This document shows positions 1 to 64,000 of a stretch of 64,000 nucleotides of DNA, piece after piece. The translations under genes and the position numbers were made by a program. Numbering within the stretch: position 1 is the first letter of the stretch; every line of letters starts with the position of its first letter. The DNA lies in IMG/VR virus record IMGVR_UViG_3300022200_000019, positions 62,001-126,000 of that record; one strand, given 5' to 3'. The notes below the pieces were generated by a model that had not been told where the DNA came from, searched no databases, and saw only the letters and a program-made list of their open reading frames with translations.

Positions 1-25
1 TTTATTTTGATGCCCACCTAAATGT

Positions 26-664
26 TTAGGAAGTTCTTTCATTACAATACTTTATCCATTGGTCTTTAGTGATATCAAGATACCAAGCACGCAGTGGTTT
101 TCCAACCTTCTCACCATTGGGTCGTTGATTTGAAAACCACGCAAATCCTTTCTCAAGTAACCATGATGTCGCCCACCGATCTCGTTTTGCAGTCCAGTTC
201 ATTTTCATAAACACTCGATTAGTGTAATTAAAGATATCGTTTAAGAAATATTCCCAATCGCCTGCGTCTTTGTCAAATGCTCGGTCAAATTCGGTGCGAG
301 TGGCAAAAATAATGTCATAGTGTTTTGGTAGATTCATCGGAGTTTGTGGATGAATCCATAATTCGTATCGATTAACACCTAATAAATCACAACATTCTTT
401 AAATAATCCGTCTTGTACATCAGTACAATCGCATTCGATTCCTCGTTCACGCAAAATAGCAGCAAGGACGCCAATTCCTGCTCCTATATCTAGCGCAGTT
501 TTAACATTATCAATTCCGCCGTTTCTACTGTTAGCATAGTCAACAACATGTTGTTTTTCTTCATAATACCAATCCCATTTACGTCCGTATTTTGCTCCTG
601 ACTGATATTTGTCAACTTCAAAACATCTTTTGATAACCGCTTGTTTATAATCGTCAAGTGTCAT
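26..664 (-). CDS. Class I SAM-dependent methyltransferase
   Basis: Motif I ALDIGAGIG followed by DCTDV and YDII; late-type ATAAATA 7 nt before the ATG. Confidence 0.7.
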   Translation of the reverse strand: MTLDDYKQAVIKRCFEVDKYQSGAKYGRKWDWYYEEKQHVVDYANSRNGGIDNVKTALDIGAGIGVLAAILRERGIECDCTDVQDGLFKECCDLLGVNRYELWIHPQTPMNLPKHYDIIFATRTEFDRAFDKDAGDWEYFLNDIFNYTNRVFMKMNWTAKRDRWATSWLLEKGFAWFSNQRPNGEKVGKPLRAWYLDITKDQWIKYCNERTS

Positions 665-674
665 GATGACTTAT

Positions 675-1481
675 TTATTGCCAATAAGGTTCTGCTCGGT
701 TGACCTTGAGATCTTTTGCCTTGCTACGACCAAGTTCTTTGCGTTTACCTTTTAAATGATCCAGATACGCACCCCACTCGGTATTAATGAGTGGATGCCC
801 TTCACCACCGTCTAAATGTGCTGACCAATCCTGGTTGTGCATTTCAGGCATACGTCCTCGAACAATATCAAAAACATAACTATCATGCCACTCTTTAAGT
901 GTAAAGATACCGTTTTCTGCATCTTCGTACATATGTTCAAAGTTTTCTAAAAACTTACTAGCATTTGCATGTTCTAAATTTATTGCGTATAAACCGCATT
1001 CGGTATACTTTTTGCCACGACCTAAATAACTCATATCATATTGTTCAGGAATCAAGCGTTTGATCGTCTGCATTGAAATTGGACTGTGGCAATAGTTATC
1101 GCCGTCCATCCATACAAGAATTCCATCCTTCACTTCTTCAGCACACGCAAAAATGGCATATACCTTGTGAGCAAATCTAATGGCATCCCATTTAAATGCT
1201 TTTTTGCCATCTTTGCGGTCTGTTCTTGAAGGATCGGTATCATTATGCCCAGTAGCACGAGGATCATTCTTCCAGCGTTCTTTAAACGCCACAAGTTTTG
1301 GACTTGCTGTATTTAAATTTCTAACAATCAAATTGGGTGCGCTTTCTGCAACATCAAAGCCTTCTGCGTACACATAGAGTGCAATTTCAGATGGCCAATT
1401 TTGGAGAAATGATTGAACCATACGCTTTCCATATAAGTCATATCCGTTTTTGTTAAATGTAGTAACTACTGTATATTGCAT
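675..1481 (-). CDS. GT-A type glycosyltransferase (nucleotide-diphospho-sugar transferase-like)
   Basis: KVYAI..LVWMDGD (DxD), WHDSYVFD, DHLKG; TATAAATA on the minus strand at 1488-1495. Confidence 0.6.
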   Translation of the reverse strand: MQYTVVTTFNKNGYDLYGKRMVQSFLQNWPSEIALYVYAEGFDVAESAPNLIVRNLNTASPKLVAFKERWKNDPRATGHNDTDPSRTDRKDGKKAFKWDAIRFAHKVYAIFACAEEVKDGILVWMDGDNYCHSPISMQTIKRLIPEQYDMSYLGRGKKYTECGLYAINLEHANASKFLENFEHMYEDAENGIFTLKEWHDSYVFDIVRGRMPEMHNQDWSAHLDGGEGHPLINTEWGAYLDHLKGKRKELGRSKAKDLKVNRAEPYWQ

Positions 1482-1494
1482 AATTAATATTTAT

Positions 1495-2331
1495 ATGGCG
1501 CAAAAGAGCATAGCATACTTTCCAAAACAGGTCGCACTCAATGGTTCTGGTGTACTCAAAGATTTTTTAAAAGGTGCGATTAAACACGGAATAGTTCCTG
1601 TGGAAAATAGCATGGATGCTGATTATGCTGTGATATGGTCTGTGCTCTGGAACGGCAAGATGACTGCAAACCAGCGTGTATATGAGCATTACAGGCATTT
1701 CAATAAACCGGTATTTGTAATTGATGTGGGCGCACTGCATCGTGAAGTTACTTGGAAAGTGGCACTCAATAACATCAATGCACACGGTTACTATGGTCAT
1801 GAACTGAATTTAGATCCAGATCGTCCGAAAACTCTGGGAATTAGTTTACGAACTCAAACCCGCAACAACGGCAAAATTTTAATTGCCGCGCAGCACCGCA
1901 GGAGCCAACAAGTCAAAGATGTTAACATTGAACAATGGACCAATCAGATGTACAATAAAATTACATCAATTACTGATCGACCAGTGGTAATACGCCCACA
2001 TCCCAGATGCAATCTTGATTTATATCGTTTGCCCATGGGAGCAGAAATCCAACAACCAGTTAAGATTCCCAACAGCTATGACAAATTTGATTTAGAATAT
2101 GATTGGTATGCCATTGTTAACTATAACAGTGGTCCAGGCATTCAGGGAGCTCTTAATGGATGTCACGTCATAGTAAATGATTCTAGTCTGGCATTTCCTG
2201 TGTCAACCACACTGGAAAATCCTGTTTATACTCCACGTGACGAATGGTTGATAAGTATAGCACACACTGAATATACTCGAGAAGAAATTAAACAAGGTTT
2301 ATGTCTAAAAAGGCTAGCAGAAAGGCTCTAG
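1495..2331 (+). CDS. GT-B type glycosyltransferase, capsule-polysaccharide-biosynthesis-like
   Basis: VVIRPHP and NSGPGIQGALNG motifs; ATG 1495 preferred to TTG 1450, which overlaps the divergent gene. Confidence 0.55.
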   Translation: MAQKSIAYFPKQVALNGSGVLKDFLKGAIKHGIVPVENSMDADYAVIWSVLWNGKMTANQRVYEHYRHFNKPVFVIDVGALHREVTWKVALNNINAHGYYGHELNLDPDRPKTLGISLRTQTRNNGKILIAAQHRRSQQVKDVNIEQWTNQMYNKITSITDRPVVIRPHPRCNLDLYRLPMGAEIQQPVKIPNSYDKFDLEYDWYAIVNYNSGPGIQGALNGCHVIVNDSSLAFPVSTTLENPVYTPRDEWLISIAHTEYTREEIKQGLCLKRLAERL

Positions 2332-3086
2332 ATGCACCACTGGTCCCGGATCCGCCTACAGTGTCTCAGCACAAAACAGGCGATCCTGTTGATTGTGCCT
2401 GTGTGATTCATGGATCATATTATTCATTTGATTATGTACACAAATTATACAATGGTCTGTGTCGTAACTTAACCAGATCAGTTCGTTTACATGTTTATAC
2501 TGAAGCTGAGCGCATTGTACCAGAACCATACATTCATCATGCATTAAAAAATCTGGAAGTGGAAGGACCCAAAAAAAGCTGGTGGTACAAAACACAACTG
2601 TTTGACAGTAATCAATTTTCTGGACAGTTGCTATATTTTGATCTTGATGTGGTTATTGTGGATAACATTGATTTTTTTACTGAACTTTCTACTGATTGTT
2701 TCTGGGGAATCAGAGATTTTAGATATCTGTTTAATAAAACACGACGCAATCTGAACAGCAGCATCATGTATTTTGACACACAGAAGTTCAATTATGTGTG
2801 GCAGCAGTTTATGACCAATCCTGCTGAACATATGCGTCGCCTACATGGTGATCAGGATTTTATTGATCGCGCGATCCCGCCCAACGATAAAAAGTTTTTT
2901 GATGAAGATCTGATAAAAAGCTGGCGGTGGCAACTGCTGGATGGTGGTTATGACGTCAAAAGCAGGCGTCATTATGAACCTGGATCTGGTACTAAAATTA
3001 CAACTCCGACCAGAGTCATGGTTTTTCATGGCAAACCTAAAATACACGAAGTAAATGACGCAATTATTCATAAATACTGGTGTTAA
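2301..3086 (+). CDS. GT8-like glycosyltransferase
   Basis: WWYK, YFDLDVVI (DxD), NSSIM, GDQDFI, FHGKPK motifs. Confidence 0.7.
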   Translation: MSKKASRKALDAPLVPDPPTVSQHKTGDPVDCACVIHGSYYSFDYVHKLYNGLCRNLTRSVRLHVYTEAERIVPEPYIHHALKNLEVEGPKKSWWYKTQLFDSNQFSGQLLYFDLDVVIVDNIDFFTELSTDCFWGIRDFRYLFNKTRRNLNSSIMYFDTQKFNYVWQQFMTNPAEHMRRLHGDQDFIDRAIPPNDKKFFDEDLIKSWRWQLLDGGYDVKSRRHYEPGSGTKITTPTRVMVFHGKPKIHEVNDAIIHKYWC

Positions 3087-3113
3087 CACAAAAACGTTTT
3101 TGGAGAAATAATA

Positions 3114-3644
3114 ATGGCAACACGTACAATTAAATTTCTAGGCAAAGCATACTCAGAATCAGGAGATGTTAGCCTTGAAGTCAGTATTAACGGAAATCAG
3201 GTACACAACGGCACAGTACTAACAAAATCACCAACCGGCACTGAAAACAAAGATGACCTTTATGAAATGTTTACTTTTAACATGGACAGTAGCGTTTCTG
3301 GAAACATCCCGGTTAGTATTGCAGTCAGTGGTGGCACGGCATATTTTGGTCTGCTTAATGGAAACTATTCTGGGTTTGAAGCAACCTACAACGAAGAAGG
3401 AACTATCACAACAATAACTGTTGCTCCAGAAGATTACTATAGAGATTTAAACAATAACACACCAGACAGCGATGGAAAGACTAACATTAACATTGATCCA
3501 GCAGATGGAGATAATCCATCACGCAATCCACTAGATGATGGCTATTATGGTGATTGGCATTATAGTATTCCGGACGGGTCTACGTTTACATGTGATTATT
3601 ACATCGATCCAGAGCTAGAAATTCTGGAAGTACCATCAGTATAA
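3114..3644 (+). CDS. Hypothetical protein, probably virion-associated
   Basis: GGAG RBS, CATAAATA at 3069-3076, beta-rich composition, followed by a terminator. Confidence 0.5.
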   Translation: MATRTIKFLGKAYSESGDVSLEVSINGNQVHNGTVLTKSPTGTENKDDLYEMFTFNMDSSVSGNIPVSIAVSGGTAYFGLLNGNYSGFEATYNEEGTITTITVAPEDYYRDLNNNTPDSDGKTNINIDPADGDNPSRNPLDDGYYGDWHYSIPDGSTFTCDYYIDPELEILEVPSV

Positions 3645-3678
3645 AATATTCAATAGTATTTCATAAAAATAATTTATT

Positions 3679-3707
3679 AATAGGGTCTAGACAGACCCTA
3701 TTTTTTT
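3679..3707 (+). terminator. Rho-independent terminator
   Basis: aatagggtct-agac-agaccctatt followed by a T-tract. Confidence 0.8.
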
Positions 3708-3741
3708 GACTATAATATGTGTATAGTTTATTACATACCGT

Positions 3742-3761
3742 TTGTTGCAAAAATACAACAA
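3742..3761. promoter_or_regulatory. Palindromic operator-like site upstream of an early promoter
   Basis: ttgttgca-aaaa-tacaacaa, 9 nt before TTGACA; near-identical copy at 53674-53693 with the same spacing. Confidence 0.65.
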
Positions 3762-3770
3762 AATCAAGTC

Positions 3771-3799
3771 TTGACAATTCTTGTACAATTGGGTATAAT
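3771..3799 (+). promoter_or_regulatory. Sigma70-type early promoter
   Basis: TTGACA-17-TATAAT, perfect consensus. Confidence 0.85.
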
Positions 3800-3839
3800 A
3801 AGCACTCATTCAACAACATAGCAAATATAGGAGTTTACT

Positions 3840-4859
3840 ATGAATGTGCGTATTTCTTATGGTACATATCGTGCAGACAACGGGTCTGTACAAGAAGTAC
3901 ACGACCAAATTTTCGAGTCAATTGCCCCTGTTAAACACGGCAAAAAAGGAGCATACATCACTGTGCGGCCCAATGACACAGTTAAATCACAGCGAGATAA
4001 AATCCGTGTAAAAGTTCAAGAACAAGATCTTGAATATCTGGATGCACCAGTTCTGGCACCAACAATTACACAAATTACAGAAACTGATGAACAAGTAATG
4101 GACCGCATTGAAACACGTTTTGGAGTTCTGGAAGACATGACCCGTGCAGCAATTAATAGCGACGTGCGTGCTATGATTGTAGTTGGTCCGCCAGGCGTGG
4201 GCAAGAGTTATGGAGTTCAAACTCAACTTGAAAAGAGCTCTATGTTTGATCGTCTTGCAGGCAGCAAAGTTAAGTACGAAGTTGTTAAGGGTGCTATGAC
4301 TCCAATTGGATTGTATGCTACGCTTTATAATCATGCCGACAAAGGAAACGTACTTGTATTTGACGATTGCGACAGTATTCTGCTTGATGATTTGTCACTG
4401 AATTTGCTTAAAGCGGCCCTTGATTCTGGGAAGAAGCGTACTATCCACTGGAATGCGGATAGCTCGCTACTGCGTCGTGAGGGTATCCCAGACCGCTTTG
4501 ATTTCCACGGCGCAGTAATTTTTATTACTAACCTGAAGTTTGACCATGTGCGCAGCAAGAAGTTGCAGGACCATTTGGAAGCACTGCAAAGTCGTTGCCA
4601 CTATATTGATTTAACTCTGGATACTATGCGTGATCGTTTGTTGCGAATCAAACAGATTCATCGCCGAGGTGACCTGTTTGAACACTACTTTTTTCAGGGC
4701 AACGAAGGAGATCAGGTAATTACATTTATGGAAGATAATCAGGATAAACTTCGTGAAATGAGCCTGCGCATGGCGCTTAAACTAGCAGACTTAATTAAGG
4801 TTAGTCCTGCACGCTGGAAAGATATGGCAGCAGTAACTTGCATGAAGAATAGTTATTAA
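3840..4859 (+). CDS. AAA+/P-loop ATPase
   Basis: Walker A GPPGVGKS, Walker B LVFDDCD, sensor FITN, ALQSR arginine finger; AGGAG RBS. Confidence 0.75.
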   Translation: MNVRISYGTYRADNGSVQEVHDQIFESIAPVKHGKKGAYITVRPNDTVKSQRDKIRVKVQEQDLEYLDAPVLAPTITQITETDEQVMDRIETRFGVLEDMTRAAINSDVRAMIVVGPPGVGKSYGVQTQLEKSSMFDRLAGSKVKYEVVKGAMTPIGLYATLYNHADKGNVLVFDDCDSILLDDLSLNLLKAALDSGKKRTIHWNADSSLLRREGIPDRFDFHGAVIFITNLKFDHVRSKKLQDHLEALQSRCHYIDLTLDTMRDRLLRIKQIHRRGDLFEHYFFQGNEGDQVITFMEDNQDKLREMSLRMALKLADLIKVSPARWKDMAAVTCMKNSY

Positions 4860-4860
4860 A

Positions 4861-5556
4861 ATGAGTTGGTTCATTGAAAAACCTACTATTTTAGGAATGC
4901 AGTTTAAAAATAAACTGCCAAGACCCTCAAAAACCGGTGTTGATTGGTTTTTATTTTCATACTTCTTAGAGAAGTTTAAGAACCAGCCGATGCTCGAAGT
5001 TGGAGTAGGTCAAGGTGGGAGTGCCTTAACAATGTTAAATTTTACAAAAAACTTAACAATAGTTGACTCATGGGAATATGGGTATTCAAGGGACGCATTT
5101 ATTGAATTAGCCAACAGCCATAAGTTATCATTTAATGAGATTGTGGTTAATTCACAAAATTTTATTCCAACAGAAATATATAGTTTTGTACATTTAGACG
5201 CAGATAAAGAATATAATAGCGTGATGCATACACTAGAGACAGTTAGTAATTATTGTACAGATATTATCTGTGTCGACGATTATTTACAATCGTTGTGGCC
5301 AGAAGTGTCATGGGCGGTAGATGACTGGGTAAAAACGTCAGGTTGGAAGAGGTTTTTTACAGGCAATCATCAAGTCTTTTTAAGTAAAAAAGCATACCCA
5401 ATTAAACAATTAATTGCAGATTTGCCGTTGATGAATAATAAAGAAGGATATCAACTGACTTATGGCAAACTTCCTCAAAATGAGTTTATTGATAACGGAC
5501 CATTAACATATACGTGGCACGAAGTACAACAACGGGAAAAGAGTTTAATACTCTAA
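4861..5556 (+). CDS. SAM-dependent methyltransferase (Methyltransf_24-like)
   Basis: LEVGVGQGGS, IVDSW, FVHLDADK, VDDY. Confidence 0.65.
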   Translation: MSWFIEKPTILGMQFKNKLPRPSKTGVDWFLFSYFLEKFKNQPMLEVGVGQGGSALTMLNFTKNLTIVDSWEYGYSRDAFIELANSHKLSFNEIVVNSQNFIPTEIYSFVHLDADKEYNSVMHTLETVSNYCTDIICVDDYLQSLWPEVSWAVDDWVKTSGWKRFFTGNHQVFLSKKAYPIKQLIADLPLMNNKEGYQLTYGKLPQNEFIDNGPLTYTWHEVQQREKSLIL

Positions 5557-5561
5557 GGTTT

Positions 5562-5646
5562 TAAACTAGAGAACACAATTGCTATGTTGAACTCCTAAGT
5601 TCTCTGGTTTATTTGGCGCAAGATGAAATACTCTTGCGCCTTTTTT
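5562..5646 (+). ncRNA. Candidate 3'-UTR-derived sRNA: hairpin with anti-SD loop plus terminator
   Basis: 13-bp stem 5562-5574/5599-5611, 24-nt loop containing TTGCTATGTTGAACTCCT, then terminator ggcgcaaga/tcttgcgcc plus T-tract. Confidence 0.5.
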
Positions 5647-5662
5647 ATTTTTGTGTTATAAT
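5634..5662 (+). promoter_or_regulatory. Sigma70-type promoter overlapping the terminator
   Basis: TTGCGC-17-TATAAT with TGn extension; ATG 6 nt downstream (leaderless). Confidence 0.6.
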
Positions 5663-5668
5663 ATTGTT

Positions 5669-6787
5669 ATGATTCGTAAAGTAATCGACAGAGAAACAGC
5701 ACACTTGTGGATGCGTGAGAATTTACGCTTTAGTCGTTATGATATTAACTTCGTAGAAAATGTTGCTCGTTTCATTAATGACAACCGCCCGCTTACTGTT
5801 AAACAGAACGATTTATGGGAAAAGATTGTTCATAAGTATCGTAAGCAGATTTATAACGAAAGTCAGAACACACTCACAGATGAAGATATCCTAGCCAAGC
5901 AGTGGCGCCAAGGCCCTGTAGAGTTTGATCCTAGTTACGCTCCGTTGTTGTGGATCGAAGATGATGTTATTAAACTTCGTTTTCCGTTTAACAAAGACGC
6001 AGTCGCTGACTTGCGTACAGTAATTCAAGATGCTGGTCACGATTATGGATTAATGATGTCTTCTGTACATCATGAGTATATTCACTGGGATAGAGACGAA
6101 CGTGTATGGCGTGGTACCGCGTATCCTACCTTAATTCGAGACTTGTACTATTATTCTAAAGATCATAATTTTACTATAGATAAATCAGTTCAAGACATAG
6201 TAGATAGCATTCCTGGAGATGAGTTTGATTGGCGCCCATACGCTGAGTTATATGGTGACAGCTATATGATTAGTAATTTAAGTCCTGGATTATTAAAAGC
6301 ATTGCCACCTAATGAGATTACTCTCAACGCCGTTAGAGATCTTGTCGGATTAGAAGTTACATTAAGTGATACACTACAAAGTTATGTGGCACAGAAATAT
6401 GGATACCATATTGGACGAATTGCTTGTCAACGCGAAGTACGCATTGATATGAACGATATCAAATTGGTCAAACAGTGGCTTAGAGAAACAGATAACGATA
6501 TCTTTGTTGTACATAAGCAGTATGCTGATTATGCTGAAAATTTTAAATTAGAACAACAAACACTTGTTCCTGAAAAGTTTGTGAGTTTAGCAGACTTCAG
6601 AAACACCGCTGGCGGCATTGGTGATTATCATGTGTTTAGCAAAGATGGCGACAACTATACATTAGATAACGGTGTTGATTGTGTAGTTTATATGCCCGGA
6701 ACAGCGTTTAATTACGAAGCACTTGCACACATTGCTAAAAAGGTTATTACAGTAGTAGAAGATGAAACAAGCACGATTAATAATTAA
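5669..6787 (+). CDS. Hypothetical protein upstream of the helicase
   Basis: Long ORF overlapping the next gene; in-frame ATG 5669 directly after the -10 box. Confidence 0.6.
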   Translation: MIRKVIDRETAHLWMRENLRFSRYDINFVENVARFINDNRPLTVKQNDLWEKIVHKYRKQIYNESQNTLTDEDILAKQWRQGPVEFDPSYAPLLWIEDDVIKLRFPFNKDAVADLRTVIQDAGHDYGLMMSSVHHEYIHWDRDERVWRGTAYPTLIRDLYYYSKDHNFTIDKSVQDIVDSIPGDEFDWRPYAELYGDSYMISNLSPGLLKALPPNEITLNAVRDLVGLEVTLSDTLQSYVAQKYGYHIGRIACQREVRIDMNDIKLVKQWLRETDNDIFVVHKQYADYAENFKLEQQTLVPEKFVSLADFRNTAGGIGDYHVFSKDGDNYTLDNGVDCVVYMPGTAFNYEALAHIAKKVITVVEDETSTINN

Positions 6788-8222
6788 AGACGAAGTGAAC
6801 GTCAAGATCGAAGGGTTGGAACTTTCAACCCGGCAAAAACTTGTAAACAAGTTCAAGTACGTTGTGCCACACGCACGTTATTTGCCAGCAGTTCGTCTTG
6901 GTCGGTGGGATGGTAAAGTAGCATTCTTCCAACTTGGTGGCAGCACATATGTTAACTTGTTGCCAGACATTGTTCCTATCTTAGCAGAATATAATTATGA
7001 TGTTGTAGTCGATGATCAACGTGATTATCGTACAGCGTTTGAGTTTGAACGTGTAGAAAAAGGTAGCTATTCGCACATTACTTGGCCTAAAGGTCATCCT
7101 GCTGAAGGACAGCCTGTTGAAATGCGTGATTACCAAATTGAAGTAGTTAATAACTTTCTGGAGAATCCACAGTCGCTACAAGAGATTGCTACAGGTGCCG
7201 GTAAAACCATCATGACAGCATCTCTGAGTCAGCGTGTTGAACAGTATGGACGATCGATTGTTATTGTACCTAACAAAAGTTTGGTAACGCAAACCGAAAA
7301 GGATTACATCAACATGCAATTAGACGTTGGCGTGTTTTATGGCGATCGTAAAGAGTTTGGTAAGACACATACTATTTGTACCTGGCAATCACTTAACTCG
7401 CTATTAAAAGCAACACGCAATCAGCAAGCGCCTATTACTATTGGCGAGTTTTTAGAAGATGTTGTTTGTGTTATTGTGGACGAAGTTCATCAGGCAAAAG
7501 CAGACGCACTTAAAACTCTACTTACAGGCCCAATGGCAAAGATTCCACTACGATGGGGTCTAACAGGAACCATTCCCAAAGAGGAGTTTGAGTTTCAGGC
7601 ACTTCATGTAAGTATCGGACCAGTGATTCACAGAATTGCTGCTACTGAATTACAAGAAAAAGGGGTGCTTGCTAATTGCCACGTTAATATTGTGCAGCTA
7701 CAAGATCATGCAGAGCATGCTAACTATCAAGCAGAACTTAAATTCTTGTTAAGCGATCAAGACAGATTAAATGTTATCGCACAAATGATTGAAGGTATTA
7801 ACGAGTCGGGTAATACACTTGTTCTGGTTGATCGTGTTAGTGCAGGCAATGATTTGGTGGAACGATTGGGTGATCGAGCAGTATTTGTGAGCGGTGCCAC
7901 AAAAGCAAAAGACAGACAAGATCATTATGATGAAGTTTCAGAAGCCGACAATAAAATTATTGTTGCAACGTATGGTGTTGCTGCCGTTGGCATTAATATT
8001 CCTCGTATTTTCAATCTTGTTCTTGTTGAGCCTGGCAAGTCTTTTGTTCGTGTTATTCAATCCATTGGCCGTGGCATACGAAAAGCACAAGATAAGGACC
8101 ATGTCCAGATATGGGACATAACGTCGACATGTAAGTTTGCTAAACGACATTTAACCAAGCGTAAAGCGTTTTATAAAGAAGCAAACTATCCGTTTACACA
8201 AGAAAAGTATGAGTGGAAATAG
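6762..8222 (+). CDS. uvsW: SF2 DNA helicase, T4 UvsW-like
   Basis: RDYQ Q-motif, ATGAGKT, DEVH, GLTGT, QSIGRG; N-terminal WDGK as in UvsW. Confidence 0.85.
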   Translation: MKQARLIIKDEVNVKIEGLELSTRQKLVNKFKYVVPHARYLPAVRLGRWDGKVAFFQLGGSTYVNLLPDIVPILAEYNYDVVVDDQRDYRTAFEFERVEKGSYSHITWPKGHPAEGQPVEMRDYQIEVVNNFLENPQSLQEIATGAGKTIMTASLSQRVEQYGRSIVIVPNKSLVTQTEKDYINMQLDVGVFYGDRKEFGKTHTICTWQSLNSLLKATRNQQAPITIGEFLEDVVCVIVDEVHQAKADALKTLLTGPMAKIPLRWGLTGTIPKEEFEFQALHVSIGPVIHRIAATELQEKGVLANCHVNIVQLQDHAEHANYQAELKFLLSDQDRLNVIAQMIEGINESGNTLVLVDRVSAGNDLVERLGDRAVFVSGATKAKDRQDHYDEVSEADNKIIVATYGVAAVGINIPRIFNLVLVEPGKSFVRVIQSIGRGIRKAQDKDHVQIWDITSTCKFAKRHLTKRKAFYKEANYPFTQEKYEWK

Positions 8223-8223
8223 G

Positions 8224-8252
8224 TTGCAATCAAAACTAAACTATACTATAAT
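8224..8252 (+). promoter_or_regulatory. Sigma70-type promoter (leaderless transcript)
   Basis: TTGCAA-17-TATAAT, ATG 6 nt downstream. Confidence 0.65.
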
Positions 8253-8258
8253 AATACT

Positions 8259-8762
8259 ATGAGAATTCACACACTAGACAATACAGCATACAACTTAGAC
8301 ACGCTACCGGAAGAAATTGATGATATGCGTTTTGCTATTCTTGATAATAGCGATCCTAACAATCCCGATTATTTTTACATTCCGTTAATCTTTTTAGAAT
8401 CATTTACAAGTCCGGCACTTGTACTAAAGATCGGTAATAAACAAATTAAGATGCCACTGGATTGGCAGGTGTTGATTGGAGAAGATGACTTAGGAGATTT
8501 AGAATCACTTCCGCTTACTAGTCTAAATGATCGCGACTTTAAGGTGTACCAGTATAATAGTTTAAGTTCATATGCACCTACATTCCTTCCGATTGAAATT
8601 GTAGATGTGTACAATGAAGTAAATTGGTATGCACCTAAATTAAAGAATGGACAATTCCTTGCTGTTCCACTAAGTGATGGTGAGAATCCAGAATGTGTAT
8701 ACTTTATTAAAGACGTATCCCGTAACTGCGAAGTAGTAGATTATAATAAAGCGTGGGGGTAA
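8259..8762 (+). CDS. Hypothetical phage protein
   Basis: ORF directly after a promoter, within the replication cluster. Confidence 0.6.
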   Translation: MRIHTLDNTAYNLDTLPEEIDDMRFAILDNSDPNNPDYFYIPLIFLESFTSPALVLKIGNKQIKMPLDWQVLIGEDDLGDLESLPLTSLNDRDFKVYQYNSLSSYAPTFLPIEIVDVYNEVNWYAPKLKNGQFLAVPLSDGENPECVYFIKDVSRNCEVVDYNKAWG

Positions 8763-8763
8763 T

Positions 8764-9201
8764 ATGAAAGACAACAACGTTACTGTAACAATGGTAGATA
8801 TCGAAGACGAAAATGGGAACCCAGTAACTATCACGGTTCCGTATAACTATGACGATTACGATGACTATACCATTAACACAGCAGGGTTAAATTGGGGCAA
8901 CATATCCCTTGGCGATGGTAAAAATATTTCCAATGGTATCCAAGTACACGGTGACAAAGGTACTTGGGACGTGGGAGATAGAATTAGAGAAATTGAACGT
9001 GTGTTAAATATTCCAGAACGTGATTATGACATGGAAGCACAACATCCAGAGCTAAAAGACCTTTATGAAAAACATATGCGTAAGATTGAAAAAGTATTAA
9101 AGAAATTACCAGCAGTGTCCGAATATGAACGCGAAGTAGAAAAGCATCGCATGTGGGATACATTAAAAGGTCCAGACAGGAACATCAATGGCGGCTCCTA
9201 A
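8764..9201 (+). CDS. Hypothetical protein
   Basis: ORF abutting both neighbours. Confidence 0.55.
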   Translation: MKDNNVTVTMVDIEDENGNPVTITVPYNYDDYDDYTINTAGLNWGNISLGDGKNISNGIQVHGDKGTWDVGDRIREIERVLNIPERDYDMEAQHPELKDLYEKHMRKIEKVLKKLPAVSEYEREVEKHRMWDTLKGPDRNINGGS

Positions 9202-9631
9202 ACTAGACATTTTTAAAATGCTTGCGGCAATGGATCGCAAGGATTATGATTTTTATGATAATCTAAGTGACGAAGAACGTAAAGGATTCAGTGCCTTTCT
9301 TGCGTTAAAATGGGGAGCCAGTGTAGAAGGTTCACGTGAAATTCAGCACTATTATCTAGCAGCAGCAAATCATTATTGTAACAAACATTGGTTTGAAATT
9401 AGCAGACATCCAAAATTACAATGGTTAGAACTTTGCGCAGCAAGTCCAGGCATCGGTCCACAAAGACATAAGTGGCTTGAAATGCAAAAGAAAGATAAAA
9501 AAGCCAACGAGCACGTTAAAAAGTTGACTAATTTATTTCCTAATGTTAAACTAAACGATATTGAAGTATTGTCTAAACTTGTTACTAAACGCGAAGTAGA
9601 TGACTACATTAAGCAGCACGGAACAGACTGA
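9188..9631 (+). CDS. T4 gp62-like clamp-loader small subunit (tentative)
   Basis: Pattern F..F...KW.....N......HPKLQW......RHKW resembles the gp62 family; replication context. Confidence 0.45.
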   Translation: MAAPKLDIFKMLAAMDRKDYDFYDNLSDEERKGFSAFLALKWGASVEGSREIQHYYLAAANHYCNKHWFEISRHPKLQWLELCAASPGIGPQRHKWLEMQKKDKKANEHVKKLTNLFPNVKLNDIEVLSKLVTKREVDDYIKQHGTD

Positions 9632-10304
9632 AACATATATCTGCCGATATTGTGAACGCGAGTTTAAACGCGAAAGCAGTCTTGCAGTACATGTCTGCGA
9701 GCAAAAAAAGCGGTTTCAAGAAAAAAACGAGCGTGGCGTGCAAATTGGATATCAAGCATATCTAAAGTTTTTTGAATATACACAAGGCTCAGCAAAGCTA
9801 AAAACATTTGACGATTTTGCTAGTAGTCCATACTATCGAGCGTTTGTTAAATTTGGACGCTATTGTGTATCTATTGGCGCTATTGATGTACCAAAATTTA
9901 TTGAGTATGTAGTTAAAAACAATAAAAAACTAGATCACTGGGCAAAAGATAGTATCTATCAAGAATACCTAATGAATTTGTTAGTAACTGAACGTGCTGA
10001 TCGTGCGCTAGTGCGAGCAATGGAATATAGTATTGCTTGGGGCGAAGAAAACAATGCTAATCCACAAGATGTAATTCGTTTTAATAACCCAAACCGTGTG
10101 TGTCAACTTGTTACAAAAGGTACACTTAGTCCTTGGGTAATATATAATTCATCTAGTGGAATGGACTTCTTGGGTAAACTAAACGAAGAACAACAAAAAA
10201 TTATCTGGGAATACATTTATCCAGAAACCTGGGAACGTATTTTTAGCAAATATATTGCCGATCAAGAATATGTAAAAGAAATGTTACGGCAGGCGGGATG
10301 GTAA
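9600..10304 (+). CDS. Zinc-finger protein
   Basis: YICRYCEREFKRESSLAVHVC C2H2/C2HC finger at the N-terminus. Confidence 0.6.
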   Translation: MTTLSSTEQTETYICRYCEREFKRESSLAVHVCEQKKRFQEKNERGVQIGYQAYLKFFEYTQGSAKLKTFDDFASSPYYRAFVKFGRYCVSIGAIDVPKFIEYVVKNNKKLDHWAKDSIYQEYLMNLLVTERADRALVRAMEYSIAWGEENNANPQDVIRFNNPNRVCQLVTKGTLSPWVIYNSSSGMDFLGKLNEEQQKIIWEYIYPETWERIFSKYIADQEYVKEMLRQAGW

Positions 10305-11441
10305 GTGAAGATAAATGTAAATGTAGTATCCGCTGATATATCAGTGCAAATAATTGACGCCTTTTATGCATATATACAATCAGGGCTCAATGAGCGCATA
10401 GCAGATTGGGACATTGATATTACGAATACACATAATGATGCAGCAGACGTTAATATTATATGGGCCAACAAAGATACAACCGTTAATATTAATGCAAATT
10501 ATTACGACATCGTAGTTATATCAAACGCAGGAGAACCAGTTACTGTATCGTCGTCTCTTATTCATAATATCTGGCAAAACAACAATGTATTTTTGGTATT
10601 TAATAGCCTACTTACACAAGATCATTCTTTATACAATAAAGTAATACCTTTTCTCGATGCCGCTCAACAATGTCGAGATTACTGGACTAGATATTTCTAT
10701 CCCCATTATCATATAGCTAACAAACTTAAAAAAATTCAGCGCAGTAAAGATTTAATTGCTATTAATGGTTTAAATAGAACAGTTAGACACTATTTTTTTA
10801 AATTGCTCAATGAAAAAACTAATATAAAAATATTAAAAAATATTTCTACTGATATCGTTAACACCAATCATTCTTATTGGGAGACCAAGGAGGATTTTGA
10901 ATTTCGTAATTATTTAGAAGAACAATATTCCAATGTCTTTGAACCAGAACCGGATTACAAGTATTACGATAACGCTAAACATATAGGTATTAATAATAAG
11001 TTTGGCAAAATTAATCCTGGATATGAATTATTACCAGAATATTTTGAATATAGGTGTATAATTTTTCCAGAGTCTTCATGGCAAAATAACGAGCTAGCAT
11101 TGACCGAAAAAGCACTTAAATGTTTTTATGCAGGATCTCTGCCATTTCCTATTGCCGGGGCAAATGTTAATTCATTATATAATAGCTTAGGTTTTGCAAC
11201 GGCGTGGAATTTGTTGCCTAAATATTTGCAATGTTTTGATAGCGAACAAGACCATTTTAAACGGATCGAACAACAAATTAACGCTTTAAAATGGTTTGAA
11301 GATAACGCTATGGTATTTCAAACAGCACAATATACTGAACTAACTAGACAAAATATGATTAATATGCTAACATATTCGCCGATAGAGTTTGGCATTCAAA
11401 AATTAATTAGGATTATTGATGAGCGCAGACGTAGACATTGA
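10305..11441 (+). CDS. GT10 (fucosyltransferase)-like glycosyltransferase, paralog 1
   Basis: IFPES...LTEKALKCFYAGSLPFPIAG...GF, shared with the 17237 and 47305 ORFs. Confidence 0.45.
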   Translation: MKINVNVVSADISVQIIDAFYAYIQSGLNERIADWDIDITNTHNDAADVNIIWANKDTTVNINANYYDIVVISNAGEPVTVSSSLIHNIWQNNNVFLVFNSLLTQDHSLYNKVIPFLDAAQQCRDYWTRYFYPHYHIANKLKKIQRSKDLIAINGLNRTVRHYFFKLLNEKTNIKILKNISTDIVNTNHSYWETKEDFEFRNYLEEQYSNVFEPEPDYKYYDNAKHIGINNKFGKINPGYELLPEYFEYRCIIFPESSWQNNELALTEKALKCFYAGSLPFPIAGANVNSLYNSLGFATAWNLLPKYLQCFDSEQDHFKRIEQQINALKWFEDNAMVFQTAQYTELTRQNMINMLTYSPIEFGIQKLIRIIDERRRRH

Positions 11442-11970
11442 CTTTGGTAACAGAGATGAAGTACTTAAACTTATCAAGCATGTTCCTGCACGACAACAAG
11501 ACCGCAAGCACAACTCTGGTGTATATGTAACACCAATCCCAACTGATCCTGTACATAATTGCGCAAGTATTGATTATAAGAAGGCAGAAGAGTTAGGTTA
11601 TTTCAAAATTGATTTTCTTAATGTTCACGTTTACGAACACATTAAAGATCAAGCACATTATGATCAGTTATTGGGTACAGAACCACCTTGGCACAGATTA
11701 CACGAACGAGAATTTGTAGAAAAGATTATACACATTAATAATTATGCTAATGTGTTGAAGCAATTAGATGTAAACACCATTCCAAGACTGGCAATGTTCC
11801 TAGCGATGATTCGTCCGGGTAAGAAACATTTAATTGGTAAGCCTTGGGCAGAAGTAGCAGAAACTATTTGGGATAAAACAGATGAAGGCTACACGTTCAA
11901 AAAATCGCATGCGGTTAGCTATGCGCATCTTGTAGCCTTACATATGAATAGTATAAATGAGAAATTTTAA
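11419..11970 (+). CDS. Miniaturised DNA polymerase III alpha (DnaE)-like protein
   Basis: DVDIDF, HNSGV, GYFKIDFL, IRPG, GYTFKKSHAVSYA in DnaE order within 183 aa. Confidence 0.75.
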   Translation: MSADVDIDFGNRDEVLKLIKHVPARQQDRKHNSGVYVTPIPTDPVHNCASIDYKKAEELGYFKIDFLNVHVYEHIKDQAHYDQLLGTEPPWHRLHEREFVEKIIHINNYANVLKQLDVNTIPRLAMFLAMIRPGKKHLIGKPWAEVAETIWDKTDEGYTFKKSHAVSYAHLVALHMNSINEKF

Positions 11971-12751
11971 CACTATTATTTTATATTTTTTGCCTTATTC
12001 TGGAGGAAATTTCTTAGGTTCATGCTTGCTACTTGACAACGAATGCATGTTACATAATTCAACTTTAATTGAGCTCGATTATACTGGAAAATTAGAATAT
12101 TTAAATAATCAACTTGACTTGGCTCTAGAGTATAGGCATTGGAATGATTTTAATCTAGGAAATGGGCAGCTTGGTATAGATTTTGATAAGTTTCTTAATA
12201 GTAATTTACCAGGCGGATACGCAAAAAACATAGTGCCGGTGTATCCTAAAAAAACTTGCGCGAGTATTCATAATTATGTGGAGTTAATGGTGTGTAAAAC
12301 GTTATATCCACATAACCAAGTTTTATTGTTTACTAATGCGGAAAATATAATTACCTCTCGCAACAAAATATCTTACAAATATCAATATAATACTAAGCTG
12401 TATTCTTATTGGCAAACTATTCGTGATTCTCAATGGCCTGACACTCCTCCGCATACACTTGATGAGTTTGAATTGCTACCAGAGCGTATTCGTACGGAAT
12501 TAATTGAGTGTTTTAATTCCGAAATTTTAAGATATTTAAATTATACCAAAGAGTTTTTAACCGAATGGAACTCGCAACCAGCAGATTTTAAAATTGATGT
12601 TAATTATATGTATTCGTCATTTGAGAATTTTTTTAATGTTTACACAGATGTTTGCAAATACTTGAATCTAGAAATTGCCAACAAAGACGATTTATCACTA
12701 TTATTCAATAAGTGGAAAAAGACCATCACTCAACTCGCCGAACAAGCGTAA
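11957..12751 (+). CDS. Hypothetical protein, possibly sulfotransferase-like
   Basis: N-terminal YFLPYSGGNFL PAPS-loop-like motif; AT-rich. Confidence 0.35.
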   Translation: MRNFNTIILYFLPYSGGNFLGSCLLLDNECMLHNSTLIELDYTGKLEYLNNQLDLALEYRHWNDFNLGNGQLGIDFDKFLNSNLPGGYAKNIVPVYPKKTCASIHNYVELMVCKTLYPHNQVLLFTNAENIITSRNKISYKYQYNTKLYSYWQTIRDSQWPDTPPHTLDEFELLPERIRTELIECFNSEILRYLNYTKEFLTEWNSQPADFKIDVNYMYSSFENFFNVYTDVCKYLNLEIANKDDLSLLFNKWKKTITQLAEQA

Positions 12752-13103
12752 TTGATTTACGCTTTTTACGATTCTTTGTTAAATCTGACAGACTTGTAAC
12801 TTGTCCTGAAATAACTTCTAAGTTTTTATTATTGAAGGTTTTTAAGTAAGGTTTAAAAATTTCCCAGTCGCTTTTTAAGAAGATGTTAATAGGGATAGTG
12901 TGATTACTTTCCCACCACCAAATCTCACCTAGTTCTAAGAACATTCTTTTTAGTTCTTCTTCAAGTATACTACCAAAATCATACATGGTAGTAACACTAG
13001 CGTCTTGGTTTAGTATGATACCAACGTGCTCATTTTCTGCATACCGAACTATCGACAAGAACGGGTATCTGTCTGTGATTTTATCAAATAGCTCAGTATC
13101 CAT
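12726..13103 (-). CDS. Hypothetical phage protein
   Basis: Clean ORF with WWWESN motif, divergent from 13124. Confidence 0.6.
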   Translation of the reverse strand: MDTELFDKITDRYPFLSIVRYAENEHVGIILNQDASVTTMYDFGSILEEELKRMFLELGEIWWWESNHTIPINIFLKSDWEIFKPYLKTFNNKNLEVISGQVTSLSDLTKNRKKRKSITLVRRVE

Positions 13104-13123
13104 AAATAGTATATAAAGGCTCC

Positions 13124-13867
13124 GTGTTTATGTATTCAACTTTAGCATATTTATACCAACAAACCCAGGTGGTGTTGTTATTGGACAACACTGGGGCCTA
13201 TCATAATGTGAGGTGGAATCCTGTGTACAGCAAGAACCTAAAAGCCAGCAAAGGCGTTGATAACGTTATCCTGTTTAGATTTTTAAATCAGGATCAAAAG
13301 CCAGTAGACATTACAGGACTAACATTTACTTGTCGTGTAATGAGTAGAGATGGTACAGAACTACTATTTGCTAGAGATTTAGAAACAGTTAGTGCTACAC
13401 GAGGACAAGCAAAACTTACTATTGTTGAATCAGACTTAGACAATGTACAATCTCAACTAGCAAATTATTCTATCACAGTAGACCGTTCAACACTTACAGA
13501 ACCTGTGTATGTAGACGATAATGCTGGAGCACGTGGCGTACTTTACATCGCTGATAGTGCTATGCCAGAGTTTGTAGCAAGTTCAGAAATAACTCTACCA
13601 AGTTTTACAGCAGGACAAACAAATTACAGTTCTGAATGGCAACCGGAACAGTATTTACAAACAGTACAATACACAAACAGTTCGTTTGTAGGTACTGTAA
13701 CTGTACAGGGATCGCCTACCGGAACAGAATGGTATGACTTGACTTCTGCTACGTTTAGCAGCGCAGACTCAAACACAAAATACATTAATGTAGAAGGCTT
13801 ACACAGCTATATGCGTTTAAAAGTTGATAGTACTAGTGGTACTGTTGGCAGCGTATATGTAAGATAA
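13124..13867 (+). CDS. Probable virion structural protein (BppU-like N-terminal region)
   Basis: FRFLNQDQKPVDITGLTF motif; CATAAATA upstream; alternative ATG at 13130. Confidence 0.5.
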   Translation: MFMYSTLAYLYQQTQVVLLLDNTGAYHNVRWNPVYSKNLKASKGVDNVILFRFLNQDQKPVDITGLTFTCRVMSRDGTELLFARDLETVSATRGQAKLTIVESDLDNVQSQLANYSITVDRSTLTEPVYVDDNAGARGVLYIADSAMPEFVASSEITLPSFTAGQTNYSSEWQPEQYLQTVQYTNSSFVGTVTVQGSPTGTEWYDLTSATFSSADSNTKYINVEGLHSYMRLKVDSTSGTVGSVYVR

Positions 13868-13875
13868 ATATTGAT

Positions 13876-14226
13876 ATGGCGCAAATTACTACACAACTTT
13901 TAGTTTCACAACAAACGCATCCAGGCGATAGCTCTGTTCAAACCGTAACTGGTTCTGCTGTTAAAGGCAACGGGTACTATGGACAGACCGACGGGCGTCA
14001 TACTGCGCTATTTTCTGTAACAGGATTTACTGGAACCATTACTATTCAAGGCAGTTTAGTTACGAGCCCAGGTTCTACAGACTGGGCAGACATTACTGTG
14101 TTTTCAGACGGCACAACACAAGAAGCCGGTAATACAGCAGTTAACTTTACCGGTAACTTTGTATGGCTACGTGCTGTAGTTGAATATACAGACGGCACAG
14201 TAAATTCAGTTCGCATTAACTACTAA
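13876..14226 (+). CDS. Probable virion protein, similar to the C-terminal domain of the preceding ORF
   Basis: FTGTITIQGS...WADI...GNFVWLRA versus FVGTVTVQGS...WYDL...GLHSYMRL. Confidence 0.55.
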   Translation: MAQITTQLLVSQQTHPGDSSVQTVTGSAVKGNGYYGQTDGRHTALFSVTGFTGTITIQGSLVTSPGSTDWADITVFSDGTTQEAGNTAVNFTGNFVWLRAVVEYTDGTVNSVRINY

Positions 14227-14239
14227 AATAATTACATAC

Positions 14240-14887
14240 ATGATTCGCAATATTGCCGCGTTTGGCGACAGTTGGATTCATGGTGATGAAATTGTACACC
14301 CAGATCCTAATGCCACCGAAAAAGAAAAACGTTTATACCGAGAAGAAAACTGTACTGTAGGACAGTTAGGAAAACTTCTTGGCGTAACTGTTGAAAATTA
14401 TGGTGTGAGTGGAAATAGCCTACAAGGTACAGTTTGGGAATTTTATCATTGGCTTAATGATGAACATAGACACACAGATGCTTCTCCGCAAGAAACACTA
14501 GTAGTAATAGGTTTAACAGAAGCAAGCCGCAATAGTTGGTGGAATTCGAATAATTTTGTACACAATCATATAATGCACGATCGCCATCCTTGGAATTCGT
14601 TTGTAAAACATCATTATATGTATAACGAAGACGAAACTGTTGAATGTATGCGTTATTGGGAAACCACTGAATTCTTTTATAATTGGTGTAATACAAATGC
14701 GGTTAAATTGTTAATGGTTAATGTATTTCCGCCGCCGTATTTGTCCAATTTAGTCACGAATCCGAGTTGGAATATGCGAGGCGAGGTATCTGGCGATATG
14801 CTTGCTCCGGGCAAACACGCAAATGAATCTGGATCAACACATTTAGCTAAACACTTGCAAATGTATGCAAAATCCATTATAATATAA
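14240..14887 (+). CDS. SGNH/GDSL hydrolase-like protein
   Basis: AFGDSW, NYGVSGNS, C-terminal KHANESG. Confidence 0.6.
   Translation: MIRNIAAFGDSWIHGDEIVHPDPNATEKEKRLYREENCTVGQLGKLLGVTVENYGVSGNSLQGTVWEFYHWLNDEHRHTDASPQETLVVIGLTEASRNSWWNSNNFVHNHIMHDRHPWNSFVKHHYMYNEDETVECMRYWETTEFFYNWCNTNAVKLLMVNVFPPPYLSNLVTNPSWNMRGEVSGDMLAPGKHANESGSTHLAKHLQMYAKSIII
14855..14883 (+). promoter_or_regulatory. Sigma70-type promoter for primase-helicase (leaderless)
   Basis: TTGCAA-17-TATAAT, GTG start 6 nt downstream. Confidence 0.6.
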
Positions 14888-14889
14888 CG

Positions 14890-15855
14890 GTGTTAAATGT
14901 ACTATCTTACATCAACGGAAAACGAAAAACCAACAGTTCCGGCTGGACTAGTTTTGATGCTCCGTGTTGCGTGCATAATGGAGAAACTGCCGACCGCAAA
15001 CAGCGCGGTGGCTTCAAATTCTCAAGCGATACAGATTGGAGCTATCACTGTTTCAACTGTGGCTATACTGCTAGTTTTACTCTCGGGTATCCAGTAAGTC
15101 ACAAAGCACACCGACTATTATCATGGATGGGTGTTCCAGATATTGAAATACACCGTTTAACACTCGATAGTTTAAAACACAAAAACATTAAGCAATTAAT
15201 TCGTGAACGACAACAAGAAGAAATACGAATTAGCTTTCCAGAAGTTGAACTACCAAAAACCGCACGACTAATTGACGACAACGACACACCTCTTTTAGAA
15301 TATTTGCGTGATAGAAGTATCGATCCATGGGCATATCCGTACATGACAGATATAGAACAAACACGCCCGGGTATTCTTATACCGTATACATACGATAACA
15401 CAGTTGTCGGTTGGACTACGAGATTTTTAGATGATCGAAAACCAAAATATCTAAACAATTGCTCTGCCGCAGGCTATGTGTTTGGAACAGATTTACAACA
15501 CGACGATTGGCAGATTGCTATTGCTGTTGAAGGCCAGTTTGACGCATTAAGTATAGATGGTGTTGCAATTACAACAAACAGAATTAGCGATACACAAGCA
15601 GCCGTATTAAGACGACTTAATAGAGAAATTGTAGTTGTGCCAGATCAGGATCGTGCAGGATTAGAACTCGTAAACGACGCAGTTAAATATGGCTTTAGTG
15701 TTAGTATCCCAGACTGGGACGCAGATGTAAAGGATGTTAATGACGCAGTAAAGCGTTACGGCAAATTGGCCACATTAATAAGTATTATTGAGAACAAGAA
15801 TTCAAGCAAGATCAAAATTGAGCTAGCACGAAAAGCTCTCGAACGGAAATTATGA
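14890..15855 (+). CDS. DNA primase (T4 gp61/DnaG-like)
   Basis: Zinc ribbon PCC..H...YHCFNCG; TOPRIM VEGQFDA, PDQD, KDVND. Confidence 0.85.
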   Translation: MLNVLSYINGKRKTNSSGWTSFDAPCCVHNGETADRKQRGGFKFSSDTDWSYHCFNCGYTASFTLGYPVSHKAHRLLSWMGVPDIEIHRLTLDSLKHKNIKQLIRERQQEEIRISFPEVELPKTARLIDDNDTPLLEYLRDRSIDPWAYPYMTDIEQTRPGILIPYTYDNTVVGWTTRFLDDRKPKYLNNCSAAGYVFGTDLQHDDWQIAIAVEGQFDALSIDGVAITTNRISDTQAAVLRRLNREIVVVPDQDRAGLELVNDAVKYGFSVSIPDWDADVKDVNDAVKRYGKLATLISIIENKNSSKIKIELARKALERKL

Positions 15856-17240
15856 AAGAATACACAGTAGACATACAAAAATTATTTCTAGAAATGATGC
15901 TGGCAGATGCACAAAGTTATGTGCGTGTGCAGAACATCTATAACGTAGATAACTTTGACCCAGGTTTACGTGAAGCAGCAACATTCATTAAAGAGCATAG
16001 TGACAAATACAAGACTATGCCAGAACTGGAACAACTTAATGCTGCGGTAGGAGCAAAACTAAAACCAATTCCGCCTGAAATGAAGGATGGACACTATGAT
16101 TGGTTTATGGACGAGTTTGAAAAGTTTACCAAGCGTCAAGAACTTGAGCGTGCTATTCTTAAAAGCGCAGATATGCTTGAAAAAGGTAACTTTGATCCAG
16201 TTGAAAAACTAATCAAAGACGCAGTACAGATTTCCTTACACAAAGACATGGGCACAGATTACTTTGATGATCCACGCACACGTCTAATGAATATTAAGTC
16301 CAATAATGGACAGGTTAGTACAGGCTGGCTTAACTTAGATCGTGCATTATATGGTGGATTTAACAGAGGTGAACTACAGATTTTTGCAGGTGGTTCGGGT
16401 TCGGGTAAATCCTTGTTTATGCAGAATTTAAGTGTAAACTGGGTAACTGCTGGACTCAATGGTGTGTATATTTCGCTAGAACTTTCTGAAGATTTATGCT
16501 CAATGCGTATTGACTCGATGATGACAAATACATCTAGCAAAGAAGTGTTTAAGGACATCGACAACGTCGAAATGAAAGTTAAGATGATGCAGAAGAAATC
16601 CGGTAAATTCCGTATTAAGTATATGCCAGCACAGAGTACAGTAAATGACATTCGCAGTTATATTAAAGAATTACAAATTCAAACTGGTGTTACTGTAGAC
16701 TTTTTGTGTATTGACTACCTGGACTTGTTAATGCCGGTAAGTGCTAAAGTTAGCCCAAGTGACTTGTTCGTTAAGGACAAGTATGTATCAGAAGAAATTC
16801 GTAACTTAGCAAAAGAATTAAATGTTATTATGGTAACTGCATCGCAGCTTAACCGATCTGCGGTAGAAGAAATCGAGTTCGATCACTCACACATTTCAGG
16901 TGGTATTTCAAAGATTAACACAGCAGACAACGTGTTTGGCATTTTTACAAGTAGAGCAATGCGTGAACGTGGACGCTATCAAATACAGTTAATGAAAACA
17001 CGTTCAAGTTCAGGAGTAGGCTCAAAGGTAGACTTGGAGTTTGATATTAATACGTTACGTATTTCAGATTGCGAACAATCTGAAGACAGCGCCATTCCGG
17101 GCACTGGCGGATTTAGTATGAGTAATATTAAGCCTGTTAGCAAAATGTCTAACACAGACGAAACACCTAAAGTGCAAGGCAATGTTGAAAGCGCAATGCT
17201 TAACAACTTGCTAAACAAGATGAAGAGCACTGGACAATGA
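15852..17240 (+). CDS. Replicative DnaB-like helicase (T4 gp41-like)
   Basis: GGSGSGKS, SLELSE, IDYLDL, TASQLNR, KTR. Confidence 0.9.
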   Translation: MKEYTVDIQKLFLEMMLADAQSYVRVQNIYNVDNFDPGLREAATFIKEHSDKYKTMPELEQLNAAVGAKLKPIPPEMKDGHYDWFMDEFEKFTKRQELERAILKSADMLEKGNFDPVEKLIKDAVQISLHKDMGTDYFDDPRTRLMNIKSNNGQVSTGWLNLDRALYGGFNRGELQIFAGGSGSGKSLFMQNLSVNWVTAGLNGVYISLELSEDLCSMRIDSMMTNTSSKEVFKDIDNVEMKVKMMQKKSGKFRIKYMPAQSTVNDIRSYIKELQIQTGVTVDFLCIDYLDLLMPVSAKVSPSDLFVKDKYVSEEIRNLAKELNVIMVTASQLNRSAVEEIEFDHSHISGGISKINTADNVFGIFTSRAMRERGRYQIQLMKTRSSSGVGSKVDLEFDINTLRISDCEQSEDSAIPGTGGFSMSNIKPVSKMSNTDETPKVQGNVESAMLNNLLNKMKSTGQ

Positions 17241-18286
17241 AAGTATTTGTATCTTTTTCACAAAGGAATTTATTATATGAATCGATTAGTAAAACTCAAG
17301 TTACCTCTAGAGAGCTAACGGGAAATATATTACATGTATGGGATGTTATTGACGATGCCACCATTGACAATATCTTTCAAGAATTTGGAACCCCAAAGTA
17401 TATATTCGTCGACAGCATGAGCCAATATAATTCGTCTTTGGATGTTGATGTTTATTCAGTTGATGCTTGGTTGGAAGCTGAGATTTTAAATTGGGAAAGA
17501 AATAAATTAGTAGTCGAAACAAGCCCCGTTGTAACCACGCATATTGCCAATTTCCAAATTAACAAAAAACAAATTAATAGATTTTTAGCAATAAAGTTGT
17601 GTGAAATTTTTAGTATCGATGTTAATTATACCTGGAGCGCAGTTGATAAAACATTTGATTTACAACACATTGTTCAAGAAAATCAAAACTTAAATGATAA
17701 TAATATTAACAAATACTGGGGGCAACTTCTATCTCCGATATCAAAATTCGAAAGAAAATGGGTAAACGTACATACCGATCACGATTTTTCTTCTTCAAGT
17801 GTAGAAGATTATGGTGGAAATTTAGAGGTATGGAATGCAGGTTTGAACGACATCATGTCAAGCACGGCGGTATCAATAATAACAGAAAGTGTTTGGACTC
17901 AAAAATGCGCTACCTTTACCGAAAAAACAGCGTTTTCGGTATTTGCACTTACATTTCCAATTTGGGTTGGGGGATACAATATGGCCACAGAATGGAAAAA
18001 GAAAGGATTTGATACATTTGATGACATTATTGATCATAGCTACGAAAGCATGCCAACTTTACTAGAGCGTTGCTTTTATGCGATTTATCTTAATCTAGAA
18101 ATACTAACGAATATTGAATTAACAAGTGCGCTAAGAAATAAACATATGGACCGATTAATTAAAAATCGAGATATGTTAACGTCAGAAAATTTAAAAAATT
18201 ATAATAGAAAGGTTATTAGTACTTGGCCAGAAGAACTTCAGCAGCCAGCATTAGAGTCGTTACACCGTTATTTAGAATTAAAATAA
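17237..18286 (+). CDS. GT10-like glycosyltransferase, paralog 2
   Basis: SIITES...FTEKT...FPIWVGG...GFDTFDDIIDHSYE. Confidence 0.45.
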   Translation: MKVFVSFSQRNLLYESISKTQVTSRELTGNILHVWDVIDDATIDNIFQEFGTPKYIFVDSMSQYNSSLDVDVYSVDAWLEAEILNWERNKLVVETSPVVTTHIANFQINKKQINRFLAIKLCEIFSIDVNYTWSAVDKTFDLQHIVQENQNLNDNNINKYWGQLLSPISKFERKWVNVHTDHDFSSSSVEDYGGNLEVWNAGLNDIMSSTAVSIITESVWTQKCATFTEKTAFSVFALTFPIWVGGYNMATEWKKKGFDTFDDIIDHSYESMPTLLERCFYAIYLNLEILTNIELTSALRNKHMDRLIKNRDMLTSENLKNYNRKVISTWPEELQQPALESLHRYLELK

Positions 18287-18310
18287 ATACGTTATAGAAA
18301 GAGATCCGCG

Positions 18311-18559
18311 ATGCAAAAACGCACACGAAGCATTCTTGAAGAATTAGAAAGTTTATATGTAGAGCGCGACCGCTCCCATTTGGTTGAAAGTCGTGCTAAT
18401 AATGTAATTTCTAGTGCTATTAGGCTAATGGAATTTATTGACTCTAATTATTCTGAAGAAGATGCTGAAGTATTAAACCGTAAACTATTAAATGCTATTC
18501 GGTCGCGGGATCCAAGAAAATTTGAACGGAGCCTTAAACGTACCGATGAAGATCAATGA
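18311..18559 (+). CDS. Hypothetical late protein
   Basis: ATAAATA upstream; helical ORF. Confidence 0.6.
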   Translation: MQKRTRSILEELESLYVERDRSHLVESRANNVISSAIRLMEFIDSNYSEEDAEVLNRKLLNAIRSRDPRKFERSLKRTDEDQ

Positions 18560-19499
18560 TATAGTTTCAAAATCAATAATTAATGAGCAATTTTATGGCT
18601 GGGGTGATATTGCTACGGCTGCTCGTTCATTTTTGCAAAATGTTGGCCAGGCAGGGATGACCCCCGCAGAGTTAAAAAGACGAATTACACAGGATCGTGG
18701 TGTTGGGCTGGCTGCCGACGGATTGCTGAATTGGTGGAAAGGTGTTGTGTACAGTCTCAAGCAAGCATATGGTGGAAAAAATCCTGTGCGCGATCGCGGC
18801 CATCTGGAAGAAATATTGGACAAAAAAGTCTATAATTCACCTGCCGAGGGAGGTATCGGGGCCAGCAGATCCAATGACAGAGTTAACACAGCATTCAAAC
18901 ACATTCTGGATTCTGGTGAACGACTGAGCAGTGGCTCAGTCAAGCAAGCATTTGTGACCATTGTGACCAACGCTATTGCAGTTAACATCAGTCCTGAAAT
19001 TGGTGTTTCCACCAAACCCACTAAACAGGATAAACAACAAGCAAAACTTGCTGATCATGAATATGGTGGACCAATTGAATCAACTACTCTGAAACCCGGG
19101 GACATTGTTAAAATCAAAAAGTTCAGAACTATGGACGACAACCGTAATCCAATCTTAATGATTAAGTATCAAAATCGATGGTACAAAGATGCTTCACCTG
19201 ACGACACCCCAGAAAATTTCGTAATTCTGCAGTCGGCACTTGGATCTGCAACATATCAGAATTATATCGAATCTTCATTTAACGAAGCATACAAACAGCA
19301 GCAAGCAGGCAGACTGAAACCAGCAATTGCGTTCAAAACAGGGCTAATATATACTGATAATCCTGGTACAGGATATATCATTCAAACCCCCACGCAGCAT
19401 CAGATCTGGCTGAAATCTCAGAAAGCAGACAGTGCTACAGACCCACAACCAGCACAAGCCGCTGGTGATCCTGATGATGCAGCAGGTACAGAAGTTTGA
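18546..19499 (+). CDS. Hypothetical protein, possibly head-packaged
   Basis: ATG 18546 gives MKINDIVSKSIINE, a propeptide-like N-terminus. Confidence 0.5.
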   Translation: MKINDIVSKSIINEQFYGWGDIATAARSFLQNVGQAGMTPAELKRRITQDRGVGLAADGLLNWWKGVVYSLKQAYGGKNPVRDRGHLEEILDKKVYNSPAEGGIGASRSNDRVNTAFKHILDSGERLSSGSVKQAFVTIVTNAIAVNISPEIGVSTKPTKQDKQQAKLADHEYGGPIESTTLKPGDIVKIKKFRTMDDNRNPILMIKYQNRWYKDASPDDTPENFVILQSALGSATYQNYIESSFNEAYKQQQAGRLKPAIAFKTGLIYTDNPGTGYIIQTPTQHQIWLKSQKADSATDPQPAQAAGDPDDAAGTEV

Positions 19500-19526
19500 T
19501 CATGCGCACGGTTTTTTTTAATTTTT

Positions 19527-19534
19527 TATAAATA
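19527..19534 (+). promoter_or_regulatory. T4-type late promoter
   Basis: TATAAATA upstream of an AGGAG RBS. Confidence 0.75.
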
Positions 19535-19565
19535 ATAGTAACAAAACAAATTAGGAGAATTTAAA

Positions 19566-19901
19566 ATGGCTTATTATACATCAACAGCTAAAACCCACCT
19601 AAGCAACGGCCTAGGTTCAAAGACTCGCATCGTTAGTGCTACTATCGGTGGCGGTATTTCTGAAGCAGCTCTAAAAGAACTGCTAGAACTAATGTCTGCT
19701 GGTGGTACTGCTGGTACTGACGATGCAGTAACTATCGCTGGTGTTGGTACTGCTACAGGTGCTGCATTTGACGCTGGTACAACTACTGTTGTTTACCTAG
19801 CCGTACAAGGTTCAGGTACACTAACTCCAGGTTCTAGCTACCGTGGTACTTCTTTCACAACTGCTCTAGTTTGTGACTTTGATGATCACCTAGCACCATA
19901 A
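19566..19901 (+). CDS. Probable abundant virion protein (decoration-type)
   Basis: Own late promoter, strong RBS, biased codons, Gly/Ala/Thr-rich, own terminator. Confidence 0.55.
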   Translation: MAYYTSTAKTHLSNGLGSKTRIVSATIGGGISEAALKELLELMSAGGTAGTDDAVTIAGVGTATGAAFDAGTTTVVYLAVQGSGTLTPGSSYRGTSFTTALVCDFDDHLAP

Positions 19902-19921
19902 GTTAATTATTAACTTATACG

Positions 19922-19950
19922 AAAAGCCCAGTTTCGCACTGGGCTTTTTT
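19922..19950 (+). terminator. Rho-independent terminator
   Basis: aaaagcccagt-ttcgc-actgggctttttt. Confidence 0.85.
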
Positions 19951-19968
19951 ATGACTGTTAAATACGCT

Positions 19969-20193
19969 ATGCATCACAATCCATTCACTGTTTATGAATC
20001 ACCCGACGGCGGTAAAACTGTATACCAACGTAGCATAGGGTCAACCGAACGCAGATTAGTAAAATCTGGTCAATATGACGAGTGGAATGGGTTTGCGCTT
20101 AGATACGACTGGGACGGTCTGGCAGAACGACACCCAGCAATACTGGAACAACTAGAACGATTAAAAGTATTGGCGGAGTTATGCAACAAATAA
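19969..20193 (+). CDS. Hypothetical protein
   Basis: VYESPDGGKTVYQR; ATG 4 nt after TTAAATA. Confidence 0.55.
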   Translation: MHHNPFTVYESPDGGKTVYQRSIGSTERRLVKSGQYDEWNGFALRYDWDGLAERHPAILEQLERLKVLAELCNK

Positions 20194-20591
20194 AAATATG
20201 CACAGCGTTTGATATAACACCCACTGGAGTCAACAGACCATTCCGCCATCAAAATTTACCAGCCAGAATTAATAATCTGCAAATTAACACCGTTGATGAA
20301 TGGAATCATTATCGACGCCAACACAGCAACTGGCAAACTGTGTTACAAATATTGTTGTTTAGAACTCAGCCTGTGCAAATGTCAGACATAACTGCACAAG
20401 ATAACGTCTGGTGCTTTACATTTGTGAATGAAACCACAGATGTTTTTTTATTAAATAATGACCCAGTGGGCGCACTAAAACAGGACTTTGAAGGAACACC
20501 CATCATAGTGGGTCTGGATGAAAAAACATCAGTGCTACCATATATACACACGCATGGTACAGATCAAAATATCTGGATTACTGAATTATGA
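20181..20591 (+). CDS. Hypothetical protein
   Basis: Coupled ORF in a late cluster. Confidence 0.55.
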   Translation: MQQIKICTAFDITPTGVNRPFRHQNLPARINNLQINTVDEWNHYRRQHSNWQTVLQILLFRTQPVQMSDITAQDNVWCFTFVNETTDVFLLNNDPVGALKQDFEGTPIIVGLDEKTSVLPYIHTHGTDQNIWITEL

Positions 20592-21049
20592 TTAACATAG
20601 ACAAGATAACCGAGAAAGTCAAACAATTCTTTGATCGTGAAGGATTACCACCCATTGTTCAAGATGGTGAATGTTACCATGTGCTGGGCAAGTACATGAT
20701 CAACCACACAAACCATGTGTATGAATTATATAAACATGATCAGTATGTGAACACAGTAGCATCCAGTGCAGTTGCACTCAGTTGGTGTATATTTGACAAT
20801 AAAAATGATTGGATGCACACACACCAGTTGTTAACAAATGATAAAAAAATTCAGGAATATCGTTTTCAGATCGAAAACAGGAAACGCATACTAAAAACTG
20901 CCAAAGATCCTGATGATCGTGAATGGTTGCTGATCAGAATTGCTGAAGATCTGGAACGTATGCGAGAGGCAAAACGCAATCTTGATAAAACTGTTAAATT
21001 GACTAAATATATTAAAATTAAGGGATTTAACGATTATGAATCTAGATGA
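20588..21049 (+). CDS. Hypothetical protein
   Basis: ATGA-coupled ORF. Confidence 0.55.
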   Translation: MINIDKITEKVKQFFDREGLPPIVQDGECYHVLGKYMINHTNHVYELYKHDQYVNTVASSAVALSWCIFDNKNDWMHTHQLLTNDKKIQEYRFQIENRKRILKTAKDPDDREWLLIRIAEDLERMREAKRNLDKTVKLTKYIKIKGFNDYESR

Positions 21050-21911
21050 TCTATCACCAGAGCTTAATGCACGCAAACTTTCAGAAGCATACAGTACCCA
21101 GTTTGGTCGCAAAGTAAATGTGTCCACAGTTACGCACGATGCTGCTGTAAAAATGTTGCATGAAACACGTGAACGTATTGCTGAAATTAAGAGCAGTCGT
21201 AGTGGACACTTCAGAGAAACCAATCCAACCTATCTAAAATTAATGTTTATGGAACAAGCTCTAAGTGCTAGAGTTGCAGAATCCCAACCAGAATCAAAGG
21301 TTAAAGTTATGAATTCAAAAGCAAAATATATGAATGCTGTTAAAACTGTAGCAGTTGGCGGTAAATTAACTGAAAGCGAACTAAAAGCTCTAGGTGTTAG
21401 CAAGAACTTATTGAGCGTTCTAGAAAGCCGCGATAGTGCTATTAAGTTTATGAGCAAGATTGTCGAAGCTAGCAAGTGCAAGAAAAAGAAAATGATGGAA
21501 GGTACGGAAGTAGATCAAGCGCAGGTTGTACTAGCAGCACAAGACATGGTTGATCAAGTTCAGAAGATGATCGAAAACATGACTGATCTAAAAGTTAAAG
21601 AACTACCAGCATTAGTTGATGGTATTAAAGGCGAGCAAGGTGTTGACGCTGCTGGCCAATTCCAAAGCACAGTTGATGGCGCATTACAAGGCTTAATTGA
21701 CGCACTAAGTGGTGCTAAAGGTGAACTAGAATCAGCAGTTGGTGTTATCACTGGTGAAGAAATGAGCGTACCGGGCGAAGAAGATATGGGCATGGGCGAC
21801 ATGGATATGGACGCTGAATTACCACCAGAACCAGAAATGGATATGGAACCTGAAATGCCTGAAGAAGAGCCAGGCGATGAACTAAGCAACTTAGGTCGGG
21901 AGCGCATCTAA
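21036..21911 (+). CDS. Probable head/scaffold-associated protein
   Basis: Helical, acidic Pro/Met-rich tail, several (L/V)xE sites. Confidence 0.45.
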   Translation: MNLDDLSPELNARKLSEAYSTQFGRKVNVSTVTHDAAVKMLHETRERIAEIKSSRSGHFRETNPTYLKLMFMEQALSARVAESQPESKVKVMNSKAKYMNAVKTVAVGGKLTESELKALGVSKNLLSVLESRDSAIKFMSKIVEASKCKKKKMMEGTEVDQAQVVLAAQDMVDQVQKMIENMTDLKVKELPALVDGIKGEQGVDAAGQFQSTVDGALQGLIDALSGAKGELESAVGVITGEEMSVPGEEDMGMGDMDMDAELPPEPEMDMEPEMPEEEPGDELSNLGRERI

Positions 21912-22270
21912 TGAACGAAATCTACACTATCTTACAAAACTTTAACAACGTTGCTAAACCAGTGGCAGAAGAAACTGTTACTGAAGCAGTTGAATTTGAT
22001 CCACAAGAATTTGAATACATCATGGATGAGATCGCAAATCTTGCAGATCAAGCTCTAGGAATGCTACCAGACGAAGAACGCCGCGCAGCCGAATATTATT
22101 GGCATAGACATATTTTAGGTGCTATTGGCGGAGATCACGGCGGTGATATCCTGGGCGGTAGTATGCACACGATGGCAAATTCGTTAACAAACGTAGCATA
22201 TAGCAGCGACGAAGATGAAGACGAAGCCTGGGAATCAATTGAACGCACAGCGCAAAATCTTCTAAAATAA
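21911..22270 (+). CDS. Hypothetical acidic protein
   Basis: TAATG-coupled ORF. Confidence 0.55.
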   Translation: MNEIYTILQNFNNVAKPVAEETVTEAVEFDPQEFEYIMDEIANLADQALGMLPDEERRAAEYYWHRHILGAIGGDHGGDILGGSMHTMANSLTNVAYSSDEDEDEAWESIERTAQNLLK

Positions 22271-22608
22271 TGAACATCCGCGATATCATCCGTGAAGCCG
22301 ACGGCGAAGAATTAGCAGCATTAGCTCAGTTCTTTGTTGGTCGTGCTGATGATGAAAACGCAGCAGGCGAAATCAGTGTAGATGCTTTTATGCAAATGGC
22401 TAGTAAGATGGGCATTAACATTGACCGCGATACACTACAATCAGCAGTTCAATCAGGCCAGTTTGGTGCTATTGCTGACATGAACGACGATAAAATCACA
22501 TTCAAAAGCAAAAAACAAGCAGAAGTAAATCCACAAAACATGAGCATGGATCATGCTAAAATGACCATGAAGCAAGCAGCAAAACGTGCAGCAAACAAAA
22601 GAAAATAA
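22270..22608 (+). CDS. Hypothetical protein
   Basis: TAATG-coupled; MNIRDIIRE N-terminus, basic C-terminus. Confidence 0.55.
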   Translation: MNIRDIIREADGEELAALAQFFVGRADDENAAGEISVDAFMQMASKMGINIDRDTLQSAVQSGQFGAIADMNDDKITFKSKKQAEVNPQNMSMDHAKMTMKQAAKRAANKRK

Positions 22609-22637
22609 TTGACAAATCTTGTATAGTGTTATATAAT
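22609..22637 (+). promoter_or_regulatory. Sigma70-type promoter with an overlapping 11-bp inverted repeat
   Basis: TTGACA-17-TATAAT; atagtgttata/tataacactat at 22623-22647. Confidence 0.75.
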
Positions 22638-22645
22638 ATAACACT

Positions 22646-23368
22646 ATGTCTAAATTAATAAAACGATACGATTATAAGAACCTATCTCGTGAACAAGTAG
22701 ACGGCAAACGTTTATATGCCACACCAGACGGCAGCAGAGTTCCTTCAGTAACTACTATCCTGGACAAGACTAAGCCTGCAGAAGCCAAACAAGCTCTCAT
22801 GGAGTGGAAAAAAAGAGTTGGTGTAGAAAAAGCACAACAGATCACCACAGAAGCTGCCAATCGTGGCACACGCATGCACACCTATCTGGAAAACTATGTG
22901 CTTACTGGCGAAATCAAAGACAAAGGAAGCAATCCGTTTGGTTGGGCCAGCCACGACATGGCACAGGAAGTAATTCACAAAGGTCTAATACATGCAGATG
23001 AATTCTGGGGTACGGAAGTTCCACTGTATTTTCCAGGCATCTATGCTGGAACCACAGACTGTGTGGGTGTGCATCAGGGTGCGCCAGCCATTCTGGACTT
23101 CAAACAATCCAACAAACCCAAGAAAACGGAATGGATCACAGATTACTTTTTGCAATTGGCCGCATACTCAGAAGCACACAACGAAGTGTATGGCACTAAA
23201 ATTAACAAAGGTGTCATCCTGATGTGTGTTCGCCCCACAGAATCAGAACCAGGAATCTACACCAAACCACCTGAATATCAGGAATGGATCATTGAAGGTT
23301 CAGAATTTGAACACTGGCGTAATGAATGGTGGAAACGAGTAGAACAGTTTTACATGGAGAAAAAATAA
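22646..23368 (+). CDS. PD-(D/E)XK exonuclease (RecB/Cas4-like phage exonuclease)
   Basis: PSVTTIL, RGTRMH, YAGTTD, LDFKQS, QLAAY. Confidence 0.8.
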   Translation: MSKLIKRYDYKNLSREQVDGKRLYATPDGSRVPSVTTILDKTKPAEAKQALMEWKKRVGVEKAQQITTEAANRGTRMHTYLENYVLTGEIKDKGSNPFGWASHDMAQEVIHKGLIHADEFWGTEVPLYFPGIYAGTTDCVGVHQGAPAILDFKQSNKPKKTEWITDYFLQLAAYSEAHNEVYGTKINKGVILMCVRPTESEPGIYTKPPEYQEWIIEGSEFEHWRNEWWKRVEQFYMEKK

Positions 23369-24063
23369 TGCCAATTCATTCTCCAGAATATAAATCTTTT
23401 TATAGAAAAACGAGAAGAAAAGTTTCGAGTTACAAATCAGAAAATGGAGAGTTTGTTGAATCTATTGCACACAATGATTTCATGGCATTGGAAAAGTGGA
23501 TGCGAAGTTTTACTACTGGAGGCTGTCCTAAAAAGAAAGATGTAGAATTAGCAAAACTTGAAATCAAAAACTTGCCAGAAAAATTACACGAGTATGCGTG
23601 GATGAGATTTGATGATTATAACAAGTTTCGTAAGATTTATCAACAGATACAATATCGCTGGAACGATATACAACAGAATAATTATAAAAAAAAGTTTAAT
23701 GAAGAGTTTAAATGGAGGCAACTAGCAAACGGAATCCTTAATCGACAAGAAAAAAAAGAAGTTGAAAAAGAGTGGACACAAGATAAATCTCTTTTAATAG
23801 AATATCTTAAAATGCTATATGAAAAACAAAATAAAATTTGTCCGCTATCTAAACAGCCAATGATTATTGAACGTAATTCTCCAAACTCTCCAAGTGTTGA
23901 CAGAATTGATAGTACCAAAGGATATATCAAGGGAAATATACAAATAACTTGTGTCTGGGCAAATAGAATGAAATTTGATTTGCCCATGGACGAGTTTAAA
24001 GATAAAATAGAAATTTTGCATAGATCATTTGAACAAGACGCAAAGCCTAACTCGTATAAATAG
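23368..24063 (+). CDS. Free-standing HNH-type (homing) endonuclease
   Basis: CPLS...SVDRIDSTKGYIKGNIQITCVWANRMK; ATG 23368 after GGAG. Confidence 0.65.
   Translation: MPIHSPEYKSFYRKTRRKVSSYKSENGEFVESIAHNDFMALEKWMRSFTTGGCPKKKDVELAKLEIKNLPEKLHEYAWMRFDDYNKFRKIYQQIQYRWNDIQQNNYKKKFNEEFKWRQLANGILNRQEKKEVEKEWTQDKSLLIEYLKMLYEKQNKICPLSKQPMIIERNSPNSPSVDRIDSTKGYIKGNIQITCVWANRMKFDLPMDEFKDKIEILHRSFEQDAKPNSYK
24055..24062 (+). promoter_or_regulatory. T4-type late promoter
   Basis: TATAAATA upstream of the tail gene. Confidence 0.7.
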
Positions 24064-24091
24064 TATAATAAATTAACTGGATCATAAACAC

Positions 24092-25714
24092 ATGGCTATT
24101 GTTCAAATTTCTCGCATAACTCACCGCAAAGGTTTATATGAAAATTTACCACAACTTGCAGGCGGTGAGCTTGGATGGGCCGTAGATGAACAGAAATTGT
24201 TCATTGGCAACGGAACCCTTGTAGATGGTGCGCCCATTGTTGGTAATACAGAAATCTTAACCGAACATTCTGATATTTTAAGCATTTTTAATTCTTATAC
24301 TTACAAGGGTGAAGTCGTAAGTCCCTTGGATGCAAATAGTAAAGCAGTGGTGGTGGTACAAACAGGGTCAACACCAACAAATCCTGTTACCAGAACAATC
24401 CAATCCAAGTTAGATGATTTTGCCAGTGTTAAAGACTTTGGAGCAGTCGGCGATGGTGTAGTGGACGACACTGATGCAATCAATCGTGCTCTTAACGAAC
24501 TGTTTACCAATCAAAACAACGAAGAAATACGTCGTAGTTTGTTTTTCCCAGCTGGTGTATATCTGATCACTGGAACAATATTAATTCCATCATATGCCAA
24601 AATTTATGGCGAAGGCAAGGAAAGCACAATTATTCGTTATACCAGTCCTGATAGTACCATTGAAGATTATGTGGTACGGACTGTGGATTCACTTCAACAG
24701 TCGGGTGTTAATATTGCTACTAATGGTGCAACTCGTCCGCAGTATATTGAAGTTTCATCCATGAGTTTTGAAACCACTGAACAAATGAATGTTTTATTGG
24801 TAGAAAAATCCATAGCTTGTAACTTTGACAGCGTGAGATTTGCTGGATCGCTGACACAAGACGAACTTCGAGACAATTTTGAAAATACATCTGCCATCAC
24901 TATTGTTAGCAGCAGCAGTCTGGTCACACAGGATATCATTTTTGATAAATGCACAACTACCGGTACTACCTATGGCATATACATCGATTACAATTGTGAA
25001 GGCATTACATTTAGCAATGGCAGAATGCAAGTACATTACCGCGGAGTATCACTGGGTGCTTCGCCTGTAAACTCTGGCCCCACTGGTGTGCGTATTTTTG
25101 CTACTATTTTTGATGATATTTTTGCCGAGGGTATTTACATTGGTAATGTAATTAACAATGTGAGTTCCATGAATTTGTACCTGGATGTTGGTAATCAGTT
25201 CAACGGTGCCGGTAACCCAGCAGTTTCAGTGATCAACATCAACAATGTAAACAACATCAGTTTTGGAGACATGTTTGCCAGAGATGACACTGATAATCTG
25301 AGTCAACCCAGAATTGAACTAAACGATCTGGGCGGTATTGCGTTTGACGGTGGTAAATCCATCAAATATGGAAATTACGAGCGTTCAGTCTCATTGATTG
25401 CTACACTTGCTGACAATGTGTCTACCCCATTGGCTATCAGTCATGAAGTTCTGGATATTGATTTGCTTTATGGGTTCAGAATTGAATATTCATTAACCAG
25501 AGATAGTTCAGCACGCACTGGTACTATCATTGTTGCTCCAGATCAGTCCGGATCAAACACTCCTATCTATAACGAGGATTATGTTGAGTCTGGAACAACC
25601 GGTGTGACTTTTACTATTTCACAAGTATCAGATAAATTATATCTGAATTATACTACTACCAGTACTGGACAAACTTGTAATTTAAATTACAGCGTTGTTA
25701 AATTCTTAAGATAA
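24092..25714 (+). CDS. Tail fibre/spike protein with pectate-lyase-like beta-helix
   Basis: LAGGELGWAVDEQKLFIGNG N-terminal anchor; SVKDFGAVGDGVVDDTDAINRA, FPAGVY. Confidence 0.75.
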   Translation: MAIVQISRITHRKGLYENLPQLAGGELGWAVDEQKLFIGNGTLVDGAPIVGNTEILTEHSDILSIFNSYTYKGEVVSPLDANSKAVVVVQTGSTPTNPVTRTIQSKLDDFASVKDFGAVGDGVVDDTDAINRALNELFTNQNNEEIRRSLFFPAGVYLITGTILIPSYAKIYGEGKESTIIRYTSPDSTIEDYVVRTVDSLQQSGVNIATNGATRPQYIEVSSMSFETTEQMNVLLVEKSIACNFDSVRFAGSLTQDELRDNFENTSAITIVSSSSLVTQDIIFDKCTTTGTTYGIYIDYNCEGITFSNGRMQVHYRGVSLGASPVNSGPTGVRIFATIFDDIFAEGIYIGNVINNVSSMNLYLDVGNQFNGAGNPAVSVININNVNNISFGDMFARDDTDNLSQPRIELNDLGGIAFDGGKSIKYGNYERSVSLIATLADNVSTPLAISHEVLDIDLLYGFRIEYSLTRDSSARTGTIIVAPDQSGSNTPIYNEDYVESGTTGVTFTISQVSDKLYLNYTTTSTGQTCNLNYSVVKFLR

Positions 25715-26133
25715 TGTGGGCCACTCGATATGATGATCGCCTGCTTGAATGGAGAAATCTCAGATCTGAATCTGTTATTCTTGATCTGGAACCAGCACTC
25801 ATACAAGTAGATACCTGGTGGCAACGTGCTCCATTATCCAATCGTTATCTGCACATGGATGAATATGAAAAATGGCCGCTTCCCTGGGATTTATTGGCAG
25901 ATGACATCTATGATGATCTTGCAAAGTGCCTGGGAATCTGTTATACTTTAATGCTATTAAAGCATCCAGATATTCAAACCATTGACATATTACAACTAGA
26001 AGACTTTTACGTTGTGGCAGTGAACAATGACTACATATTAAATTATATACCCAACGAAATAGTAAATAGAAATACAATTGATGGTTTCAAAATCAAAAGA
26101 TCGTTATCAAGCGACAACATAACACTAGAATAA
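25714..26133 (+). CDS. Hypothetical protein
   Basis: TAATG-coupled ORF, WPLPWDLL motif. Confidence 0.55.
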   Translation: MWATRYDDRLLEWRNLRSESVILDLEPALIQVDTWWQRAPLSNRYLHMDEYEKWPLPWDLLADDIYDDLAKCLGICYTLMLLKHPDIQTIDILQLEDFYVVAVNNDYILNYIPNEIVNRNTIDGFKIKRSLSSDNITLE

Positions 26134-26145
26134 CAAGAGGCAAAA

Positions 26146-28416
26146 ATGAGTGATATTACGGTGACCAAGCGTGACGGACGCAAGGAACTTCTTGACCTTG
26201 AAAAAATGCACAAGGTTGTATTTTGGGCAACAGAAAACATTACAGGTGTAAGTGCTTCAGAATTAGAATTAAAAAGCCACTTACAATTTTATCAAGGTAT
26301 TTCAACACCGGATATTCAAGAGACATTAATCAAAGCAGCAGCAGATCTAATCAGCGAAGAAACTCCTAATTATCAGTATGTTGCTGGCAGACTTATTTGC
26401 TACCACTTGCGCAAAGAAGTCTATGGCAACTTTAAGCCTTGGCACATCAGAAAGTTAGTAGATCAAAACGTAGAACTTGGCTTGTATGATCCAGAGCTTC
26501 CTGCATTATATGACAACGCAGAATGGGATTACATTAATTCGTTTATTAAACATGAACGGGACGAACATCTAACCTATGCTGCTATGGAACAAATGCGCGG
26601 CAAGTATCTTGTTCAAAACCGTGTAACTAAACAAATTTATGAAACACCACAAGTAGCATACGCACTTATTGCTGCTACACTATTTGCCGATCATCCACGA
26701 GATACTCGTATGCGCTGGGTCAAAGACTATTATGATGCAATTTCCACACATCAAGTAAGTCTGCCTACTCCTGTTATGGCAGGTGTGCGTACAAGTCAGC
26801 GTCAATTCAGTAGTTGTGTACTGATTGAAACAGACGACTCGTTAGACTCAATCAATGCAACTACCAGTTCGATTGTTAAGTATGTTTCACAGAAAGCAGG
26901 CATTGGTGTAGGTGCTGGTCGCATTCGCGCTATCAAGAGTCCTATTCGCAAGGGCGATGCGTATCACACGGGTGTTATTCCGTTCTATAAACTATTTCAA
27001 GCAGCAACACGCTCTTGTTCACAGGGTGGTGTGCGTAATGGCGCTGCTACACTATACTATCCTGTTTGGCATCTTGAAGTAGAAGATCTGCTGGTACTTA
27101 AAAACAACAAAGGTACAGACGATAATCGTGTACGTCATATGGATTACGGTGTACAGTTTAATAAGGTTATGTACGAACGCTTGTTGAACAATGATTATAT
27201 CACGCTATTTTCACCAAACGATGTTCCTGAGGTTTACGATGCATTCTTCGCAGATGTAGATTTATTCCGCGAGTTATATGAACGTGCAGAACGTAATACG
27301 CATATTCGTCGCAAACGTATTAAAGCAATGGACTTGTTTTCGCAGTTTGTTCAAGAGCGCAAAGACACAGGACGCATTTATCTAATGAATGTAGACCATG
27401 CTAACTCACACGGTGCGTTTGATCCTAAGGTAGCACCTGTTAAACAATCTAACCTATGTTGCGAAATTGACTTGCCAACTAAACCTTTAAATGATATTCA
27501 TGACGAAGAAGGTGAAATTGCGTTGTGTACATTAAGTGCTATTAATTGGGGTGCATTCAAGCAGCCAGAAGACATGCAACGTGCATGCGAGCTTGCAGTA
27601 CGCGGTTTAGATAATTTGCTGAGTTATCAAAATTATCCTATTATTGCAGCACAAATTGCGACAGAAGGTCGTCGCCCGCTTGGAGTTGGTATTATTAACT
27701 TAGCATATTGGTTGGCCAAGCATAATACAAACTATAGTGATCCAGACTTAAAATTAATTGATGCATGGGCACAACATTGGTCATATTATTTGATTAAAGC
27801 AAGTGCAGATTTAGCAGCAGAAAAGGGTGCTTGTCCTTGGTCAGATCAAACCAAATATCATCATGGTATTCTTCCGGTTGACACATATAAATCAGATGTT
27901 GACGAACTCGTTAAACACGTTGATGCAGTAGATTGGAAAGGTTTGCGTAAACAACTTAAAGAAACAGGAATTCGCAACAGTACACTAATGGCACTGATGC
28001 CAGCTGAAACTTCAGCACAGATTTCAAATGCTACAAATGGTGTGGAACCACCACGCAGTTATGTGTCAGTCAAACAATCCAAAGACGGTGTACTCAAGCA
28101 AGTGGTTCCAGAATTCCGCCATTTGAAAAACAAGTATGAGCTTCTCTGGGATCAAAAGTCTCCACTGGGTTATTTAAAGATCATGGCAGTACTACAAAAG
28201 TATATTGATCAGGGCATCTCTGTAAATACTTCATATAATCCACAGTTCTACGAAGATGAAAAGATTCCAATGAGCGAAATGTTACAACATATTCTATTCT
28301 TTTATAAAATGGGTGGAAAACAGTTGTACTATTTCAACACTTTCGACGGTCAGGGCGAAATTGACGTTAATAAGTTAACTGACGAAGATGATTCTTGCGA
28401 AAGTTGTAAAATTTGA
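26146..28416 (+). CDS. nrdA: Ribonucleotide reductase class Ia alpha subunit
   Basis: ATP cone VTKRDGR, SSCVLI, QGGVRNG, SNLCCEI, MPAETS, LYY, C-terminal CESCKI. Confidence 0.97.
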   Translation: MSDITVTKRDGRKELLDLEKMHKVVFWATENITGVSASELELKSHLQFYQGISTPDIQETLIKAAADLISEETPNYQYVAGRLICYHLRKEVYGNFKPWHIRKLVDQNVELGLYDPELPALYDNAEWDYINSFIKHERDEHLTYAAMEQMRGKYLVQNRVTKQIYETPQVAYALIAATLFADHPRDTRMRWVKDYYDAISTHQVSLPTPVMAGVRTSQRQFSSCVLIETDDSLDSINATTSSIVKYVSQKAGIGVGAGRIRAIKSPIRKGDAYHTGVIPFYKLFQAATRSCSQGGVRNGAATLYYPVWHLEVEDLLVLKNNKGTDDNRVRHMDYGVQFNKVMYERLLNNDYITLFSPNDVPEVYDAFFADVDLFRELYERAERNTHIRRKRIKAMDLFSQFVQERKDTGRIYLMNVDHANSHGAFDPKVAPVKQSNLCCEIDLPTKPLNDIHDEEGEIALCTLSAINWGAFKQPEDMQRACELAVRGLDNLLSYQNYPIIAAQIATEGRRPLGVGIINLAYWLAKHNTNYSDPDLKLIDAWAQHWSYYLIKASADLAAEKGACPWSDQTKYHHGILPVDTYKSDVDELVKHVDAVDWKGLRKQLKETGIRNSTLMALMPAETSAQISNATNGVEPPRSYVSVKQSKDGVLKQVVPEFRHLKNKYELLWDQKSPLGYLKIMAVLQKYIDQGISVNTSYNPQFYEDEKIPMSEMLQHILFFYKMGGKQLYYFNTFDGQGEIDVNKLTDEDDSCESCKI

Positions 28417-28426
28417 GGCAAAGAAA

Positions 28427-29557
28427 ATGAGTAAAACAGTATTCCCTACTAAAAATAGAAATCATTTAAAATCAACTGCTTTTTTAGATAAAAACGGCGG
28501 GGTTGGCTTACAGAGATACGAGTCTGTAAAGTACAAGCAATTCGATAAATTTACTGATAAGCAATTGGGATTCTTCTGGAGACCAGAAGAGGTAGACGTA
28601 TTGCGTGATGCTAAAGACTTTAAAGATCTCAACGAGCATGAACAACATATCTTTACATCTAACCTAAAGCGTCAGATTCTGCTAGATAGTGTACAAGGAC
28701 GTTCTCCTAACTTAGCATTGCTGCCTATTGTTAGTATTCCAGAACTTGAAACCTGGATCGAAACCTGGGCGTTTAATGAAACTATTCATAGCCGCAGTTA
28801 CACACACATTATTCGTAATATTTACAGCGATCCAAGCAAAGTGTTTGATGAATTATTAGATGTTAAAGAAATTTACGAAACAGCACAGAGTATTAGTCAA
28901 TATTATGACGACTTAATTGAAGCATCAACTTGGTATCAAATGTTAGGTGAAGGTAAACATAGAATTAACAATGATATTATTGACGTTGATTTATATGACA
29001 TTAAAAAGAAACTCTGGCTTGCTATCAATAGCGTAAACGCACTAGAAGGCGTTCGTTTCTATGTATCGTTTGCGTGTTCGTGGGCGTTTGCTGAACTTAA
29101 AAAGATGGAAGGCAATGCTAAAATCATTAAGTTAATCTGCCGAGACGAAAACCTGCATCTAGCAAGCACACAAACAATGATTAAGATTCTTCCAAAGGAT
29201 GATCCAGATTTTGCTAAAATTGCAGATGAATGCCGGGATGAAGTTGCACAAATGTTTGTTGATGTAGTCGAACAAGAAAAACGATGGGCAGATTATTTGT
29301 TTAAAGACGGGTCAATGATTGGACTTAATTCACAACTGCTCGTTGAGTATGTGGAATGGATTGCTAACAAACGTATGACAAGTTTAGGACTTGATACTCC
29401 ATATAAAGGTGGATCAAACCCACTACCTTGGACACAAAAATGGATTGCAGGTGGTGAAGTACAGGTGGCCCCACAGGAAACGGAAATTAGTTCATATGTT
29501 GTTGGTGGCACCAAACAAGACGTAACAGAAGATACATTCAAAGGATTCAGTTTATGA
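28427..29557 (+). CDS. nrdB: Ribonucleotide reductase class Ia beta subunit
   Basis: FFWRPEE, ETIHSRSY, EGVRFYVSF, RDENLH, VAPQETE; ATG 28427 after GAGG. Confidence 0.97.
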   Translation: MSKTVFPTKNRNHLKSTAFLDKNGGVGLQRYESVKYKQFDKFTDKQLGFFWRPEEVDVLRDAKDFKDLNEHEQHIFTSNLKRQILLDSVQGRSPNLALLPIVSIPELETWIETWAFNETIHSRSYTHIIRNIYSDPSKVFDELLDVKEIYETAQSISQYYDDLIEASTWYQMLGEGKHRINNDIIDVDLYDIKKKLWLAINSVNALEGVRFYVSFACSWAFAELKKMEGNAKIIKLICRDENLHLASTQTMIKILPKDDPDFAKIADECRDEVAQMFVDVVEQEKRWADYLFKDGSMIGLNSQLLVEYVEWIANKRMTSLGLDTPYKGGSNPLPWTQKWIAGGEVQVAPQETEISSYVVGGTKQDVTEDTFKGFSL

Positions 29558-29799
29558 TTAAAATTTATACAAAAACAACCTGCCCCTATTGTGACCAGGC
29601 AAAACAATTATTGGAAGCATTTGGATTCGAATACGAAACAATAAACATTGAGCAGAACGCCGATGCACGCACTTGGTTATTGGACCAAGGACATAAATCA
29701 GTACCGCAGCTTTATATTAAGGATAAGCTGTTAGAGGGCGGGTTTAATGGTCTGCAATCTGTGGGTAAAACCGGCGTACAACAATTATTAGAAGGTTAA
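29554..29799 (+). CDS. Glutaredoxin
   Basis: CPYC, SVPQ, GGF. Confidence 0.9.
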   Translation: MIKIYTKTTCPYCDQAKQLLEAFGFEYETINIEQNADARTWLLDQGHKSVPQLYIKDKLLEGGFNGLQSVGKTGVQQLLEG

Positions 29800-29800
29800 T

Positions 29801-30103
29801 ATGTTCGATTTAAAAACAGGCGAAATTTATAGTTTTAAAATGAATTCTGGAGAAGAAGTTGTGGGTAAAATCCAAACTCAAGGTGCAGATGAACTTGTGT
29901 TAGATCATGCGGTTAGTGTTGCAATGACCCCACAAGGTGTACAGATGATTCCCAGCATGTTTACTGCAAATCCGGCAGGAAAAATCACCATAAATACTAA
30001 GAATGTAACCATGGTATCTGAAACATCGGAAGATGTCATAGCAGCGTATACACAAGCTGTAACTGGAATTAGCACACCAAGCAAGAAGATTATTACAGGA
30101 TAA
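29801..30103 (+). CDS. Hypothetical phage protein
   Basis: KMNSGEEVVG motif typical of small T4-like proteins. Confidence 0.55.
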   Translation: MFDLKTGEIYSFKMNSGEEVVGKIQTQGADELVLDHAVSVAMTPQGVQMIPSMFTANPAGKITINTKNVTMVSETSEDVIAAYTQAVTGISTPSKKIITG

Positions 30104-30104
30104 T

Positions 30105-30392
30105 ATGCCACTAGTTGTTAGAATGGGAGATGTAAATTCAGCAGGAGGTGTTGCAACTTCCGGTGTCGTTACGGTTCTGGCTAATGGACGCCCTGTAGTC
30201 CCTCCAGGTACCAGTGTTACGCCACACACATGCTGCGGAGCAAAAGGGTGTGGTATTCATTGCGGCGCATCGACTACTATGGGTAGCCCTACTGTTTTAG
30301 CAGGCGGAATGCCGGTTGTATTTGTGGGTAGTCCAGACACGTGTGGGCATTCAAGAGCTACTGGTAGTCCAGATGTTATTGTGGGACTATAA
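30105..30392 (+). CDS. PAAR-domain baseplate spike tip protein (T4 gp5.4-like)
   Basis: VRMGD, TVLANGRP, H..C...H, CGH, GSPDV. Confidence 0.85.
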   Translation: MPLVVRMGDVNSAGGVATSGVVTVLANGRPVVPPGTSVTPHTCCGAKGCGIHCGASTTMGSPTVLAGGMPVVFVGSPDTCGHSRATGSPDVIVGL

Positions 30393-32338
30393 TGTATAAT
30401 ACACTAAGTCCGTTAATGTTGATCGCAGGAGAGGGGCTAATACAAAATACAGGCCTTGATATTAATGCGACACTTACATCTAGTATGAATAGTTATACTT
30501 CGTTAGATGTCGTTAGCGAGTATGCGGCAGCTATTTCTGCCGCAGAAGCAAACGAAGAAGTAATTGATCCAAGTACTAGTGTTAGCAACCAAGGTGTTCC
30601 TACTGCGTCGATTAATCAAATTAAAAGCTATACTGCAAGTTTATTTCCGTCAGTGAATAATACAATCCCAAGCGGAGTTAGTATTGGAAGCACAACAAAT
30701 AGATTTACAAGTCAACTTATTACACACGCAGATAATATTTTAGGAAACGGTGACCTAAGTAAATTTGTTATACAAATGTATACCGTGATGGCATATACGG
30801 TTAGCTCTGGCAGTTTTATTGATGCAGCCATTACTACAAACTCACAACTAGGTCCAACATTTTCTAATATGGACGAGCTTACCACAGGTAGTATCTCTAG
30901 TATCAGTTTAGCAACGGTTGAGTTCGGTACTGACTTAATTAATACAGGGTTGTTGATCGATTTAGACAAACTTAACACGTATGGAACACCGCATGCGTTA
31001 ATTGTTAAATTAGCAACACGTGGATTATTATCTTACATATCCGAAGAGCTAATTAACGCCGGTGTTAGCCCTACCGCACTAGCGACTAAAATTACTTCGT
31101 TAGCAACTAACGAAACATTGCCATTGATTATTCAGAAAAAGTGCTATGAAGCATTTAAAACTGTTACCGGCAATAAACTGACTACAATTAAATCAGCATT
31201 ACGAGTTAATATACCAAATGGTATCAATACCCTTGCTGATTTAATAGACACACGAAAGATTTTTCCAACATCTTATAAAACATTAACTAGTCCATATAAA
31301 ACTGGTTATAAAGCGATTTATATTGGCGAAAATTCTGTTAACGGATTATTTAAAAATCTAGGGAAAGATTATTATAGCATTTTGTCCACAGGATTGGCGG
31401 ACGCTAATGTAGCGATGCGCCGCGCTTTGCAACAAATTAAAAATGTTCAGAATTTAACCACTTCGCAATTGGGATCAGCAGTACGATTAATTCAAACAAA
31501 TTATGGGTTAAATTTAATTAATTCGCTTGACACTCCGCTTCCTTCTAGTGTATACTCGTATTATACATCAAGTTTTAGCAATGGATCAGGCTCAAATGGA
31601 CGTTATTATTTGAGCGACGGTATTGGGACTCCGGCAGGAATTACGCACAATGATGCATTTGCATCAATGAATACTACATTAACAACTTTAATTGCAAACG
31701 GAGCGTTAAATGGGCTACATGACGGAACATCAAACGGAGCATTTACTGTGCTTAAAGATGCACTAAACGGTGTTTACGGCATTCCGTATATTGACCCAAG
31801 CGATCCATTAATGAGCACTAATTTAGTTATACCGTCAGGCAAAGTTGGTGCAGGCACGTATACCACGTGGGCAAGTGCAATTACTGCTATTCTAAATGGA
31901 ACAACAACCGTTATTAATAGCATTAAAAGTGCATATCCTACTGAAACAGCAAGTGCTGATGCACAATTAACAGCATCAGCAGAACAGATTGAATTAGAGT
32001 TAGCCACACTAGCTAATGCGGGTGTAGTATTTGCTGATACGCCAAGCAGCAAACAGAGTATTCAGGGTATGGTACAGAACTTGCATACATATGCTATTCA
32101 AAATGAATATCGCGGGCCAGCAGAATTGCTGGAAAAAATGGCAGACATGAGTACACAAGCAGGGCAAGCATTAGTTGGTGCATTACGCGAAGGCCGCAAC
32201 ATTTCTGCGCTTAATACAATTGGCATTGGTATGGACAATGTTCCGATTACACCAACAGATCCCGCCGATGGAACTGGCGAGTTTACGGAAGCAATTTATT
32301 CAGTGGACGAAGCAATTGCTAACATTTCAACCAGCTGA
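30392..32338 (+). CDS. Large probable virion (baseplate/tail) protein
   Basis: Coupled to the PAAR gene; Ser/Thr/Ala-rich, 648 aa. Confidence 0.5.
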   Translation: MYNTLSPLMLIAGEGLIQNTGLDINATLTSSMNSYTSLDVVSEYAAAISAAEANEEVIDPSTSVSNQGVPTASINQIKSYTASLFPSVNNTIPSGVSIGSTTNRFTSQLITHADNILGNGDLSKFVIQMYTVMAYTVSSGSFIDAAITTNSQLGPTFSNMDELTTGSISSISLATVEFGTDLINTGLLIDLDKLNTYGTPHALIVKLATRGLLSYISEELINAGVSPTALATKITSLATNETLPLIIQKKCYEAFKTVTGNKLTTIKSALRVNIPNGINTLADLIDTRKIFPTSYKTLTSPYKTGYKAIYIGENSVNGLFKNLGKDYYSILSTGLADANVAMRRALQQIKNVQNLTTSQLGSAVRLIQTNYGLNLINSLDTPLPSSVYSYYTSSFSNGSGSNGRYYLSDGIGTPAGITHNDAFASMNTTLTTLIANGALNGLHDGTSNGAFTVLKDALNGVYGIPYIDPSDPLMSTNLVIPSGKVGAGTYTTWASAITAILNGTTTVINSIKSAYPTETASADAQLTASAEQIELELATLANAGVVFADTPSSKQSIQGMVQNLHTYAIQNEYRGPAELLEKMADMSTQAGQALVGALREGRNISALNTIGIGMDNVPITPTDPADGTGEFTEAIYSVDEAIANISTS

Positions 32339-32345
32339 TAATATT

Positions 32346-32654
32346 ATGATTACTTTTTTTAAAAAACTTTTTGCAATTATTTCTAGATTTGTAAAAAATA
32401 TTTTCAAACTTTTTGCAAATCAAATCCCGGGTATCTGTATTGAATGTGACGAACATGAAGTTTGTTGTGATACAAAAGATGTTCGTTACAGTAAAGCACA
32501 CATTACACACAAAGAAGCAGTTCGTTTAATGGCGCAGTACGGTATGAGTGCGGTTCATGATCCTAAAAAAGGATTATGGACAATTAAGTATCTAGATCAA
32601 CAAGTAACGTCTGATTCATTCCGCGAAGCGGTACAAGACATCAAAGTAGGTTAA
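32346..32654 (+). CDS. Hypothetical protein with amphipathic N-terminal helix
   Basis: In-frame ATG 32346: MITFFKKLFAIISRFVKNIFKLF; Cys cluster. Confidence 0.5.
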   Translation: MITFFKKLFAIISRFVKNIFKLFANQIPGICIECDEHEVCCDTKDVRYSKAHITHKEAVRLMAQYGMSAVHDPKKGLWTIKYLDQQVTSDSFREAVQDIKVG

Positions 32655-32655
32655 T

Positions 32656-33984
32656 ATGCCAGCGTCCTGGATCCATAAACTCAATGAGAGCAATAGTCGT
32701 ATCCATAAAGAAAAGGTTATCGAACAAGCAATAGCAGCACGCAAATTAGGAGACCAAACAGCAGAATGGTTTTTATTTGGTGCGTTTGCTGCGTATAGTC
32801 CATTTCTAACTTATAATGTTAAGAAAGTGCCTACTACAGAAGGGTTAGTCAACAGAGAAAACCCGTGGGTTGATTTTCGAAAGTTGTTAGCAAGTTTAAG
32901 CGATCGTAACGTTACCGGAAATGAAGCACATACTGAAATAGAGCGTATGTCTGAACGGTTTGATTCGGAACAATGGAATGATTTTTGTGCTCCTGTAATT
33001 CAAAAAGATCTGCGTGTAGGTGCTACATTAAAAACGTTTAACAAATATCTCAAAGGCACAGACCTAGAAATTCCTGTGTTTGAATGTCAGCTCGCTACTG
33101 ATAGTGCTAAACACGAAAGCAAGCTAACTGGCGATAAAATTCTACAACGCAAACTCGATGGTGTGCGTGTAATTGTTTTGTGCGTTCACGGTACCGTGCG
33201 TATCCACAGCCGCAATGGAAAACAGTTTGAAAACTTTAATCACATTATACCGCAAATACAAAAGGTAATGCCGGTTATTCAAAACGTCATGAGTACACCC
33301 AATTTTGTGCTCGATGGCGAAATGATGAGTGATGATTTTCAAACACTTATGAAGCAAGCACATCGCAAATATAATGCAGATGCTTCAGACAGTCGTTTCC
33401 ATATTTTCGACATTCTTAACTACGGTGGGTTTATTCAAGGTGTAAGTCGTGTAAAGCAGAGTGTACGCACAGATACATTGCGTGCGCTAAAAGGACGCAT
33501 TGAAGAACAACCAAATCTTCGAGTAGAACCTGATATGCGTGTTGATTTAAGCACAGGCCATGGCATAGATGTCATGCATCGTTATGCTGACGAATGCGTG
33601 TCACAAGGATACGAAGGAATTATGATCAAAGACGCTAATGCTCCATATGAGTGTAAGCGCACAACACATTGGCTTAAATGGAAGCCAAATATTACTGTTG
33701 ACCTGGAAGTAGTTGCAGTGGAAGAAGGCACAGGGCGTAACGAAGGTCGATTAGGCGCTCTTGTGTGCGAAGGAGTTGATGATGGTAAATCCATCAAAGT
33801 CAACGTGGGCAGCGGTCTTACTGACGCTGATCGTGATTCCTTTTGGAATTCCCGCAATGATATTATTGGCACTGTTGCCGAGGTCCGTGCGGATGCGGTT
33901 ACACAAAACCAGGATGGGTCGTATAGCTTGCGGTTCCCGCGGTTTGTGAGGTTTAGAGGGTTTGAGAAAGGAGAAAAGCTATAA
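32656..33984 (+). CDS. ATP-dependent DNA ligase
   Basis: KLDGVR, SRNG, LDGE, FDIL, EGIMIK, WLKWK, SLRFPRF. Confidence 0.92.
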   Translation: MPASWIHKLNESNSRIHKEKVIEQAIAARKLGDQTAEWFLFGAFAAYSPFLTYNVKKVPTTEGLVNRENPWVDFRKLLASLSDRNVTGNEAHTEIERMSERFDSEQWNDFCAPVIQKDLRVGATLKTFNKYLKGTDLEIPVFECQLATDSAKHESKLTGDKILQRKLDGVRVIVLCVHGTVRIHSRNGKQFENFNHIIPQIQKVMPVIQNVMSTPNFVLDGEMMSDDFQTLMKQAHRKYNADASDSRFHIFDILNYGGFIQGVSRVKQSVRTDTLRALKGRIEEQPNLRVEPDMRVDLSTGHGIDVMHRYADECVSQGYEGIMIKDANAPYECKRTTHWLKWKPNITVDLEVVAVEEGTGRNEGRLGALVCEGVDDGKSIKVNVGSGLTDADRDSFWNSRNDIIGTVAEVRADAVTQNQDGSYSLRFPRFVRFRGFEKGEKL

Positions 33985-34002
33985 AAACCTCATAAATATA
34001 CA

Positions 34003-35295
34003 ATGTTCTTGAATGTACTAACACTACTAACAGCATTAAGCGTTTCCGCTATTGCTATCTATTATAGTGTAGTTGGTTTGACTACTATTTTTGCTGCTAG
34101 TGTGATTCCAGTGGCAATTATGGGTACTGCGCTTGAAATTGCTAAACTTGTTACGGCAGTTTGGCTACACAAACACTGGCGCAATGCTATCTGGTGGCTA
34201 AAATCATATCTATCCATTGCTGTTGTTGTACTCATGTTTATTACAAGCATGGGTATTTTTGGTTTCCTCTCAAAATCACATATTGAACAAACGGCAGCAT
34301 CAGATGAGCAAACAGCTAAAATTGAATCAATTACTGGTACAATTACTCGTGGAGAAGCAAAAGTTGCTAGACTGCAAGGCGAAATTGATAAATTAAATTC
34401 TGGCACAGCAGATACACGTGTTGATACATTAATTGAACGTGAACAAAAAGAATTAGAACGTTTAACTGAGGTAGTTAATGCTGAAAAAGCGGTATTGCGC
34501 GAAGCGGCAGAAAAGAGTATTTCCGGTATTAATGGAAAGATCAATACAGCTCGAGCTGCAATGGAAGCAGAATTATCCAATACATTCTTTGGCAAAGATG
34601 CAGTACGCAAAAAGTTTGATGATACACAAGCAGAATACAACACAGAGATTCAAGGCATTCGCAGAAACTTAGAAGATAATCTAGCCAAAGTAGATACAAA
34701 ATACTCTCCGCAATTTACAGAAGTCAACGATCGCTTATCAAAATTAAAAGAACAATCAGAAGAGAAAACAGGGACAATTGAAACACGCATTGCTGCTATT
34801 GAAACACAGTTAACCGCAGTACAAAAGGAAGTCGACGACGCTCGTGAAAACAAAGCTGTATTAGAAAGTCAATTCCGCAAGTTAGAAGCAGAAGTTGGCC
34901 CTGTTAAGTATATTGCTGAATTTATTTACAGCTCGGAAGCAGATCGTAACTTGTTAGAAGAAGCTGTGCGTTGGGTTATTGTTACCATTATATTTGTATT
35001 TGACCCACTTGCTGTGTTATTATTAATAGCAAGTCAATACTCGTTTGAGATGGCACAATCTAAACGCAAAGAAAAGAACATAATAGAGCCAATAATTGAC
35101 ACATCCAGCGAACAAACTGCTACTGAAGAACTACCTATTGCAGATAGTGTTGATATTGATGATGTATGGAATGACGTTCCTGTAATAGAAGAAAAAGAAG
35201 AACCAAAACCTGCTGCCCTAAAAAAAAAAGAAGACGGCAAAGAAGAAAGCAGTAACAAAAAAGAAAAAAACAACAAAAAAGGAAGTAACCAATGA
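34003..35295 (+). CDS. Membrane protein with long coiled coil
   Basis: Three N-terminal TM segments, coiled coil, FVFDPLAVLLL TM; A10 run near the 3' end. Confidence 0.7.
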   Translation: MFLNVLTLLTALSVSAIAIYYSVVGLTTIFAASVIPVAIMGTALEIAKLVTAVWLHKHWRNAIWWLKSYLSIAVVVLMFITSMGIFGFLSKSHIEQTAASDEQTAKIESITGTITRGEAKVARLQGEIDKLNSGTADTRVDTLIEREQKELERLTEVVNAEKAVLREAAEKSISGINGKINTARAAMEAELSNTFFGKDAVRKKFDDTQAEYNTEIQGIRRNLEDNLAKVDTKYSPQFTEVNDRLSKLKEQSEEKTGTIETRIAAIETQLTAVQKEVDDARENKAVLESQFRKLEAEVGPVKYIAEFIYSSEADRNLLEEAVRWVIVTIIFVFDPLAVLLLIASQYSFEMAQSKRKEKNIIEPIIDTSSEQTATEELPIADSVDIDDVWNDVPVIEEKEEPKPAALKKKEDGKEESSNKKEKNNKKGSNQ

Positions 35296-35299
35296 GCAA

Positions 35300-35758
35300 G
35301 TGGACACAAACAAAGAGCCCTCACAAGACACGGAACAGACTACAGAAGAAAGCACTGGCCGCATTTCTACGGACGAAGAAGTAAAAGTTAGATTAACACG
35401 TGTAGGCGACGATTATATTTCTTATGACGGTAAAATGTATCGCGATCACGCACTAATAAAATCCCACCCAGAATTAAAATTAGATCTACAACACGAAGTT
35501 CAGTTTGGACTTAGATTTCCTGCAAAATCAAAAGAAGGTAGATTATTTTTACGGTCCGACCTAGAACCAACTAAATTATATAGAAGTAATGGAAAAACCT
35601 GGGATCCGCAAGATAAAAATATTCTAACAAACACAGCATATTCAACTGAATATATTGACATGTTAGTCGACAAAATTGCAAGTGGTGATTATAATCCAGA
35701 GCTTTTAAACGTAATCGAAAAACAAAAGATACAAGAAAAAATAGCAAACGACTTATAG
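35300..35758 (+). CDS. Hypothetical protein; possibly the frameshift-fused C-terminus of the 34003 ORF
   Basis: GTG start without a clear RBS; frame is open back to the A10 run at 35220. Confidence 0.5.
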
Positions 35759-35759
35759 T

Positions 35760-36959
35760 ATGTCACAAACAAATACAGAAACAAGTATTAACGAATGTAG
35801 TTTTTGCGGTAAAGCAAAGGAAGAAGTAGTCAAACTTATCGTCGGCGATGGTGTTAGTATTTGTAATAACTGCGTAGAGTTTTGTGTTGAGTTATTAGAA
35901 GAAGAAAAACCTATTAATAAACAAAAACACGAAGCAAAAGATATTGATCCAGTGGAACTTAAAGAGTATTTAGATCAGTTTGTCATTGGGCAGGAGCAAG
36001 CCAAGATGGTGTTAAGTGTTGCTGTTGCTAATCATTATAAACGTATCAACAAAAAAGGTGATGTTAAAGTTGATAAAAGTAATGTATTATTACTTGGCCC
36101 CACCGGGTCAGGTAAAACGTTACTTGCTAAGTCAATTGCTGAATATTTAGACGTACCATTTGCTATTGCTGATGCTACATCATTAACAGAAGCAGGCTAC
36201 GTAGGGGACGATGTTGAAGTATTAATTAGCCGTTTACTACAAAATGCAAATGGCGATGTAGAACGTGCGCAACGTGGTATTGTGTTCGTTGATGAAATTG
36301 ATAAAATTTCACGCAAGTCCGAATCTGCTAGCGTAACACGAGATGTATCTGGTGAGGGCGTGCAACAAGCATTACTTAAAATGGTAGAAGGCACGGTTGT
36401 GCGTGTTCCTAATACCGGCAATAGAAAACACCCAGCCGGAGAAATGACCGAAGTTGATACCAAAAACATTTTGTTCATTGCTGCTGGTGCATTTGTTGGA
36501 TTAGATGAAATTCTTAAAAAGCGTGTACAGGGTGCTGGTATCGGATTTGGAGCAGATGTTAATCGTGTTGATACTACTAAAGTCGACCTATTGCCAGCAG
36601 ATTTAATCAAGTTTGGACTTATCCCAGAATTTGTAGGACGGTTTGCTAGTTTTGCTTTTGTACAAGAACTTTCTCGTGAAGACATGGTATATATTTTAAC
36701 TAGTGTTGAAAACAGTCTATTGCGTCAATTTGAATATTTGTTTAAGTGTAATGAAGTTGAATTAGAATTTGATCCAGAAGCATTGTTGTTAGTTGTAGAT
36801 AAAACAATTGAACAAAAAACTGGCGCACGTGGATTGCGAGCAGAATTAGAGAAGGTATTGTTGCCGCATATGTTTAATTTAGTGCGCTATCACAAAAATA
36901 ATATAAAAAATGTGGTTATTTCTAGGGATTTAATAAATACACCTATAGCATTATTATAA
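35760..36959 (+). CDS. clpX: ATP-dependent Clp protease ATPase subunit ClpX
   Basis: CSFCGK..CNNC zinc domain, [41 protein letters not shown] loop. Confidence 0.95.
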
Positions 36960-36962
36960 ATA
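36955..36962 (+). promoter_or_regulatory. T4-type late promoter (leaderless rpsU)
   Basis: TATAAATA 6 nt before the ATG. Confidence 0.7.
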
Positions 36963-36968
36963 CACTCG

Positions 36969-37202
36969 ATGATCAAACCAAAAGGCACAAAAGTATACGT
37001 AAAAGACGGCAATGTTGAAAAAGCATTGCGTAAACTAAAAAAGAAAGTACAGCGAGGCAACGTACTTCAAGAAGTTAAAGAACGTCAAAGTTACGTACAA
37101 CCATCACAAAAACGTAAAGCCGCTAAAGAAGCAGCAAAGCGACGTTGGGCAAAACACGTTCGTTCGCAAGAATTACCAGTAAAACCTCGCGGTAAGTGGT
37201 AG
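36969..37202 (+). CDS. rpsU: Ribosomal protein bS21
   Basis: VKDGNVEKALRKLKKK...EVKERQSYVQPSQKRK..K.AA.RR. Confidence 0.88.
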   Translation: MIKPKGTKVYVKDGNVEKALRKLKKKVQRGNVLQEVKERQSYVQPSQKRKAAKEAAKRRWAKHVRSQELPVKPRGKW

Positions 37203-37203
37203 A

Positions 37204-37815
37204 TTGGATCCAAACGTTTATTACTTTACCGGGTATAACGAAAAAACCGGAAATTGTAAATTTTTCTATGTGCCGATTCCTAAAAATGGAAGCACGTCAA
37301 TTCCATATATACTTCCAGAATCAACTTTAATTATTAGCAATGAAGATGAAATTTTATTAGATGCTACAGCACTAATTATTCTTCGGGATCCAATTGAACG
37401 TTGGTTTTCTGGGATTGCTCAATTTTATCATGCTGAAAGATTTAATAACAAATTTTTAAAAGATGATTTATTAGATTCAATATATAATCGTGCAATTAAT
37501 GACATTGCGTTAGACCCCCATACATATATACAAACAAGTTTTTTTAAAGATATACAATGTCAAGGACATATATTTTTTTATATGCTTGATAAATTTAAAA
37601 CCAACTCAAAGAAATGGCGAGCGAAAAATAACATTCACTTTCATTTTGACAAATGGGAGAATTTAAATAATTCAAAAAGTTCAATAACAAAAATTAAAAT
37701 GATTAACTATCTAAAACAACGAGTTACAGCTCAGGATTTAAAAAAAATACGTGATTATTACGCCGACGATTATTTGATTATTAATCTTGTAAAAGAATTG
37801 ACAAAATATTCTTAG
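37204..37815 (+). CDS. Sulfotransferase family 2-like protein
   Basis: IPKNGSTS (5'-PSB), LRDPIERWFS (3'-PB), YYADDY. Confidence 0.65.
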   Translation: MDPNVYYFTGYNEKTGNCKFFYVPIPKNGSTSIPYILPESTLIISNEDEILLDATALIILRDPIERWFSGIAQFYHAERFNNKFLKDDLLDSIYNRAINDIALDPHTYIQTSFFKDIQCQGHIFFYMLDKFKTNSKKWRAKNNIHFHFDKWENLNNSKSSITKIKMINYLKQRVTAQDLKKIRDYYADDYLIINLVKELTKYS

Positions 37816-37826
37816 TTTGTTATAAT
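37798..37826 (+). promoter_or_regulatory. Sigma70-type promoter of hsp20 (late ATAAATA also at 37833-37839)
   Basis: TTGACA-17-TATAAT. Confidence 0.8.
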
Positions 37827-37843
37827 ACAAGGATAAATAATAT

Positions 37844-37907
37844 TGTAGACGCCAGGGTTGGGTCTACATACAAAAATAGACTTGCTTAATTTAAGGAGAC
37901 TAACATG
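37844..37907 (+). promoter_or_regulatory. ROSE-like RNA thermometer
   Basis: 5' hairpin tgtagac/gtctaca, then CTTGCTTA-att-TAAGGAG pairing the SD with a bulged G. Confidence 0.65.
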
Positions 37908-38336
37908 ACAAATCTATCTACATTCGACTTCTCACCTCTTAACCGTAGCGCCATTGGCATTGACCGCCTAATGAGTCATATGGTTCGTAACTTTGAATCT
38001 ACACAGCAGGACAACTATCCTCCATACAATATTGTTGAAGATAGTGAAAATGAGTTCACACTCGAAATTGCTGTTGCTGGTTTTAAGAAAGGTGATATCT
38101 CAATTACTTCACAAGACGGACAGCTAACTGTTTCTGGTGAAAAACAAGCGGAAGATACTCGCAAGTACACCTGGAACAAAATTGCTACACGCAAGTTCAG
38201 CCGTTCGTTCACATTAGGTGAATACGTTGAAGTAACCGGTGCTTCTCAAGAAGATGGCATTCTTTCTATTAAGTTAGAACGCATTGTTCCAGAAGCAATG
38301 AAGCCAAAAACTATTGCTATTGACTACAAAGGGTAA
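37905..38336 (+). CDS. Small heat shock protein Hsp20 (IbpA-like)
   Basis: NYPPYNI, LEIAVAGF, LTVSG, FSRSFTL, DGILSI, PEAMKPKTIAI. Confidence 0.93.
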   Translation: MTNLSTFDFSPLNRSAIGIDRLMSHMVRNFESTQQDNYPPYNIVEDSENEFTLEIAVAGFKKGDISITSQDGQLTVSGEKQAEDTRKYTWNKIATRKFSRSFTLGEYVEVTGASQEDGILSIKLERIVPEAMKPKTIAIDYKG

Positions 38337-38353
38337 TATAATGCAGTAACAGG

Positions 38354-38379
38354 ATAGGGAGGGTAATCCTCCCTATTTT
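38354..38379 (+). terminator. Rho-independent terminator
   Basis: atagggagg-gtaat-cctccctat-ttt. Confidence 0.7.
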
Positions 38380-38403
38380 GTTAAATATTAGTATAACAGG
38401 AGA

Positions 38404-38718
38404 ATGGATTTGTCTACTCAAGTTGAAACCAGAACAAGAATCAAGCCAAACATTGCACTGCAAGAACCGCCTATGTTTAAGGTAATCTACCTAAATGATG
38501 AACAAACCAGTATGCAGTTTGTTATTGATAGCCTTGTAGACTTTTTTGATTATGCACCTATTAGTGCTGAAAAGATCACAGAAGATATTCATGTACAAGG
38601 CTCAGCAGTTGTAGCAGTGTTGCCATACGAAATGGCAGAACAAAAAGGCATTGAAGTAACCGTAAGTGCTCGCAGCAACGGTTATCCACTACAAGTCAAG
38701 CTAGAACCCGAAGAATAA
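38404..38718 (+). CDS. clpS: ClpAP adaptor ClpS
   Basis: PPMFKVIYLNDEQTSMQFV..IHVQG.AVVAV..YEMAEQK..YPL. Confidence 0.9.
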   Translation: MDLSTQVETRTRIKPNIALQEPPMFKVIYLNDEQTSMQFVIDSLVDFFDYAPISAEKITEDIHVQGSAVVAVLPYEMAEQKGIEVTVSARSNGYPLQVKLEPEE

Positions 38719-38721
38719 CAC

Positions 38722-39087
38722 ATGTATATTATCGTTGGCGAAGATGCTGCCTCACAGGTAGATACCAAATATCTGGTTTTTGAATTAGATACCATTCTTT
38801 ATAATAAAAATGAAGCCCCACTTAAAAGTTATTGTGTTGTTGACAATGAACATGTTCCCTTAATTGAGGTTAATCGAATCGGTGAACTACAAGAACTACA
38901 TCAAAATTTAATTAAAAATTATCATAAACGTAACTGGAATTTTTGCTTACAAGCAATTGAACATCTGAAAGGAAAATTTCGTGGCGAATTAGATACATTT
39001 TATGATGATTTGGAAAAACGCTGCTCGGTATTTCAACAATTCGAACCGCCCGCAAACTGGACTGGTGTTTACGATAAGACCAAGTAA
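38722..39087 (+). CDS. Stand-alone homolog of the C-terminal region of the CHASE2 adenylate cyclase
   Basis: ELHQNL..YHKRNW..LKGKFRGELDTFY..RC..NWTG aligns with cyclase ELHNNM..YKERDF..LKGEFDGQMDKYY..RC..SWNG. Confidence 0.65.
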   Translation: MYIIVGEDAASQVDTKYLVFELDTILYNKNEAPLKSYCVVDNEHVPLIEVNRIGELQELHQNLIKNYHKRNWNFCLQAIEHLKGKFRGELDTFYDDLEKRCSVFQQFEPPANWTGVYDKTK

Positions 39088-39117
39088 TATACGCCGTTTA
39101 TCATCATAAAACCCCTA

Positions 39118-39125
39118 TATAAATA
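39118..39125 (+). promoter_or_regulatory. T4-type late promoter of the curli module
   Basis: TATAAATA upstream of csgF. Confidence 0.7.
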
Positions 39126-39152
39126 CTAGGACAAGTAGAATGGGGGTTCAAC

Positions 39153-39644
39153 TTGAAAAGCAACGACGATGGCCTTGCGGCTATTGTAGCAATTATTCTA
39201 ACAGTAATCTTTGTACTGTTTACATTTAAAGCAGAGGCAGGTGAGTTAACTCACCAGTTTCATAGTCCTGCGTTCAGCGGCAATGGGTATAGTACCCACG
39301 TCCTAACTATAGATCAGTTAGAACAACAACGTAAGCAGAAAATAAAAGACGACGAACAAGCCGCTATTGATAAAGCAGAACGAGACGCTAAATCAACTAA
39401 TATCTACAAGTTTAAGAACAACTTAGAAAGTCGTGTTTACGCACAACTATCTAAGCAAATTGCAGACGCTCTTTTTGGCGAAAGCAGTAATTTAGCAGAC
39501 ACAAGTTGGTCGGAAGTAGAAACCCCATTCGGTGATACCATTAAATGGAAACGTGAGAACGATATTGTATATGTTGAAATATACGATAGCAATGGCGATT
39601 TAGCCTCTGAGTTCCAGACACCGGTTGGGGATTTCGCATTTTGA
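39153..39644 (+). CDS. csgF: Curli assembly protein CsgF-like
   Basis: Signal/TM segment ending AEA, then GELTHQFHSPAFSG (cf. CsgF GTMTFQFRNPNFGG); adjacent to csgG. Confidence 0.75.
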   Translation: MKSNDDGLAAIVAIILTVIFVLFTFKAEAGELTHQFHSPAFSGNGYSTHVLTIDQLEQQRKQKIKDDEQAAIDKAERDAKSTNIYKFKNNLESRVYAQLSKQIADALFGESSNLADTSWSEVETPFGDTIKWKRENDIVYVEIYDSNGDLASEFQTPVGDFAF

Positions 39645-40483
39645 CACGCTTAATTCTACTACTACTCGCTGCTGGTATACTTGGAGGGTGCGTAGCAAAC
39701 CCGCCTAAACAGTACGAACCCCCATCTCGAATTGTAACTCACGTTGAAGGATTTATGGATATCCCGCCTCCTAGTGGCGGTAAACTTGTTGCGGCTGTAT
39801 ATGGTTTTCAAGATAAAACTGGACAGCGTAAACCCTCTGACAAACTTGCGAATATTAGTTACGCAGTAACGCAAGGTGCTGAAGTATGGGTTATTAAAGC
39901 CCTCAAGGAAGTGGGCGGAGGAGAATGGTTTAGAGTTGTAGAGCGTGTTGGATTAGACAATTTAACAAAAGAGCGTCAAATTATCCGACAAGCACGTCAG
40001 CAAGTTAATGACGAAACACCTCTTAAACCAATGCTGTTTGCTGGTGTGTTAGTTGAAGGAGCCATCACTGGTTACGACTCTAACACGTTAACCGGCGGAG
40101 CAGGAGCCAGATACTTAGGTATTGGTCCAAGCACAGAATACCGCCAGGATGTGGTAACTGTGAGTATGCGGTTAATAAGCGTTCAAAGTGGAGAAGTCTT
40201 ACTTAATACAAGTGTTACTAAAACTATTGTTAGTTTTGGCGATCACGTAAGTTTGTTCCGGTTTATTGATATGGGAACAAAGGCACTTGAGCTAGAATCA
40301 GGAACCACTGAAAACGAGCCGGTGAACTATGCTGTTCGTGTAGCAATCGAACAATGTGTAGTTGAACTGGTTAAAGATGGCGAACGCATAGGTATTTGGT
40401 CATATAAGACTCACGAAGAAGGAGCCAATGATACTAAAGAAGAAGTAAAGACGGATGAAAACTCCGTGCGTGGAGAAAAATAA
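39641..40483 (+). CDS. csgG: Curli secretion channel lipoprotein CsgG
   Basis: Lipobox LGGC; VYGFQDKTGQRKP, AVTQGA, WFRVVER.GLDNLTKERQIIR, GGAGARYLGIG, YRQDVVTV. Confidence 0.93.
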   Translation: MTRLILLLLAAGILGGCVANPPKQYEPPSRIVTHVEGFMDIPPPSGGKLVAAVYGFQDKTGQRKPSDKLANISYAVTQGAEVWVIKALKEVGGGEWFRVVERVGLDNLTKERQIIRQARQQVNDETPLKPMLFAGVLVEGAITGYDSNTLTGGAGARYLGIGPSTEYRQDVVTVSMRLISVQSGEVLLNTSVTKTIVSFGDHVSLFRFIDMGTKALELESGTTENEPVNYAVRVAIEQCVVELVKDGERIGIWSYKTHEEGANDTKEEVKTDENSVRGEK

Positions 40484-41172
40484 TGCGCAAAATATTATAT
40501 GTCCTATTAGGACTTTGGAGTTCAACAGTATTTGCCAGTGACGTGTATATTGATCAAGCAGGTTCAAGTACAACTATTGATATTACACAAACTGGTTCAA
40601 GCAACGAAGTTAGCGGCGACGCTGGCACTACAACTGCGGCAAGTGTAGATGGTACAGGTATTGACTTGGACATTACACAAATTGGTTCAAGCAACATAGC
40701 AGAAATTAACTTAGATACTGCTACAAGTGCTGACGTAGAATATACTGCTACAGGTAGTGATAACTTGTTTGACATTTATGTTAATGGTGGTTCCTCAAAT
40801 ACTGCTACAGTAAACGTTACTGGTGACAGCAACGAAGTAACAATTTGTGGAACCAATGGAGCAGCAAACTCAGCAGCAGGCTTTGCTACTATTACAAGTT
40901 CGGGCATAACTACTGCTGGAACAACTTGCTCAACAGGCATTGCGAGTAATGGTAACACTAATACTGTTACTGCGTATGGCGACTATAACTTAGTTAACAT
41001 TGAGCAAGGAGCAGGTGTTGGTGGATCAACTAACACAGTTACCATTGGCACAGCACTAGCAGGCGGCGATAACAACGTTGTAAACATTGTACAGGATAAC
41101 TTGGAAGCAAATACCGTAACATTAACAGTTGACGGTAGCAGCAACCGTGTCAATATTTTACAAGATAACTAA
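40483..41172 (+). CDS. Curlin-repeat protein (CsgA/CsgB-like)
   Basis: Signal peptide, then repeats of the IxQxGxxN type (YIDQAGSS, ITQTGSSN, ITQIGSSN, IVQDN). Confidence 0.75.
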   Translation: MRKILYVLLGLWSSTVFASDVYIDQAGSSTTIDITQTGSSNEVSGDAGTTTAASVDGTGIDLDITQIGSSNIAEINLDTATSADVEYTATGSDNLFDIYVNGGSSNTATVNVTGDSNEVTICGTNGAANSAAGFATITSSGITTAGTTCSTGIASNGNTNTVTAYGDYNLVNIEQGAGVGGSTNTVTIGTALAGGDNNVVNIVQDNLEANTVTLTVDGSSNRVNILQDN

Positions 41173-42262
41173 TTTCCTACTGATAGGGTTGTTCTCAGTA
41201 TCAGCCCTGGCAGCAATAGGAACTATCACAGAGCAACAGGGTCCTGATGCTCAACTTAAACGCGACAGTGAAACTATAGTTGCTCGCAAAGGCACTGGTC
41301 TTGAAATGGATGACGAAGTAAGAACGGCAGCAACTAAACTTAATTTAACATTTGAAGATGATACAAAGGTAGCAATGACTGAACAAAGTGTATTGCTTAT
41401 TGATGACTTTGTTTACGATCCCAATGCTAAAACTGGCAAACTAGCGATGCAAGTAGCAATGGGCACAGTTCGTTATGCGTCAGGCGGCATTGCTAAGAAC
41501 AACAGAGAAAACGTTCGTATGCGCACACCAACAGCAACCATATCAGTACGCGGTACTGACTTTGCTATGGTTGTAGACGAAGTTGGCCGTAGTCTAGTAA
41601 CATTACTCCCCAGTTGTCCAGACTTTGGTTTAGTAGAAAACAAAGATGATGAAGAAAAATGTCCAGTTGGTGAGATTATGGTAAGCACAGATGCTGGGTA
41701 TGTATTAATGAATCAAGCATACCAAACTACAATTGTAGCAAGTGCGTTACAAGAGCCAACGAAACCCAAAATTTTAGACGATAAGCCAACATTAAACAAC
41801 TTGCTTATTATTTCGCCACCGCCTCAATTCCCACGTGGGTTTGACTCAGCAGAAGAAGAAGCACAACAAGTTACATTCTTAGATGCTGACTTGTTAGAGT
41901 TTGATGACTTAGCACAGGATTTATTAGCAGACGATAGTTTAGAGCAAAATGACTTGGATCAAGATAAACTAGAAGGCGAGTTTTTAGATGACATGTTAAT
42001 GATGTTATTAGATCCGGGATTGGATGACGCACTCAAAGAACGTGATGGTGTATTGCCGACCTTAGCAGATTATCCTTGGGTAAAAGGTTATTACAACGAA
42101 CAAGAAATTACAGTTTATTCTGAACGCCCACCACACATTGCGGAAATTAAAACAACTCGCGATACAGACGCAGATGTAGTTATTACGCAGGACGGTGTAA
42201 AAGCAACTATTATTGAGAACGGAGGCGGCAATGTTATTATCAACATTACGCAAACTCAGTAG
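41129..42262 (+). CDS. Exported FecR-domain protein with acidic linker and curlin-like C-terminal strand
   Basis: Signal peptide; DEVRT..FEDDT..GTVRYASG..RTPTATISVRGTDF; ends GGGNVIINITQTQ. Confidence 0.75.
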   Translation: MTVAATVSIFYKITNFLLIGLFSVSALAAIGTITEQQGPDAQLKRDSETIVARKGTGLEMDDEVRTAATKLNLTFEDDTKVAMTEQSVLLIDDFVYDPNAKTGKLAMQVAMGTVRYASGGIAKNNRENVRMRTPTATISVRGTDFAMVVDEVGRSLVTLLPSCPDFGLVENKDDEEKCPVGEIMVSTDAGYVLMNQAYQTTIVASALQEPTKPKILDDKPTLNNLLIISPPPQFPRGFDSAEEEAQQVTFLDADLLEFDDLAQDLLADDSLEQNDLDQDKLEGEFLDDMLMMLLDPGLDDALKERDGVLPTLADYPWVKGYYNEQEITVYSERPPHIAEIKTTRDTDADVVITQDGVKATIIENGGGNVIINITQTQ

Positions 42263-43571
42263 TCTATTATTCTTATTTGCTACAACTGTGTGGGCAGATA
42301 GTGTTCTCATCATTCACCAAAACTACTCCAGTGTTCATTCCAATGTCGGCGGACGTCTAACTAACGAAGGGCATACGGTAACTTACTCTACATCAGAAGT
42401 AAATGCTAGTACTATTGCCAACTACAATCAAGTTTGGGACGTAAGGTATAGTTCGCTGTCAAGCACACAGGCATCAGTGTATGACACGTTTGTTCAGAAT
42501 GGAGGATTCTTATACTTAGTAACAGAGAATCCAAGTTGTTGCGGTACACGAAATAGTGCTGTTGCTTCAATGATATCTAATATGGGCGGCGGCAGTGGAT
42601 TAACGATTGGTGGAAGTGCTGGTTCAACTTCAAACAATATCACACAGGTTAATACAACTTATATGACTGCTTTGTCATCAGGAACTTATATTACATTTGC
42701 CGCAGGTAGTAACATCACAAACTATGGCAACGGACAATGGTTGTTCAAAGATAGCATTGGTAGAGTTGGCGGCGTTATGTGGGTAGGCAATGCTGGAAAC
42801 TTGTCACAAGGGTACTCGGGCACGGTAGTCACGGTTGCTGACATCAACTGGTTAGATGCTACTCGTTTTACAGGAACAAACATCACAGCCTTAGACGATA
42901 TTATCGCAGGTATTGTTGCTGGTACCGTATCAGGTACTATCAGTGGAAGTGGAAACACTGGCGGCGGAGCAGCCGCAACACCTGTGTACAGTTCAGGCAT
43001 AACAGCCGCACAAACCCTAAGAAGAAATGCATTCACAGGAACAGGTGCGGAGATAAATGCTGATATCAACGGTAGTAACAATGATGTTTATATACATCAA
43101 GCAGGAACGCATTATATAGAACTTGGGATAGTAGGAAGTTCAAATACAGTTAACTTAGAGCAAGCATCAACTCAAGTAGGAATCATACATTACGCAGAGA
43201 CAGATATCATCGGCGATAGCAATACATTAGATTTGATACAATCCGGTGATGGCAATAAAACAGCATTTATTACAGTAACAGGTGATAACAATATAGCAGA
43301 TATCGCACAGCGCGATAGCGGACAGCATTATCTACAACTTGATTTAATAGGTGGTGGTCATGATGCCACTGTAGTACAAGAAGGTACAGGCAATCACGCA
43401 GCCACAGTAGAGTTAACAAACTCGGGTGGAGCCTGGACATTTGGGTTGACACAATCAGGCAGTACGGATAAAGAATATAGTTTACCGCACTCAATGAGTG
43501 ACGGTAGCACAACAAGCGGAACGTGTTATGTAGCAGCAGGATGCTCGTTAACAGTCATACAAAGTGATTAA
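42231..43571 (+). CDS. Curlin-repeat protein with N-terminal globular passenger domain
   Basis: GGAGG RBS, signal peptide, about 200-aa alpha/beta domain, Gly linker, C-terminal GxxN.V.I.Q repeats. Confidence 0.7.
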   Translation: MLLSTLRKLSSLLFLFATTVWADSVLIIHQNYSSVHSNVGGRLTNEGHTVTYSTSEVNASTIANYNQVWDVRYSSLSSTQASVYDTFVQNGGFLYLVTENPSCCGTRNSAVASMISNMGGGSGLTIGGSAGSTSNNITQVNTTYMTALSSGTYITFAAGSNITNYGNGQWLFKDSIGRVGGVMWVGNAGNLSQGYSGTVVTVADINWLDATRFTGTNITALDDIIAGIVAGTVSGTISGSGNTGGGAAATPVYSSGITAAQTLRRNAFTGTGAEINADINGSNNDVYIHQAGTHYIELGIVGSSNTVNLEQASTQVGIIHYAETDIIGDSNTLDLIQSGDGNKTAFITVTGDNNIADIAQRDSGQHYLQLDLIGGGHDATVVQEGTGNHAATVELTNSGGAWTFGLTQSGSTDKEYSLPHSMSDGSTTSGTCYVAAGCSLTVIQSD

Positions 43572-43614
43572 CTCTGTATATTTCTAACTGTTTGATTAAT
43601 AATAAATATCTTTA

Positions 43615-44025
43615 ATGAAAAAATTGGTGTGTGCGGCACTTGCTGTATACTGCTTAAATGTTACAGCACACAGTCGCGATGATTATGAATACATAAACTG
43701 GAATTCATTTCGTGTTTATGAAGAAATAGAAAAACGCCCAAAACTTGATGTTTTTGCTGGGCATAGTGTTGGTTTTGGTTACACACAAAAGTATAATCAA
43801 ATTGATACACTTGTTGTAGGCGAAGTAGGTGGCGCTCATAGCCGCTGGCTAGGCCCTAGAACTCAATTATACACAGAAGCAAATGTAGCAACAGACTTGT
43901 TTACAGAAGCAAAAGTAAACATCAATCATTTTAACAACAAATATTCAGTTACAAGATTTGTTCTACGCAAAGACAACACTGACCAAGGTGGCTTTGTTGG
44001 ATTTGGTTATATGCGTCGTTTTTGA
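43615..44025 (+). CDS. Small exported protein, possible outer-membrane beta-barrel
   Basis: Signal peptide, alternating beta pattern, C-terminal GFVGFGYMRRF. Confidence 0.45.
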   Translation: MKKLVCAALAVYCLNVTAHSRDDYEYINWNSFRVYEEIEKRPKLDVFAGHSVGFGYTQKYNQIDTLVVGEVGGAHSRWLGPRTQLYTEANVATDLFTEAKVNINHFNNKYSVTRFVLRKDNTDQGGFVGFGYMRRF

Positions 44026-44039
44026 CACTAAATATCCGT

Positions 44040-46082
44040 ATGAAGAAACTACTGAGTCCATGGTGGGCATTGATTACCTTATTTGTTCTCACGGCTGTAT
44101 TTTTACAACGTCCTAACTTTACTGAAAGTATCAAATTAAATTACTTTGACACACTTATTACTAGTAGAGAAGCAGTAGACAATAACATTTATATTGTTAA
44201 TATTGACGAAGCCGCACTAGAGAAATATGGTCAGTATCCTTTTCCACGTAACATTTACGGCGACATTATCAAAGACATTTACAATCGTGGCGCTGGATTA
44301 GTTATTTGGAATATTATGATGCCGGAAGCAGATCGCTTTGGCGGAGATGAACAGTTAGCAGGAGTTATGACTGAATTTCCTGTTATATTAGCAAGCCGCC
44401 CCTCTGTCAAAAATAAAAATGTTCCAATGCAACCGGCATCAAATACAATCAATGCACAGTATGTGGATCAGTTATTTCCTTATCCAGGTATTATTTCAAA
44501 TATTCCAGAACTTGAACAAGTAGCAGTAGGCTCTGGTATTGTTTCAACTGAACCTGAAATCGATGGCGTTAACAGAAGATTACCAGCACTTGCTGTGGTT
44601 GGTGATTTGGTGTATCCAGGTATTGCTCTTGAAACACTTCGTGTTATTGCAGGACAACCTAGTTTTGATGTTAAACTAGCACCTAATGGTATTGATAAAT
44701 TTAGAATACGTGGTCACGGACCTATTGCTACAGATGAAATGGGACGTATTTGGATTGATTGGGCACAGCGTAGCAAACAGGTTAGCGTAATCAATATGCC
44801 TGCAGACTTTGGCGGCGCAGTAGTTATCGTAGATGTGACTGCGGCAGGCATTGCTAACCCTGTTCCTACAGCGTTAGGAGCAAAATTTCCCGGTGAAGTT
44901 CACTCAGCAATGCTAGGAACAATGTTTAATAAAACAAATATTCAACGTCCATACTGGGCAGATACATTTGAAATTCCTGCGGCATTTTTAGCAGGACTAT
45001 TATTAATTTTAGTATCACGTTGGACCTGGCTAGGACTAGGATTAACTGTTGTGCTTGGCGGTGCTGTTGTCCCTGCGTCAATGTATATGTTTGACACAGA
45101 ACTATTTTTGTTAGACGCAACAGGTCCTCTTGCAATTATTGTCCTTGTGGCATTACACACATACGGTATTAAATTTGTACGTGAGTTCTTAGAAAAGCAA
45201 GCAATCAAGAAACAGTTTGCCGGTTACTGCTCACCGGAAGTTGTTCGTTTATTACAAGAAAACCCGGATCTTATTAAGAAGGGTGTTAAGAAAGACGTAA
45301 GTGTTATGTTCTCAGATTTGCGCGGCTTTACTCCAATTGGCGAACACTTTGGCGCAGACGTTAAAGGTTTAGGAGATTATATGAATGGCTATATGGATGC
45401 TATTACGCAGCCTATCCTAAATCACAACGGTATGGTTATTAAGTATGTAGGTGACGCAAGCATGCACATACAAGGTGCGCCTATTGAAGATGACAGACAC
45501 GCATACAACATTGTCGAAACAGGCTTACAAATGTTAGACGCTGTTGACGCTTATACACGAGAAGCAGAAGCACGTGGTTTGCCACCAGCAGCAATGGGTT
45601 TCGGCATTAACTCAGGCGAAGGCTTTATTGGTGAAATGGGCAGCACAGCAAGACACAGTTATGACATCTTAGGCGATATGGTTTCAACAGCGGCTCGATT
45701 AGAAGCACGTTGTAAAGCATATGGTGTGCTATGTATCATTGGCGCAGAAACATACAACAGAACAGCGGATGACTTCTTCTACTTATATCTGGACAATTTA
45801 CAACCAAAAGGCAAAACAGTAGCAGATTTCATTTATACAGCGTTACGCATCAAAGGAAATATCACGGACTATGGCACTGCACGTGAGTTACATAATAATA
45901 TGCATCAAGCATATAAAGAAAGAGATTTTGATAAAGCAATTGGTATGTGCATGGGCCTGAAAGGTGAATTTGACGGGCAAATGGACAAATATTATAAAAT
46001 GTGGATTGAACGTTGCGAATTAATGAAGACCATGAAATTAGATAAGAGCTGGAATGGCGAGTGGATTGCTAACGAAAAATAA
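44040..46082 (+). CDS. CHASE2-domain class III adenylate cyclase
   Basis: IVNIDEAALEKYGQYPFPR (CHASE2), three TMs, FSDLRGFT, KYVGDA, GINSG, YDILGDMVSTAARLE; ATG 44040 follows CTAAATA. Confidence 0.92.
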   Translation: MKKLLSPWWALITLFVLTAVFLQRPNFTESIKLNYFDTLITSREAVDNNIYIVNIDEAALEKYGQYPFPRNIYGDIIKDIYNRGAGLVIWNIMMPEADRFGGDEQLAGVMTEFPVILASRPSVKNKNVPMQPASNTINAQYVDQLFPYPGIISNIPELEQVAVGSGIVSTEPEIDGVNRRLPALAVVGDLVYPGIALETLRVIAGQPSFDVKLAPNGIDKFRIRGHGPIATDEMGRIWIDWAQRSKQVSVINMPADFGGAVVIVDVTAAGIANPVPTALGAKFPGEVHSAMLGTMFNKTNIQRPYWADTFEIPAAFLAGLLLILVSRWTWLGLGLTVVLGGAVVPASMYMFDTELFLLDATGPLAIIVLVALHTYGIKFVREFLEKQAIKKQFAGYCSPEVVRLLQENPDLIKKGVKKDVSVMFSDLRGFTPIGEHFGADVKGLGDYMNGYMDAITQPILNHNGMVIKYVGDASMHIQGAPIEDDRHAYNIVETGLQMLDAVDAYTREAEARGLPPAAMGFGINSGEGFIGEMGSTARHSYDILGDMVSTAARLEARCKAYGVLCIIGAETYNRTADDFFYLYLDNLQPKGKTVADFIYTALRIKGNITDYGTARELHNNMHQAYKERDFDKAIGMCMGLKGEFDGQMDKYYKMWIERCELMKTMKLDKSWNGEWIANEK

Positions 46083-46382
46083 TTAAGGGTGGAAATTACC
46101 TTGGAAACAATGGCGTATTTCGTGCCCAAATATTTCGTGTGAAGTATGCTTATTTGTGTAAACAACACATGATTTGCCATCTATCGACACAGTAGCACAG
46201 CCTAACCACCCATCATATCTGTACGGTAATCCAACCTTTTCGCAATGCTCTGTAATATCGCCAGCAGTAATCCAGGTGATAGTTATTGACTGTGAATCTG
46301 GTTTTTGAACGAATTGAACATCCTGACCAGCGTAAGCCATTGAAGATAAACAAAATATAGTAGGTATAATTACCTTTCTCAT
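46083..46382 (-). CDS. Small exported protein with HExxH motif
   Basis: Signal peptide, GHEIRHC; ATAAATA 6 nt before the ATG. Confidence 0.55.
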   Translation of the reverse strand: MRKVIIPTIFCLSSMAYAGQDVQFVQKPDSQSITITWITAGDITEHCEKVGLPYRYDGWLGCATVSIDGKSCVVYTNKHTSHEIFGHEIRHCFQGNFHP

Positions 46383-46391
46383 CTAATTTAT

Positions 46392-46775
46392 TTATTTCTT
46401 AGATGGAGGATTATTAACTGCTGCTTTTTCTGCTTGTCTGTGTAAGTTCTTTTCTTGTACTTTAGTTTGGTCGAACTGCTTACTAATTGAAGCATACTGA
46501 TCAACGATTGCTTGAGCATCTTCTTCTTTGATTTGGCCGTGTTTACCGTAGTATTCTAATACTATGCTTAACTTGGTGTTTAAGCGAATCATGTCATTAT
46601 CTAACATGCGGATACGGTCTACTAGAGCAATAAGTGTTTTCTTTGTATCGCCGATAACCGGATCAATTTCGTCGGTTACCCAACGCCATATAAAATACAC
46701 AAAATATCCAAGACCCATTGCGGCAATAACTGGAAAGCCGTATTCATTGATCGCTTGTACAATATCGTTAGGCAT
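46392..46775 (-). CDS. Single-TM coiled-coil membrane protein (YvrJ/BhlA-like GFP motif)
   Basis: YGFPVIAAMGLGYFVYF, then RIRMLDNDMIRL; paralog of 46993. Confidence 0.6.
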   Translation of the reverse strand: MPNDIVQAINEYGFPVIAAMGLGYFVYFIWRWVTDEIDPVIGDTKKTLIALVDRIRMLDNDMIRLNTKLSIVLEYYGKHGQIKEEDAQAIVDQYASISKQFDQTKVQEKNLHRQAEKAAVNNPPSKK

Positions 46776-46863
46776 ACAGTACTCCTACTAAAAAGCCAAC
46801 TATTAGGCCAGCAACAAATCCGGTTGCTAACAGTAATGTAAAATCACAACATTCTTTGTTCAT
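46768..46863 (-). CDS. 31-aa glycine-zipper membrane peptide (not in ORF track)
   Basis: MNKECCDFTLLLATGFVAGLIVGFLVGVLYA; ATGA-coupled upstream, overlaps the next start. Confidence 0.6.
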   Translation of the reverse strand: MNKECCDFTLLLATGFVAGLIVGFLVGVLYA

Positions 46864-47000
46864 CTTCCTAGCATAGTCCCAATAAAAATACCAAGCATAA
46901 TACCTAGTGTAAACCCAATACCGCCGTATAACCTACGCATCGGTGCTTCTAGTTTATTTTGTGCTTCTAGATAAGCAAGTGTTGCTTGATGTTTAATCAC
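46860..47000 (-). CDS. 46-aa glycine-zipper membrane peptide (not in ORF track)
   Basis: GTG start; ...RRLYGGIGFTLGIMLGIFIGTMLGR; fills the gap exactly with overlapping start and stop. Confidence 0.55.
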   Translation of the reverse strand: MIKHQATLAYLEAQNKLEAPMRRLYGGIGFTLGIMLGIFIGTMLGR

Positions 47001-47271
47001 GCCGTGCGTCTTCCTTGCCTTCGTTAGCAGCGAGTCTATCTACATTTGGTCGTACACCAATTACATGACTCATAAGTGCGTCAATTTTAACTAAATCATT
47101 GTTCATTGTTTGAACACGGTTGTCCAATGCGTGAATAATGCCTTTAACACCGTTTACGTCACCGGTTACACCGGCTAAGATAAACTTAACTGTTAATAAT
47201 ACAAAATATCCTGCCGCCAATGCGCCGGCAATTGGAAAACCAACTTCACCAACTATTGCTAAAAAATCCAT
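46993..47271 (-). CDS. Single-TM coiled-coil membrane protein (YvrJ/BhlA-like GFP motif)
   Basis: VGFPIAGALAAGYFVLL, then RVQTMNNDLVKI; GGAG RBS; TATAAATA on the minus strand at 47302-47309. Confidence 0.65.
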   Translation of the reverse strand: MDFLAIVGEVGFPIAGALAAGYFVLLTVKFILAGVTGDVNGVKGIIHALDNRVQTMNNDLVKIDALMSHVIGVRPNVDRLAANEGKEDARRD

Positions 47272-47304
47272 ATAAACTCCCGTTATATGCTATGTTAACT
47301 TTAT

Positions 47305-48615
47305 TTATATGCAGATATCAAAAAGGTGCGGATAGGTTTTAATAATTTGATCAGCAAACGCAGGCTGCGTATTTTTTAAATGAGTTAAAATGCTTAAAAT
47401 ATCTTTTTTTGTATTAGGTAAAATTTTTCCAGTTTGCCGATATAAAAAATCTATTTGTTTAAACCGATTAACGTTTAATTCTCTACTATTTTGTTCTTCT
47501 AGTGCATTAGACATGTTTTGGTGTAATTCTTCAAGAATTTGCTGTTCAAACTTATCGCTGTAGAAATGACGGTGATTATGCTCGACTATTTGTTTTGCTT
47601 TGTTGAGTAAATTATTAAATTTATCAATTGGTAGGCTGCTTATTGTATGTATTAATTCTATGATTTTTTGATGCCTAACTTTAGAGTCTGCGATGTTATC
47701 ATAGCTCTCATCCCACAATGACTCAAATGTTTTAAATCCGTAATGTCTGAGATATTTCAAGCTACCAGGCCCCGCAAATAGTATGAAAGGCTGCTTCATA
47801 ACCATGGGTTTAAAAACTTTTTCAGTTAAATGAATTTTTTCGGTATCAAATAATGTTTCTAACACAATTTGTATCTGAAAGTTTTTGCAATCGTTTGGGT
47901 CAATTATAGCACTTGCGTCACTGCCGTGCTCATTTTTGGCTAGGTTCCAGGACAAAAAAATCTGTTGATTCGTTATTTGTTGTTGCATTGTTGGTTGTAT
48001 TTCGAAATAAACTTCGTTAGATACAGGCAACAAGTCATTTAATACATTGTAACGATACGCTCGTGTTCCGGTACAATCTCTGGAATACATTCCAAAACGT
48101 TGTGCATGATTGTTATTTTCCATGTCGTAATGTTTCCAATGTCTAAACCAATCTCTGCTGATTAAACCATGATAAAAATAATAGCAAGAAATAAAACCAT
48201 GGCGCTCAAGTAATTTAATCTCGTTGCTGTTTAATTCGCTATGACCGATGATTGAAGAATTAATGGTTGACAACATCATTATAAATTGTTTAAACTTTGA
48301 TAAATTTTCTGTATAAAGGTCATAGGCTTCTTGATCAAACCATTTTATTCTATTTTTTGAAATTGAGCTTTTGTCAATTTCAAATAATTCAAAATTTAAA
48401 GGTTCTTGGTCTAGCAAGTATATTCTACCATATAACCAATTGTGATTTAAATTATCGGTTTTATGCCTATGTATTTCTTCGTCACATAATGCAACCATAT
48501 TCCATAAATTTCGATTACCATGTTGGTTAAATGCATATACAAAGTTTTTGTTATTTTTATTTGGCCAACCATACTTGTGTGTTAAATAGTCATAAAAATT
48601 ATTAACGGAGAACAT
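47305..48615 (-). CDS. GT10-like glycosyltransferase, paralog 3
   Basis: IVLET...LTEKVFKPMVMKQPFILFAG..SL..L..YGFKTF..WDESYD. Confidence 0.5.
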   Translation of the reverse strand: MFSVNNFYDYLTHKYGWPNKNNKNFVYAFNQHGNRNLWNMVALCDEEIHRHKTDNLNHNWLYGRIYLLDQEPLNFELFEIDKSSISKNRIKWFDQEAYDLYTENLSKFKQFIMMLSTINSSIIGHSELNSNEIKLLERHGFISCYYFYHGLISRDWFRHWKHYDMENNNHAQRFGMYSRDCTGTRAYRYNVLNDLLPVSNEVYFEIQPTMQQQITNQQIFLSWNLAKNEHGSDASAIIDPNDCKNFQIQIVLETLFDTEKIHLTEKVFKPMVMKQPFILFAGPGSLKYLRHYGFKTFESLWDESYDNIADSKVRHQKIIELIHTISSLPIDKFNNLLNKAKQIVEHNHRHFYSDKFEQQILEELHQNMSNALEEQNSRELNVNRFKQIDFLYRQTGKILPNTKKDILSILTHLKNTQPAFADQIIKTYPHLFDICI

Positions 48616-48618
48616 ATT

Positions 48619-49875
48619 TTGAAACCTACTATTGCGTTTATTGGATTAGGAAAATTGGGATTAGACTGTGCTGAAGTTTTTGCCACTAAGTACGAAACAT
48701 GTGGTTACGATATTTACCCACGAACTAGCAACAGTGTGAAAGTTTATGAGACTGTGGAAGAAACTGTGGGGGCAGCAGATTGGATTTTTATTGCGGTACC
48801 AACGCCACATTCAATGTGTTATGATGGTTCAGTACCAAGTGCGCACCTGGAGCCAAAAGACTTCGGGTATGATGATGTTAAAAATGTATTAACACAAATC
48901 AATGAATATGCGGATGCAAGCAAGAATATTGTATTAATTTCTACAGTACTTCCAGGCACAACACGTCGTGAGTTCGATCATCTACTAAATAATCATACAT
49001 TGATTTATAATCCATATTTGATTGCTATGGGTAGCGTAAAATGGGACATGGTAAATCCAGAAATGGTTATTATTGGCAGTAAAGACGGCAATGATCCACG
49101 TGTAGCTGAACTCATTGAAATTTATAAGCCTCTTATGGAGAACAATCCCCGTTACGAAACGGGCACATGGGAGGAAGCAGAAGGTATTAAGATTTTCTAT
49201 AATACTTATATTAGTGCTAAAATTGGTATTGCTAACATGATTCAAGACTTTGCTATGAAGATTGGCAATATGAATGTTGATGTAGTAACAGAAGCACTAG
49301 CAAACGCACGTATTCGTTTACAATCACCAAAATACATGACTGCTGGCATGGGCGATGCAGGTGCTTGCCACCCACGTGATAATATTGCACTACGCTGGTT
49401 AGCACAAGAGTATGATTTAGGTTATGACATGTTCTCAACTATCATGGGCGCACGTGAAATTCAAGCAAAGAATATGGCTAACTTCTTAGTAGCACAAGCA
49501 GAAAGTGAAGGTATTAATACAGTTGCTATTCACGGTAAAGCATATAAGCCTAATGTAGAGTATACCATTGGTTCATATTCAACGCTAGTAGGTCATTATG
49601 TAGCAGAAGCAGGTTTACCTGTTGTTTATTTAGACCCACTGGCAGATAACAAAACTGATGTTGTTGATACATTAGATGAACCTGTGGTATTATTGCTAGC
49701 ACACAATCGTCAAATTACATATGGCTATGTGACAGAATTCTCAAATGATGATTTGACTGATGGCTTCTATACAAATATCCCAGCAGGTTCAGTAATTGTT
49801 GATCCGTGGAGAGACATAGATGTTAATAACGAGGATTATAAAGTAGTACATTATGGCAATACCAGAAATCAGTAA
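48619..49875 (+). CDS. UDP-glucose/GDP-mannose dehydrogenase family protein
   Basis: GLGKLG Rossmann motif, IAVPTP, STVLPGT, K..YN, GACHPRD catalytic Cys, AYKPN. Confidence 0.88.
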   Translation: MKPTIAFIGLGKLGLDCAEVFATKYETCGYDIYPRTSNSVKVYETVEETVGAADWIFIAVPTPHSMCYDGSVPSAHLEPKDFGYDDVKNVLTQINEYADASKNIVLISTVLPGTTRREFDHLLNNHTLIYNPYLIAMGSVKWDMVNPEMVIIGSKDGNDPRVAELIEIYKPLMENNPRYETGTWEEAEGIKIFYNTYISAKIGIANMIQDFAMKIGNMNVDVVTEALANARIRLQSPKYMTAGMGDAGACHPRDNIALRWLAQEYDLGYDMFSTIMGAREIQAKNMANFLVAQAESEGINTVAIHGKAYKPNVEYTIGSYSTLVGHYVAEAGLPVVYLDPLADNKTDVVDTLDEPVVLLLAHNRQITYGYVTEFSNDDLTDGFYTNIPAGSVIVDPWRDIDVNNEDYKVVHYGNTRNQ

Positions 49876-50389
49876 AGGATTTATGTGGGTTGCGGGCCAT
49901 GTTGACCCCTGGTGGGATAAAATGCATCGCGGATTAAACTATCATCGCGAACCATTTAATAATCCTGCAGATACAGAAATGTGGCGCAAAATGGGATTTA
50001 CACATGAGCATTTCACTGGCGAAATGTACGACATGAAAAATCCAGAACCACCTTGGATGAATATGAAAAAATTCCAAGAAGTGTTTAATTTCGAGCATTT
50101 GTCTTGGAGTTTCTATAAAATGACACCCGGTGTAATTTTACCAGAGCATGTAGATACATTTAGTAGGTTTAAGAAGATTCACAATACAAAAGGTAAAACT
50201 GTTGTTCGTGCGTTAGTAATGATGGAAGACTGGCAACAAGGACATTACCTAGACATGGATGGCAAAGCAATCACAGATTGGAAAGCAGGCGATTATGCTA
50301 TCTGGACAGAACGTTGTCCCCATACTGCTGCTAATATTGGCAGTACTGATCGTTATACACTACAGCTAACTGGATTAGTTACACTATGA
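49853..50389 (+). CDS. 2OG-Fe(II)/cupin dioxygenase (Asp beta-hydroxylase-like)
   Basis: PGVILPEHVD (HxD), HTAANIG..DRYTLQLTG. Confidence 0.7.
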   Translation: MAIPEISKGFMWVAGHVDPWWDKMHRGLNYHREPFNNPADTEMWRKMGFTHEHFTGEMYDMKNPEPPWMNMKKFQEVFNFEHLSWSFYKMTPGVILPEHVDTFSRFKKIHNTKGKTVVRALVMMEDWQQGHYLDMDGKAITDWKAGDYAIWTERCPHTAANIGSTDRYTLQLTGLVTL

Positions 50390-51309
50390 AAATTCACTCC
50401 TATAACGAATGGGATCCTTTGAAATCTATTGTTGTCGGGACCGCTAATAATGCTAACTGGCCAGGATACGATCCTGTATTTTCAAAAGAAATGGCAGACG
50501 CACCCTGGAAGGAAACACCAGCACCAAATGGACCTGTAGAACAATGGATCATAGATGAAGCAAATGAAGACCTGCAAGGGTTATGCGATATTCTAGAACA
50601 GGCCGGGGTAACGGTGTTGCGTCCAAGAGATATGGACTTTCCTAACTTAGGTGGCATGTATAATTATTGCCCGCGAGACCGCTGGCTAATTGCAGGCGAC
50701 ACAGTTGTAGACCCTGTTATGATGTATCCGGCACGTGACATGGAACGAGAAGCATACGAGGATATATTACCTAACTGTATGCCTTGTCGTTTACGCATGC
50801 CGCGGGGTAGAGGTATGGTGCTAGATGCTGCTAATATTACACGGCTAGGCGATACTTGGCTTATGTTAGAATCTGCTTCAGGCAACAGAGATGCATATGC
50901 ATGGCTGCAAATTCAATTTCCTGAAATTAACATTGAACTTGTAAATTTTTACGCAGGCGTGCATATTGATAGCACAATTTCACCCGTTCGGGAAGGACTT
51001 GTTATTGTTAATGGCCATCGTGTTAAACCAGAACAATTACCACAAACATTAAAAGATTGGGATATCATCTGGGTCAACGATGTTGTTCCTCAATCATTCC
51101 ATAATTACCCCTATGCAAGCAAATGGATTGCGATAAATACACTAAGTATCAACCCTAACACAATCATTGTAGATGCTGCTCAAACAGAGTTACACCGTGA
51201 ACTTGAAAAGCGTGGGGTTACAGTTGTTCCGCATACACTGAGACATTCACGAACACTTGGTGGCGGATTTCACTGCGTTACACTAGACTTATGGAGAGAA
51301 CATGCTTAA
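50386..51309 (+). CDS. Amidinotransferase (glycine/inosamine-phosphate amidinotransferase family)
   Basis: SYNEWDPLK, NYCPRD, DAAN, HIDST, GGGFHCVTLD. Confidence 0.85.
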   Translation: MKIHSYNEWDPLKSIVVGTANNANWPGYDPVFSKEMADAPWKETPAPNGPVEQWIIDEANEDLQGLCDILEQAGVTVLRPRDMDFPNLGGMYNYCPRDRWLIAGDTVVDPVMMYPARDMEREAYEDILPNCMPCRLRMPRGRGMVLDAANITRLGDTWLMLESASGNRDAYAWLQIQFPEINIELVNFYAGVHIDSTISPVREGLVIVNGHRVKPEQLPQTLKDWDIIWVNDVVPQSFHNYPYASKWIAINTLSINPNTIIVDAAQTELHRELEKRGVTVVPHTLRHSRTLGGGFHCVTLDLWREHA

Positions 51310-52591
51310 TACTGCTGATCTAGAACAATTAGTTCGCGACCAAGTTGCTAAATCAGTTAATGACGAAATCATCGGGCTATTAGATAGTGCAGATTGGCTA
51401 AACACCGTCGAAGCATCGATTATTGACTATGCACAACGGCGTGTAGTTGCTAAATTTAGCAATGCTGAATCAATGGCTCAAATTTTAAGCACAGTCGAAA
51501 CGTCAGTGAAAAACTTGTTTGAAAAAGGTAGCATTAAAAGTATTAAAGACTTAGTTAGTGAAGAAGCAATTCAAACAGTTATTAACAGCGAGCTTAACAA
51601 TAGTATTGGAACATATGTAGAAAAGTTATTTGCTGACAGTGAATGGGTTTCGAATGTTCGCAATAATGCAGTTGCACATTTTCTACGCAGTTTAGAAAAA
51701 GACTTAAAAGCAGTTAATATTAATCAGCTAGTTAATGAAAATGTCGAAAAACTATTTAAAGAATACGCAAAAACAATTCAATTTAACGGCATTGACGATA
51801 AGTCAACTGCAACGGAATTAACCGTGATGCCTGGCATGGTTGTGGCTGAAAATGATTTTGCAGCAAACACAATTCAGGCAGTTAAAAGTGTAACATCAGA
51901 AGACATTTTTGTGCATGGTTCGTTAATTGTGAAAGGGTCAGTTAACACTGATGGGTCTGCATGGGGAAGTTTAAAAGCATCAATTGAAAATAAAGTAATT
52001 GAAATATTTGACAGGGATTTTAAAAAAGCACTAGTCGATAGTGTTTTAGATATTGCTAGCAAACAGGGTATTGAATTTAATGAGGTTAAAATCAATGGAA
52101 TGCCAGTTCTGTCAGGATCTACTCTGAGTCCGGCTGTAACTGCGTCCGGCTTGCAAACTGTGGGCAATTTAAAAGAATTAACTGTGCTCGGGGAGGCTGA
52201 TTTTAATAACACCGTGTTTGTCGCAAACAAACGACTAGGCATCAATACTCGAGAGCCCAATAGTGTACTAAGTATCTGGGACGAAGAATGTGAAGTGTCT
52301 ATTGGTAAACATTCTGAGCAGACATCATTTATTGGATCAACCAGAAAACAAAATTTAAAAATTGGCGTCAACAATAAAGGTGCAATTACTATTGATACCA
52401 CCGGACTAGTAACCATCGAGCAATTGCGAGTAGGCAAACAACGTATTAGTCATGGTTCTGAGATTCCGGGGTATTCTGGCAGCAAAGGGGATATTGTTTT
52501 TAACATCAATGTTAGTCCCAAAAGTCCAGTATTTGCTTGGATGTGTGTGGGCGGATTTAATTGGATAGCCCTTGGAGCAAGTGTTTCTTAA
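51302..52591 (+). CDS. Hypothetical protein, probably virion-associated
   Basis: Helical N-terminal half; fibre-like SGLQTVGNLKELTV, RLGINT, KGDIVFN..WMC. Confidence 0.45.
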   Translation: MLNTADLEQLVRDQVAKSVNDEIIGLLDSADWLNTVEASIIDYAQRRVVAKFSNAESMAQILSTVETSVKNLFEKGSIKSIKDLVSEEAIQTVINSELNNSIGTYVEKLFADSEWVSNVRNNAVAHFLRSLEKDLKAVNINQLVNENVEKLFKEYAKTIQFNGIDDKSTATELTVMPGMVVAENDFAANTIQAVKSVTSEDIFVHGSLIVKGSVNTDGSAWGSLKASIENKVIEIFDRDFKKALVDSVLDIASKQGIEFNEVKINGMPVLSGSTLSPAVTASGLQTVGNLKELTVLGEADFNNTVFVANKRLGINTREPNSVLSIWDEECEVSIGKHSEQTSFIGSTRKQNLKIGVNNKGAITIDTTGLVTIEQLRVGKQRISHGSEIPGYSGSKGDIVFNINVSPKSPVFAWMCVGGFNWIALGASVS

Positions 52592-53142
52592 TGAATGTTT
52601 GTTGGGCTTTATCGCAGGACACTCCTGCTGGTGTTGTCTCTCATGATGTATTAACCAGCGTAGCACCAATTTGGGGACCACTGTCAAAATGGCGTGAATA
52701 TCAATGCGATAATACTATTTGCTATGACTTAAAAGAAGCTAAACAAATGATTAACCGCGCATTTCACGCAGTTACACACTTTTATGTTCCAAAAAGTTTT
52801 TATATTGACTTAGGACGTCCAGTTGGCGTCAGGATGTTTGAAGGCGAATTCAAAGATAATGCTATTGCCAATAAAGAAGACATTATCTTAATGAATTTAG
52901 TTGCTAACCATGATATTGTGTTAATGTTGGGTTTTGATTTAAGTCCCGTGGATAATGATATTGACCCACTGGAACAGCGTTTTGAAAAAGCATACAGACA
53001 TAATATTAAAACTATTATAAAAGATAATCCAAACACACAATTTGTTCTAGTTAACTACGAGAAAGATTTAGCAGAAAATTTTGAAGATTTAGATAATCTA
53101 ACAATTGACACGGTCGAATCGGTAGTTGAGTTACTCATATAA
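52591..53142 (+). CDS. Hypothetical protein
   Basis: TAATG-coupled start at 52591; IVLMLGFD motif. Confidence 0.5.
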   Translation: MNVCWALSQDTPAGVVSHDVLTSVAPIWGPLSKWREYQCDNTICYDLKEAKQMINRAFHAVTHFYVPKSFYIDLGRPVGVRMFEGEFKDNAIANKEDIILMNLVANHDIVLMLGFDLSPVDNDIDPLEQRFEKAYRHNIKTIIKDNPNTQFVLVNYEKDLAENFEDLDNLTIDTVESVVELLI

Positions 53143-53170
53143 AAAGCGGGCCAATGGCCCGCTTTGTTTT
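53143..53170. terminator. Bidirectional terminator between convergent genes
   Basis: aaagcgggcc-aat-ggcccgcttt. Confidence 0.8.
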
Positions 53171-53185
53171 TGGAAATAATTCGAA

Positions 53186-53560
53186 TTATTTCTTTTTCTT
53201 AGGTGCTACTTTCTTCTTTTTAACAACAGTTTTCTTTTTAACAACAGTCTTCTTCTTTGGTGTTGATTTTTTCTTAGTAGTTGCTTTCTTAACAGCAGTC
53301 TTAGCCTTGCCCATAGCGACTTTTGCGTCTTTGGCAGTTACTTTGCCGTCACCGTCAACATCTGCAATCTTCTTAGCAGTAGCAGTTGCCTTAGCAGCTA
53401 CTTCTTCGACTTTAGCTTTTGCTTCTGTGCCTAGTACCTTAAGGTCTGCGGCATCTACTTTGCCATCATTGTTCAAGTCGAGACCAGTGCCTTTTTCGCG
53501 AACAATTGAATAAACCAAATATGCTGCGATCGCCACAGCAACAATAATGATAATTTCCAT
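53186..53560 (-). CDS. Membrane-anchored protein with two Dx[DN]xDG loops and a Lys-rich tail
   Basis: N-terminal TM; DLNNDGKVDAAD, DVDGDGKVTAKD; KKKTVVKKK tail; GGAG RBS. Confidence 0.7.
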   Translation of the reverse strand: MEIIIIVAVAIAAYLVYSIVREKGTGLDLNNDGKVDAADLKVLGTEAKAKVEEVAAKATATAKKIADVDGDGKVTAKDAKVAMGKAKTAVKKATTKKKSTPKKKTVVKKKTVVKKKKVAPKKKK

Positions 53561-53673
53561 TTTTAATCTCCGTTATAACGTGCAAATATTTATATTCATT
53601 ATATGCGTATATTAAAAAAAATATATAGAAAATTTAATAAAATATTGGTAAATTTAATAAAAATTACCTGTAA

Positions 53674-53693
53674 TTGTTGTAAAAATACAACAA
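53674..53693. promoter_or_regulatory. Palindromic operator-like site
   Basis: Perfect ttgttgta-aaaa-tacaacaa, 9 nt before TTGACA. Confidence 0.65.
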
Positions 53694-53702
53694 AATTAAT
53701 GC

Positions 53703-53732
53703 TTGACAAACCGCGCAAAAACATCATATACT
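53703..53732 (+). promoter_or_regulatory. Sigma70-type promoter (leaderless)
   Basis: TTGACA-18-TATACT; ATG 53739 6 nt downstream. Confidence 0.7.
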
Positions 53733-53738
53733 ATGCAT

Positions 53739-54179
53739 ATGAAAGTAAGAGAACTAGCACGAGCAATGAGTAAGCCTGTTCCGGGCAAGGACGACTATTG
53801 GCGTAATCTCTACTTTCCTAGCCGACACAAGATCACTCGTACATACAACGCACTGAACAAACTTATTTTTAATAATAAACTTAATCCTTGCAAGATTGTA
53901 ACCAAGTCGTTGTCCAACGCTTGGGCATTTGCCTATCAAGAACCTGGATTTCGCACAGAGATTCATCTTAATGGTCGTTATCCTTGTGAGCAATATTTTA
54001 TTGCTGTGTTAGGGCACGAAATGGTACACCAATGGCAATGGGATGTTGAGGCTCCAATTCGACGCAAACAAGGTCTAAAAGAGCGCACAGGGCATGGTAT
54101 AAACTTCTACGAATGGAAGGATATATTTGAATATCATGATATCCATTTTGGAAGGACTATTCCACATTATCATAAATGA
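53739..54179 (+). CDS. SprT-like zinc metalloprotease
   Basis: YNALNKLIFNNKL, LGHEMVHQWQ, HGINF. Confidence 0.8.
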   Translation: MKVRELARAMSKPVPGKDDYWRNLYFPSRHKITRTYNALNKLIFNNKLNPCKIVTKSLSNAWAFAYQEPGFRTEIHLNGRYPCEQYFIAVLGHEMVHQWQWDVEAPIRRKQGLKERTGHGINFYEWKDIFEYHDIHFGRTIPHYHK

Positions 54180-54442
54180 GTTGGATATCGCTACCGGACC
54201 CTATACGATCTTCATGCTATAATTGTAAGCATTTAGAGTTTACAGAAGAATGGATTACATGTTATCCTTGGGAAGTTGGTCTAGGACATGCAAGCCATTC
54301 GCAAGGTGCTTTTTTAAAATGGCCCGGTGATGCCCATTGCAGTATTCATAATCGAATTGCATCTAATGCATTAATGTGCATGGAATTTGAACATAAATCC
54401 GGATACTCTCACTGGAGTCTTCACCAAAAATATAGACAATAA
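54176..54442 (+). CDS. Hypothetical Cys/His-rich protein
   Basis: ATGA-coupled; CYNCKH. Confidence 0.5.
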   Translation: MSWISLPDPIRSSCYNCKHLEFTEEWITCYPWEVGLGHASHSQGAFLKWPGDAHCSIHNRIASNALMCMEFEHKSGYSHWSLHQKYRQ

Positions 54443-54461
54443 TCAGCGAAACATATATAAT
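54433..54461 (+). promoter_or_regulatory. Sigma70-type promoter (leaderless)
   Basis: TAGACA-17-TATAAT, ATG 5 nt downstream. Confidence 0.65.
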
Positions 54462-54466
54462 AACAT

Positions 54467-54844
54467 ATGTTCGCAATAGGCGATATACACATGGATCAAG
54501 ATCCACCCAAGAAACCTAATATGGAACGAGACATTAGGCGCTCGTGGCACATTTGCGACAAAATTGAACAAAATGCTGAATATGCGCAACGGATGTATGC
54601 TGCCTTGTGTAACACAGAATGGGGCAAAGCAGATTTATTTGAACGCATCAAAGGAACAACATGGGCCTGCTCTTGGCGCTATGCAGGAGAACTTGTTGCT
54701 AATATAGGCAACAGAAACGAGGATTATTTGGACTATTATTGTTCCGGAGGTGAAGGACACGTAGACGATGAAATACGTGAAGATTTAAAATCAATAGGGT
54801 GGGTATTGGTATCTGCACCCACTACATTAGAAGACTTTATTTAA
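54467..54844 (+). CDS. Hypothetical phage protein
   Basis: YAALCN..W.CSWRYAG..DYLDYYCSG. Confidence 0.6.
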   Translation: MFAIGDIHMDQDPPKKPNMERDIRRSWHICDKIEQNAEYAQRMYAALCNTEWGKADLFERIKGTTWACSWRYAGELVANIGNRNEDYLDYYCSGGEGHVDDEIREDLKSIGWVLVSAPTTLEDFI

Positions 54845-54856
54845 ACGAGAAAAGCA

Positions 54857-55801
54857 ATGACAATTACTGTGTTTGTTGGTGATAACGATGAAATTATTGC
54901 AACAAAGGCTAAAGAATACGATAGCAATGCGTATCTGTTGCATACTAAAAACTTTGAGGAATTTTTAAGATTAGATCCGGAATCTAACGTTACTGTGTAT
55001 ACAGCACTTAGTGATTTACCAAAAATAACTACCGAACGAGCTGTAATTTACGAAGTCTTAACAAAAGCTGATAATATCTATTATATTGAACCTAACCAAT
55101 GGAGCGATGACATTGGAAGTTTTCAATTGGTTGGTCAAAAATATTTAACAGAGTTTTTTCTATACATGAGTCATAGAGAAAAACATAATGTCAAAAATCT
55201 AATTCTAGATGCCTATATTGATAATAACTATATTAAATTAAAAGATTATAGAAAGTCAGATACTCCTAACTTGTTTGTAGCTGGGTGTAGTTGTACTGCG
55301 GGAGTAGGTGTTGACAATCATGAGAAGTTTTCTAGTCTAATTTCTAAAGAAATTAATATGCCTTTAGTAAATTTAGCAAAAGAGGGAAGTTCTATTGAAT
55401 TTGCGGCAGATCAGATTCTAAGATCAGATGTTAGAGAACACGACATTATTATTTGGGGATTGACTCAGGAAATGCGTTTTGTTAAATGGGAAAACAACCA
55501 AGCAATTGGTGGAAACTGGACTAGCAAAGAACATTTGTTTGATGAAACCCATTTGTATAAATCAATAATTAGTGTGCACCAGGTTGTTAACTTTTGTAGG
55601 AAAGTTGGAGCAAAATTAATTTTATTACCATTAATTTCAACCGAGCGCCTTCGATTACTTTTGTCAAACATTGATGAGTATTATGAAAGACCATATCAAA
55701 CTAAGCCCATTGATTATGGAACAGATCATATTCATGCTGGACCAAAACAGCACCGTAATATTGCAGATTTTTGTTTAAACATTATTAATAAAGAGAAATA
55801 A
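54857..55801 (+). CDS. SGNH hydrolase-like protein
   Basis: [25 protein letters not shown]. Confidence 0.55.
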
Positions 55802-55802
55802 T

Positions 55803-56426
55803 ATGCCACATTTAGTACCGATTGTAGTAGAAAACACAAGCAAAGGCGAGCGCAGTTATGACATTTACAGCCGCTTGCTTAAAGAACGAATTGTAATGCT
55901 AGACACAGAAGTTAACCAGCATTCAGCGAGCCTAATTGTAGCACAGTTGCTATTCTTAGAATCAGAAGATCCGGACAAGGATATTAACTTTTATATTAAC
56001 AGTCCAGGCGGGTCAGTAACAGCAGGACTGTCAATTTATGATACAATGCAATACATTAAATGTGATGTGCGTACTATTGTAATGGGCCAAGCAGCGTCAA
56101 TGGGCAGTTTTCTGGCACAAGCAGGTGCATCAGGCAAACGTATTGTACTCCCAGAATCACGCACGATGATTCATCGTGTAAGTTCGGGAACCCCGGGCAC
56201 TTCCGGATCAGTTCACGTACAAGAGCTGGAATTTGAAGACATGAAGCGCAGCTTGGATGAAGCAAAGCGTCTAAACAAGCGTCTAGTCGAGTTGTATGTA
56301 AAGCACAACAGCAAGGGCAAAAACTACGACGAGCTGTACGAAACTATGAAATTTGACACTTTTCTGAGTGCTCAGGATGCGGTAGAATTTGGGCTTGCAG
56401 ACGAAGTTGCGGAGCCTAGAAAATAA
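55803..56426 (+). CDS. clpP: ATP-dependent Clp protease proteolytic subunit ClpP
   Basis: [29 protein letters not shown] (Ser), MIH (His), DTF (Asp). Confidence 0.96.
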
Positions 56427-57713
56427 ATGTCTCTAAAAGACACATTTTGTCCTAGTCCGTGGTTTCACATGCGAATCAATAATGGAGGACATTATGAATT
56501 TTGTCGATGGGCTGTAAAAACCAAGGAAAGAAACGAAACTCCAAATATTACAGAAGTTGATCCGGAAACTTTCTTTCGGGACAATATGAAATCAATACGA
56601 AGTCGTATGGTTAATGGAGATGTTATTAACGAATGTGCAGAATGTATGTTAGTTGATAAACACAAAAAAGTTTCCGGAAGGCAACGCCAGTTATTAAAAA
56701 TCGGAGTGCAAATTGAAAATTTTGAAAAAAGTTTATTAAGCAGCACATGGATCAATCAATTTACCCCTGACGGAAGTACAGACCTGTTACCTGTTGATTG
56801 GCAAATCGACTTGGGTAATTTTTGTAATGCGTCCTGCATTTTTTGTACTCCTGTATCAAGTTCAAAAATTGCATCTGAGTGGAAAAAGTTGGGATTTATC
56901 GAAACACTACCAAAAAATTCATGGTGCGATGACGAAAAAAGTCTTTCAACATTTATAGATTTACTAATAAAAACTCCAAATCTAAGATATCTTCATTTTA
57001 TTGGAGGCGAAACATTAATTACACCGGCATACAAAAAAATATTAGAGGCGTTAGTTGCTGCTGGACAGCAAAATTTGACCATTGGATTCACTACAAATTT
57101 AACAGTTTGGGATGAATCCATTATTAATTTAATGTCAAAGTTTGATAGTATTAATGTTGGATTAAGCATCGAGACATTACATCCAGTTAACGATTACGTA
57201 AGATATCCTTCGAAAATCGAAGAGGTAAAATCAACACTAGATAAATGGGTAGAAGTGATATCTAAGTATGATTGGTTGGCACAAATACGTATAACTCCAA
57301 CTGTATTTACTGTTGGTTATTTGGATTCAATTTATGATTATGCATTAACAAATAACGTATCAATTGAAAGTTGTAATTTCCTGAATGAACCGGCATATAT
57401 GAGACCGTCGGTACTTCCGGAGTCGTTGCGTCATGATGCAATAGATAAACTTACGTCGTGGATTTGTAAGCATGAAACTACTATTATTAATAATAATAGT
57501 AATATTATTAATACTAGGAATCCAAACACGTACAAGGATCAATTAATCCAAGATGCAAAAAGTTATGTTAATTATTTAACTAACGAAGCATACGAAACCG
57601 ATCGATCATCAGATTTGATTAAATTTATTAAAACTGTTGAAAAAAATAGAAATAACTCAATTTTAGATTATTTGCCTGAATATGAAGAATTTTTACGAGC
57701 TGCTGGATACTAA
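56427..57713 (+). CDS. Radical SAM protein with N-terminal SPASM/twitch-like Cys cluster
   Basis: CNASCIFC, FIGGETL, FTTN; N-terminal CPSPW..C..CAEC. Confidence 0.8.
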   Translation: MSLKDTFCPSPWFHMRINNGGHYEFCRWAVKTKERNETPNITEVDPETFFRDNMKSIRSRMVNGDVINECAECMLVDKHKKVSGRQRQLLKIGVQIENFEKSLLSSTWINQFTPDGSTDLLPVDWQIDLGNFCNASCIFCTPVSSSKIASEWKKLGFIETLPKNSWCDDEKSLSTFIDLLIKTPNLRYLHFIGGETLITPAYKKILEALVAAGQQNLTIGFTTNLTVWDESIINLMSKFDSINVGLSIETLHPVNDYVRYPSKIEEVKSTLDKWVEVISKYDWLAQIRITPTVFTVGYLDSIYDYALTNNVSIESCNFLNEPAYMRPSVLPESLRHDAIDKLTSWICKHETTIINNNSNIINTRNPNTYKDQLIQDAKSYVNYLTNEAYETDRSSDLIKFIKTVEKNRNNSILDYLPEYEEFLRAAGY

Positions 57714-58122
57714 TCCAACAATAGAACTTATTCTTGAATTAGAAGTTATTAATCATAACGGCGACCCTGTTATTGAAGTATTTTTAAATAACGAGAGAAT
57801 TTATGGGAAATATCCGTTAACAAGTTTCCGCAGAATTTATACTAGGTTGGGTTTATTGGAACCTGTTAAACTAGAAATATCAATGAGCAATAAACAATAT
57901 AATTCTAAACAAGAAACTGCAATTAATATTAAAAACTTTTTTATTGATGATATTAATATAATCCCAACTTATAATCATCTGATAGATTATCAAAACGATC
58001 ATAATATAAACACTAAAACAAATTATCTTGGATATAATGGTACTTGGACACTAGATATCAACCGTCCGTTTTACCAATGGTTACACCAAGCAACTGGTCA
58101 AGGCTGGTTACTTGAGCCATAA
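57682..58122 (+). CDS. Hypothetical protein
   Basis: ORF overlapping the end of the radical SAM gene. Confidence 0.5.
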   Translation: MKNFYELLDTNPTIELILELEVINHNGDPVIEVFLNNERIYGKYPLTSFRRIYTRLGLLEPVKLEISMSNKQYNSKQETAINIKNFFIDDINIIPTYNHLIDYQNDHNINTKTNYLGYNGTWTLDINRPFYQWLHQATGQGWLLEP

Positions 58123-58154
58123 AAATTTTTTATGAAAAAAATTCAAAAAAGTAG

Positions 58155-58270
58155 TAGACATACCAAAAAATAGATTGTATAATACACATATTGCTCAAGG
58201 AAATCCTGTAGCAAGATTTTTGAAAAATTGTTAACAAAGTGGTTGACAAGGTTTCAAAAACGTGTATAAT
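58155..58270 (+). promoter_or_regulatory. Tandem sigma70-type early promoters
   Basis: TAGACA-17-TATAAT (58155-58183) and TTGACA-16-TATAAT (58243-58270). Confidence 0.75.
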
Positions 58271-58340
58271 ACACGAACATGTTTAGATATTAAGCATGGT
58301 GATAATTTTAACTTTTAACCTTTTATAAGGAATTTTGAAA

Positions 58341-58586
58341 ATGGCACTTATTAAGCTCTCAACTTCACAGAACCGTTTCCTCCACGATCATCTGCGTGGC
58401 ACCGGTCGCTCACTTACCGCAGCACAAGCTCGTGCAACCTATGGCATTCAGAACATTCGTGCTCGCATGACCGAACTGCGCCACAAGGGTCTGGTTGTAC
58501 GCACTGAAAAGAATACCGCTGGCCATACGGCTTACAGTATCTCAGCTCGTGACATTTGTGGTTCACGTGCTAAGGCATCGGTCTAA
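58341..58586 (+). CDS. Small winged-helix DNA-binding protein
   Basis: SLTAAQARATYGIQNIRARMTELRHKGLVV..Y; AAGGA RBS. Confidence 0.65.
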   Translation: MALIKLSTSQNRFLHDHLRGTGRSLTAAQARATYGIQNIRARMTELRHKGLVVRTEKNTAGHTAYSISARDICGSRAKASV

Positions 58587-58663
58587 CTTACAGTTATAGT
58601 AACTTGACATGCCTCCTTTGTTAGGTTAGACCAAAATACAGGGGCTCTTCGGAGCCCCTTTTT
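58580..58663 (+). ncRNA. Candidate 3'-UTR-derived sRNA: hairpin with anti-SD loop plus terminator
   Basis: Stem ggtctaactta/taggttagacc, loop ending GCCTCCTT, then aggggctc-TTCG-gagcccct-tttt. Confidence 0.5.
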
Positions 58664-58689
58664 AATAATCTTGTATCTGGAGTCTTATC

Positions 58690-59046
58690 ATGGAATTCTC
58701 ACTTACCTGGGCAGATCTTCTGAGTATCTTTGCAGGTTACATTGCCGTGCGCTGGTTGATGAAATCGGTCAAAGTAGATGTAATATACAAATATGGTGCT
58801 GATGATATCGAAGAGATCGAAGAAGAAATCATTGAAGCAGTAGATGCAAAACATATTCGTATGCGTGTTGAACGTGAGTGCGGAACACTGCTTGCTTATG
58901 ATGTACACACAAATGCATTTGTGGCGCAAGGACATACCTGGGACGAACTGGGAGAAAACTTCCAGGATCGCTATCCAGAACGCATTGGTTGGGTTATGCC
59001 CGAACGTGATGGTGACCCACATCGTATGATTCCAAACGCCAAATAA
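58690..59046 (+). CDS. Hypothetical membrane-anchored protein
   Basis: GGAG RBS, N-terminal TM. Confidence 0.6.
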   Translation: MEFSLTWADLLSIFAGYIAVRWLMKSVKVDVIYKYGADDIEEIEEEIIEAVDAKHIRMRVERECGTLLAYDVHTNAFVAQGHTWDELGENFQDRYPERIGWVMPERDGDPHRMIPNAK

Positions 59047-59055
59047 GGAAATATT

Positions 59056-59283
59056 ATGGAACTTCGTAATCTTGTACCCGAACAAAAAATTTCAGTTAAA
59101 ATTGCCAATTGGACACACAAAACTACTATTCAAGAATATTCACACATAATTGCTGATCCCAGATATATTGAATCTGTGAGCCAAGGGTTACAATCACTCG
59201 ATGATGGTCTGGAAGATACGATTAACCTGGTGGGTGTTTCTGGTTTTTGGAATGGTATTGAAACGTCAATCGATCTGATCTGA
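59056..59283 (+). CDS. Hypothetical protein
   Basis: AAGGA RBS. Confidence 0.5.
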   Translation: MELRNLVPEQKISVKIANWTHKTTIQEYSHIIADPRYIESVSQGLQSLDDGLEDTINLVGVSGFWNGIETSIDLI

Positions 59284-59311
59284 TACGTAAATACCTTGAC
59301 CAAAGGATTTT

Positions 59312-59833
59312 ATGGGGAAAGGATTAGAGACATTAATTGCAGTATCCAGGGCTCGTGATCCTGATCAGGATGCTCAGTACACTAGCAAATATACAGTTGC
59401 AAAAAGGATAAACTCAACATGTGCTTTGCCTGGTTGTACTGAACATCTGACGCTCTACAAGGGACCTGGTAGCAGGTTGCTTTGCAGAACACATCAGTTG
59501 CGTATGCGAGAATACGGTGGACCCGGTAGACTGGATCGCAAATGGAGTTTCTGGAAAAAAGACTATTGTGAAGAATGCGGCCATAATCCCAAGGACAACA
59601 GTCAACTAGCCCATCTGGATGAACCACTCAGAAGCACGCTGGCAAACATGATGCTGCATGTGGATCATGTTAATGCTGCTGGCAAAGACAAATATTCAAA
59701 TACCGACGTTAATCATCGAGATAACCTGCGTACATTGTGCATGGAATGTCACGCAATAAAAACATTACTGGGCGGAGATCACTGGAAAGACAGCTTCCAT
59801 TCAAATGAATCTGACAACGAAACAAATAACTGA
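59312..59833 (+). CDS. HNH endonuclease
   Basis: CEECG, LHVDHV, NHRDNLRTLCMECHAIKT. Confidence 0.8.
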   Translation: MGKGLETLIAVSRARDPDQDAQYTSKYTVAKRINSTCALPGCTEHLTLYKGPGSRLLCRTHQLRMREYGGPGRLDRKWSFWKKDYCEECGHNPKDNSQLAHLDEPLRSTLANMMLHVDHVNAAGKDKYSNTDVNHRDNLRTLCMECHAIKTLLGGDHWKDSFHSNESDNETNN

Positions 59834-60548
59834 CCGTATTGATTACAATACTCGATTGGCGCTAAATGCCATAAATTCAGGCCAGTCTATTTTTTGCATA
59901 TTGCCTTTCGTCAAAGTGGTTGATTATGATAATCTGCTGCATGGTAACAAAATTATCAGAAACATCAACGACATAATTCCAGCAATCATGTTGGGTCTGT
60001 TGCCAGCAGTTGCCCGTCATGGTTATGATGCCGTAGGCATCGAGGATGATGAAATAATTGAATATGAACTTAAAATTTCATCTTTTAACACCCAACAAGT
60101 ATGGTCTGGTTCACGGGGTGCCTTATACATTGGTCTGGAAAATACGCCTGCACGCAGAGTACGCCTTGTTTCTTATTTGTGCGGTTCATTCAACATTAAC
60201 AGTGACGCTTGTCGAGAGTCAAAAAACAGAAAAACCATCCTATTAGTGGCTAATGAATCTTTGCCACCTGAAGAGTTGTTTGTTGATGCATATGAATTAT
60301 CAGGCAATGTTGTCATGAAATATCTGAACAAATCACTTAATTCAATACGCACTATTAAATTGGGTACATTTTTGAATTATGGCAACCCCAAAACAGGTAT
60401 TGTGCCATTTATTGGATGGCACAGGCATTATAGAGATCTGGAACAGATTGTTGAAAACTACGAAGATTGGAAATACCATCAGGGTAACGATTATCGGTTG
60501 GAAAACCTGTCGCTATCTGACGCTAAACAAACCGAATTGCAACTGTAA
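59805..60548 (+). CDS. Hypothetical protein, possibly PD-(D/E)XK nuclease-like
   Basis: GYDAV...EYELK motif. Confidence 0.4.
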   Translation: MNLTTKQITDRIDYNTRLALNAINSGQSIFCILPFVKVVDYDNLLHGNKIIRNINDIIPAIMLGLLPAVARHGYDAVGIEDDEIIEYELKISSFNTQQVWSGSRGALYIGLENTPARRVRLVSYLCGSFNINSDACRESKNRKTILLVANESLPPEELFVDAYELSGNVVMKYLNKSLNSIRTIKLGTFLNYGNPKTGIVPFIGWHRHYRDLEQIVENYEDWKYHQGNDYRLENLSLSDAKQTELQL

Positions 60549-60551
60549 TCG

Positions 60552-60580
60552 TTGACAATCAGCAAACATGCTGTTATAGT
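60552..60580 (+). promoter_or_regulatory. Sigma70-type promoter of uvsE
   Basis: TTGACA-17-TATAGT with TGn. Confidence 0.7.
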
Positions 60581-60622
60581 GTTTGCAGTTACAAAATCCA
60601 TACAAACTTATCTACAAACACT

Positions 60623-61627
60623 ATGACAGGTAAAATTGGTTTTGCATGTAAATATATGCATCCTGATCAAACACAAAAGAAAAAACTTTTGGAAGAAATT
60701 CAGCGGCCGTTAAACACACGTGGAACTACAGTTGCGTGGCTTAACAGACAAACCCGAGAAGTCGCCGAGGAACGCATGTGGGACATTATGGTCCACAACA
60801 CAAACTCAATACAGAGACTTGTTGAATATGTTGGAAGTTTATCCGAACAATATCGAATGGTTCGGCTTGGATCAGATATACTCCCTATGTATACTGAGCC
60901 TACTTGGTCTTACTTTTGGCGCAAGAGTGATGTTATTGAATACGTCGCTCGAGCGTTTAGTACAGTGGGCGATACAGCAAGGCAGCTTGGTGTTCGTCTC
61001 TCATTTCATCCTGGTCAGTTTACTGTGCTGGCAAGCGATCGCGATGATGTTGTAAATAAGAGTATAGACGAGTTCGAATATCACGTTGACATGGCTCGTT
61101 GGATGGGCTATGGACAACAGTGGCAAGACTTCAAGATTAATGTACATATCGCGGGCAAGCGAGGCCCACAAGGTATCATTGACGTTTTACCCAGACTATC
61201 ATCCGAGGCACGAAACACTCTTACAATCGAAAATGACGAAATGTCCTGGGGAATCGACGCAAGCCTCGAGCTTGCAAAACACGTTGCTTTGGTGCTCGAC
61301 ATTCACCACCACTGGGTCGCTACAGGTGAATATATTTTACCAACCGATGATCGATACTTACGTATAGTTGATTCGTGGCGTGGGGTGCGTCCTGTAATTC
61401 ACTACTCGGTTTCCCGTGAAGATTTGCTATTAGGGCATGATCCGGATGTGCTGCCCGATTTGGAAGCACTATTAGCTCAAGGTTACAAAAAAGCAAAATT
61501 GCGAGCACACTCGGATATGATGTGGAATCGTGCGTGTAATCGCTGGGCACTGCAATTTTTAGATACAGCGGACATTATGGTAGAAAGCAAGTTTAAAAAT
61601 CTTGCAAGTCAAAACATAAATATATAA
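60623..61627 (+). CDS. uvsE: UV damage endonuclease UvsE
   Basis: IGFAC, RLGSD, RLSFHPGQFTVLAS, IENDE, LVLDIHHH, HYS, AHSD, MVESK.K. Confidence 0.92.
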   Translation: MTGKIGFACKYMHPDQTQKKKLLEEIQRPLNTRGTTVAWLNRQTREVAEERMWDIMVHNTNSIQRLVEYVGSLSEQYRMVRLGSDILPMYTEPTWSYFWRKSDVIEYVARAFSTVGDTARQLGVRLSFHPGQFTVLASDRDDVVNKSIDEFEYHVDMARWMGYGQQWQDFKINVHIAGKRGPQGIIDVLPRLSSEARNTLTIENDEMSWGIDASLELAKHVALVLDIHHHWVATGEYILPTDDRYLRIVDSWRGVRPVIHYSVSREDLLLGHDPDVLPDLEALLAQGYKKAKLRAHSDMMWNRACNRWALQFLDTADIMVESKFKNLASQNINI

Positions 61628-62272
61628 ATGAAACTTGTTGAAGAATTACGCTGGTACATGAATATACTAACTGAAACTGATAACATCAATCAGGGCGTTA
61701 GCGATAATCTTGGTTTGATTAAGGGTGTATTTTCCTCTCAAGGTGTAGATTGGGTAGAACCGTACTTAACAACCGAAGGTGCAATTAATCGACGCGAAGT
61801 TGGTAACCACCGTGGACTGTATTGGATTTGGCCTGAAATTAATTTTTATTTTGGCAAAGCAGCAACTAACACAGTAATTGGGCGGCACAGAACACATCGT
61901 CTAAAACTTGATGTTAATCTATCAGGATTGTACGGTCCACCTGGTGAAAAGAAAGAACCAAAAAACACTTTCCCAGAAGGTTGGAAAGAAGCAGTCTGCA
62001 AGTACATTATTGGTGGATGCCCACAGATTCCCAGCCATTGGGAAAAAGCCACCCATCCAACAGATCCCAACCAGAAAAAATGGGTCAAACCAGGAGTATT
62101 AGATTTTCCTGTTAAACATGTGGTGGATGTGGATAAATTGCCTGTTCTAGTTTGGGATCTAGATCATTTAGATGCAAAAACCATATCAAAATTAGAAGAT
62201 CTGATCAATGTCACCATCTGGCCGTACGCAAATTCAGGCACTTATCGCCGTAGAAAGCAACAAAATCAGTAA
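61628..62272 (+). CDS. GIY-YIG-like nuclease (tentative)
   Basis: GLYWI..FYFGKA...R..H; CATAAATA 5 nt before the ATG. Confidence 0.45.
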   Translation: MKLVEELRWYMNILTETDNINQGVSDNLGLIKGVFSSQGVDWVEPYLTTEGAINRREVGNHRGLYWIWPEINFYFGKAATNTVIGRHRTHRLKLDVNLSGLYGPPGEKKEPKNTFPEGWKEAVCKYIIGGCPQIPSHWEKATHPTDPNQKKWVKPGVLDFPVKHVVDVDKLPVLVWDLDHLDAKTISKLEDLINVTIWPYANSGTYRRRKQQNQ

Positions 62273-62276
62273 CTTA
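62263..62276 (+). repeat. 14-bp motif, inverted copy at 63016-63029
   Basis: aaatcagtaactta versus the reverse complement aaatcaatgactta (12/14). Confidence 0.55.
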
Positions 62277-62338
62277 GGCGCATAAATTTTACTAATAGGG
62301 CCATAAAAACTTTCATCAAAAAATATGATTTTTTTGGG

Positions 62339-62366
62339 TTGACGTATCCTGATGAATTGCTATCAT
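62339..62366 (+). promoter_or_regulatory. Sigma70-type early promoter
   Basis: TTGACG-16-TATCAT with TGn; A/T tracts upstream. Confidence 0.6.
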
Positions 62367-62404
62367 ACGCTTACTGTAAACAACAGCAACAAGGAGCACA
62401 TAGC

Positions 62405-62551
62405 ATGGACTACTACAACTTTGATGACGAAAACCAAATCGTAGACACCCTGGACTACGTAGATGTCGACAACTACTTCACCGATGACTACAATGCTGAT
62501 GAAGCAGAGTGGTCAGACGATGACTTTGATGTTCTTTCTTTTGACGCTTAA
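62405..62551 (+). CDS. 48-aa extremely acidic early protein
   Basis: AAGGAG RBS; 18 D/E, no K/R/H. Confidence 0.7.
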   Translation: MDYYNFDDENQIVDTLDYVDVDNYFTDDYNADEAEWSDDDFDVLSFDA

Positions 62552-62565
62552 TCAGGAGTTCAAAA

Positions 62566-63018
62566 ATGGGTACTCGCAGCATGATTGCACAGATCACAGC
62601 AGACGCTAACAATAACGTAGTAATCAAAAGTGTATACTGCCACTGGGATGGCTACCTGGAACACAACGGACGCATTCTTAACGAGTTTTACCAGGATCGC
62701 AGCCGTGTAGCAGAACTACTTGAGCAGGGCGATATGAGCTCATTGGGTGCGCAGATTGGTGAAAAGCATGATTTTGATGAGCGTGTAGATGCTCAAGAAT
62801 GGAAGGACACTCGCTGTACTTTTTATAAGCGTGATCGCGGCGAAGACAACGTTGATGCCCGCAAGTTCACTACTACTGATGAACTGCTTGAATACTTTGA
62901 AGAATCCTGGTGCGAGTACTTGTATCTTCAGGATTTTGACGGTGTGTGGCACGTAATTGATCGCTATCACAACAACGACTTGGTAGAACTTGCAGAGGCG
63001 TTTAACCAGGCTGCGTAA
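62566..63018 (+). CDS. Hypothetical early phage protein
   Basis: MGTRS...YCHWDGY...EYLY; AGGAG RBS. Confidence 0.7.
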   Translation: MGTRSMIAQITADANNNVVIKSVYCHWDGYLEHNGRILNEFYQDRSRVAELLEQGDMSSLGAQIGEKHDFDERVDAQEWKDTRCTFYKRDRGEDNVDARKFTTTDELLEYFEESWCEYLYLQDFDGVWHVIDRYHNNDLVELAEAFNQAA

Positions 63019-63070
63019 GTCATTGATTTGGGGCTTATAGACCCATAAAAAACTTTTGTGCAAACAGTGG

Positions 63071-63099
63071 TTGACTGTTTTGGCGAAATTGAGTACACT
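63071..63099 (+). promoter_or_regulatory. Sigma70-type early promoter
   Basis: TTGACT-17-TACACT. Confidence 0.65.
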
Positions 63100-63130
63100 A
63101 TGCACATAGTTTAACAACAAGGAGTGAACA

Positions 63131-63412
63131 ATGTACACAGTAGAAGTATACAAAGTAGACGGTCGTATCAAGAAGACCAAGGCTAACCCTAACGGTGAGC
63201 GTTTGGTTCGCAAAGTCGACCACAGCACCGCAGACCGTACGGCAGTTGAAGCTGTTTATGATTCTAAATTTCCTACTGCTAAAGGTTATCGTTATGAAAT
63301 CCACGAAACTTATGTAACTCGTAAAAACATGATGAATGGCAAGGAATTTCAAGAGCGTTACGATACACCGCACTATTGTTCACCTAGTTCAGAAGCATAC
63401 TGGAGCATGTAA
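63131..63412 (+). CDS. Hypothetical early phage protein
   Basis: AAGGAG RBS; ends DTPHYCSPSSEAYWSM. Confidence 0.7.
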   Translation: MYTVEVYKVDGRIKKTKANPNGERLVRKVDHSTADRTAVEAVYDSKFPTAKGYRYEIHETYVTRKNMMNGKEFQERYDTPHYCSPSSEAYWSM

Positions 63413-63413
63413 G

Positions 63414-63584
63414 ATGATTATTCAAGAATACGAAATGGGCGAAACTGTAGAATACATGGGTCGCATCTGGGAAGTTGCTCAGTACGTAGAAGAGCAGCAT
63501 TTGGTAGAACTTGTAGACTGGGATAGCCAAACAACTGAGTGGGCACCAGCAGAACAAATTGCAGCATGTGATTTTGGATACTAA
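63414..63584 (+). CDS. Small acidic hypothetical protein
   Basis: In-frame ATG 63414 immediately after the previous stop. Confidence 0.5.
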   Translation: MIIQEYEMGETVEYMGRIWEVAQYVEEQHLVELVDWDSQTTEWAPAEQIAACDFGY

Positions 63585-63594
63585 GGAGTTAACT

Positions 63595-63831
63595 ATGGAA
63601 ACTTACACTGAAACTTACAAGGGCCGGGAGTATACTGTATATCATGGCTCACCTTTTGATCGCGGTGCTGCTGATTCATATTATGGACGTGGGCGTGATC
63701 CGCACTATTATCCAAACGGTTCATACAACGGCGAACCAGTAGTAGTACTCACAGCAGAAGAGCTTGACGCATACAATGCTGGTTTTGATCATAACGAACT
63801 TGTACTTCGTGACTTTAAGGATTGGGGTTAA
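63595..63831 (+). CDS. Hypothetical early phage protein
   Basis: AAGGAG RBS; HGSPFDRGAADSYYGR. Confidence 0.65.
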   Translation: METYTETYKGREYTVYHGSPFDRGAADSYYGRGRDPHYYPNGSYNGEPVVVLTAEELDAYNAGFDHNELVLRDFKDWG

Positions 63832-63832
63832 C

Positions 63833-64000
63833 ATGAACGTGACCTTGCATTGTACAGACAAGGACCAAAATGTTGAGGCGGAAATACTAAATCGACGTGA
63901 TGGGGAATTCCTAGAAGTAGTAATTAATCGATCTATTAAGGTTAAACTACAATACAACAAGTCTAACCGAGTTTATGTTGGTTCTGCCGCTGGACTAGAA
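63833..64000 (+). CDS. Hypothetical protein, truncated by the window end
   Basis: MNVTLHCTDKDQ...YVGSAAGLE, open to the edge. Confidence 0.5.
   Translation, partial: MNVTLHCTDKDQNVEAEILNRRDGEFLEVVINRSIKVKLQYNKSNRVYVGSAAGLE

What the first reader, a model, noticed from the sequence alone, without database searches (positions are those of the whole stretch)
664..61630. Widespread leaderless genes plus bS21 and anti-SD RNAs suggest a translation-rewiring strategy
Seen: start codons sit only 4-8 nt after a promoter element with no SD. For sigma70 -10 boxes these are 5669, 8259, 14890 (primase), 22646 (exonuclease), 53739 and 54467. For late TAAATA boxes they are 664, 1481 and 46382 (minus strand) and 13876, 19969, 34003, 36969 (rpsU), 43615, 44040 and 61628. 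The earliest-type genes (62405-63831, 3840) instead have strong AGGAG leaders. Known: bS21 acts near the anti-SD and is carried by various large phages; leaderless mRNAs initiate on 70S ribosomes without an SD. Inference: SD-dependent host or early mRNAs could be suppressed while leaderless phage mRNAs escape.
Basis: partly seen in the sequence, partly recalled or inferred. Interest (0 to 1): 0.62.

Follow-up and report, generated by a model that had tools for sequence, protein, structure and literature searches.

The report
Phage promoters fused to start codons
In this uncultured aquatic jumbo phage, and in its relatives and the SAR11 phage HTVC008M, about a third or more of recognisable promoters sit so close to the start codon that the mRNA should have no leader and no ribosome-binding site; this layout is conserved and apparently undescribed, but its proposed link to the phage's ribosomal protein bS21 is not shown.

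Summary
All 16 cited starts have TATAAT (5-8 nt) or TAAATA (4-7 nt) directly before the start codon, with no Shine-Dalgarno (SD) sequence. The window lies in a 213-kb IMG/VR jumbo-phage record whose nearest cultured kin is Pseudomonas phage PA5oct.

- **Enrichment:** TAAATA is the most enriched hexamer 4-8 nt before starts (19 seen, 0.58 expected). The same is true in a 215-kb relative.
- **Exclusivity:** the layout excludes an SD (0/19, against 23/32 late promoters with leaders).
- **Conservation:** 42 of 47 distinct primase upstream regions keep TTGnnn-17-TAnnnT-6-start. A 96%-identical relative of one gene has 10 extra bases carrying an SD.
- **Other phages:** pelagiphage HTVC008M shows the same layout (14 sites). 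T4, Syn9, P-SSM4 and PA5oct essentially lack it.

Leaderless transcription is therefore well supported by sequence, but no RNA data could be obtained.

The bS21-driven rewiring idea is weak. Most leadered late genes of the phage keep SDs. PA5oct has bS21 without leaderless late genes. The rpsU site is not conserved. Only one anti-SD-like hairpin exists. One published result is compatible with the idea: HTVC008M bS21 cut translation of a GFP reporter to about 5%.

The parts
5654..5671 (+). Extended -10 promoter (TGT-TATAAT), 6 nt, then ATG of a 372-aa gene. An intrinsic terminator lies just upstream (5615-5646).
   Evidence: Conserved in G002 and G003.
8224..8261 (+). TTGCAA-17-TATAAT-6-ATG, start of a 167-aa gene (phrog_11279).
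   Evidence: Leaderless layout kept in G002, G003, G005 and G004. The PA5oct orthologue has the same promoter type plus a 24-nt leader with an SD.
14855..14892 (+). TTGCAA-17-TATAAT-6-GTG, start of the DNA primase gene (14890-15855).
   Evidence: 42 of 47 distinct homologue upstream regions have TAnnnT exactly 6 nt before the start, 40 of 47 have a 17-bp spacer to TTGnnn, and none of 47 has an SD. Same layout in PA5oct.
22609..22648 (+). TTGACA-17-TATAAT-8-ATG, start of a PD-(D/E)XK exonuclease gene.
   Evidence: Kept in G001 and G003, and in PA5oct as TTGACA-17-TATAAT-7-ATG. The HTVC008M orthologue has a leader.
53703..53741 (+). TTGACA-18-TATACT-6-ATG, start of a 146-aa gene.
   Evidence: Homologues in other contigs carry either TAAATA-4-8-ATG or an SD.
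54433..54469 (+). TAGACA-17-TATAAT-5-ATG, start of a 125-aa gene.
   Evidence: Distant homologues are parts of longer ORFs, so conservation could not be judged.
13863..13878 (+). GATAAATA-5-ATG, start of a 116-aa gene with a virion-structural-protein match.
   Evidence: Kept in relatives down to 53% identity. The PA5oct orthologue has TAAATA, 22 nt and an SD.
19957..19971 (+). TTAAATA-4-ATG directly after a terminator (19925-19950), start of a 74-aa gene.
   Evidence: Kept in G001 and G002.
33991..34005 (+). CATAAATA-4-ATG, first gene (430 aa, membrane protein) of the conserved block that ends with rpsU.
   Evidence: 22 of 24 homologues at 37-93% identity keep TAAATA 4-7 nt before ATG.
36955..36971 (+). 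TATAAATA-6-ATG before rpsU. Doubtful as a promoter: the TAA is the stop codon of the upstream gene.
   Evidence: Absent in the 96%- and 66%-identical relatives and in most of 80 bS21 loci.
36969..37202 (+). rpsU: ribosomal protein bS21, 77 aa, with a basic C-terminal extension.
   Evidence: PF01165, E 2.6e-16. Matches solved bS21 chains. 209 metagenomic relatives. A CobS-like AAA ATPase lies directly upstream, as in HTVC008M.
43601..43617 (+). AATAAATA-6-ATG, start of a 136-aa secreted protein.
   Evidence: signal peptide begins at the Met.
44027..44042 (+). CTAAATA-5-ATG, start of a 680-aa CHASE2 plus nucleotide cyclase gene.
   Evidence: The HTVC008M homologue (36% identity) has CTAAATA-5-ATG as well.
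61615..61630 (+). CATAAATA-5-ATG, start of a 214-aa gene. The upstream gene's stop abuts the ATG.
   Evidence: No relatives found.
662..679 (-). AATAAATA-7-ATG, start of a 212-aa gene.
   Evidence: A 96%-identical relative (L311) has the same TAAATA followed by 17 nt that contain GAGG.
1479..1495 (-). TATAAATA-6-ATG, start of a 268-aa gene.
   Evidence: Kept in G002, G003 and G005. G004 has TAAATA 25 nt upstream plus AAGGA.
46380..46396 (-). AATAAATA-6-ATG, start of a 99-aa secreted protein.
38350..38406 (+). Contrast case: terminator hairpin, then TTAAATA, an 18-nt leader with AGGAGA, then ATG. This is a leadered late unit.

Best explanation
The window belongs to an uncultured aquatic jumbo myovirus related to PA5oct. 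It appears to use two promoter classes. One is a host sigma70-type class (TTGACA-17-TATAAT). The other is a T4-type late class whose core is TAAATA.

In roughly a quarter of the sigma70-type units and a third of the late units, the promoter is placed so that transcription should begin at, or within about 2 nt of, the A or G of the start codon. The spacing is 6 nt after TATAAT, and 4-7 nt (mode 5) after TAAATA. The first cistron would then be made from a leaderless mRNA, translated from a 5'-terminal AUG without SD pairing. Downstream cistrons and the other units use ordinary SD leaders.

The layout is inherited and maintained by selection across the clade. It can switch to a leadered-plus-SD form by short insertions or deletions.

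What is shown: motif, spacing, exclusivity with SD, and conservation. What is inferred: the transcription start sites, the late timing, and use of a gp55-like factor.

bS21 lies at the end of a conserved block whose first gene is one of these late leaderless genes. It is probably co-expressed late, but nothing ties its function to leaderless translation.
For: - **Enrichment.** TAAATA is the top hexamer 4-8 nt before starts in G000 (19 observed, 0.58 expected) and in G004, a 215-kb relative with 49.5% GC (17 observed, 0.29 expected). It is not enriched in PA5oct.
- **Two distance classes.** TAAATA lies either 4-7 nt or about 15-30 nt before starts.
- **Exclusivity with SD.** 0 of 19 close sites have an SD, against 23 of 32 distant ones (Fisher 1.6e-7).
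- **Start codon.** All 23 close-site starts are ATG, against 79% overall.
- **Primase.** 42 of 47 distinct upstream regions from 78 homologue loci (42-100% identity) keep TAnnnT exactly 6 nt before the start, with TTGnnn at a 17-bp spacer and a diverged spacer sequence. PA5oct has the same layout.
- **Gene 34003.** 22 of 24 homologues keep the layout.
- **Switches between forms.** Orthologues alternate between leaderless and leadered-plus-SD forms. One pair is 96% identical and differs by about 10 nt that carry the SD.
- **Terminators.** Several sites follow an intrinsic terminator directly, which leaves no room for a leader.
- **Stop codons do not explain it.** Only 7 of 19 (G000), 1 of 17 (G004) and 1 of 14 (HTVC008M) motifs reuse the upstream gene's stop codon. 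2, 6 and 3 sites respectively have no same-strand gene within 400 nt upstream.
- **HTVC008M.** 14 sites, 11 of them at exactly 5 nt, lie before annotated tail, baseplate and head genes. These include two divergent sites inside a 26-nt intergenic region.
- **Negative controls.** T4 0/34, Syn9 0/27, P-SSM4 3/28, PA5oct 1/51.
- **Literature.** The T4 late TATA box lies about one helical turn before the start site (PMC2988020). A TA-like signal about 10 bp before start codons is an accepted marker of leaderless genes (PMC3160421).
Against: - No transcript 5' ends are available.
- No gp55-like late sigma was found in G000 or G004. Both records are only about 61% complete. The factor is present in PA5oct, HTVC008M and Syn9.
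- Most leaderless genes have no known function, so 'late' rests on motif likeness and a few structural-protein matches.
- The host is unknown, so its capacity for leaderless translation is unknown.
- Seven G000 sites overlap an upstream stop codon and could also be read by re-initiation.
- Gene starts come from my own simple gene caller. They were checked against RefSeq only for part of HTVC008M.
Confidence: 0.8

Rival explanations
1. Translation rewiring by bS21. Phage bS21 enters host ribosomes late, weakens SD/anti-SD pairing, and so favours the phage's leaderless late mRNAs over host mRNAs.
For: - bS21 is real and ends a conserved block headed by a leaderless late gene.
- Two separate bS21-encoding lineages (this clade and HTVC008M) are rich in leaderless-type late promoters. 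The bS21-less T4, Syn9 and P-SSM4 are not.
- bS21 is core to pelagimyophages and absent from cyanomyophages (PMC7029224).
- Ribosomes with HTVC008M bS21 translated a GFP reporter at about 5% of wild type (PMC6375957).
- Genes downstream of leaderless late genes are SD-poor (6/31 against 95/221, p 0.011).
Against: - PA5oct has bS21 (E 5.5e-16) but 1/51 leaderless-type late sites.
- 72-90% of leadered late genes in G000, G004 and HTVC008M carry SDs, so blocking SD pairing would hurt the phage itself.
- The sigma70-type (presumably earlier) genes are leaderless too, before late bS21 could act.
- rpsU is not itself reliably leaderless.
- Only three bS21-positive lineages were compared, so the association is not significant.
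- From my own knowledge, not checked here: the kasugamycin-induced E. coli particles that prefer leaderless mRNA lack bS21, which points the other way.
Confidence: 0.15
2. Host adaptation. The layout reflects a host (unknown here; SAR11 for HTVC008M) whose ribosomes initiate well on 5'-terminal AUGs, as in Actinobacteria or Deinococcus-Thermus. It is not a takeover device. This rival concerns why the layout exists and is compatible with the best explanation.
For: - The trait follows lineage and habitat rather than bS21. It is strong in the aquatic uncultured clade and in HTVC008M, and weak in PA5oct of Pseudomonas.
- G000 shares bS21, a CobS-like ATPase and a CHASE2-cyclase with HTVC008M, which hints at a similar host or gene pool.
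- RNR relatives sit in MAG bins labelled Nanopelagicales or Actinomycetes and Rhodobacteraceae.
- Leaderless genes are common in some bacterial phyla (PMC3160421).
Against: - The host is not identified.
- No WhiB gene, a common mark of actinophages, was found.
- The MAG labels probably reflect phage contigs placed in the wrong bin, and those MAGs lack the primase.
- I could not test whether SAR11 genes themselves show a -10 box next to start codons.
Confidence: 0.4
3. TAAATA next to ATG is a translation signal rather than a promoter. It could be an A/U-rich ribosome or S1 landing site, or a stop-restart element. These genes would then be read from longer polycistronic mRNAs.
For: 7 of 19 G000 sites overlap the upstream stop codon, and many sites lie in tight gene arrays.
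Against: - The same motif occurs 15-30 nt upstream with an SD in between.
- Orthologues and near-identical relatives switch between the two forms.
- Sites follow terminators or have no co-directional upstream gene.
- The motif matches the T4-family late box, and HTVC008M and PA5oct encode gp55-like sigma factors.
- Sigma70-type sites with full -35 and -10 elements show the same spacing rule.
Confidence: 0.04
4. Chance in an AT-rich genome, or wrongly called start codons.
For: The genome is 38% GC. Loose TAnnnT matches near starts are common (one search lists many weak 's70?' hits that I discarded).
Against: - p about 1e-22 in two genomes, one of them 49.5% GC.
- AT-rich T4 (35% GC) shows none.
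- Signal peptides begin at the called Met.
- RefSeq starts in HTVC008M agree with mine.
- Homologue alignments begin at residue 1.
Confidence: 0.01

Closest known systems
Thermus phage phiYS40 middle and late genes (Sevostyanova et al. 2007, as summarised in PMC3594737)
   Same: A large lytic phage in which most middle and late transcripts lack leaders. It was proposed to bias host translation towards leaderless mRNA.
   Different: Its host phylum (Deinococcus-Thermus) is itself rich in leaderless genes. The proposed lever there is the IF2/IF3 ratio, not a phage ribosomal protein. Its promoters are not of the T4 late type. Here only about a third of units are leaderless, and SD leaders coexist with them.
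T4-family late promoters (TATAAATA, gp55/gp33/gp45; PMC2988020)
   Same: The same core box with no -35 element, placed before structural genes. Relatives (PA5oct, HTVC008M, Syn9) encode gp55-like sigma factors.
   Different: In T4, Syn9, P-SSM4 and PA5oct the box lies about 15-30 nt before the start codon, with an SD in between. Here, and in HTVC008M, a third to a half of boxes abut the ATG. The gp55 homologue was not found in this incomplete record.
Bacterial leaderless genes marked by a -10 box next to the ORF (lambda cI; Actinobacteria; Deinococcus-Thermus; PMC3160421, PMC12340547)
   Same: TAnnnT ends about 6 nt before the start codon, there is no SD, and AUG is preferred.
   Different: These are phage genes. 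A second, phage-specific promoter class follows the same rule, and the host is not known to be from a leaderless-rich phylum.
bS21-encoding phages (Mizuno 2019, PMC6375957; Chen 2022, PMC9723584; pelagimyophages, PMC7029224)
   Same: bS21 is carried by large aquatic lytic myoviruses, lies among late genes, and is proposed to bias initiation.
   Different: Those papers do not mention leaderless genes (searched). Chen's phages are assigned to Bacteroidetes hosts that ignore SD, whereas this phage uses SDs and TTGACA/TATAAT promoters.
Pseudomonas phage PA5oct (Arenbergviridae; PMC7318152)
   Same: Closest cultured kin (helicase 51%). It has TTGACA/TATAAT and TAAATA promoters, bS21, and leaderless-type primase and exonuclease promoters.
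   Different: Its late promoters are almost all leadered (1/51). The paper lists 32 promoters without noting leaderless ones.

Membership tests
Leaderless mRNA gene | Transcription starts at, or within a few nt of, the start codon. | not testable with these tools
The start is inferred only from promoter spacing: 6 nt after TATAAT and 4-7 nt after TAAATA.
Leaderless mRNA gene | No Shine-Dalgarno sequence before the start. | tested here: met
   0 of 19 and 0 of 23 late-type sites, 0 of 16 sigma70-type sites and 0 of 47 primase homologue regions carry an SD-like 4-mer.
Leaderless mRNA gene | A -10-type promoter element at a fixed short distance from the start codon, enriched genome-wide. | tested here: met
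Leaderless mRNA gene | AUG preferred as the start codon. | tested here: met
   23 of 23 late-type starts in G000 and 14 of 14 in HTVC008M are ATG. The exception is the primase, with GTG in 17 of 47 distinct upstream regions.
T4-type late promoter | TATAAATA-like box at about -10 with no -35 element. | tested here: met
   The conserved core is (A/T)TAAATA, and no conserved upstream element was seen in the listed sites.
T4-type late promoter | The phage encodes a gp55-type late sigma factor (with gp33 and a sliding clamp). | tested here: inconclusive
   phrog_234, phrog_12791 and a 5-sequence HMM find it in PA5oct, HTVC008M and Syn9, but not in G000 or G004, which are each about 61% complete. 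gp33 and the clamp were not searched.
T4-type late promoter | Drives late (structural) genes. | tested here: inconclusive
   In HTVC008M the sites precede tail, baseplate and head genes. In G000 two site genes match virion structural proteins and one an endonuclease VII/HNH family; the rest are unknown.
Sigma70-type promoter | TTGACA-like and TATAAT-like hexamers 17 +/- 1 bp apart. | tested here: met
   Five of the six cited sites meet this; the sixth (5669) is an extended -10 promoter. The hexamers are conserved while the spacer sequence diverges.
Ribosomal protein bS21 | Match to Pfam PF01165 above the curated cut-off. | tested here: met
   59.5 bits against a cut-off of 27. It also matches solved bS21 chains.
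Ribosomal protein bS21 | Is incorporated into host 30S subunits and alters initiation. | not testable with these tools
   Only the HTVC008M homologue (53% identical over 50 aa) has been tested, in E. coli (PMC6375957).
Anti-SD regulatory RNA | A non-coding transcript that exposes a CCUCC sequence, recurrent or conserved. | tested here: not met
   No Rfam match. Of the intergenic CCTCC sites in the genome, only the one at 58612 lies in a defined unpaired loop, and the clearest others are terminator stems or the SD of a minus-strand gene.

The most novel reading that the evidence does not exclude
A widespread group of aquatic bS21-encoding myoviruses, comprising this jumbo-phage clade and the pelagimyophages, has repeatedly moved its T4-type late promoters onto the start codons. 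The phage bS21 would be the matching ribosome adaptation: ribosomes carrying it would translate SD-led host messages poorly and 5'-terminal-AUG messages well. That would give a phage-made 'specialised ribosome' for late genes.
Probability: 0.12. Interest if true: 0.9.

Novelty: new variant of a known kind. Interest (0 to 1): 0.66.

Why it matters
- **A new gene layout.** If the start sites are confirmed, this is a systematic and evolutionarily maintained layout in abundant marine and freshwater phages. T4-type late promoters and sigma70 promoters would be fused to start codons. I found no description of this in the searchable literature.
- **It may explain a published failure.** Late-promoter prediction failed in pelagimyophages (PMC7029224).
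- **It bears on annotation.** Gene finders that assume an SD mis-place starts. The PA5oct primase start is an example.
- **It gives the bS21 hypothesis a concrete test.** The same ribosome preparations already made by Mizuno et al. could be compared on leaderless and SD-led reporters.

Tried and rejected
- **Identity by DNA.** No megablast match in the phage collection.
- **Late sigma factor.** Not found in G000 or G004 with two PHROG families, phmmer or a small HMM. Searching viral contigs with the PA5oct sigma gave only 2 loci.
- **Host inference.**
  - The CHASE2-cyclase gave no hit in genome contigs.
  - RNR hit MAG contigs of mixed labels, and those MAGs lack the primase.
  - No WhiB was found.
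  - The word search with bS21 gave 209 unnamed metagenomic relatives.
  - A 301-genome class-level search gave bS21 at no more than about 55% identity, with no taxon labels.
- **Peptide deformylase.** Not found in any of four phages, including HTVC008M, so this is uninformative.
- **Relatives of individual genes.** None found for gene 61628. Homologues of 54467 are embedded in longer ORFs and say nothing about its start.
- **Literature.** The PA5oct supplement with promoter tables is not held. Sevostyanova 2007 is not held, so phiYS40 is cited second-hand.
- **Simple bS21 rule.** The idea that bS21 presence predicts leaderless late genes was rejected once PA5oct proved to carry bS21.
- **Stop-codon explanation.** The idea that the upstream TAA stop creates TAAATA was rejected as a general explanation.

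Full report
**What the window is.** The window is bases 62001-126000 of a 212,917-bp IMG/VR virus record that CheckV rates as about 61% complete. GC content is about 38%. It has no tRNA genes and no close DNA match among deposited phages. Its DnaB-type helicase is 51% identical to that of the Pseudomonas jumbo phage PA5oct, followed by Agrobacterium Atu_ph07 and Xanthomonas XaC1. In the scheme of Iyer et al. these are 'group 2' jumbo phages. They lack their own RNA polymerase but carry sigma factors and a gp33 homologue (PMC7824862). Annotated genes in the window include primase, helicase, a PD-(D/E)XK exonuclease, ribonucleotide reductase, DNA ligase, a CHASE2-cyclase and bS21.

**The observation.** Every cited start was read.
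- The six sigma70-type sites have a TATAAT-like hexamer ending 5-8 nt (mostly 6) before the start codon. Five have a TTGACA-like hexamer 17-18 bp upstream, and one has an extended -10.
- The ten late-type sites have TAAATA ending 4-7 nt before ATG.
- None has an SD, and no downstream in-frame start has one.
- Four N-termini are signal peptides or membrane helices that begin at the proposed Met.

**Is it more than chance?** I called 252 genes with a simple codon-bias caller.
- With no motif assumed, TAAATA is the most enriched hexamer ending 4-8 nt before first start codons (19 observed, 0.58 expected). It ranks above every SD hexamer.
- TAAATA distances fall into two groups, 4-7 nt and about 15-30 nt.
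- The near group never has an SD (0/19). The far group usually does (23/32, p 1.6e-7).
- All 23 near-type starts are ATG.
- Among sigma70-like sites within 150 nt of a start, 7 of 28 have 5-8 nt spacing, with the mode at 6.
- Only 7 of the 19 near sites reuse the upstream gene's TAA stop, and several follow an intrinsic terminator directly.

**Conservation.**
- Primase: 78 homologue loci from IMG/VR (42-100% identity) gave 47 distinct upstream regions. In 42, TAnnnT ends exactly 6 nt before ATG or GTG. In 40, TTGnnn lies 17 bp upstream. None has an SD. Sequence information is concentrated in the two hexamers while the spacer drifts.
- PA5oct has the same primase layout (TTGACA-17-TATAAT-6-GTG). 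Its RefSeq start is placed 6 nt too early, directly after the -10 hexamer.
- Gene 34003 keeps TAAATA-4-7-ATG in 22 of 24 homologues down to 37% identity.
- Sites 1481, 5669, 8259, 13876, 19969 and 22646, and five sites outside the window, are also kept in relatives.
- G004, a 215-kb relative with about 50% protein identity and 49.5% GC, reproduces the whole-genome pattern independently (17 near, 27 far).
- Pooled flanks of the other fetched contigs show the same peak.

**Switching between the two forms.** Orthologues of 8259, 13876, 114863 and -17663 (window-relative coordinates of sites in G000) carry the same promoter type in PA5oct, followed by a 17-24 nt leader; three of the four have a recognisable SD. 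G004 does this for 1481. A 96%-identical relative of gene 664 has TAAATA followed by 17 nt that contain GAGG, instead of 7 nt. This is hard to explain unless TAAATA is a promoter and both forms work.

**Comparison across phages.** Counts are TAAATA at 4-7 nt against TAAATA at 12-40 nt before first starts.

| Phage | 4-7 nt | 12-40 nt |
|---|---|---|
| G000 | 19 | 34 |
| G004 | 17 | 27 |
| G005 | 6 | 8 |
| HTVC008M | 14 | 12 |
| PA5oct | 1 | 51 |
| T4 | 0 | 34 |
| Syn9 | 0 | 27 |
| P-SSM4 | 3 | 28 |

In HTVC008M, 11 of the 14 near sites are at exactly 5 nt. The starts I spot-checked in one 15-kb stretch agree with RefSeq, and most of those genes are tail, baseplate or head genes. One 26-nt divergent intergenic region holds two such sites. 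Pelagimyophage authors reported that late-promoter prediction failed in these genomes (PMC7029224), and this layout may be the reason. gp55-like sigma factors are present in HTVC008M, Syn9 and PA5oct but were not found in the incomplete G000 and G004 records.

**bS21.** The gene at 36969-37202 is a true bS21. It belongs to a large family known only from metagenomic contigs.
- It ends a conserved block: a leaderless late gene (34003), a 152-aa gene, a CobS-like AAA ATPase, then bS21.
- The CobS-bS21 pair also occurs in HTVC008M.
- Its own TATAAATA is made from the upstream stop codon and is missing in the closest relatives. I therefore do not count rpsU as a reliable leaderless gene. Co-transcription from 34003 is more likely, but that is an inference.

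**The rewiring hypothesis.** bS21 is present in G000, G004, HTVC008M and also PA5oct. It is absent from T4, Syn9 and P-SSM4. Two of three bS21-positive lineages are rich in leaderless late genes, and none of three bS21-negative phages is. That is suggestive but not significant, and PA5oct is a clear exception. The phage's own leadered late genes keep SDs, so a general block of SD pairing would be costly to the phage. Published data show that HTVC008M bS21 enters E. coli ribosomes and cuts translation of a GFP reporter to about 5% of wild type. This is compatible with the idea but equally with simple incompatibility. phiYS40 is the nearest precedent for a phage that biases translation towards leaderless mRNA, there through IF2 and IF3.

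**'Anti-SD RNAs'.** There is no Rfam match in the window. Few CCTCC sites are intergenic in the whole genome. The clearest others are a terminator stem or the SD of a minus-strand gene. One hairpin at 58600-58627 shows GCCUCCUUU unpaired, just before the terminator at 58641-58665. It is a single curiosity, not a class.

**Host.** The host is unknown. The phage uses canonical SDs and TTGACA/TATAAT promoters. From my own knowledge, this argues against a Bacteroidota host. It shares three accessory genes with a SAR11 phage. RNR relatives lie in MAG bins with actinobacterial and Rhodobacteraceae labels, probably phage contigs placed in the wrong bin. No WhiB gene was found.

**Verdict.** Leaderless expression is the best reading (confidence about 0.8) but still needs 5'-end data. 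The link to bS21 remains speculative (about 0.15).

Noticed in passing
window 44040-46082; HTVC008M 11972-13807: A 680-aa membrane CHASE2 sensor fused to an adenylate/guanylate cyclase domain (Pfam E 3.8e-30 and 1.7e-15). It has a 36%-identical homologue in pelagiphage HTVC008M (E 1e-104), and both have CTAAATA-5-ATG. This is a phage-borne nucleotide-signalling gene shared by two unrelated myovirus lineages.
   Followed up: partly
window 35760-37202; HTVC008M 89857-91431: A CobS-like AAA+ ATPase gene sits directly upstream of rpsU (bS21) in this phage and in HTVC008M. In many IMG/VR relatives, a gene of unchecked identity ends in a conserved peptide that overlaps the bS21 start (ATGA overlap).
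   Followed up: partly
window 58581-58665: A stem-loop in the 3' region of gene 58341-58586 leaves GCCUCCUUU unpaired (7 nt like the 16S anti-SD). A strong terminator follows. This is the only such element in the 213-kb record.
   Followed up: partly
window 58150-58215 and 58243-58275: Two sigma70-type promoters share the box TGTATAATACAC. The first is followed after about 10 nt by a short hairpin plus a T-run, which suggests a small RNA of roughly 40 nt. The second drives gene 58341 through a leader of roughly 65 nt with an SD.
   Followed up: no
PA5oct NC_071039.1 145855-145892: The RefSeq start of the PA5oct primase (145884) lies directly after the TATAAT box. The homologue-aligned GTG at 145890 fits TTGACA-17-TATAAT-6-GTG, so the annotated start is probably 2 codons too early.
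   Followed up: yes
L311 (IMGVR_UViG_3300022200_004313) against window 662-679: A 96%-identical relative carries about 10 extra bases (with GAGG) between the TAAATA box and the ATG. This is a natural leaderless-to-leadered switch.
   Followed up: yes
L201-L209 (genome contigs): RNR large-subunit relatives at 68-74% identity lie on contigs binned into MAGs labelled Nanopelagicales, Actinomycetes, Streptomycetaceae, Melainabacteria and Rhodobacteraceae. They are probably phage contigs placed in bacterial bins.
   Followed up: partly
window 24092-25714: A 540-aa protein with a pectate-lyase-like domain (PF12708, E 1.4e-19). It is a likely tail-spike depolymerase and lies amid replication genes.
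   Followed up: no
HTVC008M 7562-9557: The deposited annotation lists curli assembly genes (CsgF, CsgG, CsgB-like) in the pelagiphage. The first of them has a late box abutting its ATG.
   Followed up: no

Follow-up and report, generated by a model that had tools for sequence, protein, structure and literature searches.

Organization of the ATPase operon and its 3' end

The stretch of DNA analysed here (64,000 nucleotides, hereafter the window) is part of the 212.9-kb uncultured phage contig IMGVR_UViG_3300022200_000019, about 30% of which it covers. It has no near match among GenBank phages, the distant matches lying only in the helicase gene. The features relevant to this work are the following, in window coordinates.

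3771..3799 (+), consensus sigma-70 promoter of the operon (TTGACA, 17 nt, TATAAT), with an inferred start near 3806
[quoted passage not shown]
3840..4859 (+), AAA+ ATPase gene (339 aa), homologue of T4 NrdC.10 / phrog_1250, whose start region the loop matches
4861..5556 (+), lineage-specific inserted ORF (231 aa) between the ATPase gene and the hairpin
5562..5611 (+), conserved RNA hairpin, with arms 5562-5574 and 5599-5611 and loop 5575-5598; the core GUUGAACUCC (5586-5595) is invariant and sits at the 3' side of the loop
5615..5652 (+), intrinsic terminator ending the operon (9-bp G+C-rich stem 5615-5640 plus T-run), which would form the 3' end of any released small RNA
5634..5671 (+), next promoter, with -35 TTGCGC (5634-5639, inside the 3' arm of the terminator) and extended -10 TGTTATAAT (5654-5662), followed by an ATG at 5669
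47272..47296 (-), candidate trans site, the start region of a 92-aa gene, with AACATAGCA and GGGAGTTTA spaced as in the ATPase leader
62554..62563 (+), candidate trans site, AGGAGTTCAA at the start region of gene 62566, an exact 10-nt complement of the loop

The promoter at 3771-3799 matches the consensus at 12 of 12 positions and is kept in all relatives, while its spacer sequence varies freely. About 80 nt upstream, a terminator (3679-3702) overlaps a second good promoter (3688-3716, 11/12), so that tandem promoters precede the ATPase operon, and relatives keep both. The leader is 97-100% identical in three related loci (L028, L032 and L038; loci of relatives are numbered L throughout), where the coding DNA is only 75-82% identical. 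It can fold a weak hairpin, CAUAG (3817-3821)/CUAUG (3838-3842), of -4.8 kcal/mol, which holds the AUG in the stem and leaves part of the SD in its loop. An ACAUAG box upstream of the SD is kept in relatives as distant as 45% protein identity.

The ATPase is 32-45% identical to proteins of T4-type and other large phages, and more than 8000 homologues at about 60% identity exist in metagenomes, on contigs up to 361 kb. Sequence searches with this protein and with the 372-aa protein encoded downstream gave no informative hit on function. An AlphaFold model of the ATPase (pLDDT 72) returned only generic AAA+ matches in a fold search, with weak ORC/Cdc6 matches on top (TM about 0.35). The locus lies in a replication module with helicase, primase, DnaB and polymerase genes. 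Elsewhere in the window there are host-like genes in a row, Hsp20 (37905-38336), ClpS (38404-38718) and a CsgF-like curli secretion protein (39141-39644), followed by two ORFs, one of which (40483-41172) has a signal-peptide-like start and a repeat-like sequence; this stretch (37905-41172) may be a phage-borne curli-type module. In addition, a small PAAR-motif protein, probably a tail-spike tip, is encoded at 30105-30392 next to large structural ORFs.

The hairpin consists of 13 pairs, one of them U.G, closing the 24-nt loop ACAATTGCTATGTTGAACTCCTAA. Three nucleotides later comes the terminator, whose 9-bp stem has 6 G-C pairs and is followed by TTTTTTATTT; there is no T-run on the other strand, and relatives show a compensatory G-C to A-U change in the outer pair of the stem. 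Hairpin plus terminator fold at -31.2 kcal/mol against -17.4±2.6 for dinucleotide shuffles (z -5.3, 0 of 200). No complementarity that would allow an antiterminator pairing with the terminator was seen by eye, and both hairpins are stable in the fold. A search for tRNA and tmRNA found none, and the window gave no Rfam hit at the gathering threshold, the best sub-threshold hit around the hairpin being NmsRb at 22.8 bits against 52.

Downstream, the ATG at 5669 lies 6 nt after the -10 with no SD, so the 372-aa gene (5669-6787) apparently has a leaderless mRNA. The spacing of 6-7 nt, but not the sequence, is kept in relatives. Several genes start 5-8 nt after a TATAAT with no SD (ATG at 5669, 8259, 22646 and 54467; regions 5654-5671, 8224-8261, 22610-22648 and 54440-54469), suggesting that leaderless mRNAs are a recurrent feature, and distant relatives (L203, L205, L212, L225 and L259) show the same layout for the gene that follows the ATPase. 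The 372-aa gene overlaps the start of a UvsW-like SF2 helicase gene (6762-8222); distant relatives lack the 372-aa gene and place the helicase directly after the ATPase 3' element.

The original prediction had described this hairpin at the end of the early operon driven from 3771, with a loop complementary to ribosome-binding sites, and every sequence statement it made proved exact. Loop nucleotides 5587-5596 are the reverse complement of AGGAGTTCAA at 62554-62563, nucleotides 5579-5589 of CAACATAGCAA at 3814-3824, and nucleotides 5590-5597 of TAGGAGTT at 3828-3835, the last two in swapped order as stated; AAGGAGCACATAGCATG, proposed to match the loop with an internal bulge at gene 62405, lies at 62391-62407. 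An exact 11-mer between a 24-nt loop and one named 33-nt leader is expected about 8e-5 times by our calculation, and the relation is conserved in relatives. The observation is therefore confirmed.

Conservation of the hairpin as an RNA structure

To investigate whether the hairpin is maintained, we collected relatives from IMG/VR and JGI metagenomes. All carry the same module in the same order: hairpin, terminator, extended -10 promoter and ATG 6-7 nt later. Ten relatives keep the hairpin, and the 18 loop nucleotides TGCTATGTTGAACTCCTA are invariant in lineages whose flanking proteins are only 65-92% identical. In an alignment of 14 hairpins, 100% of 181 stem cells form standard pairs and five pairs change on both sides. 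The 16 one-sided changes are all G.U or U.G, which would be A.C mismatches on the other strand, and sliding the partner column drops pairing to 34-58%. A covariance model built from this alignment scored 77 bits on the + strand and 25 on the - strand, which together with the G.U pattern rejects a minus-strand RNA or a DNA cruciform. With filters off, the model found only this one copy in the 64 kb, and in the relatives only this locus, including L021, which was not in the seed. The element is therefore not a dispersed promoter/stem-loop (PeSL-like) or other repeated intergenic element. A scan of a genome collection with a 14-mer gave chance hits only, none with the hairpin.

Some lineages (L027, L033 and L036-L039) have a second tandem hairpin (H2, the first being H1) whose loop differs except for GUUGAACUCC, and the more distant L021, L042 and L203 have entirely different stems around the same core. 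A mini-ORF in the loop (AUG UUG AAC UCC UAA) was considered and rejected, as there is no SD, the stop is lost in L009/L018 and there is no AUG in H2. In L042, the most distant clade member, the antisense of the loop reads as a perfect start region (AGGAGTTCAAC then ATG; L042 position 746, -) opening a 99-aa antisense ORF, which is probably spurious but shows that the loop is the complement of an idealised ribosome-binding site plus start codon.

The ORF just upstream of the hairpin differs between lineages, which at first suggested a link to the downstream 372-aa gene. However, tblastn showed that the ATPase gene lies upstream in every relative, either directly adjacent to the hairpin or separated by one variable inserted ORF. 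The insert of the window (4861-5556) is absent in most relatives. This slot holds different ORFs in different lineages (L005/L026, L010/L034 and L021), while the last bases before the stem (AGTTTTTAA-like) are kept, which makes it an insertion hot spot. Furthermore, distant phages that lack the 372-aa gene still carry an anti-SD element after the ATPase gene. [quoted passage not shown]

Complementarity between the 3' element and the ATPase start region

In all 13 lineages of the clade, the 3' part of the loop pairs in silico with the SD-to-AUG region of the ATPase gene at -14 to -19 kcal/mol, and in most of them the 5' part also pairs with the 5' box of the leader, at -11 to -17 kcal/mol. The SD-side match is the ancient, covarying one, whereas the CAACATAGCAA match is confined to the window's own clade. 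Where sequences differ, pairing tends to be kept: the L039 leader change GCAA to GUAA gives a G.U pair, the L021 leader AUAGCAAUUA fits its loop UAAUUGCUAU, the L042 leader CAGGAG fits its loop CUCCUG, and the L036 leader GGGAG fits the CUCCC of its second hairpin. L034 is a counter-example, since it has a leader C where L042's apparent compensation would predict an A-to-G change in the loop and none is present. In the window itself, the SD-side duplex is only 10 pairs with one U.G, plus 4 more at the AUG across a 1x1 mismatch, and the leader's own weak hairpin must open. In each relative's available DNA, the ATPase start region is consistently among the best-matching start regions.

The decisive test was made on the wider family, for which 80 diverse ATPase loci plus three more were retrieved. 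For 62 non-redundant loci, we compared the start region (-20 to +3) with the first 140 nt after the ATPase stop codon. Own pairs averaged -14.45 kcal/mol against -11.97±0.31 for permuted pairs, and none of 5000 permutations reached the own value. With 31 representatives whose start regions differ at more than 7 of 23 positions, the values were -14.69 against -11.88±0.47 (0 of 20000). Exact Watson-Crick runs of at least 8 nt that include the SD core occurred in 61% of own pairs and 15% of cross pairs, and runs of at least 10 nt in 16% and 2%, respectively. In addition, the 3'UTR was better than equal-sized coding segments of the same gene in 52-54 of 58 loci (p about 1e-9). Because the loci share ancestry, the permutation values overstate independence and are not true probabilities; it is the number of different matched motif pairs that carries the argument. 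There are 29 distinct own complementary segments, lineage-specific flanks included, for example GGAGATGAGT, AGGAGCATTC, AACGGAGTAT, ACGGAGCAA, AGGAGCTAA and GGAGTTCAA.

In many lineages the anti-SD again occupies the 3' side of a large hairpin loop just before a terminator, while in others it lies unstructured at the stop codon. L205 has no such hairpin and its leader lacks GGAGTT. About 10 of the 62 loci show no SD-containing complement, and the T4-type phage Bp7 shows no comparable arrangement at nrdC.10. Pseudomonas phage Cassandra (L408), whose ATPase is 45% identical, is ambiguous, with an 8-nt flank complement inside a 3' hairpin arm.

Candidate targets in trans

We also looked at whether the start regions proposed as targets outrank other sites. 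The exact 10-nt match at gene 62566 ranked only about 16th (-17.6 kcal/mol) in a scan of both strands, behind many coding-sequence sites, and neither 62566 nor 62405 stands out genome-wide. Among 96 start regions, some of which came from a crude gene caller, the real loop has 8 sites at or below -14 kcal/mol against 2.0 for shuffled loops that keep CTCC (p about 0.013). This is a modest enrichment, obtained without the remaining ~149 kb of the contig, where further GGAGUUCAAC-type start regions may lie. The start region of the 92-aa gene at 47271(-), AACATAGCA..GGGAGTTTA..ATG, mimics the ATPase leader with both of its boxes. This ORF (46993-47310, -) has no Pfam hit and lies behind a T4-type late promoter, TATAAATA; more than 400 IMG/VR contigs encode homologues at 76% identity or more, mostly also behind TATAAATA. 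Its start region is not conserved in distant homologues. The homologues found for the 62566 and 47271 genes belong to unrelated phages, and no close relative's contig covers these sites.

Discussion

Our data show a conserved + strand RNA hairpin with a fixed place at the 3' end of the ATPase operon, and a covariation between the 3' element and its own start region. What this pairing does is inferred: that it represses rather than stabilises, that it blocks initiation, whether it acts in cis or in trans, and any release or cleavage of the RNA. The explanation that we favour, with fair but not full confidence, is a cis-encoded regulatory element in the 3' untranslated end of the early operon 3771-5650. 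In this view, the stem holds open a loop whose 3' half (UGAACUCCUA) is an anti-SD sequence extended by flanks that fit the operon's own ribosome-binding region (UAGGAGUUUA, and on to the AUG), whereas in this clade the 5' half (UUGCUAUGUUG) also fits the 5'-proximal leader box. Once the 3' end has been transcribed, the loop would pair with the leader, within the same molecule or between molecules if the hairpin-plus-terminator piece of about 90 nt is cut off, and would cover the ribosome-binding site and block 30S binding, so limiting translation of the ATPase made from a very strong promoter. As the two leader matches are in permuted order, a single loop cannot form both as one continuous duplex; they may be alternatives, or two helices radiating from the closed loop. 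The original interpretation, a 3'UTR-derived small RNA that shuts off early genes or autoregulates its own operon, is thus only partly supported: conservation and covariation back autoregulation, while a discrete small RNA and a general early shut-off are not shown.

A similar mechanism has been reported for the icaR mRNA of Staphylococcus aureus (PMC3868564), in which a C-rich anti-SD motif in the 3'UTR pairs with the SD region of the same mRNA, blocking initiation and creating an RNase III substrate. Here the element is in a phage, about 55 nt from the stop codon, displayed in a large hairpin loop next to the terminator, and the operon can hold a second ORF; it is conserved by covariation across a very large phage gene family, whereas icaR was reported as a singular example. 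With 3'UTR-derived small RNAs of Gram-negative bacteria, such as MalH (PMC8081044), it shares a conserved, predicted single-stranded seed in the last ~90 nt of an mRNA, the mRNA's own intrinsic terminator with its U-tail and a U-rich possible RNase E site 5' of the structure, although evidence for a released species, for Hfq dependence or for targets other than the parent message is lacking here. CpxQ and SroC are further small RNAs of this type. The c4 antisense RNA of phages P1/P7 is made from the same transcript as its target and pairs through two short separate segments with the region that includes the ribosome-binding site of a gene in its own operon; however, c4 lies upstream of its target genes and is processed out of the transcript, the present element is at the 3' end, and no sequence or structural similarity was found. 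In C-rich loop small RNAs of Firmicutes such as RsaE (PMC6435200), unpaired C-rich motifs in hairpin loops seed pairing with SD sequences. The hairpins of RNAIII also belong to this group. The motif is likewise duplicated in tandem hairpins, as in the lineages with H1 and H2, but those RNAs are independent genes with many targets and no homology to this 3'UTR element, which is tied to one gene.

The best surviving alternative, which does not exclude the above but which we regard as doubtful as the main function, is a trans-acting 3'UTR-derived small RNA that mainly represses other phage or host messages carrying GGAGUU(C/U)A-type ribosome-binding sites (genes 62566, 62405, 47271- and 39141). 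Besides the matches described above, a terminator hairpin with a U-tail and an A/U-rich spacer (5609-5614) are typical of Hfq-type small RNAs, and a conserved AGUUUUU just 5' of the stem resembles an RNase E site and would suit release. However, across the family the anti-SD flanks track the ATPase's own leader and not a common external target.

It is less likely that the loop is a site or decoy for an RNA-binding protein such as a RegA-like translational repressor, its complementarity to leaders being a by-product of both being start-region-like sequences. The loop sequence ACAAUUGCUAUGUUGAA, in the 5' half, resembles the T4 RegA SELEX consensus aaAAUUGUUAUGUAA, and RegA sites are unstructured and A/U-rich (PMC3014915). 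Moreover, the phage uses T4-type late promoters and carries an NrdC.10 homologue, and the 18-nt loop is invariant in close relatives. Nevertheless, the invariant core across H1, H2, L021, L042 and L203 is GUUGAACUCC, not the RegA-like half, RegA sites lie at start regions and not in 3'UTR loops, the loop carries the complement of a start region, and the lineage-specific covariation is not explained. No Pfam RegA domain was found in 20 small ORFs of the window, which leaves out about 70% of the genome.

A DNA-level element is also unlikely, that is, operator, iteron or origin sites (ACATAGCAA boxes) for a DNA-binding protein, possibly the AAA+ protein acting as an initiator, with the inverted repeat forming a cruciform or single-strand hairpin. 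The replication module and the ORC/Cdc6 fold matches could point to this, as could the duplicated ACATAGCAAAAC in L040/L034: about 60 nt upstream of the ATPase ATG in L040 and L034/L010, AACATAGCAAAAC occurs twice, once in the promoter spacer directly after TTGAC and once at the start of the leader, which could be a DNA operator or a recent duplication. Against it, the stem substitutions fit only one strand, the most conserved part is the anti-SD and not the ACATAGCAA box, complementarity always centres on the SD and covaries with it, and the fold matches are weak. Finally, a mere 3'-end protective or terminator-assisting hairpin is equally unlikely: although it sits directly before a terminator and stable 3' hairpins commonly protect mRNAs, such a hairpin needs no invariant 18-nt loop, no second hairpin with the same core and no lineage-specific match to its own start region.

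Pairing between the two ends of a bacterial mRNA is known from very few cases, and phage-encoded regulatory RNAs are still poorly charted (PMC12197685). Here, dozens of sampled lineages of a very large group of uncultured, often jumbo, phages maintain this element by compensatory evolution, attached to a conserved gene of unknown function, T4 NrdC.10, that sits behind a perfect consensus promoter. In the furthest-reaching reading, which we consider about as likely as not, this is a self-closing phage message: across a clade-wide family of NrdC.10-like ATPase genes, the 3'UTR would carry an anti-SD element that co-evolves with the gene's own ribosome-binding site, so that each transcript would switch off, or gate, its own translation once completed. 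This would be the first widespread, evolutionarily conserved 5'-3'UTR pairing device described in viruses of bacteria, and it may double as a small RNA. The family would also offer a ready-made covarying set of natural variants, such as the L272 pair GGAGAUGAGU/ACUCAUCUCC beside that of the window, for the study of how 5'-3' mRNA pairing works. If confirmed, the element gives a simple, portable rule for capping the protein output of a strong early promoter, and it would also hint that the dosage of this ATPase is critical.

What the first reader, a model, noticed from the sequence alone, without database searches (positions are those of the whole stretch)
11419..11970. 183-aa minimal family C polymerase: all DnaE catalytic motifs, almost nothing else
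Seen: DVDIDF, HNSGV, GYFKIDFL, IRPG and GYTFKKSHAVSYA in order. Known: these correspond to E. coli DnaE PDFDVDF (D401/D403), HAGGV, KFDFL (D555), RPG and GYGFNKSH, spread over about 360 aa of a protein longer than 1100 aa. Here the thumb-sized segment is only about 20 aa, and the PHP, clamp-binding and OB domains are missing. The ORF is clean, so the deletions are internal rather than a simple fragment. Inference: a repurposed nucleotidyltransferase or primer/repair enzyme, or the catalytic core of a multi-subunit polymerase, perhaps with the nearby zinc-finger and gp62-like proteins.
Basis: partly seen in the sequence, partly recalled or inferred. Interest (0 to 1): 0.72.

Follow-up and report, generated by a model that had tools for sequence, protein, structure and literature searches.

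The report
Half of a split mini-DnaE polymerase
The 183-aa ORF is the C-terminal, metal-binding half of a stripped-down DNA polymerase III alpha that jumbo phages encode as two separate small proteins; this is real and conserved, but it was already described from sequence analysis in 2021 and has not been tested biochemically.

Summary
The model of the ORF aligns to DnaE residues 399-779 (Z 8-9.2), and the thumb and most of the fingers are deleted.

It does not hold all the catalytic motifs. The NTP-binding GRGS loop (E. coli R362-S364) lies on a separate 161-aa protein encoded 71.5 kb away, outside the window at G000:C1:145485-145970. That protein ends where this ORF begins in DnaE numbering. 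The RRAMGKK finger motif has no counterpart in either protein.

Four lines of evidence link the two halves:
- Each half hits 96 phage records, with near-identical genus tallies.
- They are predicted to bind each other (ipSAE 0.90, best control 0.09).
- Three rare natural fusions of 375-376 aa exist.
- The C-half is under strong purifying selection (dN/dS 0.05), and its catalytic Asp residues are 96-99% conserved.

The genome also encodes a family B polymerase. This is the "split minimal DNA polymerase III alpha" of group 2.2 jumbo phages described by Iyer et al. 2021, so it is a new member of a known kind. Whether it has polymerase activity, and what it does in infection, is untested.

The parts
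11419..11970 (+). C-terminal half of the split minimal Pol III alpha (183 aa). It carries the DxDxD metal-binding strand (D4, D6, D8), H31, K63/D65, RPG132-134 and the KSH finger motif (162-164). The thumb is deleted and the fingers are trimmed.
   Evidence: phrog_11778 E 3.5e-57. AF2 model pLDDT 88. Foldseek and VIA-align match DnaE 399-779. hhalign to E. coli DnaE. Conservation and dN/dS. Its partner, the N-half, lies outside the window at G000:C1:145485-145970 (L003:1237-1722), which would be window position 83485-83970.
9600..10304 (+). Conserved upstream neighbour: a 234-aa protein with an N-terminal CxxC...H zinc-finger-like motif (phrog_11058, function unknown). It is context only and is not shown to belong to the enzyme.
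   Evidence: phrog_11058 E 1.7e-56. Weak zf-C2H2 match. Directly upstream of the C-half in the close relative L008 and in phage Paride (35% identity). About 1.1 kb upstream in phage Phosso (33% identity).
12726..13103 (-). Conserved small ORF on the opposite strand downstream of the C-half gene (phrog_11637, function unknown). It serves as a synteny marker.
   Evidence: phrog_11637 E 5e-33. An ORF in the same position and orientation occurs in Phosso, Paride and L008. The one next to the natural fusion gene in L007 hits the same PHROG.
6762..8222 (+). SF2 DNA helicase, at the upstream end of the replication-gene block that contains the C-half.
   Evidence: phrog_16 E 9.5e-73. A helicase gene sits in the same relative position in Paride, Phosso and L008.
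14890..15855 (+). DnaG-type DNA primase, about 3 kb downstream of the C-half.
   Evidence: phrog_47 E 4.6e-36. The same arrangement occurs in Paride and Phosso.
15852..17240 (+). DnaB-like replicative helicase.
   Evidence: phrog_19 E 3.4e-70. DnaB_C Pfam hit in the L008 homolog.

Best explanation
Window 11419-11970 encodes the C-terminal subunit of a two-protein, stripped-down family C (Pol III alpha/DnaE-type) nucleotidyltransferase typical of Rak2/PA5oct/Atu_ph07-like ('group 2.2') jumbo phages.

Shown:
- This subunit supplies the three catalytic carboxylates (D4, D6, D65), the conserved K63, and a shortened finger region (RPG, KSH).
- A second 161-aa protein, encoded 71.5 kb away beside MazG, a GroES-like gene and (in relatives) the clamp loader, supplies the preceding palm helices and the GRGS nucleotide-binding loop. 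It ends at E. coli position 392.
- The C-half's first catalytic Asp (D4) is E. coli D401, so the break falls within E. coli 393-400, inside the Pol-beta-like palm.

Inferred:
- The palm can only be completed by non-covalent association of the two proteins, making them an obligate heterodimer.
- The heterodimer is catalytically active. Because it has no thumb, PHP, OB or clamp-binding parts, it would be a short-patch, poorly processive DNA polymerase.
- It would work alongside the phage's family B replicase, for example in gap filling, primer extension or repair at the fork.

The activity and the biological role are not shown.
For: Homology to DnaE:
- for the C-half.
- Sub-threshold DNA_pol3_finger matches fall inside the C-half genes of Phosso and CBB.
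- The N-half scores above the Pfam cut-off for PF07733 (33.2 bits against 23.9). hhalign places it on E. coli 348-392, including GRGS and ERFL.

The two halves are complementary parts of one fold. The natural fusion P0392 (376 aa) hits phrog_11127 (N-half family) at aa 8-180 and phrog_11778 (C-half family) at aa 190-375. A single colinear match to the full-length DnaE profile phrog_405 runs across the junction, aa 102-207 against profile 358-462.

Association. Complex prediction gave ipSAE 0.90 in three runs, best of 3 controls 0.09. That mark was reached by 58 of 80 solved complexes and 2 of 110 mismatched pairs. The interface includes the N-half GRGS loop (122-135) and C-terminus (158-161), and the C-half N-terminus (1-10).

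Co-occurrence. Each half hits 96 phage records, with near-identical genus tallies. The C-half is present once in each of the four genomes searched.

Selection. dN 0.047, dS 0.90, ratio 0.05 against a 92%-identical relative. D4 and D6 are kept in 96%, D65 in 99% and K63 in 100% of 90 sequences (the query plus 89 representatives of 50%-identity clusters); median length is 195 aa.

Replication context. The C-half sits between a helicase and primase/DnaB. The N-half sits near MazG, a GroES-like gene and the clamp loader.

Main replicase. An 893-aa family B polymerase is encoded at G000:C1 about 193-195 kb.

Published description. Iyer et al. 2021, PMC7824862, describe the same split.
Against: - No biochemical data exist for any member in the literature searched.
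- The thumb is missing, as is about 90 aa of fingers including the RRAMGKK motif, which by established knowledge of DnaE structures helps hold the incoming dNTP. Templated synthesis may therefore be weak or need extra factors.
- The complex prediction may partly reflect the model's memory of intact DnaE structures. It shows likeness to a split DnaE, not measured binding.
- An AF2 model of the natural fusion was of low confidence (pLDDT 62, palm region under 50) because the alignment was shallow. I therefore have no reliable single model of the reconstituted palm.
- Sequence-only searches of the C-half against Pfam and PDB sequences find no DnaE.
- The genome record is only about 61% complete.
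Confidence: 0.8

Rival explanations
1. One reading: a stand-alone 183-aa minimal family C polymerase that carries every catalytic motif and acts on its own.
For: The three carboxylates, K63 and the KSH finger motif are all in this ORF and are conserved. The ORF folds confidently on its own, with pLDDT 88.
Against: The ORF starts 3 residues before the DxD strand. It lacks the GS nucleotide-binding loop and the palm helices before it, which lie on a separate protein that ends at E. coli 392. That protein co-occurs with the C-half in the same phages, is predicted to bind it and is fused to it in three natural clusters.
Confidence: 0.04
2. The heterodimer is an active Pol-beta-fold nucleotidyltransferase but not a templated DNA polymerase. 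It could be, for example, a terminal transferase, a primer-tailing or DNA-end-modifying enzyme, or a maker of a nucleotide second messenger.
For: The thumb is lost, along with about 90 aa of fingers including RRAMGKK, and no clamp-binding, OB or PHP parts are present. A complete family B replicase is already present.
Against: The retained finger segment (RPG, GYxFKKSH) is the DNA- and dNTP-facing part of DnaE by homology, and it is highly conserved. Both genes sit in replication modules. No defence or signalling genes were noticed next to them.
Confidence: 0.12
3. Decaying remnants of a horizontally acquired bacterial dnaE: non-functional fragments.
For: There are two short ORFs matching different parts of DnaE, large internal deletions and no Pfam hit for the C-half.
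Against: dN/dS is 0.05. Active-site residues are nearly invariant across 90 sequences from separate 50%-identity clusters. Both halves are retained in phages as distant as Pseudomonas, Agrobacterium, Vibrio and enterobacterial jumbo phages.
Confidence: 0.01
4. The two halves are joined covalently by split-intein trans-splicing, as in cyanobacterial DnaE, or at the RNA level.
For: Split dnaE genes joined by split inteins are known in cyanobacteria (established knowledge; papers listed).
Against: The N-half ends at the position of E. coli L392 plus one residue. The C-half begins 3 residues before the first catalytic Asp. There is no room for the roughly 100-aa N-intein and 35-aa C-intein halves. 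The natural fusions have only an 11-aa linker. Contigs from four metagenome runs show no joints in the C-half region; these are DNA data only.
Confidence: 0.01

Closest known systems
Split minimal DNA polymerase III alpha of group 2.2 jumbo phages (Iyer, Anantharaman, Krishnan, Burroughs & Aravind 2021, Viruses 13:63, PMC7824862)
   Same: There are two stand-alone proteins encoded by distant genes: an N-terminal NTP-binding unit and a C-terminal Mg2+- and template-binding unit. No other Pol III domains are present, and the pair occurs together with a family B polymerase. It is found in Atu_ph07, Rak2 and PA5oct-type phages, which are exactly the phages hit here.
   Different: Nothing essential differs. 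This copy comes from an uncultivated freshwater phage and is 37-45% identical to the copies in cultured phages. Added here: rare natural fusions, a complex prediction with controls, selection statistics and conserved neighbourhoods. The paper's accession lists were not available to me, so identity with their families rests on matching description and phage range.
Bacterial DnaE (Pol III alpha), e.g. E. coli DnaE, PDB 2HNH/5FKV; Taq 2HPI/3E0D; M. tuberculosis DnaE1 5LEW
   Same: It has the Pol-beta-like palm with D401/D403/D555 equivalents, K553, the GRGS loop (in the partner protein), and the RPG and GYxFxKSH finger motifs. Structural alignment gives Z 8-9.2 over E. coli 399-779.
   Different: The palm is split into two polypeptides, with the break at about E. 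coli 393-400. The thumb (about 83 aa) is deleted, as are about 90 aa of fingers including RRAMGKK. No PHP domain is found, and nothing matches DnaE beyond about residue 779, where the beta-clamp-binding, HhH, OB and tau-binding regions lie. The two proteins total about 344 aa against 1160.
PolC of Firmicutes (PDB 9QPC/9QRL hits)
   Same: It shares the family C palm and fingers core. The alignment is weaker, at Z 5.1-5.7.
   Different: PolC has an inserted proofreading exonuclease, a permuted OB domain and the full thumb and fingers. None of these is present here.
Split-intein DnaE of cyanobacteria (Ssp/Npu DnaE)
   Same: It is a dnaE encoded as two distant genes.
   Different: In cyanobacteria the halves carry split inteins and are spliced into one full-length protein of about 1,200 aa, split at a different site. 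Here there are no intein sequences and the enzyme is drastically reduced. Association must be non-covalent.

Membership tests
Family C DNA polymerase catalytic core (Pol III alpha / DnaE) | Pol-beta-like palm with three catalytic carboxylates (E. coli D401, D403, D555) | tested here: met
   D4, D6 and D65 align by motif and by hhalign/structure. They are conserved in 96-99% of 90 diverse sequences.
Family C DNA polymerase catalytic core (Pol III alpha / DnaE) | GS nucleotide-binding loop (E. coli R362-G363-S364) in the same polypeptide | tested here: not met
   The loop is absent from the 183-aa ORF. It is present as invariant GRGS(S) in the separate 161-aa N-half at G000:C1:145485-145970. The feature is met only by the two-protein unit.
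Family C DNA polymerase catalytic core (Pol III alpha / DnaE) | Thumb domain between the DxD strand and the HAGG strand (E. coli about 433-510) | tested here: not met
   Only 22 residues lie between D8 and H31, against 105 in E. coli.
Family C DNA polymerase catalytic core (Pol III alpha / DnaE) | Complete fingers including the RRAMGKK motif and the KSH motif | tested here: inconclusive
   RPG and GYxFKKSH are present and conserved. The 111-aa E. coli stretch between them, which includes RRAMGKK 709-714, is replaced by 24 aa. Whether invariant K135 substitutes for it is unknown. DNA_pol3_finger matches are only sub-threshold.
Family C DNA polymerase catalytic core (Pol III alpha / DnaE) | N-terminal PHP domain | tested here: not met
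   There is no PF02811 match in the own record or in the full records of three relatives. The control rang in 14 of 14 genomes.
Family C DNA polymerase catalytic core (Pol III alpha / DnaE) | Beta-clamp-binding, HhH, OB and tau-binding C-terminal regions | tested here: not met
   The ORF ends at about E. coli 779. Full-length E. coli DnaE as a query finds only the N-half locus in the relatives' records. The C-terminal tail is not conserved among homologs. Dedicated OB or HhH models were not run.
Family C DNA polymerase catalytic core (Pol III alpha / DnaE) | Template-directed DNA polymerase activity | not testable with these tools
   This needs primer-extension assays with the co-purified halves.
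Split minimal Pol III alpha of group 2.2 jumbo phages (Iyer et al. 2021) | Two stand-alone proteins: an N-terminal NTP-binding unit and a C-terminal Mg2+/template-binding unit | tested here: met
   The break lies between E. coli 392 and 401.
Split minimal Pol III alpha of group 2.2 jumbo phages (Iyer et al. 2021) | The two genes are distantly located in the genome | tested here: met
   The genes are 71.5 kb apart here. They are about 44 kb apart in Paride, 34 kb in CBB and 224 kb in Phosso.
Split minimal Pol III alpha of group 2.2 jumbo phages (Iyer et al. 2021) | Accompanied by a family B DNA polymerase, with no other Pol III domains | tested here: met
   A PolB ORF of 893 aa is present. No PHP or finger Pfam hits were found.
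Split minimal Pol III alpha of group 2.2 jumbo phages (Iyer et al. 2021) | Carried by Rak2/PA5oct/Atu_ph07-type jumbo phages | tested here: met
   All listed full-length homologs in cultured phages lie in records of about 285-490 kb from these groups. The own record is 213 kb at an estimated 61% completeness.
Split minimal Pol III alpha of group 2.2 jumbo phages (Iyer et al. 2021) | The two proteins reconstitute one enzyme | tested here: inconclusive
   Supported by the complex prediction (0.90 against 0.09), by the natural fusions and by co-occurrence. No physical measurement has been made.

The most novel reading that the evidence does not exclude
The two-subunit minimal family C enzyme is a true second DNA polymerase of a very large, mostly uncultivated clade of jumbo phages. 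It would work with phage-specific accessory proteins that replace the missing thumb and clamp contacts; the conserved zinc-finger neighbour phrog_11058 is one candidate. It would also reflect a pre-fusion, ancestral state of family C polymerases rather than a reduction of a bacterial DnaE, as Iyer et al. speculated.
Probability: 0.15. Interest if true: 0.75.

Novelty: new member of a known kind. Interest (0 to 1): 0.35.

Why it matters
If the heterodimer is active, about 340 aa in two chains would be the smallest known family C polymerase core. That would define the minimum needed for catalysis by the bacterial-type replicase fold. It would also give jumbo phages a second polymerase beside their family B enzyme, with possible roles in lagging-strand synthesis, gap filling or repair.

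The family is very abundant in metagenomes: more than 7,900 clusters at 90% identity for each half (a capped count), and 381 clusters at 50% identity for the C-half. It has never been studied experimentally. For annotation, C-half genes are still often labelled 'hypothetical' or even 'membrane protein' in GenBank. They should be labelled as the C-terminal subunit of a split DnaE-like enzyme.

Tried and rejected
Searches that found nothing useful:
- Pfam found nothing for the C-half.
- phmmer and a 33-sequence profile against PDB sequences found no DnaE, only chance hits at E above 0.5.
- Megablast of the region against GenBank phages found nothing.
- Full-length E. coli DnaE as a query found nothing in the own genome and only the N-half locus in Paride and Phosso, because the sequences are too divergent.
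- The supplementary files of Iyer et al. are not held, so their accessions could not be cross-checked.
- Literature searches found no experimental follow-up.

I rebuilt the alignment without those rows as A3 and did not send them elsewhere.

The fused model did not work:
- Three attempts to align many N-halves and C-halves onto the natural fusion misplaced the N-halves.
- The one correct alignment (A7) had only 7 rows over the C-part.
- The resulting AF2 model of the fusion was poor (pLDDT 62), so I did not use it for fold search.

Explanations rejected: intein trans-splicing, because there is no room for intein halves, and pseudogene remnants, because dN/dS is 0.05.

Data limits: no RNA runs hold this sequence, so expression could not be checked.
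Full report
**1. The observation**

The ORF listing shows one clean ORF at 11416/11419-11970 on the + strand. The ATG at 11419 is the likely start, because close homologs begin MSAD.

I fetched the real E. coli dnaE gene and checked the numbering:
- DFDVDF is at 401-406.
- HAGGV is at 511-515.
- KFDFL is at 553-557.
- RPG is at 639-641.
- RRAMGK is at 709-714.
- GYGFNKSH is at 753-760.

The phage residues therefore correspond as follows: D4/D6/D8 = D401/D403/D405, H31 = H511, K63/D65 = K553/D555, R132-P-G = 639-641, and K162-S-H164 = K758-S-H760.

**2. Is it homology or chance?**

Sequence-only methods are weak for this ORF:
- Pfam finds nothing.
- PDB sequence searches find nothing relevant, either with the single sequence or with a 33-sequence profile.

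Other evidence supports homology:
- PHROGs places the whole protein in phrog_11778 'DNA polymerase' at E 3.5e-57. The full-length DnaE-type profile phrog_405 hits aa 145-171 at E 1.4e-7.
- hhalign of the family alignment against E. coli DnaE aligns aa 28-135 to 508-642, putting H31, K63/D65 and RPG on their E. coli counterparts. E is 0.0026; the probability is low because the template is a single sequence.
- An AlphaFold2 model built from 31 sequences has mean pLDDT 88.
- Foldseek's 14 best PDB hits are all Pol III alpha from Taq, M. tuberculosis and E. coli, with probabilities up to 0.99.
- VIA-align aligns model residues 1-183 to E. coli 399-779, Taq 460-836 and Mtb DnaE1 418-806 with Z 8.0-9.2. 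PolC scores Z 5.1-5.7, and the first unrelated fold scores only Z 3.2.
- AlphaFold DB clusters give the same picture.

There are 22 residues between D8 and H31, against 105 in E. coli.

**3.

A search of the window's own genome with PF07733 hit a different place, G000:C1:145749-145964. That genome is a 212,917-base virus record, estimated 61% complete, and the window is positions 62001-126000.

The ORF at that place (L003:1237-1722, 161 aa) has these properties:
- It scores above Pfam's curated cut-off (33.2 bits against 23.9).
- It carries an invariant WGVGRGSS motif and ends ...EFLR.
- hhalign places its last 45 residues on E. coli 348-392, that is GRGS 361-364 through ERFL 389-392.

The N-half therefore stops at E. 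coli 392, and the C-half, which is the finding, starts 3 residues before D401. The Pol-beta-like palm is cut in two between the helix after the GS nucleotide-binding loop and the DxD strand. The two pieces are encoded 71.5 kb apart.

The title claim 'all DnaE catalytic motifs' is therefore wrong. The NTP-binding loop is in trans. The RRAMGKK finger motif also has no counterpart, because only 24 residues lie between RPG and GYTF against 111 between RPG and GYGF in E. coli.

**4. Evidence that the two proteins are one enzyme**

(a) Co-occurrence. tblastn of each half against 50,697 phage records hits 96 records each, with near-identical genus tallies: Escherichia 34/34, Pseudomonas 11/11, Klebsiella 11/10, Erwinia 8/8, Salmonella 8/8, Xanthomonas 4/4, Yersinia 4/4 and Agrobacterium 2/2. 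The full-length matches lie in records of about 285-490 kb. The C-half occurs once per genome.

(b) Natural fusions. An exhaustive HMMER search found one 375-aa representative, P0288, with the C-half at aa 190-372. A length-restricted search found just three such clusters: P0288, P0391 and P0392. P0392 has the following matches:
- phrog_11127 (N-half family) at aa 8-180.
- phrog_11778 (C-half family) at aa 190-375.
- One colinear match to the DnaE profile phrog_405 running straight across the junction, aa 102-207 against profile 358-462.

The linker is about 11 aa. The fusion gene sits at the C-half locus, followed by the same reverse phrog_11637 ORF.

(c) Complex prediction. ipSAE was 0.90 in three runs, and the best of 3 controls was 0.09. 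That mark was reached by 58 of 80 solved complexes and 2 of 110 mismatched pairs. The interface includes the N-half GRGS loop and C-terminus and the C-half N-terminus. As the tool warns, this may partly reflect memory of intact DnaE. It shows that the pair looks like a split DnaE, not that binding has been measured.

**5. It is functional, not decaying**

- Against a 92%-identical relative (L008), dN = 0.047 and dS = 0.90, a ratio of 0.05.
- Among 90 full-length sequences (the query plus 89 representatives of 50%-identity clusters), D4 and D6 are kept in 96%, D8 in 93%, D65 in 99%, K63 in 100%, R132 and P133 in 96%, and H164 in 92%. Lengths are 170-219 aa, median 195.
- The family is very large. 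More than 7,900 clusters at 90% identity were found for each half, and both searches were capped. The C-half has 381 clusters at 50% identity.
- Only three loci turned up in 185,579 prokaryote species genomes. All three are in freshwater Bacteroidota MAGs and are probably binned phage contigs.
- The sequence comes from freshwater metagenomes. Contigs from four runs tile the region without mismatches or joints.

**6. Context**

The C-half lies in a conserved block, in this order:
- SF2 helicase (6762-8222).
- Small conserved ORFs.
- Zinc-finger-like protein phrog_11058 (9600-10304).
- The C-half.
- Reverse ORF phrog_11637 (12726-13103).
- Structural-like ORFs.
- Primase (14890-15855).
- DnaB (15852-17240).

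This block is seen here and in Paride, Phosso and the close relative L008.

The N-half lies near MazG and a GroES-like gene here. In Paride and CBB a clamp loader is annotated downstream of it; Phosso has MazG, GroES and an 'AAA-ATPase' in those positions.

The genome has an 893-aa family B polymerase. No PHP or DNA_pol3_finger Pfam match was found in the own record. In the full records of three relatives there is no PHP match and no other match to full-length DnaE, and the only finger-domain matches are sub-threshold, two of the three inside the C-half gene itself.

**7. Comparison with what is known**

Iyer et al. [quoted passage not shown] They report that it accompanies a family B polymerase, and they suggest it may cooperate in strand synthesis or repair.

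That is exactly what is found here, so this ORF is a new member of a known kind. I found no experimental work on it.

N-half genes have been annotated 'DNA polymerase III alpha subunit' for years, for example in GAP32 and CBB. C-half genes are still mostly labelled 'hypothetical' or even 'putative membrane protein'.

**8. Mechanism**

Shown:
- The ORF is homologous to DnaE, and its active-site residues are conserved.
- The two proteins cover adjoining, non-overlapping parts of DnaE, with the break inside the palm.
- They co-occur, and natural fusions exist.
- The C-half gene is under purifying selection.

Inferred:
- The two proteins form an obligate non-covalent heterodimer that completes the Pol-beta-like palm.
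- Catalysis uses two metal ions bound by D4, D6 and D65, with the dNTP triphosphate held by the GRGS loop of the partner protein.
- With no thumb and no clamp contact, processivity would be low, which suggests an accessory role in short-patch synthesis beside the family B replicase.

The main live rival is a non-templated nucleotidyltransferase activity. Stand-alone function, pseudogene remnants and intein splicing are effectively excluded (see the rival explanations).

**9. Verdict**

The finding is real and the motif reading is correct. The interpretation needs correcting: this is half of a split enzyme, and the partner is encoded far away. The system has been published, though only from computational analysis.

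Interest is moderate (0.35). It is biologically intriguing and experimentally open, but it is not new.

Noticed in passing
window 10305-11441 (+) and 11957-12751 (+): The 378-aa and 264-aa ORFs that flank the C-half gene are absent from the 92%-identical relative L008/L009. There the zinc-finger gene abuts the C-half and the reverse ORF follows directly. Neither ORF has a Pfam or PHROG hit. They look like recent lineage-specific insertions on both sides of the gene. Contigs from four runs confirm they are really there.
   Followed up: partly
window 11510-11950: In runs X5 and X6 the contig depth rises over the C-half gene. Loose ends occur at 11851 and 11950, at the 3' end of the gene. This fits co-occurring related strains that share the conserved gene but diverge where the 264-aa ORF is inserted.
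   Followed up: no
window 9600-10304 (+): A zinc-finger-like protein (phrog_11058, function unknown) is a conserved upstream neighbour of the C-half. It is 33-35% identical to its counterparts in Paride (adjacent) and Phosso (about 1.1 kb away). It could be an accessory factor of the mini-polymerase or a replication protein such as a helicase loader. This was not tested.
   Followed up: partly
L003:14-397, L003:2244-2654 (G000:C1 about 144.3-146.9 kb, outside the window): The N-half gene is flanked by a MazG-like pyrophosphatase and a GroES/Cpn10-like co-chaperonin. MazG and the N-half are also neighbours in Paride and Phosso, a GroES gene is annotated in Phosso, and a clamp loader follows in Paride and CBB.
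   Followed up: partly
L008:789-1949 and L008:10021-11127 (-): The close relative carries two radical SAM genes in this block. One of them lies just upstream of the primase gene. At that position the window has no such gene: 14240-14887 is followed directly by the primase at 14890.
   Followed up: no
P0350 (233 aa): One metagenomic protein joins the first 100 or so residues of a C-half to an unrelated C-terminal part that resembles a pseudouridine-synthase motif. It is probably a chimeric assembly or a disrupted gene.
   Followed up: no
P0404, P0405 (540-551 aa): These proteins carry PHP plus PF07733 domains and show weak similarity to the fused minimal enzyme (E 6e-6 and 9e-4). They may be truncated or intermediate DnaE forms and would be worth including in a phylogeny.
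   Followed up: no
L013, L014 (Haliscomenobacter sp. MAG), L015 (Lishizhenia sp. MAG): The only C-half homologs found in 185,579 prokaryote species genomes lie on contigs of freshwater Bacteroidota MAGs (52-57% identity). They are probably mis-binned jumbo-phage contigs, but they may hint at the host phylum.
   Followed up: no

What the first reader, a model, noticed from the sequence alone, without database searches (positions are those of the whole stretch)
38722..39087. Stand-alone, non-catalytic paralog of the cyclase C-terminus upstream of the curli module
Seen: this 121-aa ORF aligns end to end with the last ~115 aa of the 44040 cyclase (IIVGE/IIGAE, ELDTI/YLDNL, ELHQN/ELHNN, LKGKFRGELDTFY/LKGEFDGQMDKYY, RC, NWTG/SWNG). 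It lacks the metal-binding Asp motifs. It sits behind clpS, in a different transcription unit. Known: class III cyclases work as dimers. Inference: it may be a dominant-negative inhibitor, adaptor or decoy for the phage cyclase or for host CHASE2 cyclases.
Basis: partly seen in the sequence, partly recalled or inferred. Interest (0 to 1): 0.65.

Follow-up and report, generated by a model that had tools for sequence, protein, structure and literature searches.

The report
Stand-alone copy of cyclase tail
A small, well-conserved gene of a freshwater giant phage is a free-standing, non-enzymatic copy of the tail end of a signalling enzyme (a class III nucleotide cyclase); it defines a large unnamed phage protein family, and most phages that carry it have no cyclase of their own, so it is unlikely to serve mainly as a brake on the phage's own cyclase.

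Summary
The 121-aa ORF at 38722-39087 (called X121 here) is homologous end to end to residues 570-684 of the CHASE2 cyclase at 44022-46082. BLASTP gives E 3e-10 over 62 aa. Profile-profile comparison gives 99% probability, E 3.8e-18, over 115 columns.

X121 corresponds to the last three strands of the cyclase catalytic domain plus a TPR-like helical cap. It starts after every catalytic element and has lost the KGK loop. AlphaFold gives a compact fold (pLDDT 92) that matches the tail of full-length viral cyclases (TM 0.78-0.81).

It is a real gene: dN/dS is 0.06-0.11, there are 794 clusters (50% identity) at E<=1e-3, and the best 150 are all stand-alone. It has no Pfam or PHROG family.

Eight of nine near-complete (>=91%) ~320-350 kb phage genomes with X121 have no cyclase domain, and the five checked for CsgG have none. 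Melnitz has the cyclase but no X121. The gene usually lies near hsp20-clpS, yet complete relatives carry clpS without it.

The same module ends cyclases in 106 of 301 sampled genomes of one bacterial class. My best guess (about 0.3) is a trans-acting mimic of this cyclase module that acts on host cyclases or their partners. Function is untested.

The parts
38722..39087 (+). X121: 121-aa stand-alone protein, homologous to the C-terminal module of class III cyclases
   Evidence: ORF; 25 word-search relatives; 207 viral loci; 794 clusters at 50% identity; dN/dS 0.06-0.11; AF2 pLDDT 92.3, pTM 0.84
38722..38841 (+). Residues 1-40: strand-helix-strand-strand, equivalent to the last strands (beta6-alpha5-beta7-beta8) of the cyclase catalytic domain; the KGK loop is lost
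   Evidence: hhalign; model E2-5, H7-11, E18-26, E34-40 against cyclase model E172-175, H176-182, E187-194, E203-209; local Foldseek matches to solved cyclases 3r5g, 5o5l, 5oyh over 38-41 aa at rmsd 2.3-2.6 A, not significant on their own; solved catalytic domains end at about cyclase residue 598-607
38860..39039 (+). Residues 47-106: three-helix TPR-like cap carrying H60, Y67, D91, Y94 and R100
   Evidence: Model H47-68, H72-82, H91-106; VIA-align Z 5-6 to TPR proteins, generic level; sub-threshold TPR_2 at the same place in cellular homologues; residues shared across X121 and cyclases
45729..46073 (+). Cyclase residues 570-684: the region X121 is homologous to
44022..46082 (+). CHASE2 + class III cyclase (686 aa, TTG start)
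   Evidence: Pfam CHASE2 3.8e-30 and Guanylate_cyc 1.7e-15; phrog_35576 4.9e-164
38404..38718 (+). clpS, ending 3 nt before X121
   Evidence: Pfam ClpS 1e-21; within 10 kb in 77 of 80 related loci
37905..38336 (+). hsp20
   Evidence: Pfam HSP20 1.3e-18; in 76 of 80 related loci
37798..37826 (+). Sigma-70-type promoter-like site, 12 of 12 consensus with extended TG, upstream of hsp20-clpS-X121
   Evidence: a consensus match only
39118..39125 (+). TATAAATA (T4-late-promoter-like) in the 65-nt gap between X121 and csgF
   Evidence: window-wide count is not above chance
39153..43571 (+). Curli-type module downstream: csgF, csgG, curlin-repeat protein, FecR-domain protein, second curlin-repeat protein
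   Evidence: Pfam; same order as in phage Melnitz

Best explanation
Shown: X121 is an autonomously folding, non-catalytic protein. It descends once from the 3' end of a class III cyclase gene, probably a phage-type CHASE2 cyclase. It keeps the last three strands of the catalytic domain and the TPR-like helical cap that follows them, and nothing else. It has been kept under strong purifying selection as an accessory gene in a clade of roughly 320-350 kb freshwater/estuarine phages. It usually sits just downstream of hsp20-clpS and, where a curli-cyclase module exists, usually just upstream of it. Inferred: it works as a soluble, trans-acting mimic of this cyclase C-terminal module. It would bind what the module binds, either a cyclase itself or the module's partner, and so alter cyclic-nucleotide signalling in the infected cell. 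Because most phages that carry it have no cyclase, the usual target would be host cyclases, which commonly end in the same module. Its position behind a sigma-70-type promoter suggests early expression. Confidence is about 0.95 for the identity and origin and about 0.3 for the mechanism.
For: Homology and fold. Single origin: one X121 clade with 100/100 support on a long stem, grouping weakly (76/84) with phage-type cyclase tails. Selection and family size. The residues invariant in X121 (D23, Y67, R100, W113, G115, plus H60 and Y94) are the same ones conserved in phage and cellular cyclase tails. So the module's own architecture, and perhaps its binding function, is retained. The module is common in cellular cyclases: 106 of 301 sampled genomes of one class, always at the end of long ORFs, and behind both CHASE2 and GAF-GAF-PAS sensors. 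Precedent: in the CHASE2 cyclase Cya2, the native 118-aa C-terminal extension strongly raises activity and affects the linker/transducer region (PMC5995499). X121 occurs in cyclase-free phages, which points away from the phage cyclase.
Against: There is no direct evidence of binding to any cyclase. The complex prediction gave no verdict. The host is unknown, so I cannot say it has such a cyclase. I did not test whether the Cya2 extension is homologous to this module. In a cyclase the three strands are an integral, covalently attached part of the catalytic domain, so simple competition for their place is unlikely. Near-constant linkage with hsp20-clpS could point to a different role. The long stem branch fits a change of function after the split.
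Confidence: 0.3

Rival explanations
1. A protein-binding module reused for a target unrelated to cyclases. After the fragment became independent, its surface changed, and it now binds some other host or phage protein through the TPR-like cap or the newly exposed sheet.
For: Long stem branch at the base of the X121 clade (1.19 changes per column). Positions invariant only in X121: I3, Y17, E21, T24, C75, A78. Presence in phages with neither cyclase nor curli genes. TPR-like folds are general protein-binding units.
Against: The residues that define the module in cyclases are still invariant, but they may simply be structural. No candidate partner emerges from gene context.
Confidence: 0.27
2. 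An accessory of the phage proteostasis genes: an adaptor, anti-adaptor or substrate-delivery factor working with ClpS, ClpX or Hsp20. It might even deliver host cyclases for degradation.
For: clpS lies within 10 kb in 77 of 80 loci, hsp20 in 76 and clpX in 62. The stop of clpS and the start of X121 nearly abut in 11 loci, including the window. The same neighbourhood holds for a distant subfamily member.
Against: All these loci belong to one phage clade with conserved gene order, so linkage is not independent evidence. In 66 loci a reverse-strand metallophosphoesterase gene separates clpS from X121. Only 38 of 72 close clpS loci have X121. Two 100%-complete genomes have clpS but no X121. Locus L082 has X121 near the cyclase with no clpS nearby.
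Confidence: 0.13
3. One reading: a dominant-negative subunit or regulator of the phage's own CHASE2 cyclase in the curli module.
For: It is a paralogue of that cyclase's tail and lies 65 nt upstream of the curli-cyclase module in the window. Where a curli module is present it usually starts right after X121, though in L082 the module and cyclase lie upstream of X121. Class III cyclases act as dimers (established knowledge).
Against: Eight of nine near-complete X121-bearing genomes lack any cyclase domain. Melnitz has the module without X121, and X121 found no match in HTVC008M. X121 lacks the parts of the catalytic domain that I recall forming the dimer interface (from memory, not tested).
Confidence: 0.1
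4. A decaying remnant of a deleted cyclase gene with no function.
For: Such 3' relics do occur: one bacterial genome has a 116-codon open frame matching only the cyclase tail.
Against: dN/dS is 0.06-0.11 with saturated synonymous sites. Length and start are conserved in 64 distinct sequences. There are 308 clusters at E<=1e-10. The fold is confident and compact.
Confidence: 0.02

Closest known systems
C-terminal module of CHASE2-type (and GAF-GAF-PAS-type) class III nucleotide cyclases, phage and alphaproteobacterial
   Same: Homologous over the whole length. Same order of secondary-structure elements and same predicted fold. Same invariant D, Y, R, W and G positions.
   Different: X121 is not fused to a catalytic domain. 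It lacks all catalytic residues and the KGK loop, and it has its own set of invariant positions (I3, Y17, E21, T24, C75).
C-terminal extension of Synechocystis Cya2, a CHASE2 guanylate cyclase (PMC5995499)
   Same: It is a segment that follows the catalytic core of a CHASE2 cyclase. It was shown to stimulate activity, and the paper calls it structurally uncharacterised.
   Different: Homology to the module studied here was not tested. The Cya2 extension is 118 aa beyond the core, whereas here about 79 aa lie beyond the core and X121 also includes the last about 36 aa of the core.
Curli (T8SS) modules with FecR and adenylate cyclase in pelagiphages, HTVC008M and Melnitz (PMC9599517, PMC9004378)
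   Same: Same gene set and order downstream of X121: csgF, csgG, curlin repeat, FecR, curlin repeat, cyclase.
   Different: Those papers do not describe a cyclase-tail paralogue. The Melnitz ORF upstream of csgF is unrelated to X121. The short 'histidine kinase' said to precede csgF in podoviral pelagiphages could not be compared.
TPR repeat proteins
   Same: The helices at 47-106 resemble one TPR unit plus a capping helix. Cellular homologues get sub-threshold TPR_2 hits at the same place.
   Different: X121 has no Pfam TPR hit. Z scores of 5-6 are at the generic level for helical hairpins.

Membership tests
Class III nucleotide cyclase catalytic domain (PF00211) | Pfam match above the gathering score | tested here: not met
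   No Pfam family at E<=1 for X121; the cyclase itself scores 57.5 bits
Class III nucleotide cyclase catalytic domain (PF00211) | Two metal-binding Asp (strand 1 and the beta2-beta3 turn) | tested here: not met
   X121 aligns only from cyclase residue 570 on. The FSD and GDA motifs lie at about 432 and 478.
Class III nucleotide cyclase catalytic domain (PF00211) | Transition-state Asn/Arg helix (alpha4) and phosphate-contacting Lys of the KGK loop | tested here: not met
   Helix alpha4 precedes the aligned region. KGK is invariant in the cyclases but is a variable loop in X121. The role of the Lys is from memory of mammalian cyclase structures.
Cyclase C-terminal module (last three strands plus helical cap) | Profile-profile homology over the full module | tested here: met
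   99.0% probability, E 3.8e-18, 115 columns; the X121 profile hits cellular cyclase tails at E down to 1e-21
Cyclase C-terminal module (last three strands plus helical cap) | Same three-dimensional arrangement | tested here: met
   TM 0.78 (117 aa, rmsd 2.7 A) to a 686-aa viral CHASE2 cyclase model and 0.81 to a 182-aa cyclase-domain cluster. These are predicted models on both sides.
Cyclase C-terminal module (last three strands plus helical cap) | Shared invariant residues | tested here: met
   D23, Y67, R100, W113 and G115 are conserved in X121, phage cyclases and cellular cyclases
TPR repeat (PF07719 and relatives) | Pfam match or a clear structural match | tested here: inconclusive
   No Pfam hit; VIA-align Z 5-6; homologous cellular cyclases score 22.5-25.4 bits against a cut-off of 27
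Histidine kinase / HPt (the 'HK' reported upstream of phage csgF) | Sequence or fold match to HisKA, HATPase or HPt | tested here: not met
   No Pfam hit; the only HPt row is 1sr2 at Z 4.7, within the generic range.
Dominant-negative or decoy subunit of a cyclase dimer | Physical binding to a cyclase and an effect on its activity | not testable with these tools
   The complex prediction gave no verdict; this needs a bench assay

The most novel reading that the evidence does not exclude
X121 is the founding member of a phage-specific class of 'enzyme-tail mimics'. It would be a soluble copy of the regulatory C-terminal module of host class III cyclases that docks on those cyclases early in infection. 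There it would either switch cyclic-nucleotide signalling or hand the cyclases to the neighbouring phage ClpS/ClpX machinery for degradation.
Probability: 0.1. Interest if true: 0.8.

Novelty: new variant of a known kind. Interest (0 to 1): 0.5.

Why it matters
Phage-encoded curli and cyclase modules are abundant in the oceans and their role is unsettled (PMC9599517, PMC9004378). X121 shows that a piece of that cyclase has been turned into an independent, strongly conserved gene that outlives the cyclase itself in most related genomes. That gives a defined, small, well-folding protein with which to ask two questions: what does the C-terminal module of CHASE2 cyclases bind, and do giant phages interfere with host cyclic-nucleotide signalling? 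The module is reported to stimulate activity in Cya2 but is structurally uncharacterised. X121 also provides a clean example of a new gene arising from a sub-domain fragment, and a large unnamed family (308 clusters at E<=1e-10) that could be given a family model.

Tried and rejected
- **Family scans:** Pfam and PHROGs scans of X121 found no family.
- **Solved structures:** The sequence search found only chance-level rows. The Foldseek PDB search gave no match at E<=0.001. VIA-align gave only generic helical matches at Z<=6.
- **Complex prediction:** X121 with cyclase 400-686 scored 0.00, no verdict. This is not evidence either way.
- **Expression:** 23 of the 24 listed sequencing runs hold part of the stretch, but none is RNA.
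- **Phage DNA search:** The megablast search of the region against the phage collection found no match.
- **Melnitz ORF upstream of csgF:** I tested it as a possible counterpart and it is unrelated. It has no Pfam family.
- **The published 'HK' upstream of phage csgF:** No sequences or annotations could be retrieved from the paper's held supplements, and no podoviral curli phage is in the phage collection.
- **Soluble truncated cyclase next to CHASE2 cyclases:** I rejected this idea. Those neighbours are full-length GAF-GAF-PAS cyclases.
- **Apparent stand-alone copies in one bacterial genome:** One is a frameshifted cyclase and the other a tail relic.

Full report
**What is there**

The window is part of a 212,917-bp virus record with an estimated completeness of 61%. 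The ORF at 38722-39087 (+) encodes 121 aa, called X121 here. Its neighbours, in order on the + strand, are as follows (Pfam):
- clpX (35760-36959)
- ribosomal protein bS21 (36969-37202)
- an unassigned 203-aa ORF
- hsp20 (37905-38336)
- clpS (38404-38718)
- X121
- csgF (39153-39644)
- csgG (39641-40483)
- a curlin-repeat protein
- a FecR-domain protein
- a second curlin-repeat protein
- a 136-aa ORF
- a 686-aa CHASE2 + class III cyclase (44022-46082)

The curli-FecR-cyclase order is the one annotated in Methylophilales phage Melnitz. It is also the one described for pelagiphages (PMC9599517; PMC9004378).

**Checking the observation**

BLASTP of X121 against the cyclase is significant for X121 54-115 against cyclase 618-679 (29% identity, E 3e-10). 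The N-terminal third needs profiles. A 26-sequence family alignment against the cyclase gives 96.4% probability, E 1.1e-9, over X121 4-118 = cyclase 572-682. A 54-sequence X121 alignment against a 24-sequence alignment of cyclase residues 400-686 gives 99.0%, E 3.8e-18, 115 columns, X121 2-120 = cyclase 570-684. So the end-to-end claim is right.

Solved catalytic domains (Cya2 2w01, CyaB 3r5g and others) align with the phage cyclase up to about residue 598-607. It follows that:
- X121 residues 1 to about 36 correspond to the last strand-helix-strand-strand of the catalytic domain.
- The rest corresponds to a roughly 79-aa extension beyond it.
- X121 starts after helix alpha4, so both metal-binding Asp, the specificity positions and the Asn/Arg helix are absent.
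- The KGK loop, invariant in the cyclases, is a variable loop in X121.

**Fold**

With the 54-sequence alignment, AlphaFold2 gives a compact model (pLDDT 92.3, pTM 0.84). Its elements are strands 2-5, 18-26 and 34-40, helices 47-68, 72-82 and 91-106, and a short final strand 116-118. The model of cyclase 400-686 (pLDDT 88.3) has the same elements in the same order from residue 571 on.

Structure searches gave the following:
- Foldseek against the PDB found no whole-fold match. It found only local matches of 38-41 aa to solved cyclases at rmsd 2.3-2.6 A, none significant.
- VIA-align found TPR proteins at Z 5-6 for helices 50-110, which is the generic range.
- Against predicted structures, the model matches a 686-aa viral CHASE2 cyclase (TM 0.78, 117 aa, rmsd 2.7 A) and a 182-aa viral cyclase-domain cluster (TM 0.81).
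- In BFVD it matches a 671-aa phage COG4252 protein (E 2e-5).

Cellular GAF-GAF-PAS cyclases that share the module receive sub-threshold TPR_2 hits immediately after the catalytic domain. I therefore read the module as three terminal strands of the catalytic domain capped by one TPR-like unit and a further helix.

**A real gene and a large family**

- Against its two closest relatives, pN is 0.12-0.21 while synonymous sites are saturated, giving dN/dS 0.06-0.11.
- The word search found 25 relatives of 100-129 aa.
- The viral-contig scan found 207 loci, with 64 distinct sequences among the 80 kept.
- The exhaustive profile search found 794 clusters (50% identity) at E<=1e-3 and 308 at E<=1e-10. 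The best 150 are all 80-144 aa.
- ESM-Atlas clusters of the family are 88-98% viral.
- No Pfam or PHROG family covers it.

**Origin**

In a tree of the module, X121 forms one clade (100/100) on a long stem of 1.19 changes per column. The tree used 18 X121 sequences, 15 phage cyclase tails and 33 tails from genome contigs. The X121 clade groups weakly (76/84) with phage-type cyclase tails rather than with cellular ones. A catalytic domain cannot lack its last strands, so the fused state is ancestral and X121 is the derived fragment.

Positions conserved in X121, phage cyclases and cellular cyclases alike are D23, Y67, R100, W113 and G115, with H60 and Y94 nearly so. I3, Y17, E21, T24, C75 and A78 are invariant only in X121.

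**Distribution, which bears on function**

Counts among the 80 X121 loci:

| Neighbour within 10 kb | Loci |
|---|---|
| clpS | 77 |
| hsp20 | 76 |
| clpX | 62 |
| csgF / csgG | 15 / 14 |
| full cyclase | 12 |

- Of 48 loci with at least 8 kb downstream, 10 have csgG and 10 have a cyclase.
- X121 abuts clpS in 11 loci, as in the window. In 66 loci it is separated from clpS by about 0.8 kb, which holds a reverse-strand metallophosphoesterase gene in the two loci inspected.
- Among records at least 91% complete, X121 occurs without any PF00211 domain in eight (G001, G003-G006, G023-G025). It occurs with a cyclase in one (G007).
- Two 100%-complete relatives (G021, G022) have clpS but neither X121 nor a cyclase.
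- The five cyclase-free genomes that I checked for CsgG also lack it.
- Only 38 of 72 close clpS loci carry X121.
- In one deep-branching locus (L082), X121 lies 1.8 kb downstream of the cyclase, next to nucleotide-metabolism genes and with no clpS nearby.
- A tblastn search with X121 hit only the cyclase tail in Melnitz and found nothing in HTVC008M. The Melnitz ORF upstream of csgF is unrelated to X121.

So X121 is an accessory gene whose presence depends neither on a phage cyclase, nor on curli genes, nor strictly on clpS.

**The module in cells**

A scan of species-representative genomes with the cyclase tail found full-length CHASE2 cyclases (26-30% identical over residues 1-686). They occur in marine Alphaproteobacteria, SAR86, Micavibrio and others, some on megabase contigs. 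The X121 profile hits the end of long ORFs (mostly 730-870 aa) in 106 of 301 sampled genomes of the class of one such genome, at E down to 1e-21. No genuine stand-alone copy was found in those genomes. The two candidates are a frameshifted cyclase and a tail relic.

For the CHASE2 cyclase Cya2, a native 118-aa C-terminal extension greatly raises activity and influences the linker region (PMC5995499). Whether that extension is homologous to this module I could not test.

**Expression signals**

A perfect sigma-70-type consensus lies upstream of hsp20 (37798-37826). A 10/12 match lies upstream of clpS. No terminator-like site follows X121. TATAAATA sits in the 65-nt gap before csgF, but the motif is not enriched in the window (8 found, 7.2 expected). 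Sequencing runs holding the stretch are freshwater, estuary and marine DNA metagenomes, and none is RNA. Early co-transcription with hsp20-clpS and separate, possibly late, expression of the curli genes is therefore an inference only.

**Interpretation**

The identity and origin of X121 are well supported. Its function is not shown. The retained module-defining residues, the frequency of the module in bacterial cyclases, the Cya2 precedent and the absence of a phage cyclase in most carriers make a trans-acting mimic aimed at host cyclases, or at the module's partner, my preferred reading (about 0.3).

The rivals are:
- a reused binding module with an unrelated target (0.27);
- a Clp/Hsp20 accessory (0.13);
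- a regulator of the phage's own cyclase (0.1);
- a dead remnant (0.02).

The complex prediction of X121 with the cyclase's cytoplasmic part gave no verdict and is not used as evidence.

**Novelty and score**

I found no description of a cyclase-tail paralogue in the two phage curli papers or in the other literature searches. It is a new variant of a known kind: a stand-alone, non-catalytic derivative of a known enzyme's sub-domain, forming a large unnamed phage family. Interest is 0.5. The evolutionary case is clear and experimentally tractable, but there is no functional evidence yet.

Noticed in passing
window 44022-46082 (cyclase residues about 552-562): In the window's cyclase and its closest relatives, the helix that normally carries the transition-state Asn reads GDMVSTAARLE (Ser in place of Asn). 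A more distant phage subgroup keeps GDGVNLASRLE. This may mean altered or reduced catalysis in the first group.
   Followed up: no
window 37798-37826: A 12-of-12 sigma-70 consensus (TTGACA, 17 nt, TATAAT with an extended TG) sits upstream of hsp20, which is unusual in a phage region otherwise poor in strong matches.
   Followed up: partly
L007, L009, L013, L017 and most related loci, the 26 nt before the X121 start: A strongly conserved short intergenic motif (CATGATACATATTTAAAAGGA) lies between the divergent metallophosphoesterase gene and X121. It holds the start of the reverse gene and the ribosome-binding site of X121, and on the other strand a TAAATA-like element.
   Followed up: no
L088-L093 (genome contigs): Contigs binned into MAGs labelled Chitinophagaceae, Bifidobacterium, Pirellulales, Rhodobacteraceae and Luteolibacter carry phage-type cyclases. 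L090-L093 also carry FecR, and L091 and L093 carry csgF/csgG (L093 also hsp20). Their cyclase tails fall with the phage-type cyclase tails in the tree (L093 only weakly). These are probably phage contigs placed in the wrong bins.
   Followed up: partly
L111, L115, L118, L119, L121, L123, L125: In several marine Rhodospirillales-type genomes a CHASE2 cyclase and a second cyclase lie next to each other on opposite strands, and both end in the same C-terminal module. The two second cyclases scanned (L111, L123) are GAF-GAF-PAS cyclases.
   Followed up: partly
L207 (G330:C4:2324517-2324777): A bacterial chromosome holds a 116-codon open frame that matches only the cyclase tail, with no catalytic domain upstream. 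This is a sporadic 3' relic of the kind from which X121 could have arisen.
   Followed up: partly
window 43615-44025: A 136-aa ORF with a signal-peptide-like N-terminus lies between the second curlin-repeat gene and the cyclase, and its stop overlaps the cyclase's TTG start. It had no tblastn match in the 80 related loci.
   Followed up: no
window 46392-46775 and 46993-47271 (minus strand): Two small ORFs (127 and 92 aa) share a similar N-terminal hydrophobic segment followed by a similar helical stretch. They may be paralogous membrane proteins just downstream of the cyclase.
   Followed up: no
ESM Atlas and BFVD matches: Viral clusters of 182-aa and 287-aa proteins carry a cyclase domain without CHASE2. 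Phages may therefore hold a series of truncated cyclase forms between the full enzyme and X121.
   Followed up: no
window 35760-38718: The phage carries clpX, ribosomal protein bS21, hsp20 and clpS in one block. The block is conserved across the related ~320-350 kb phage records.
   Followed up: partly
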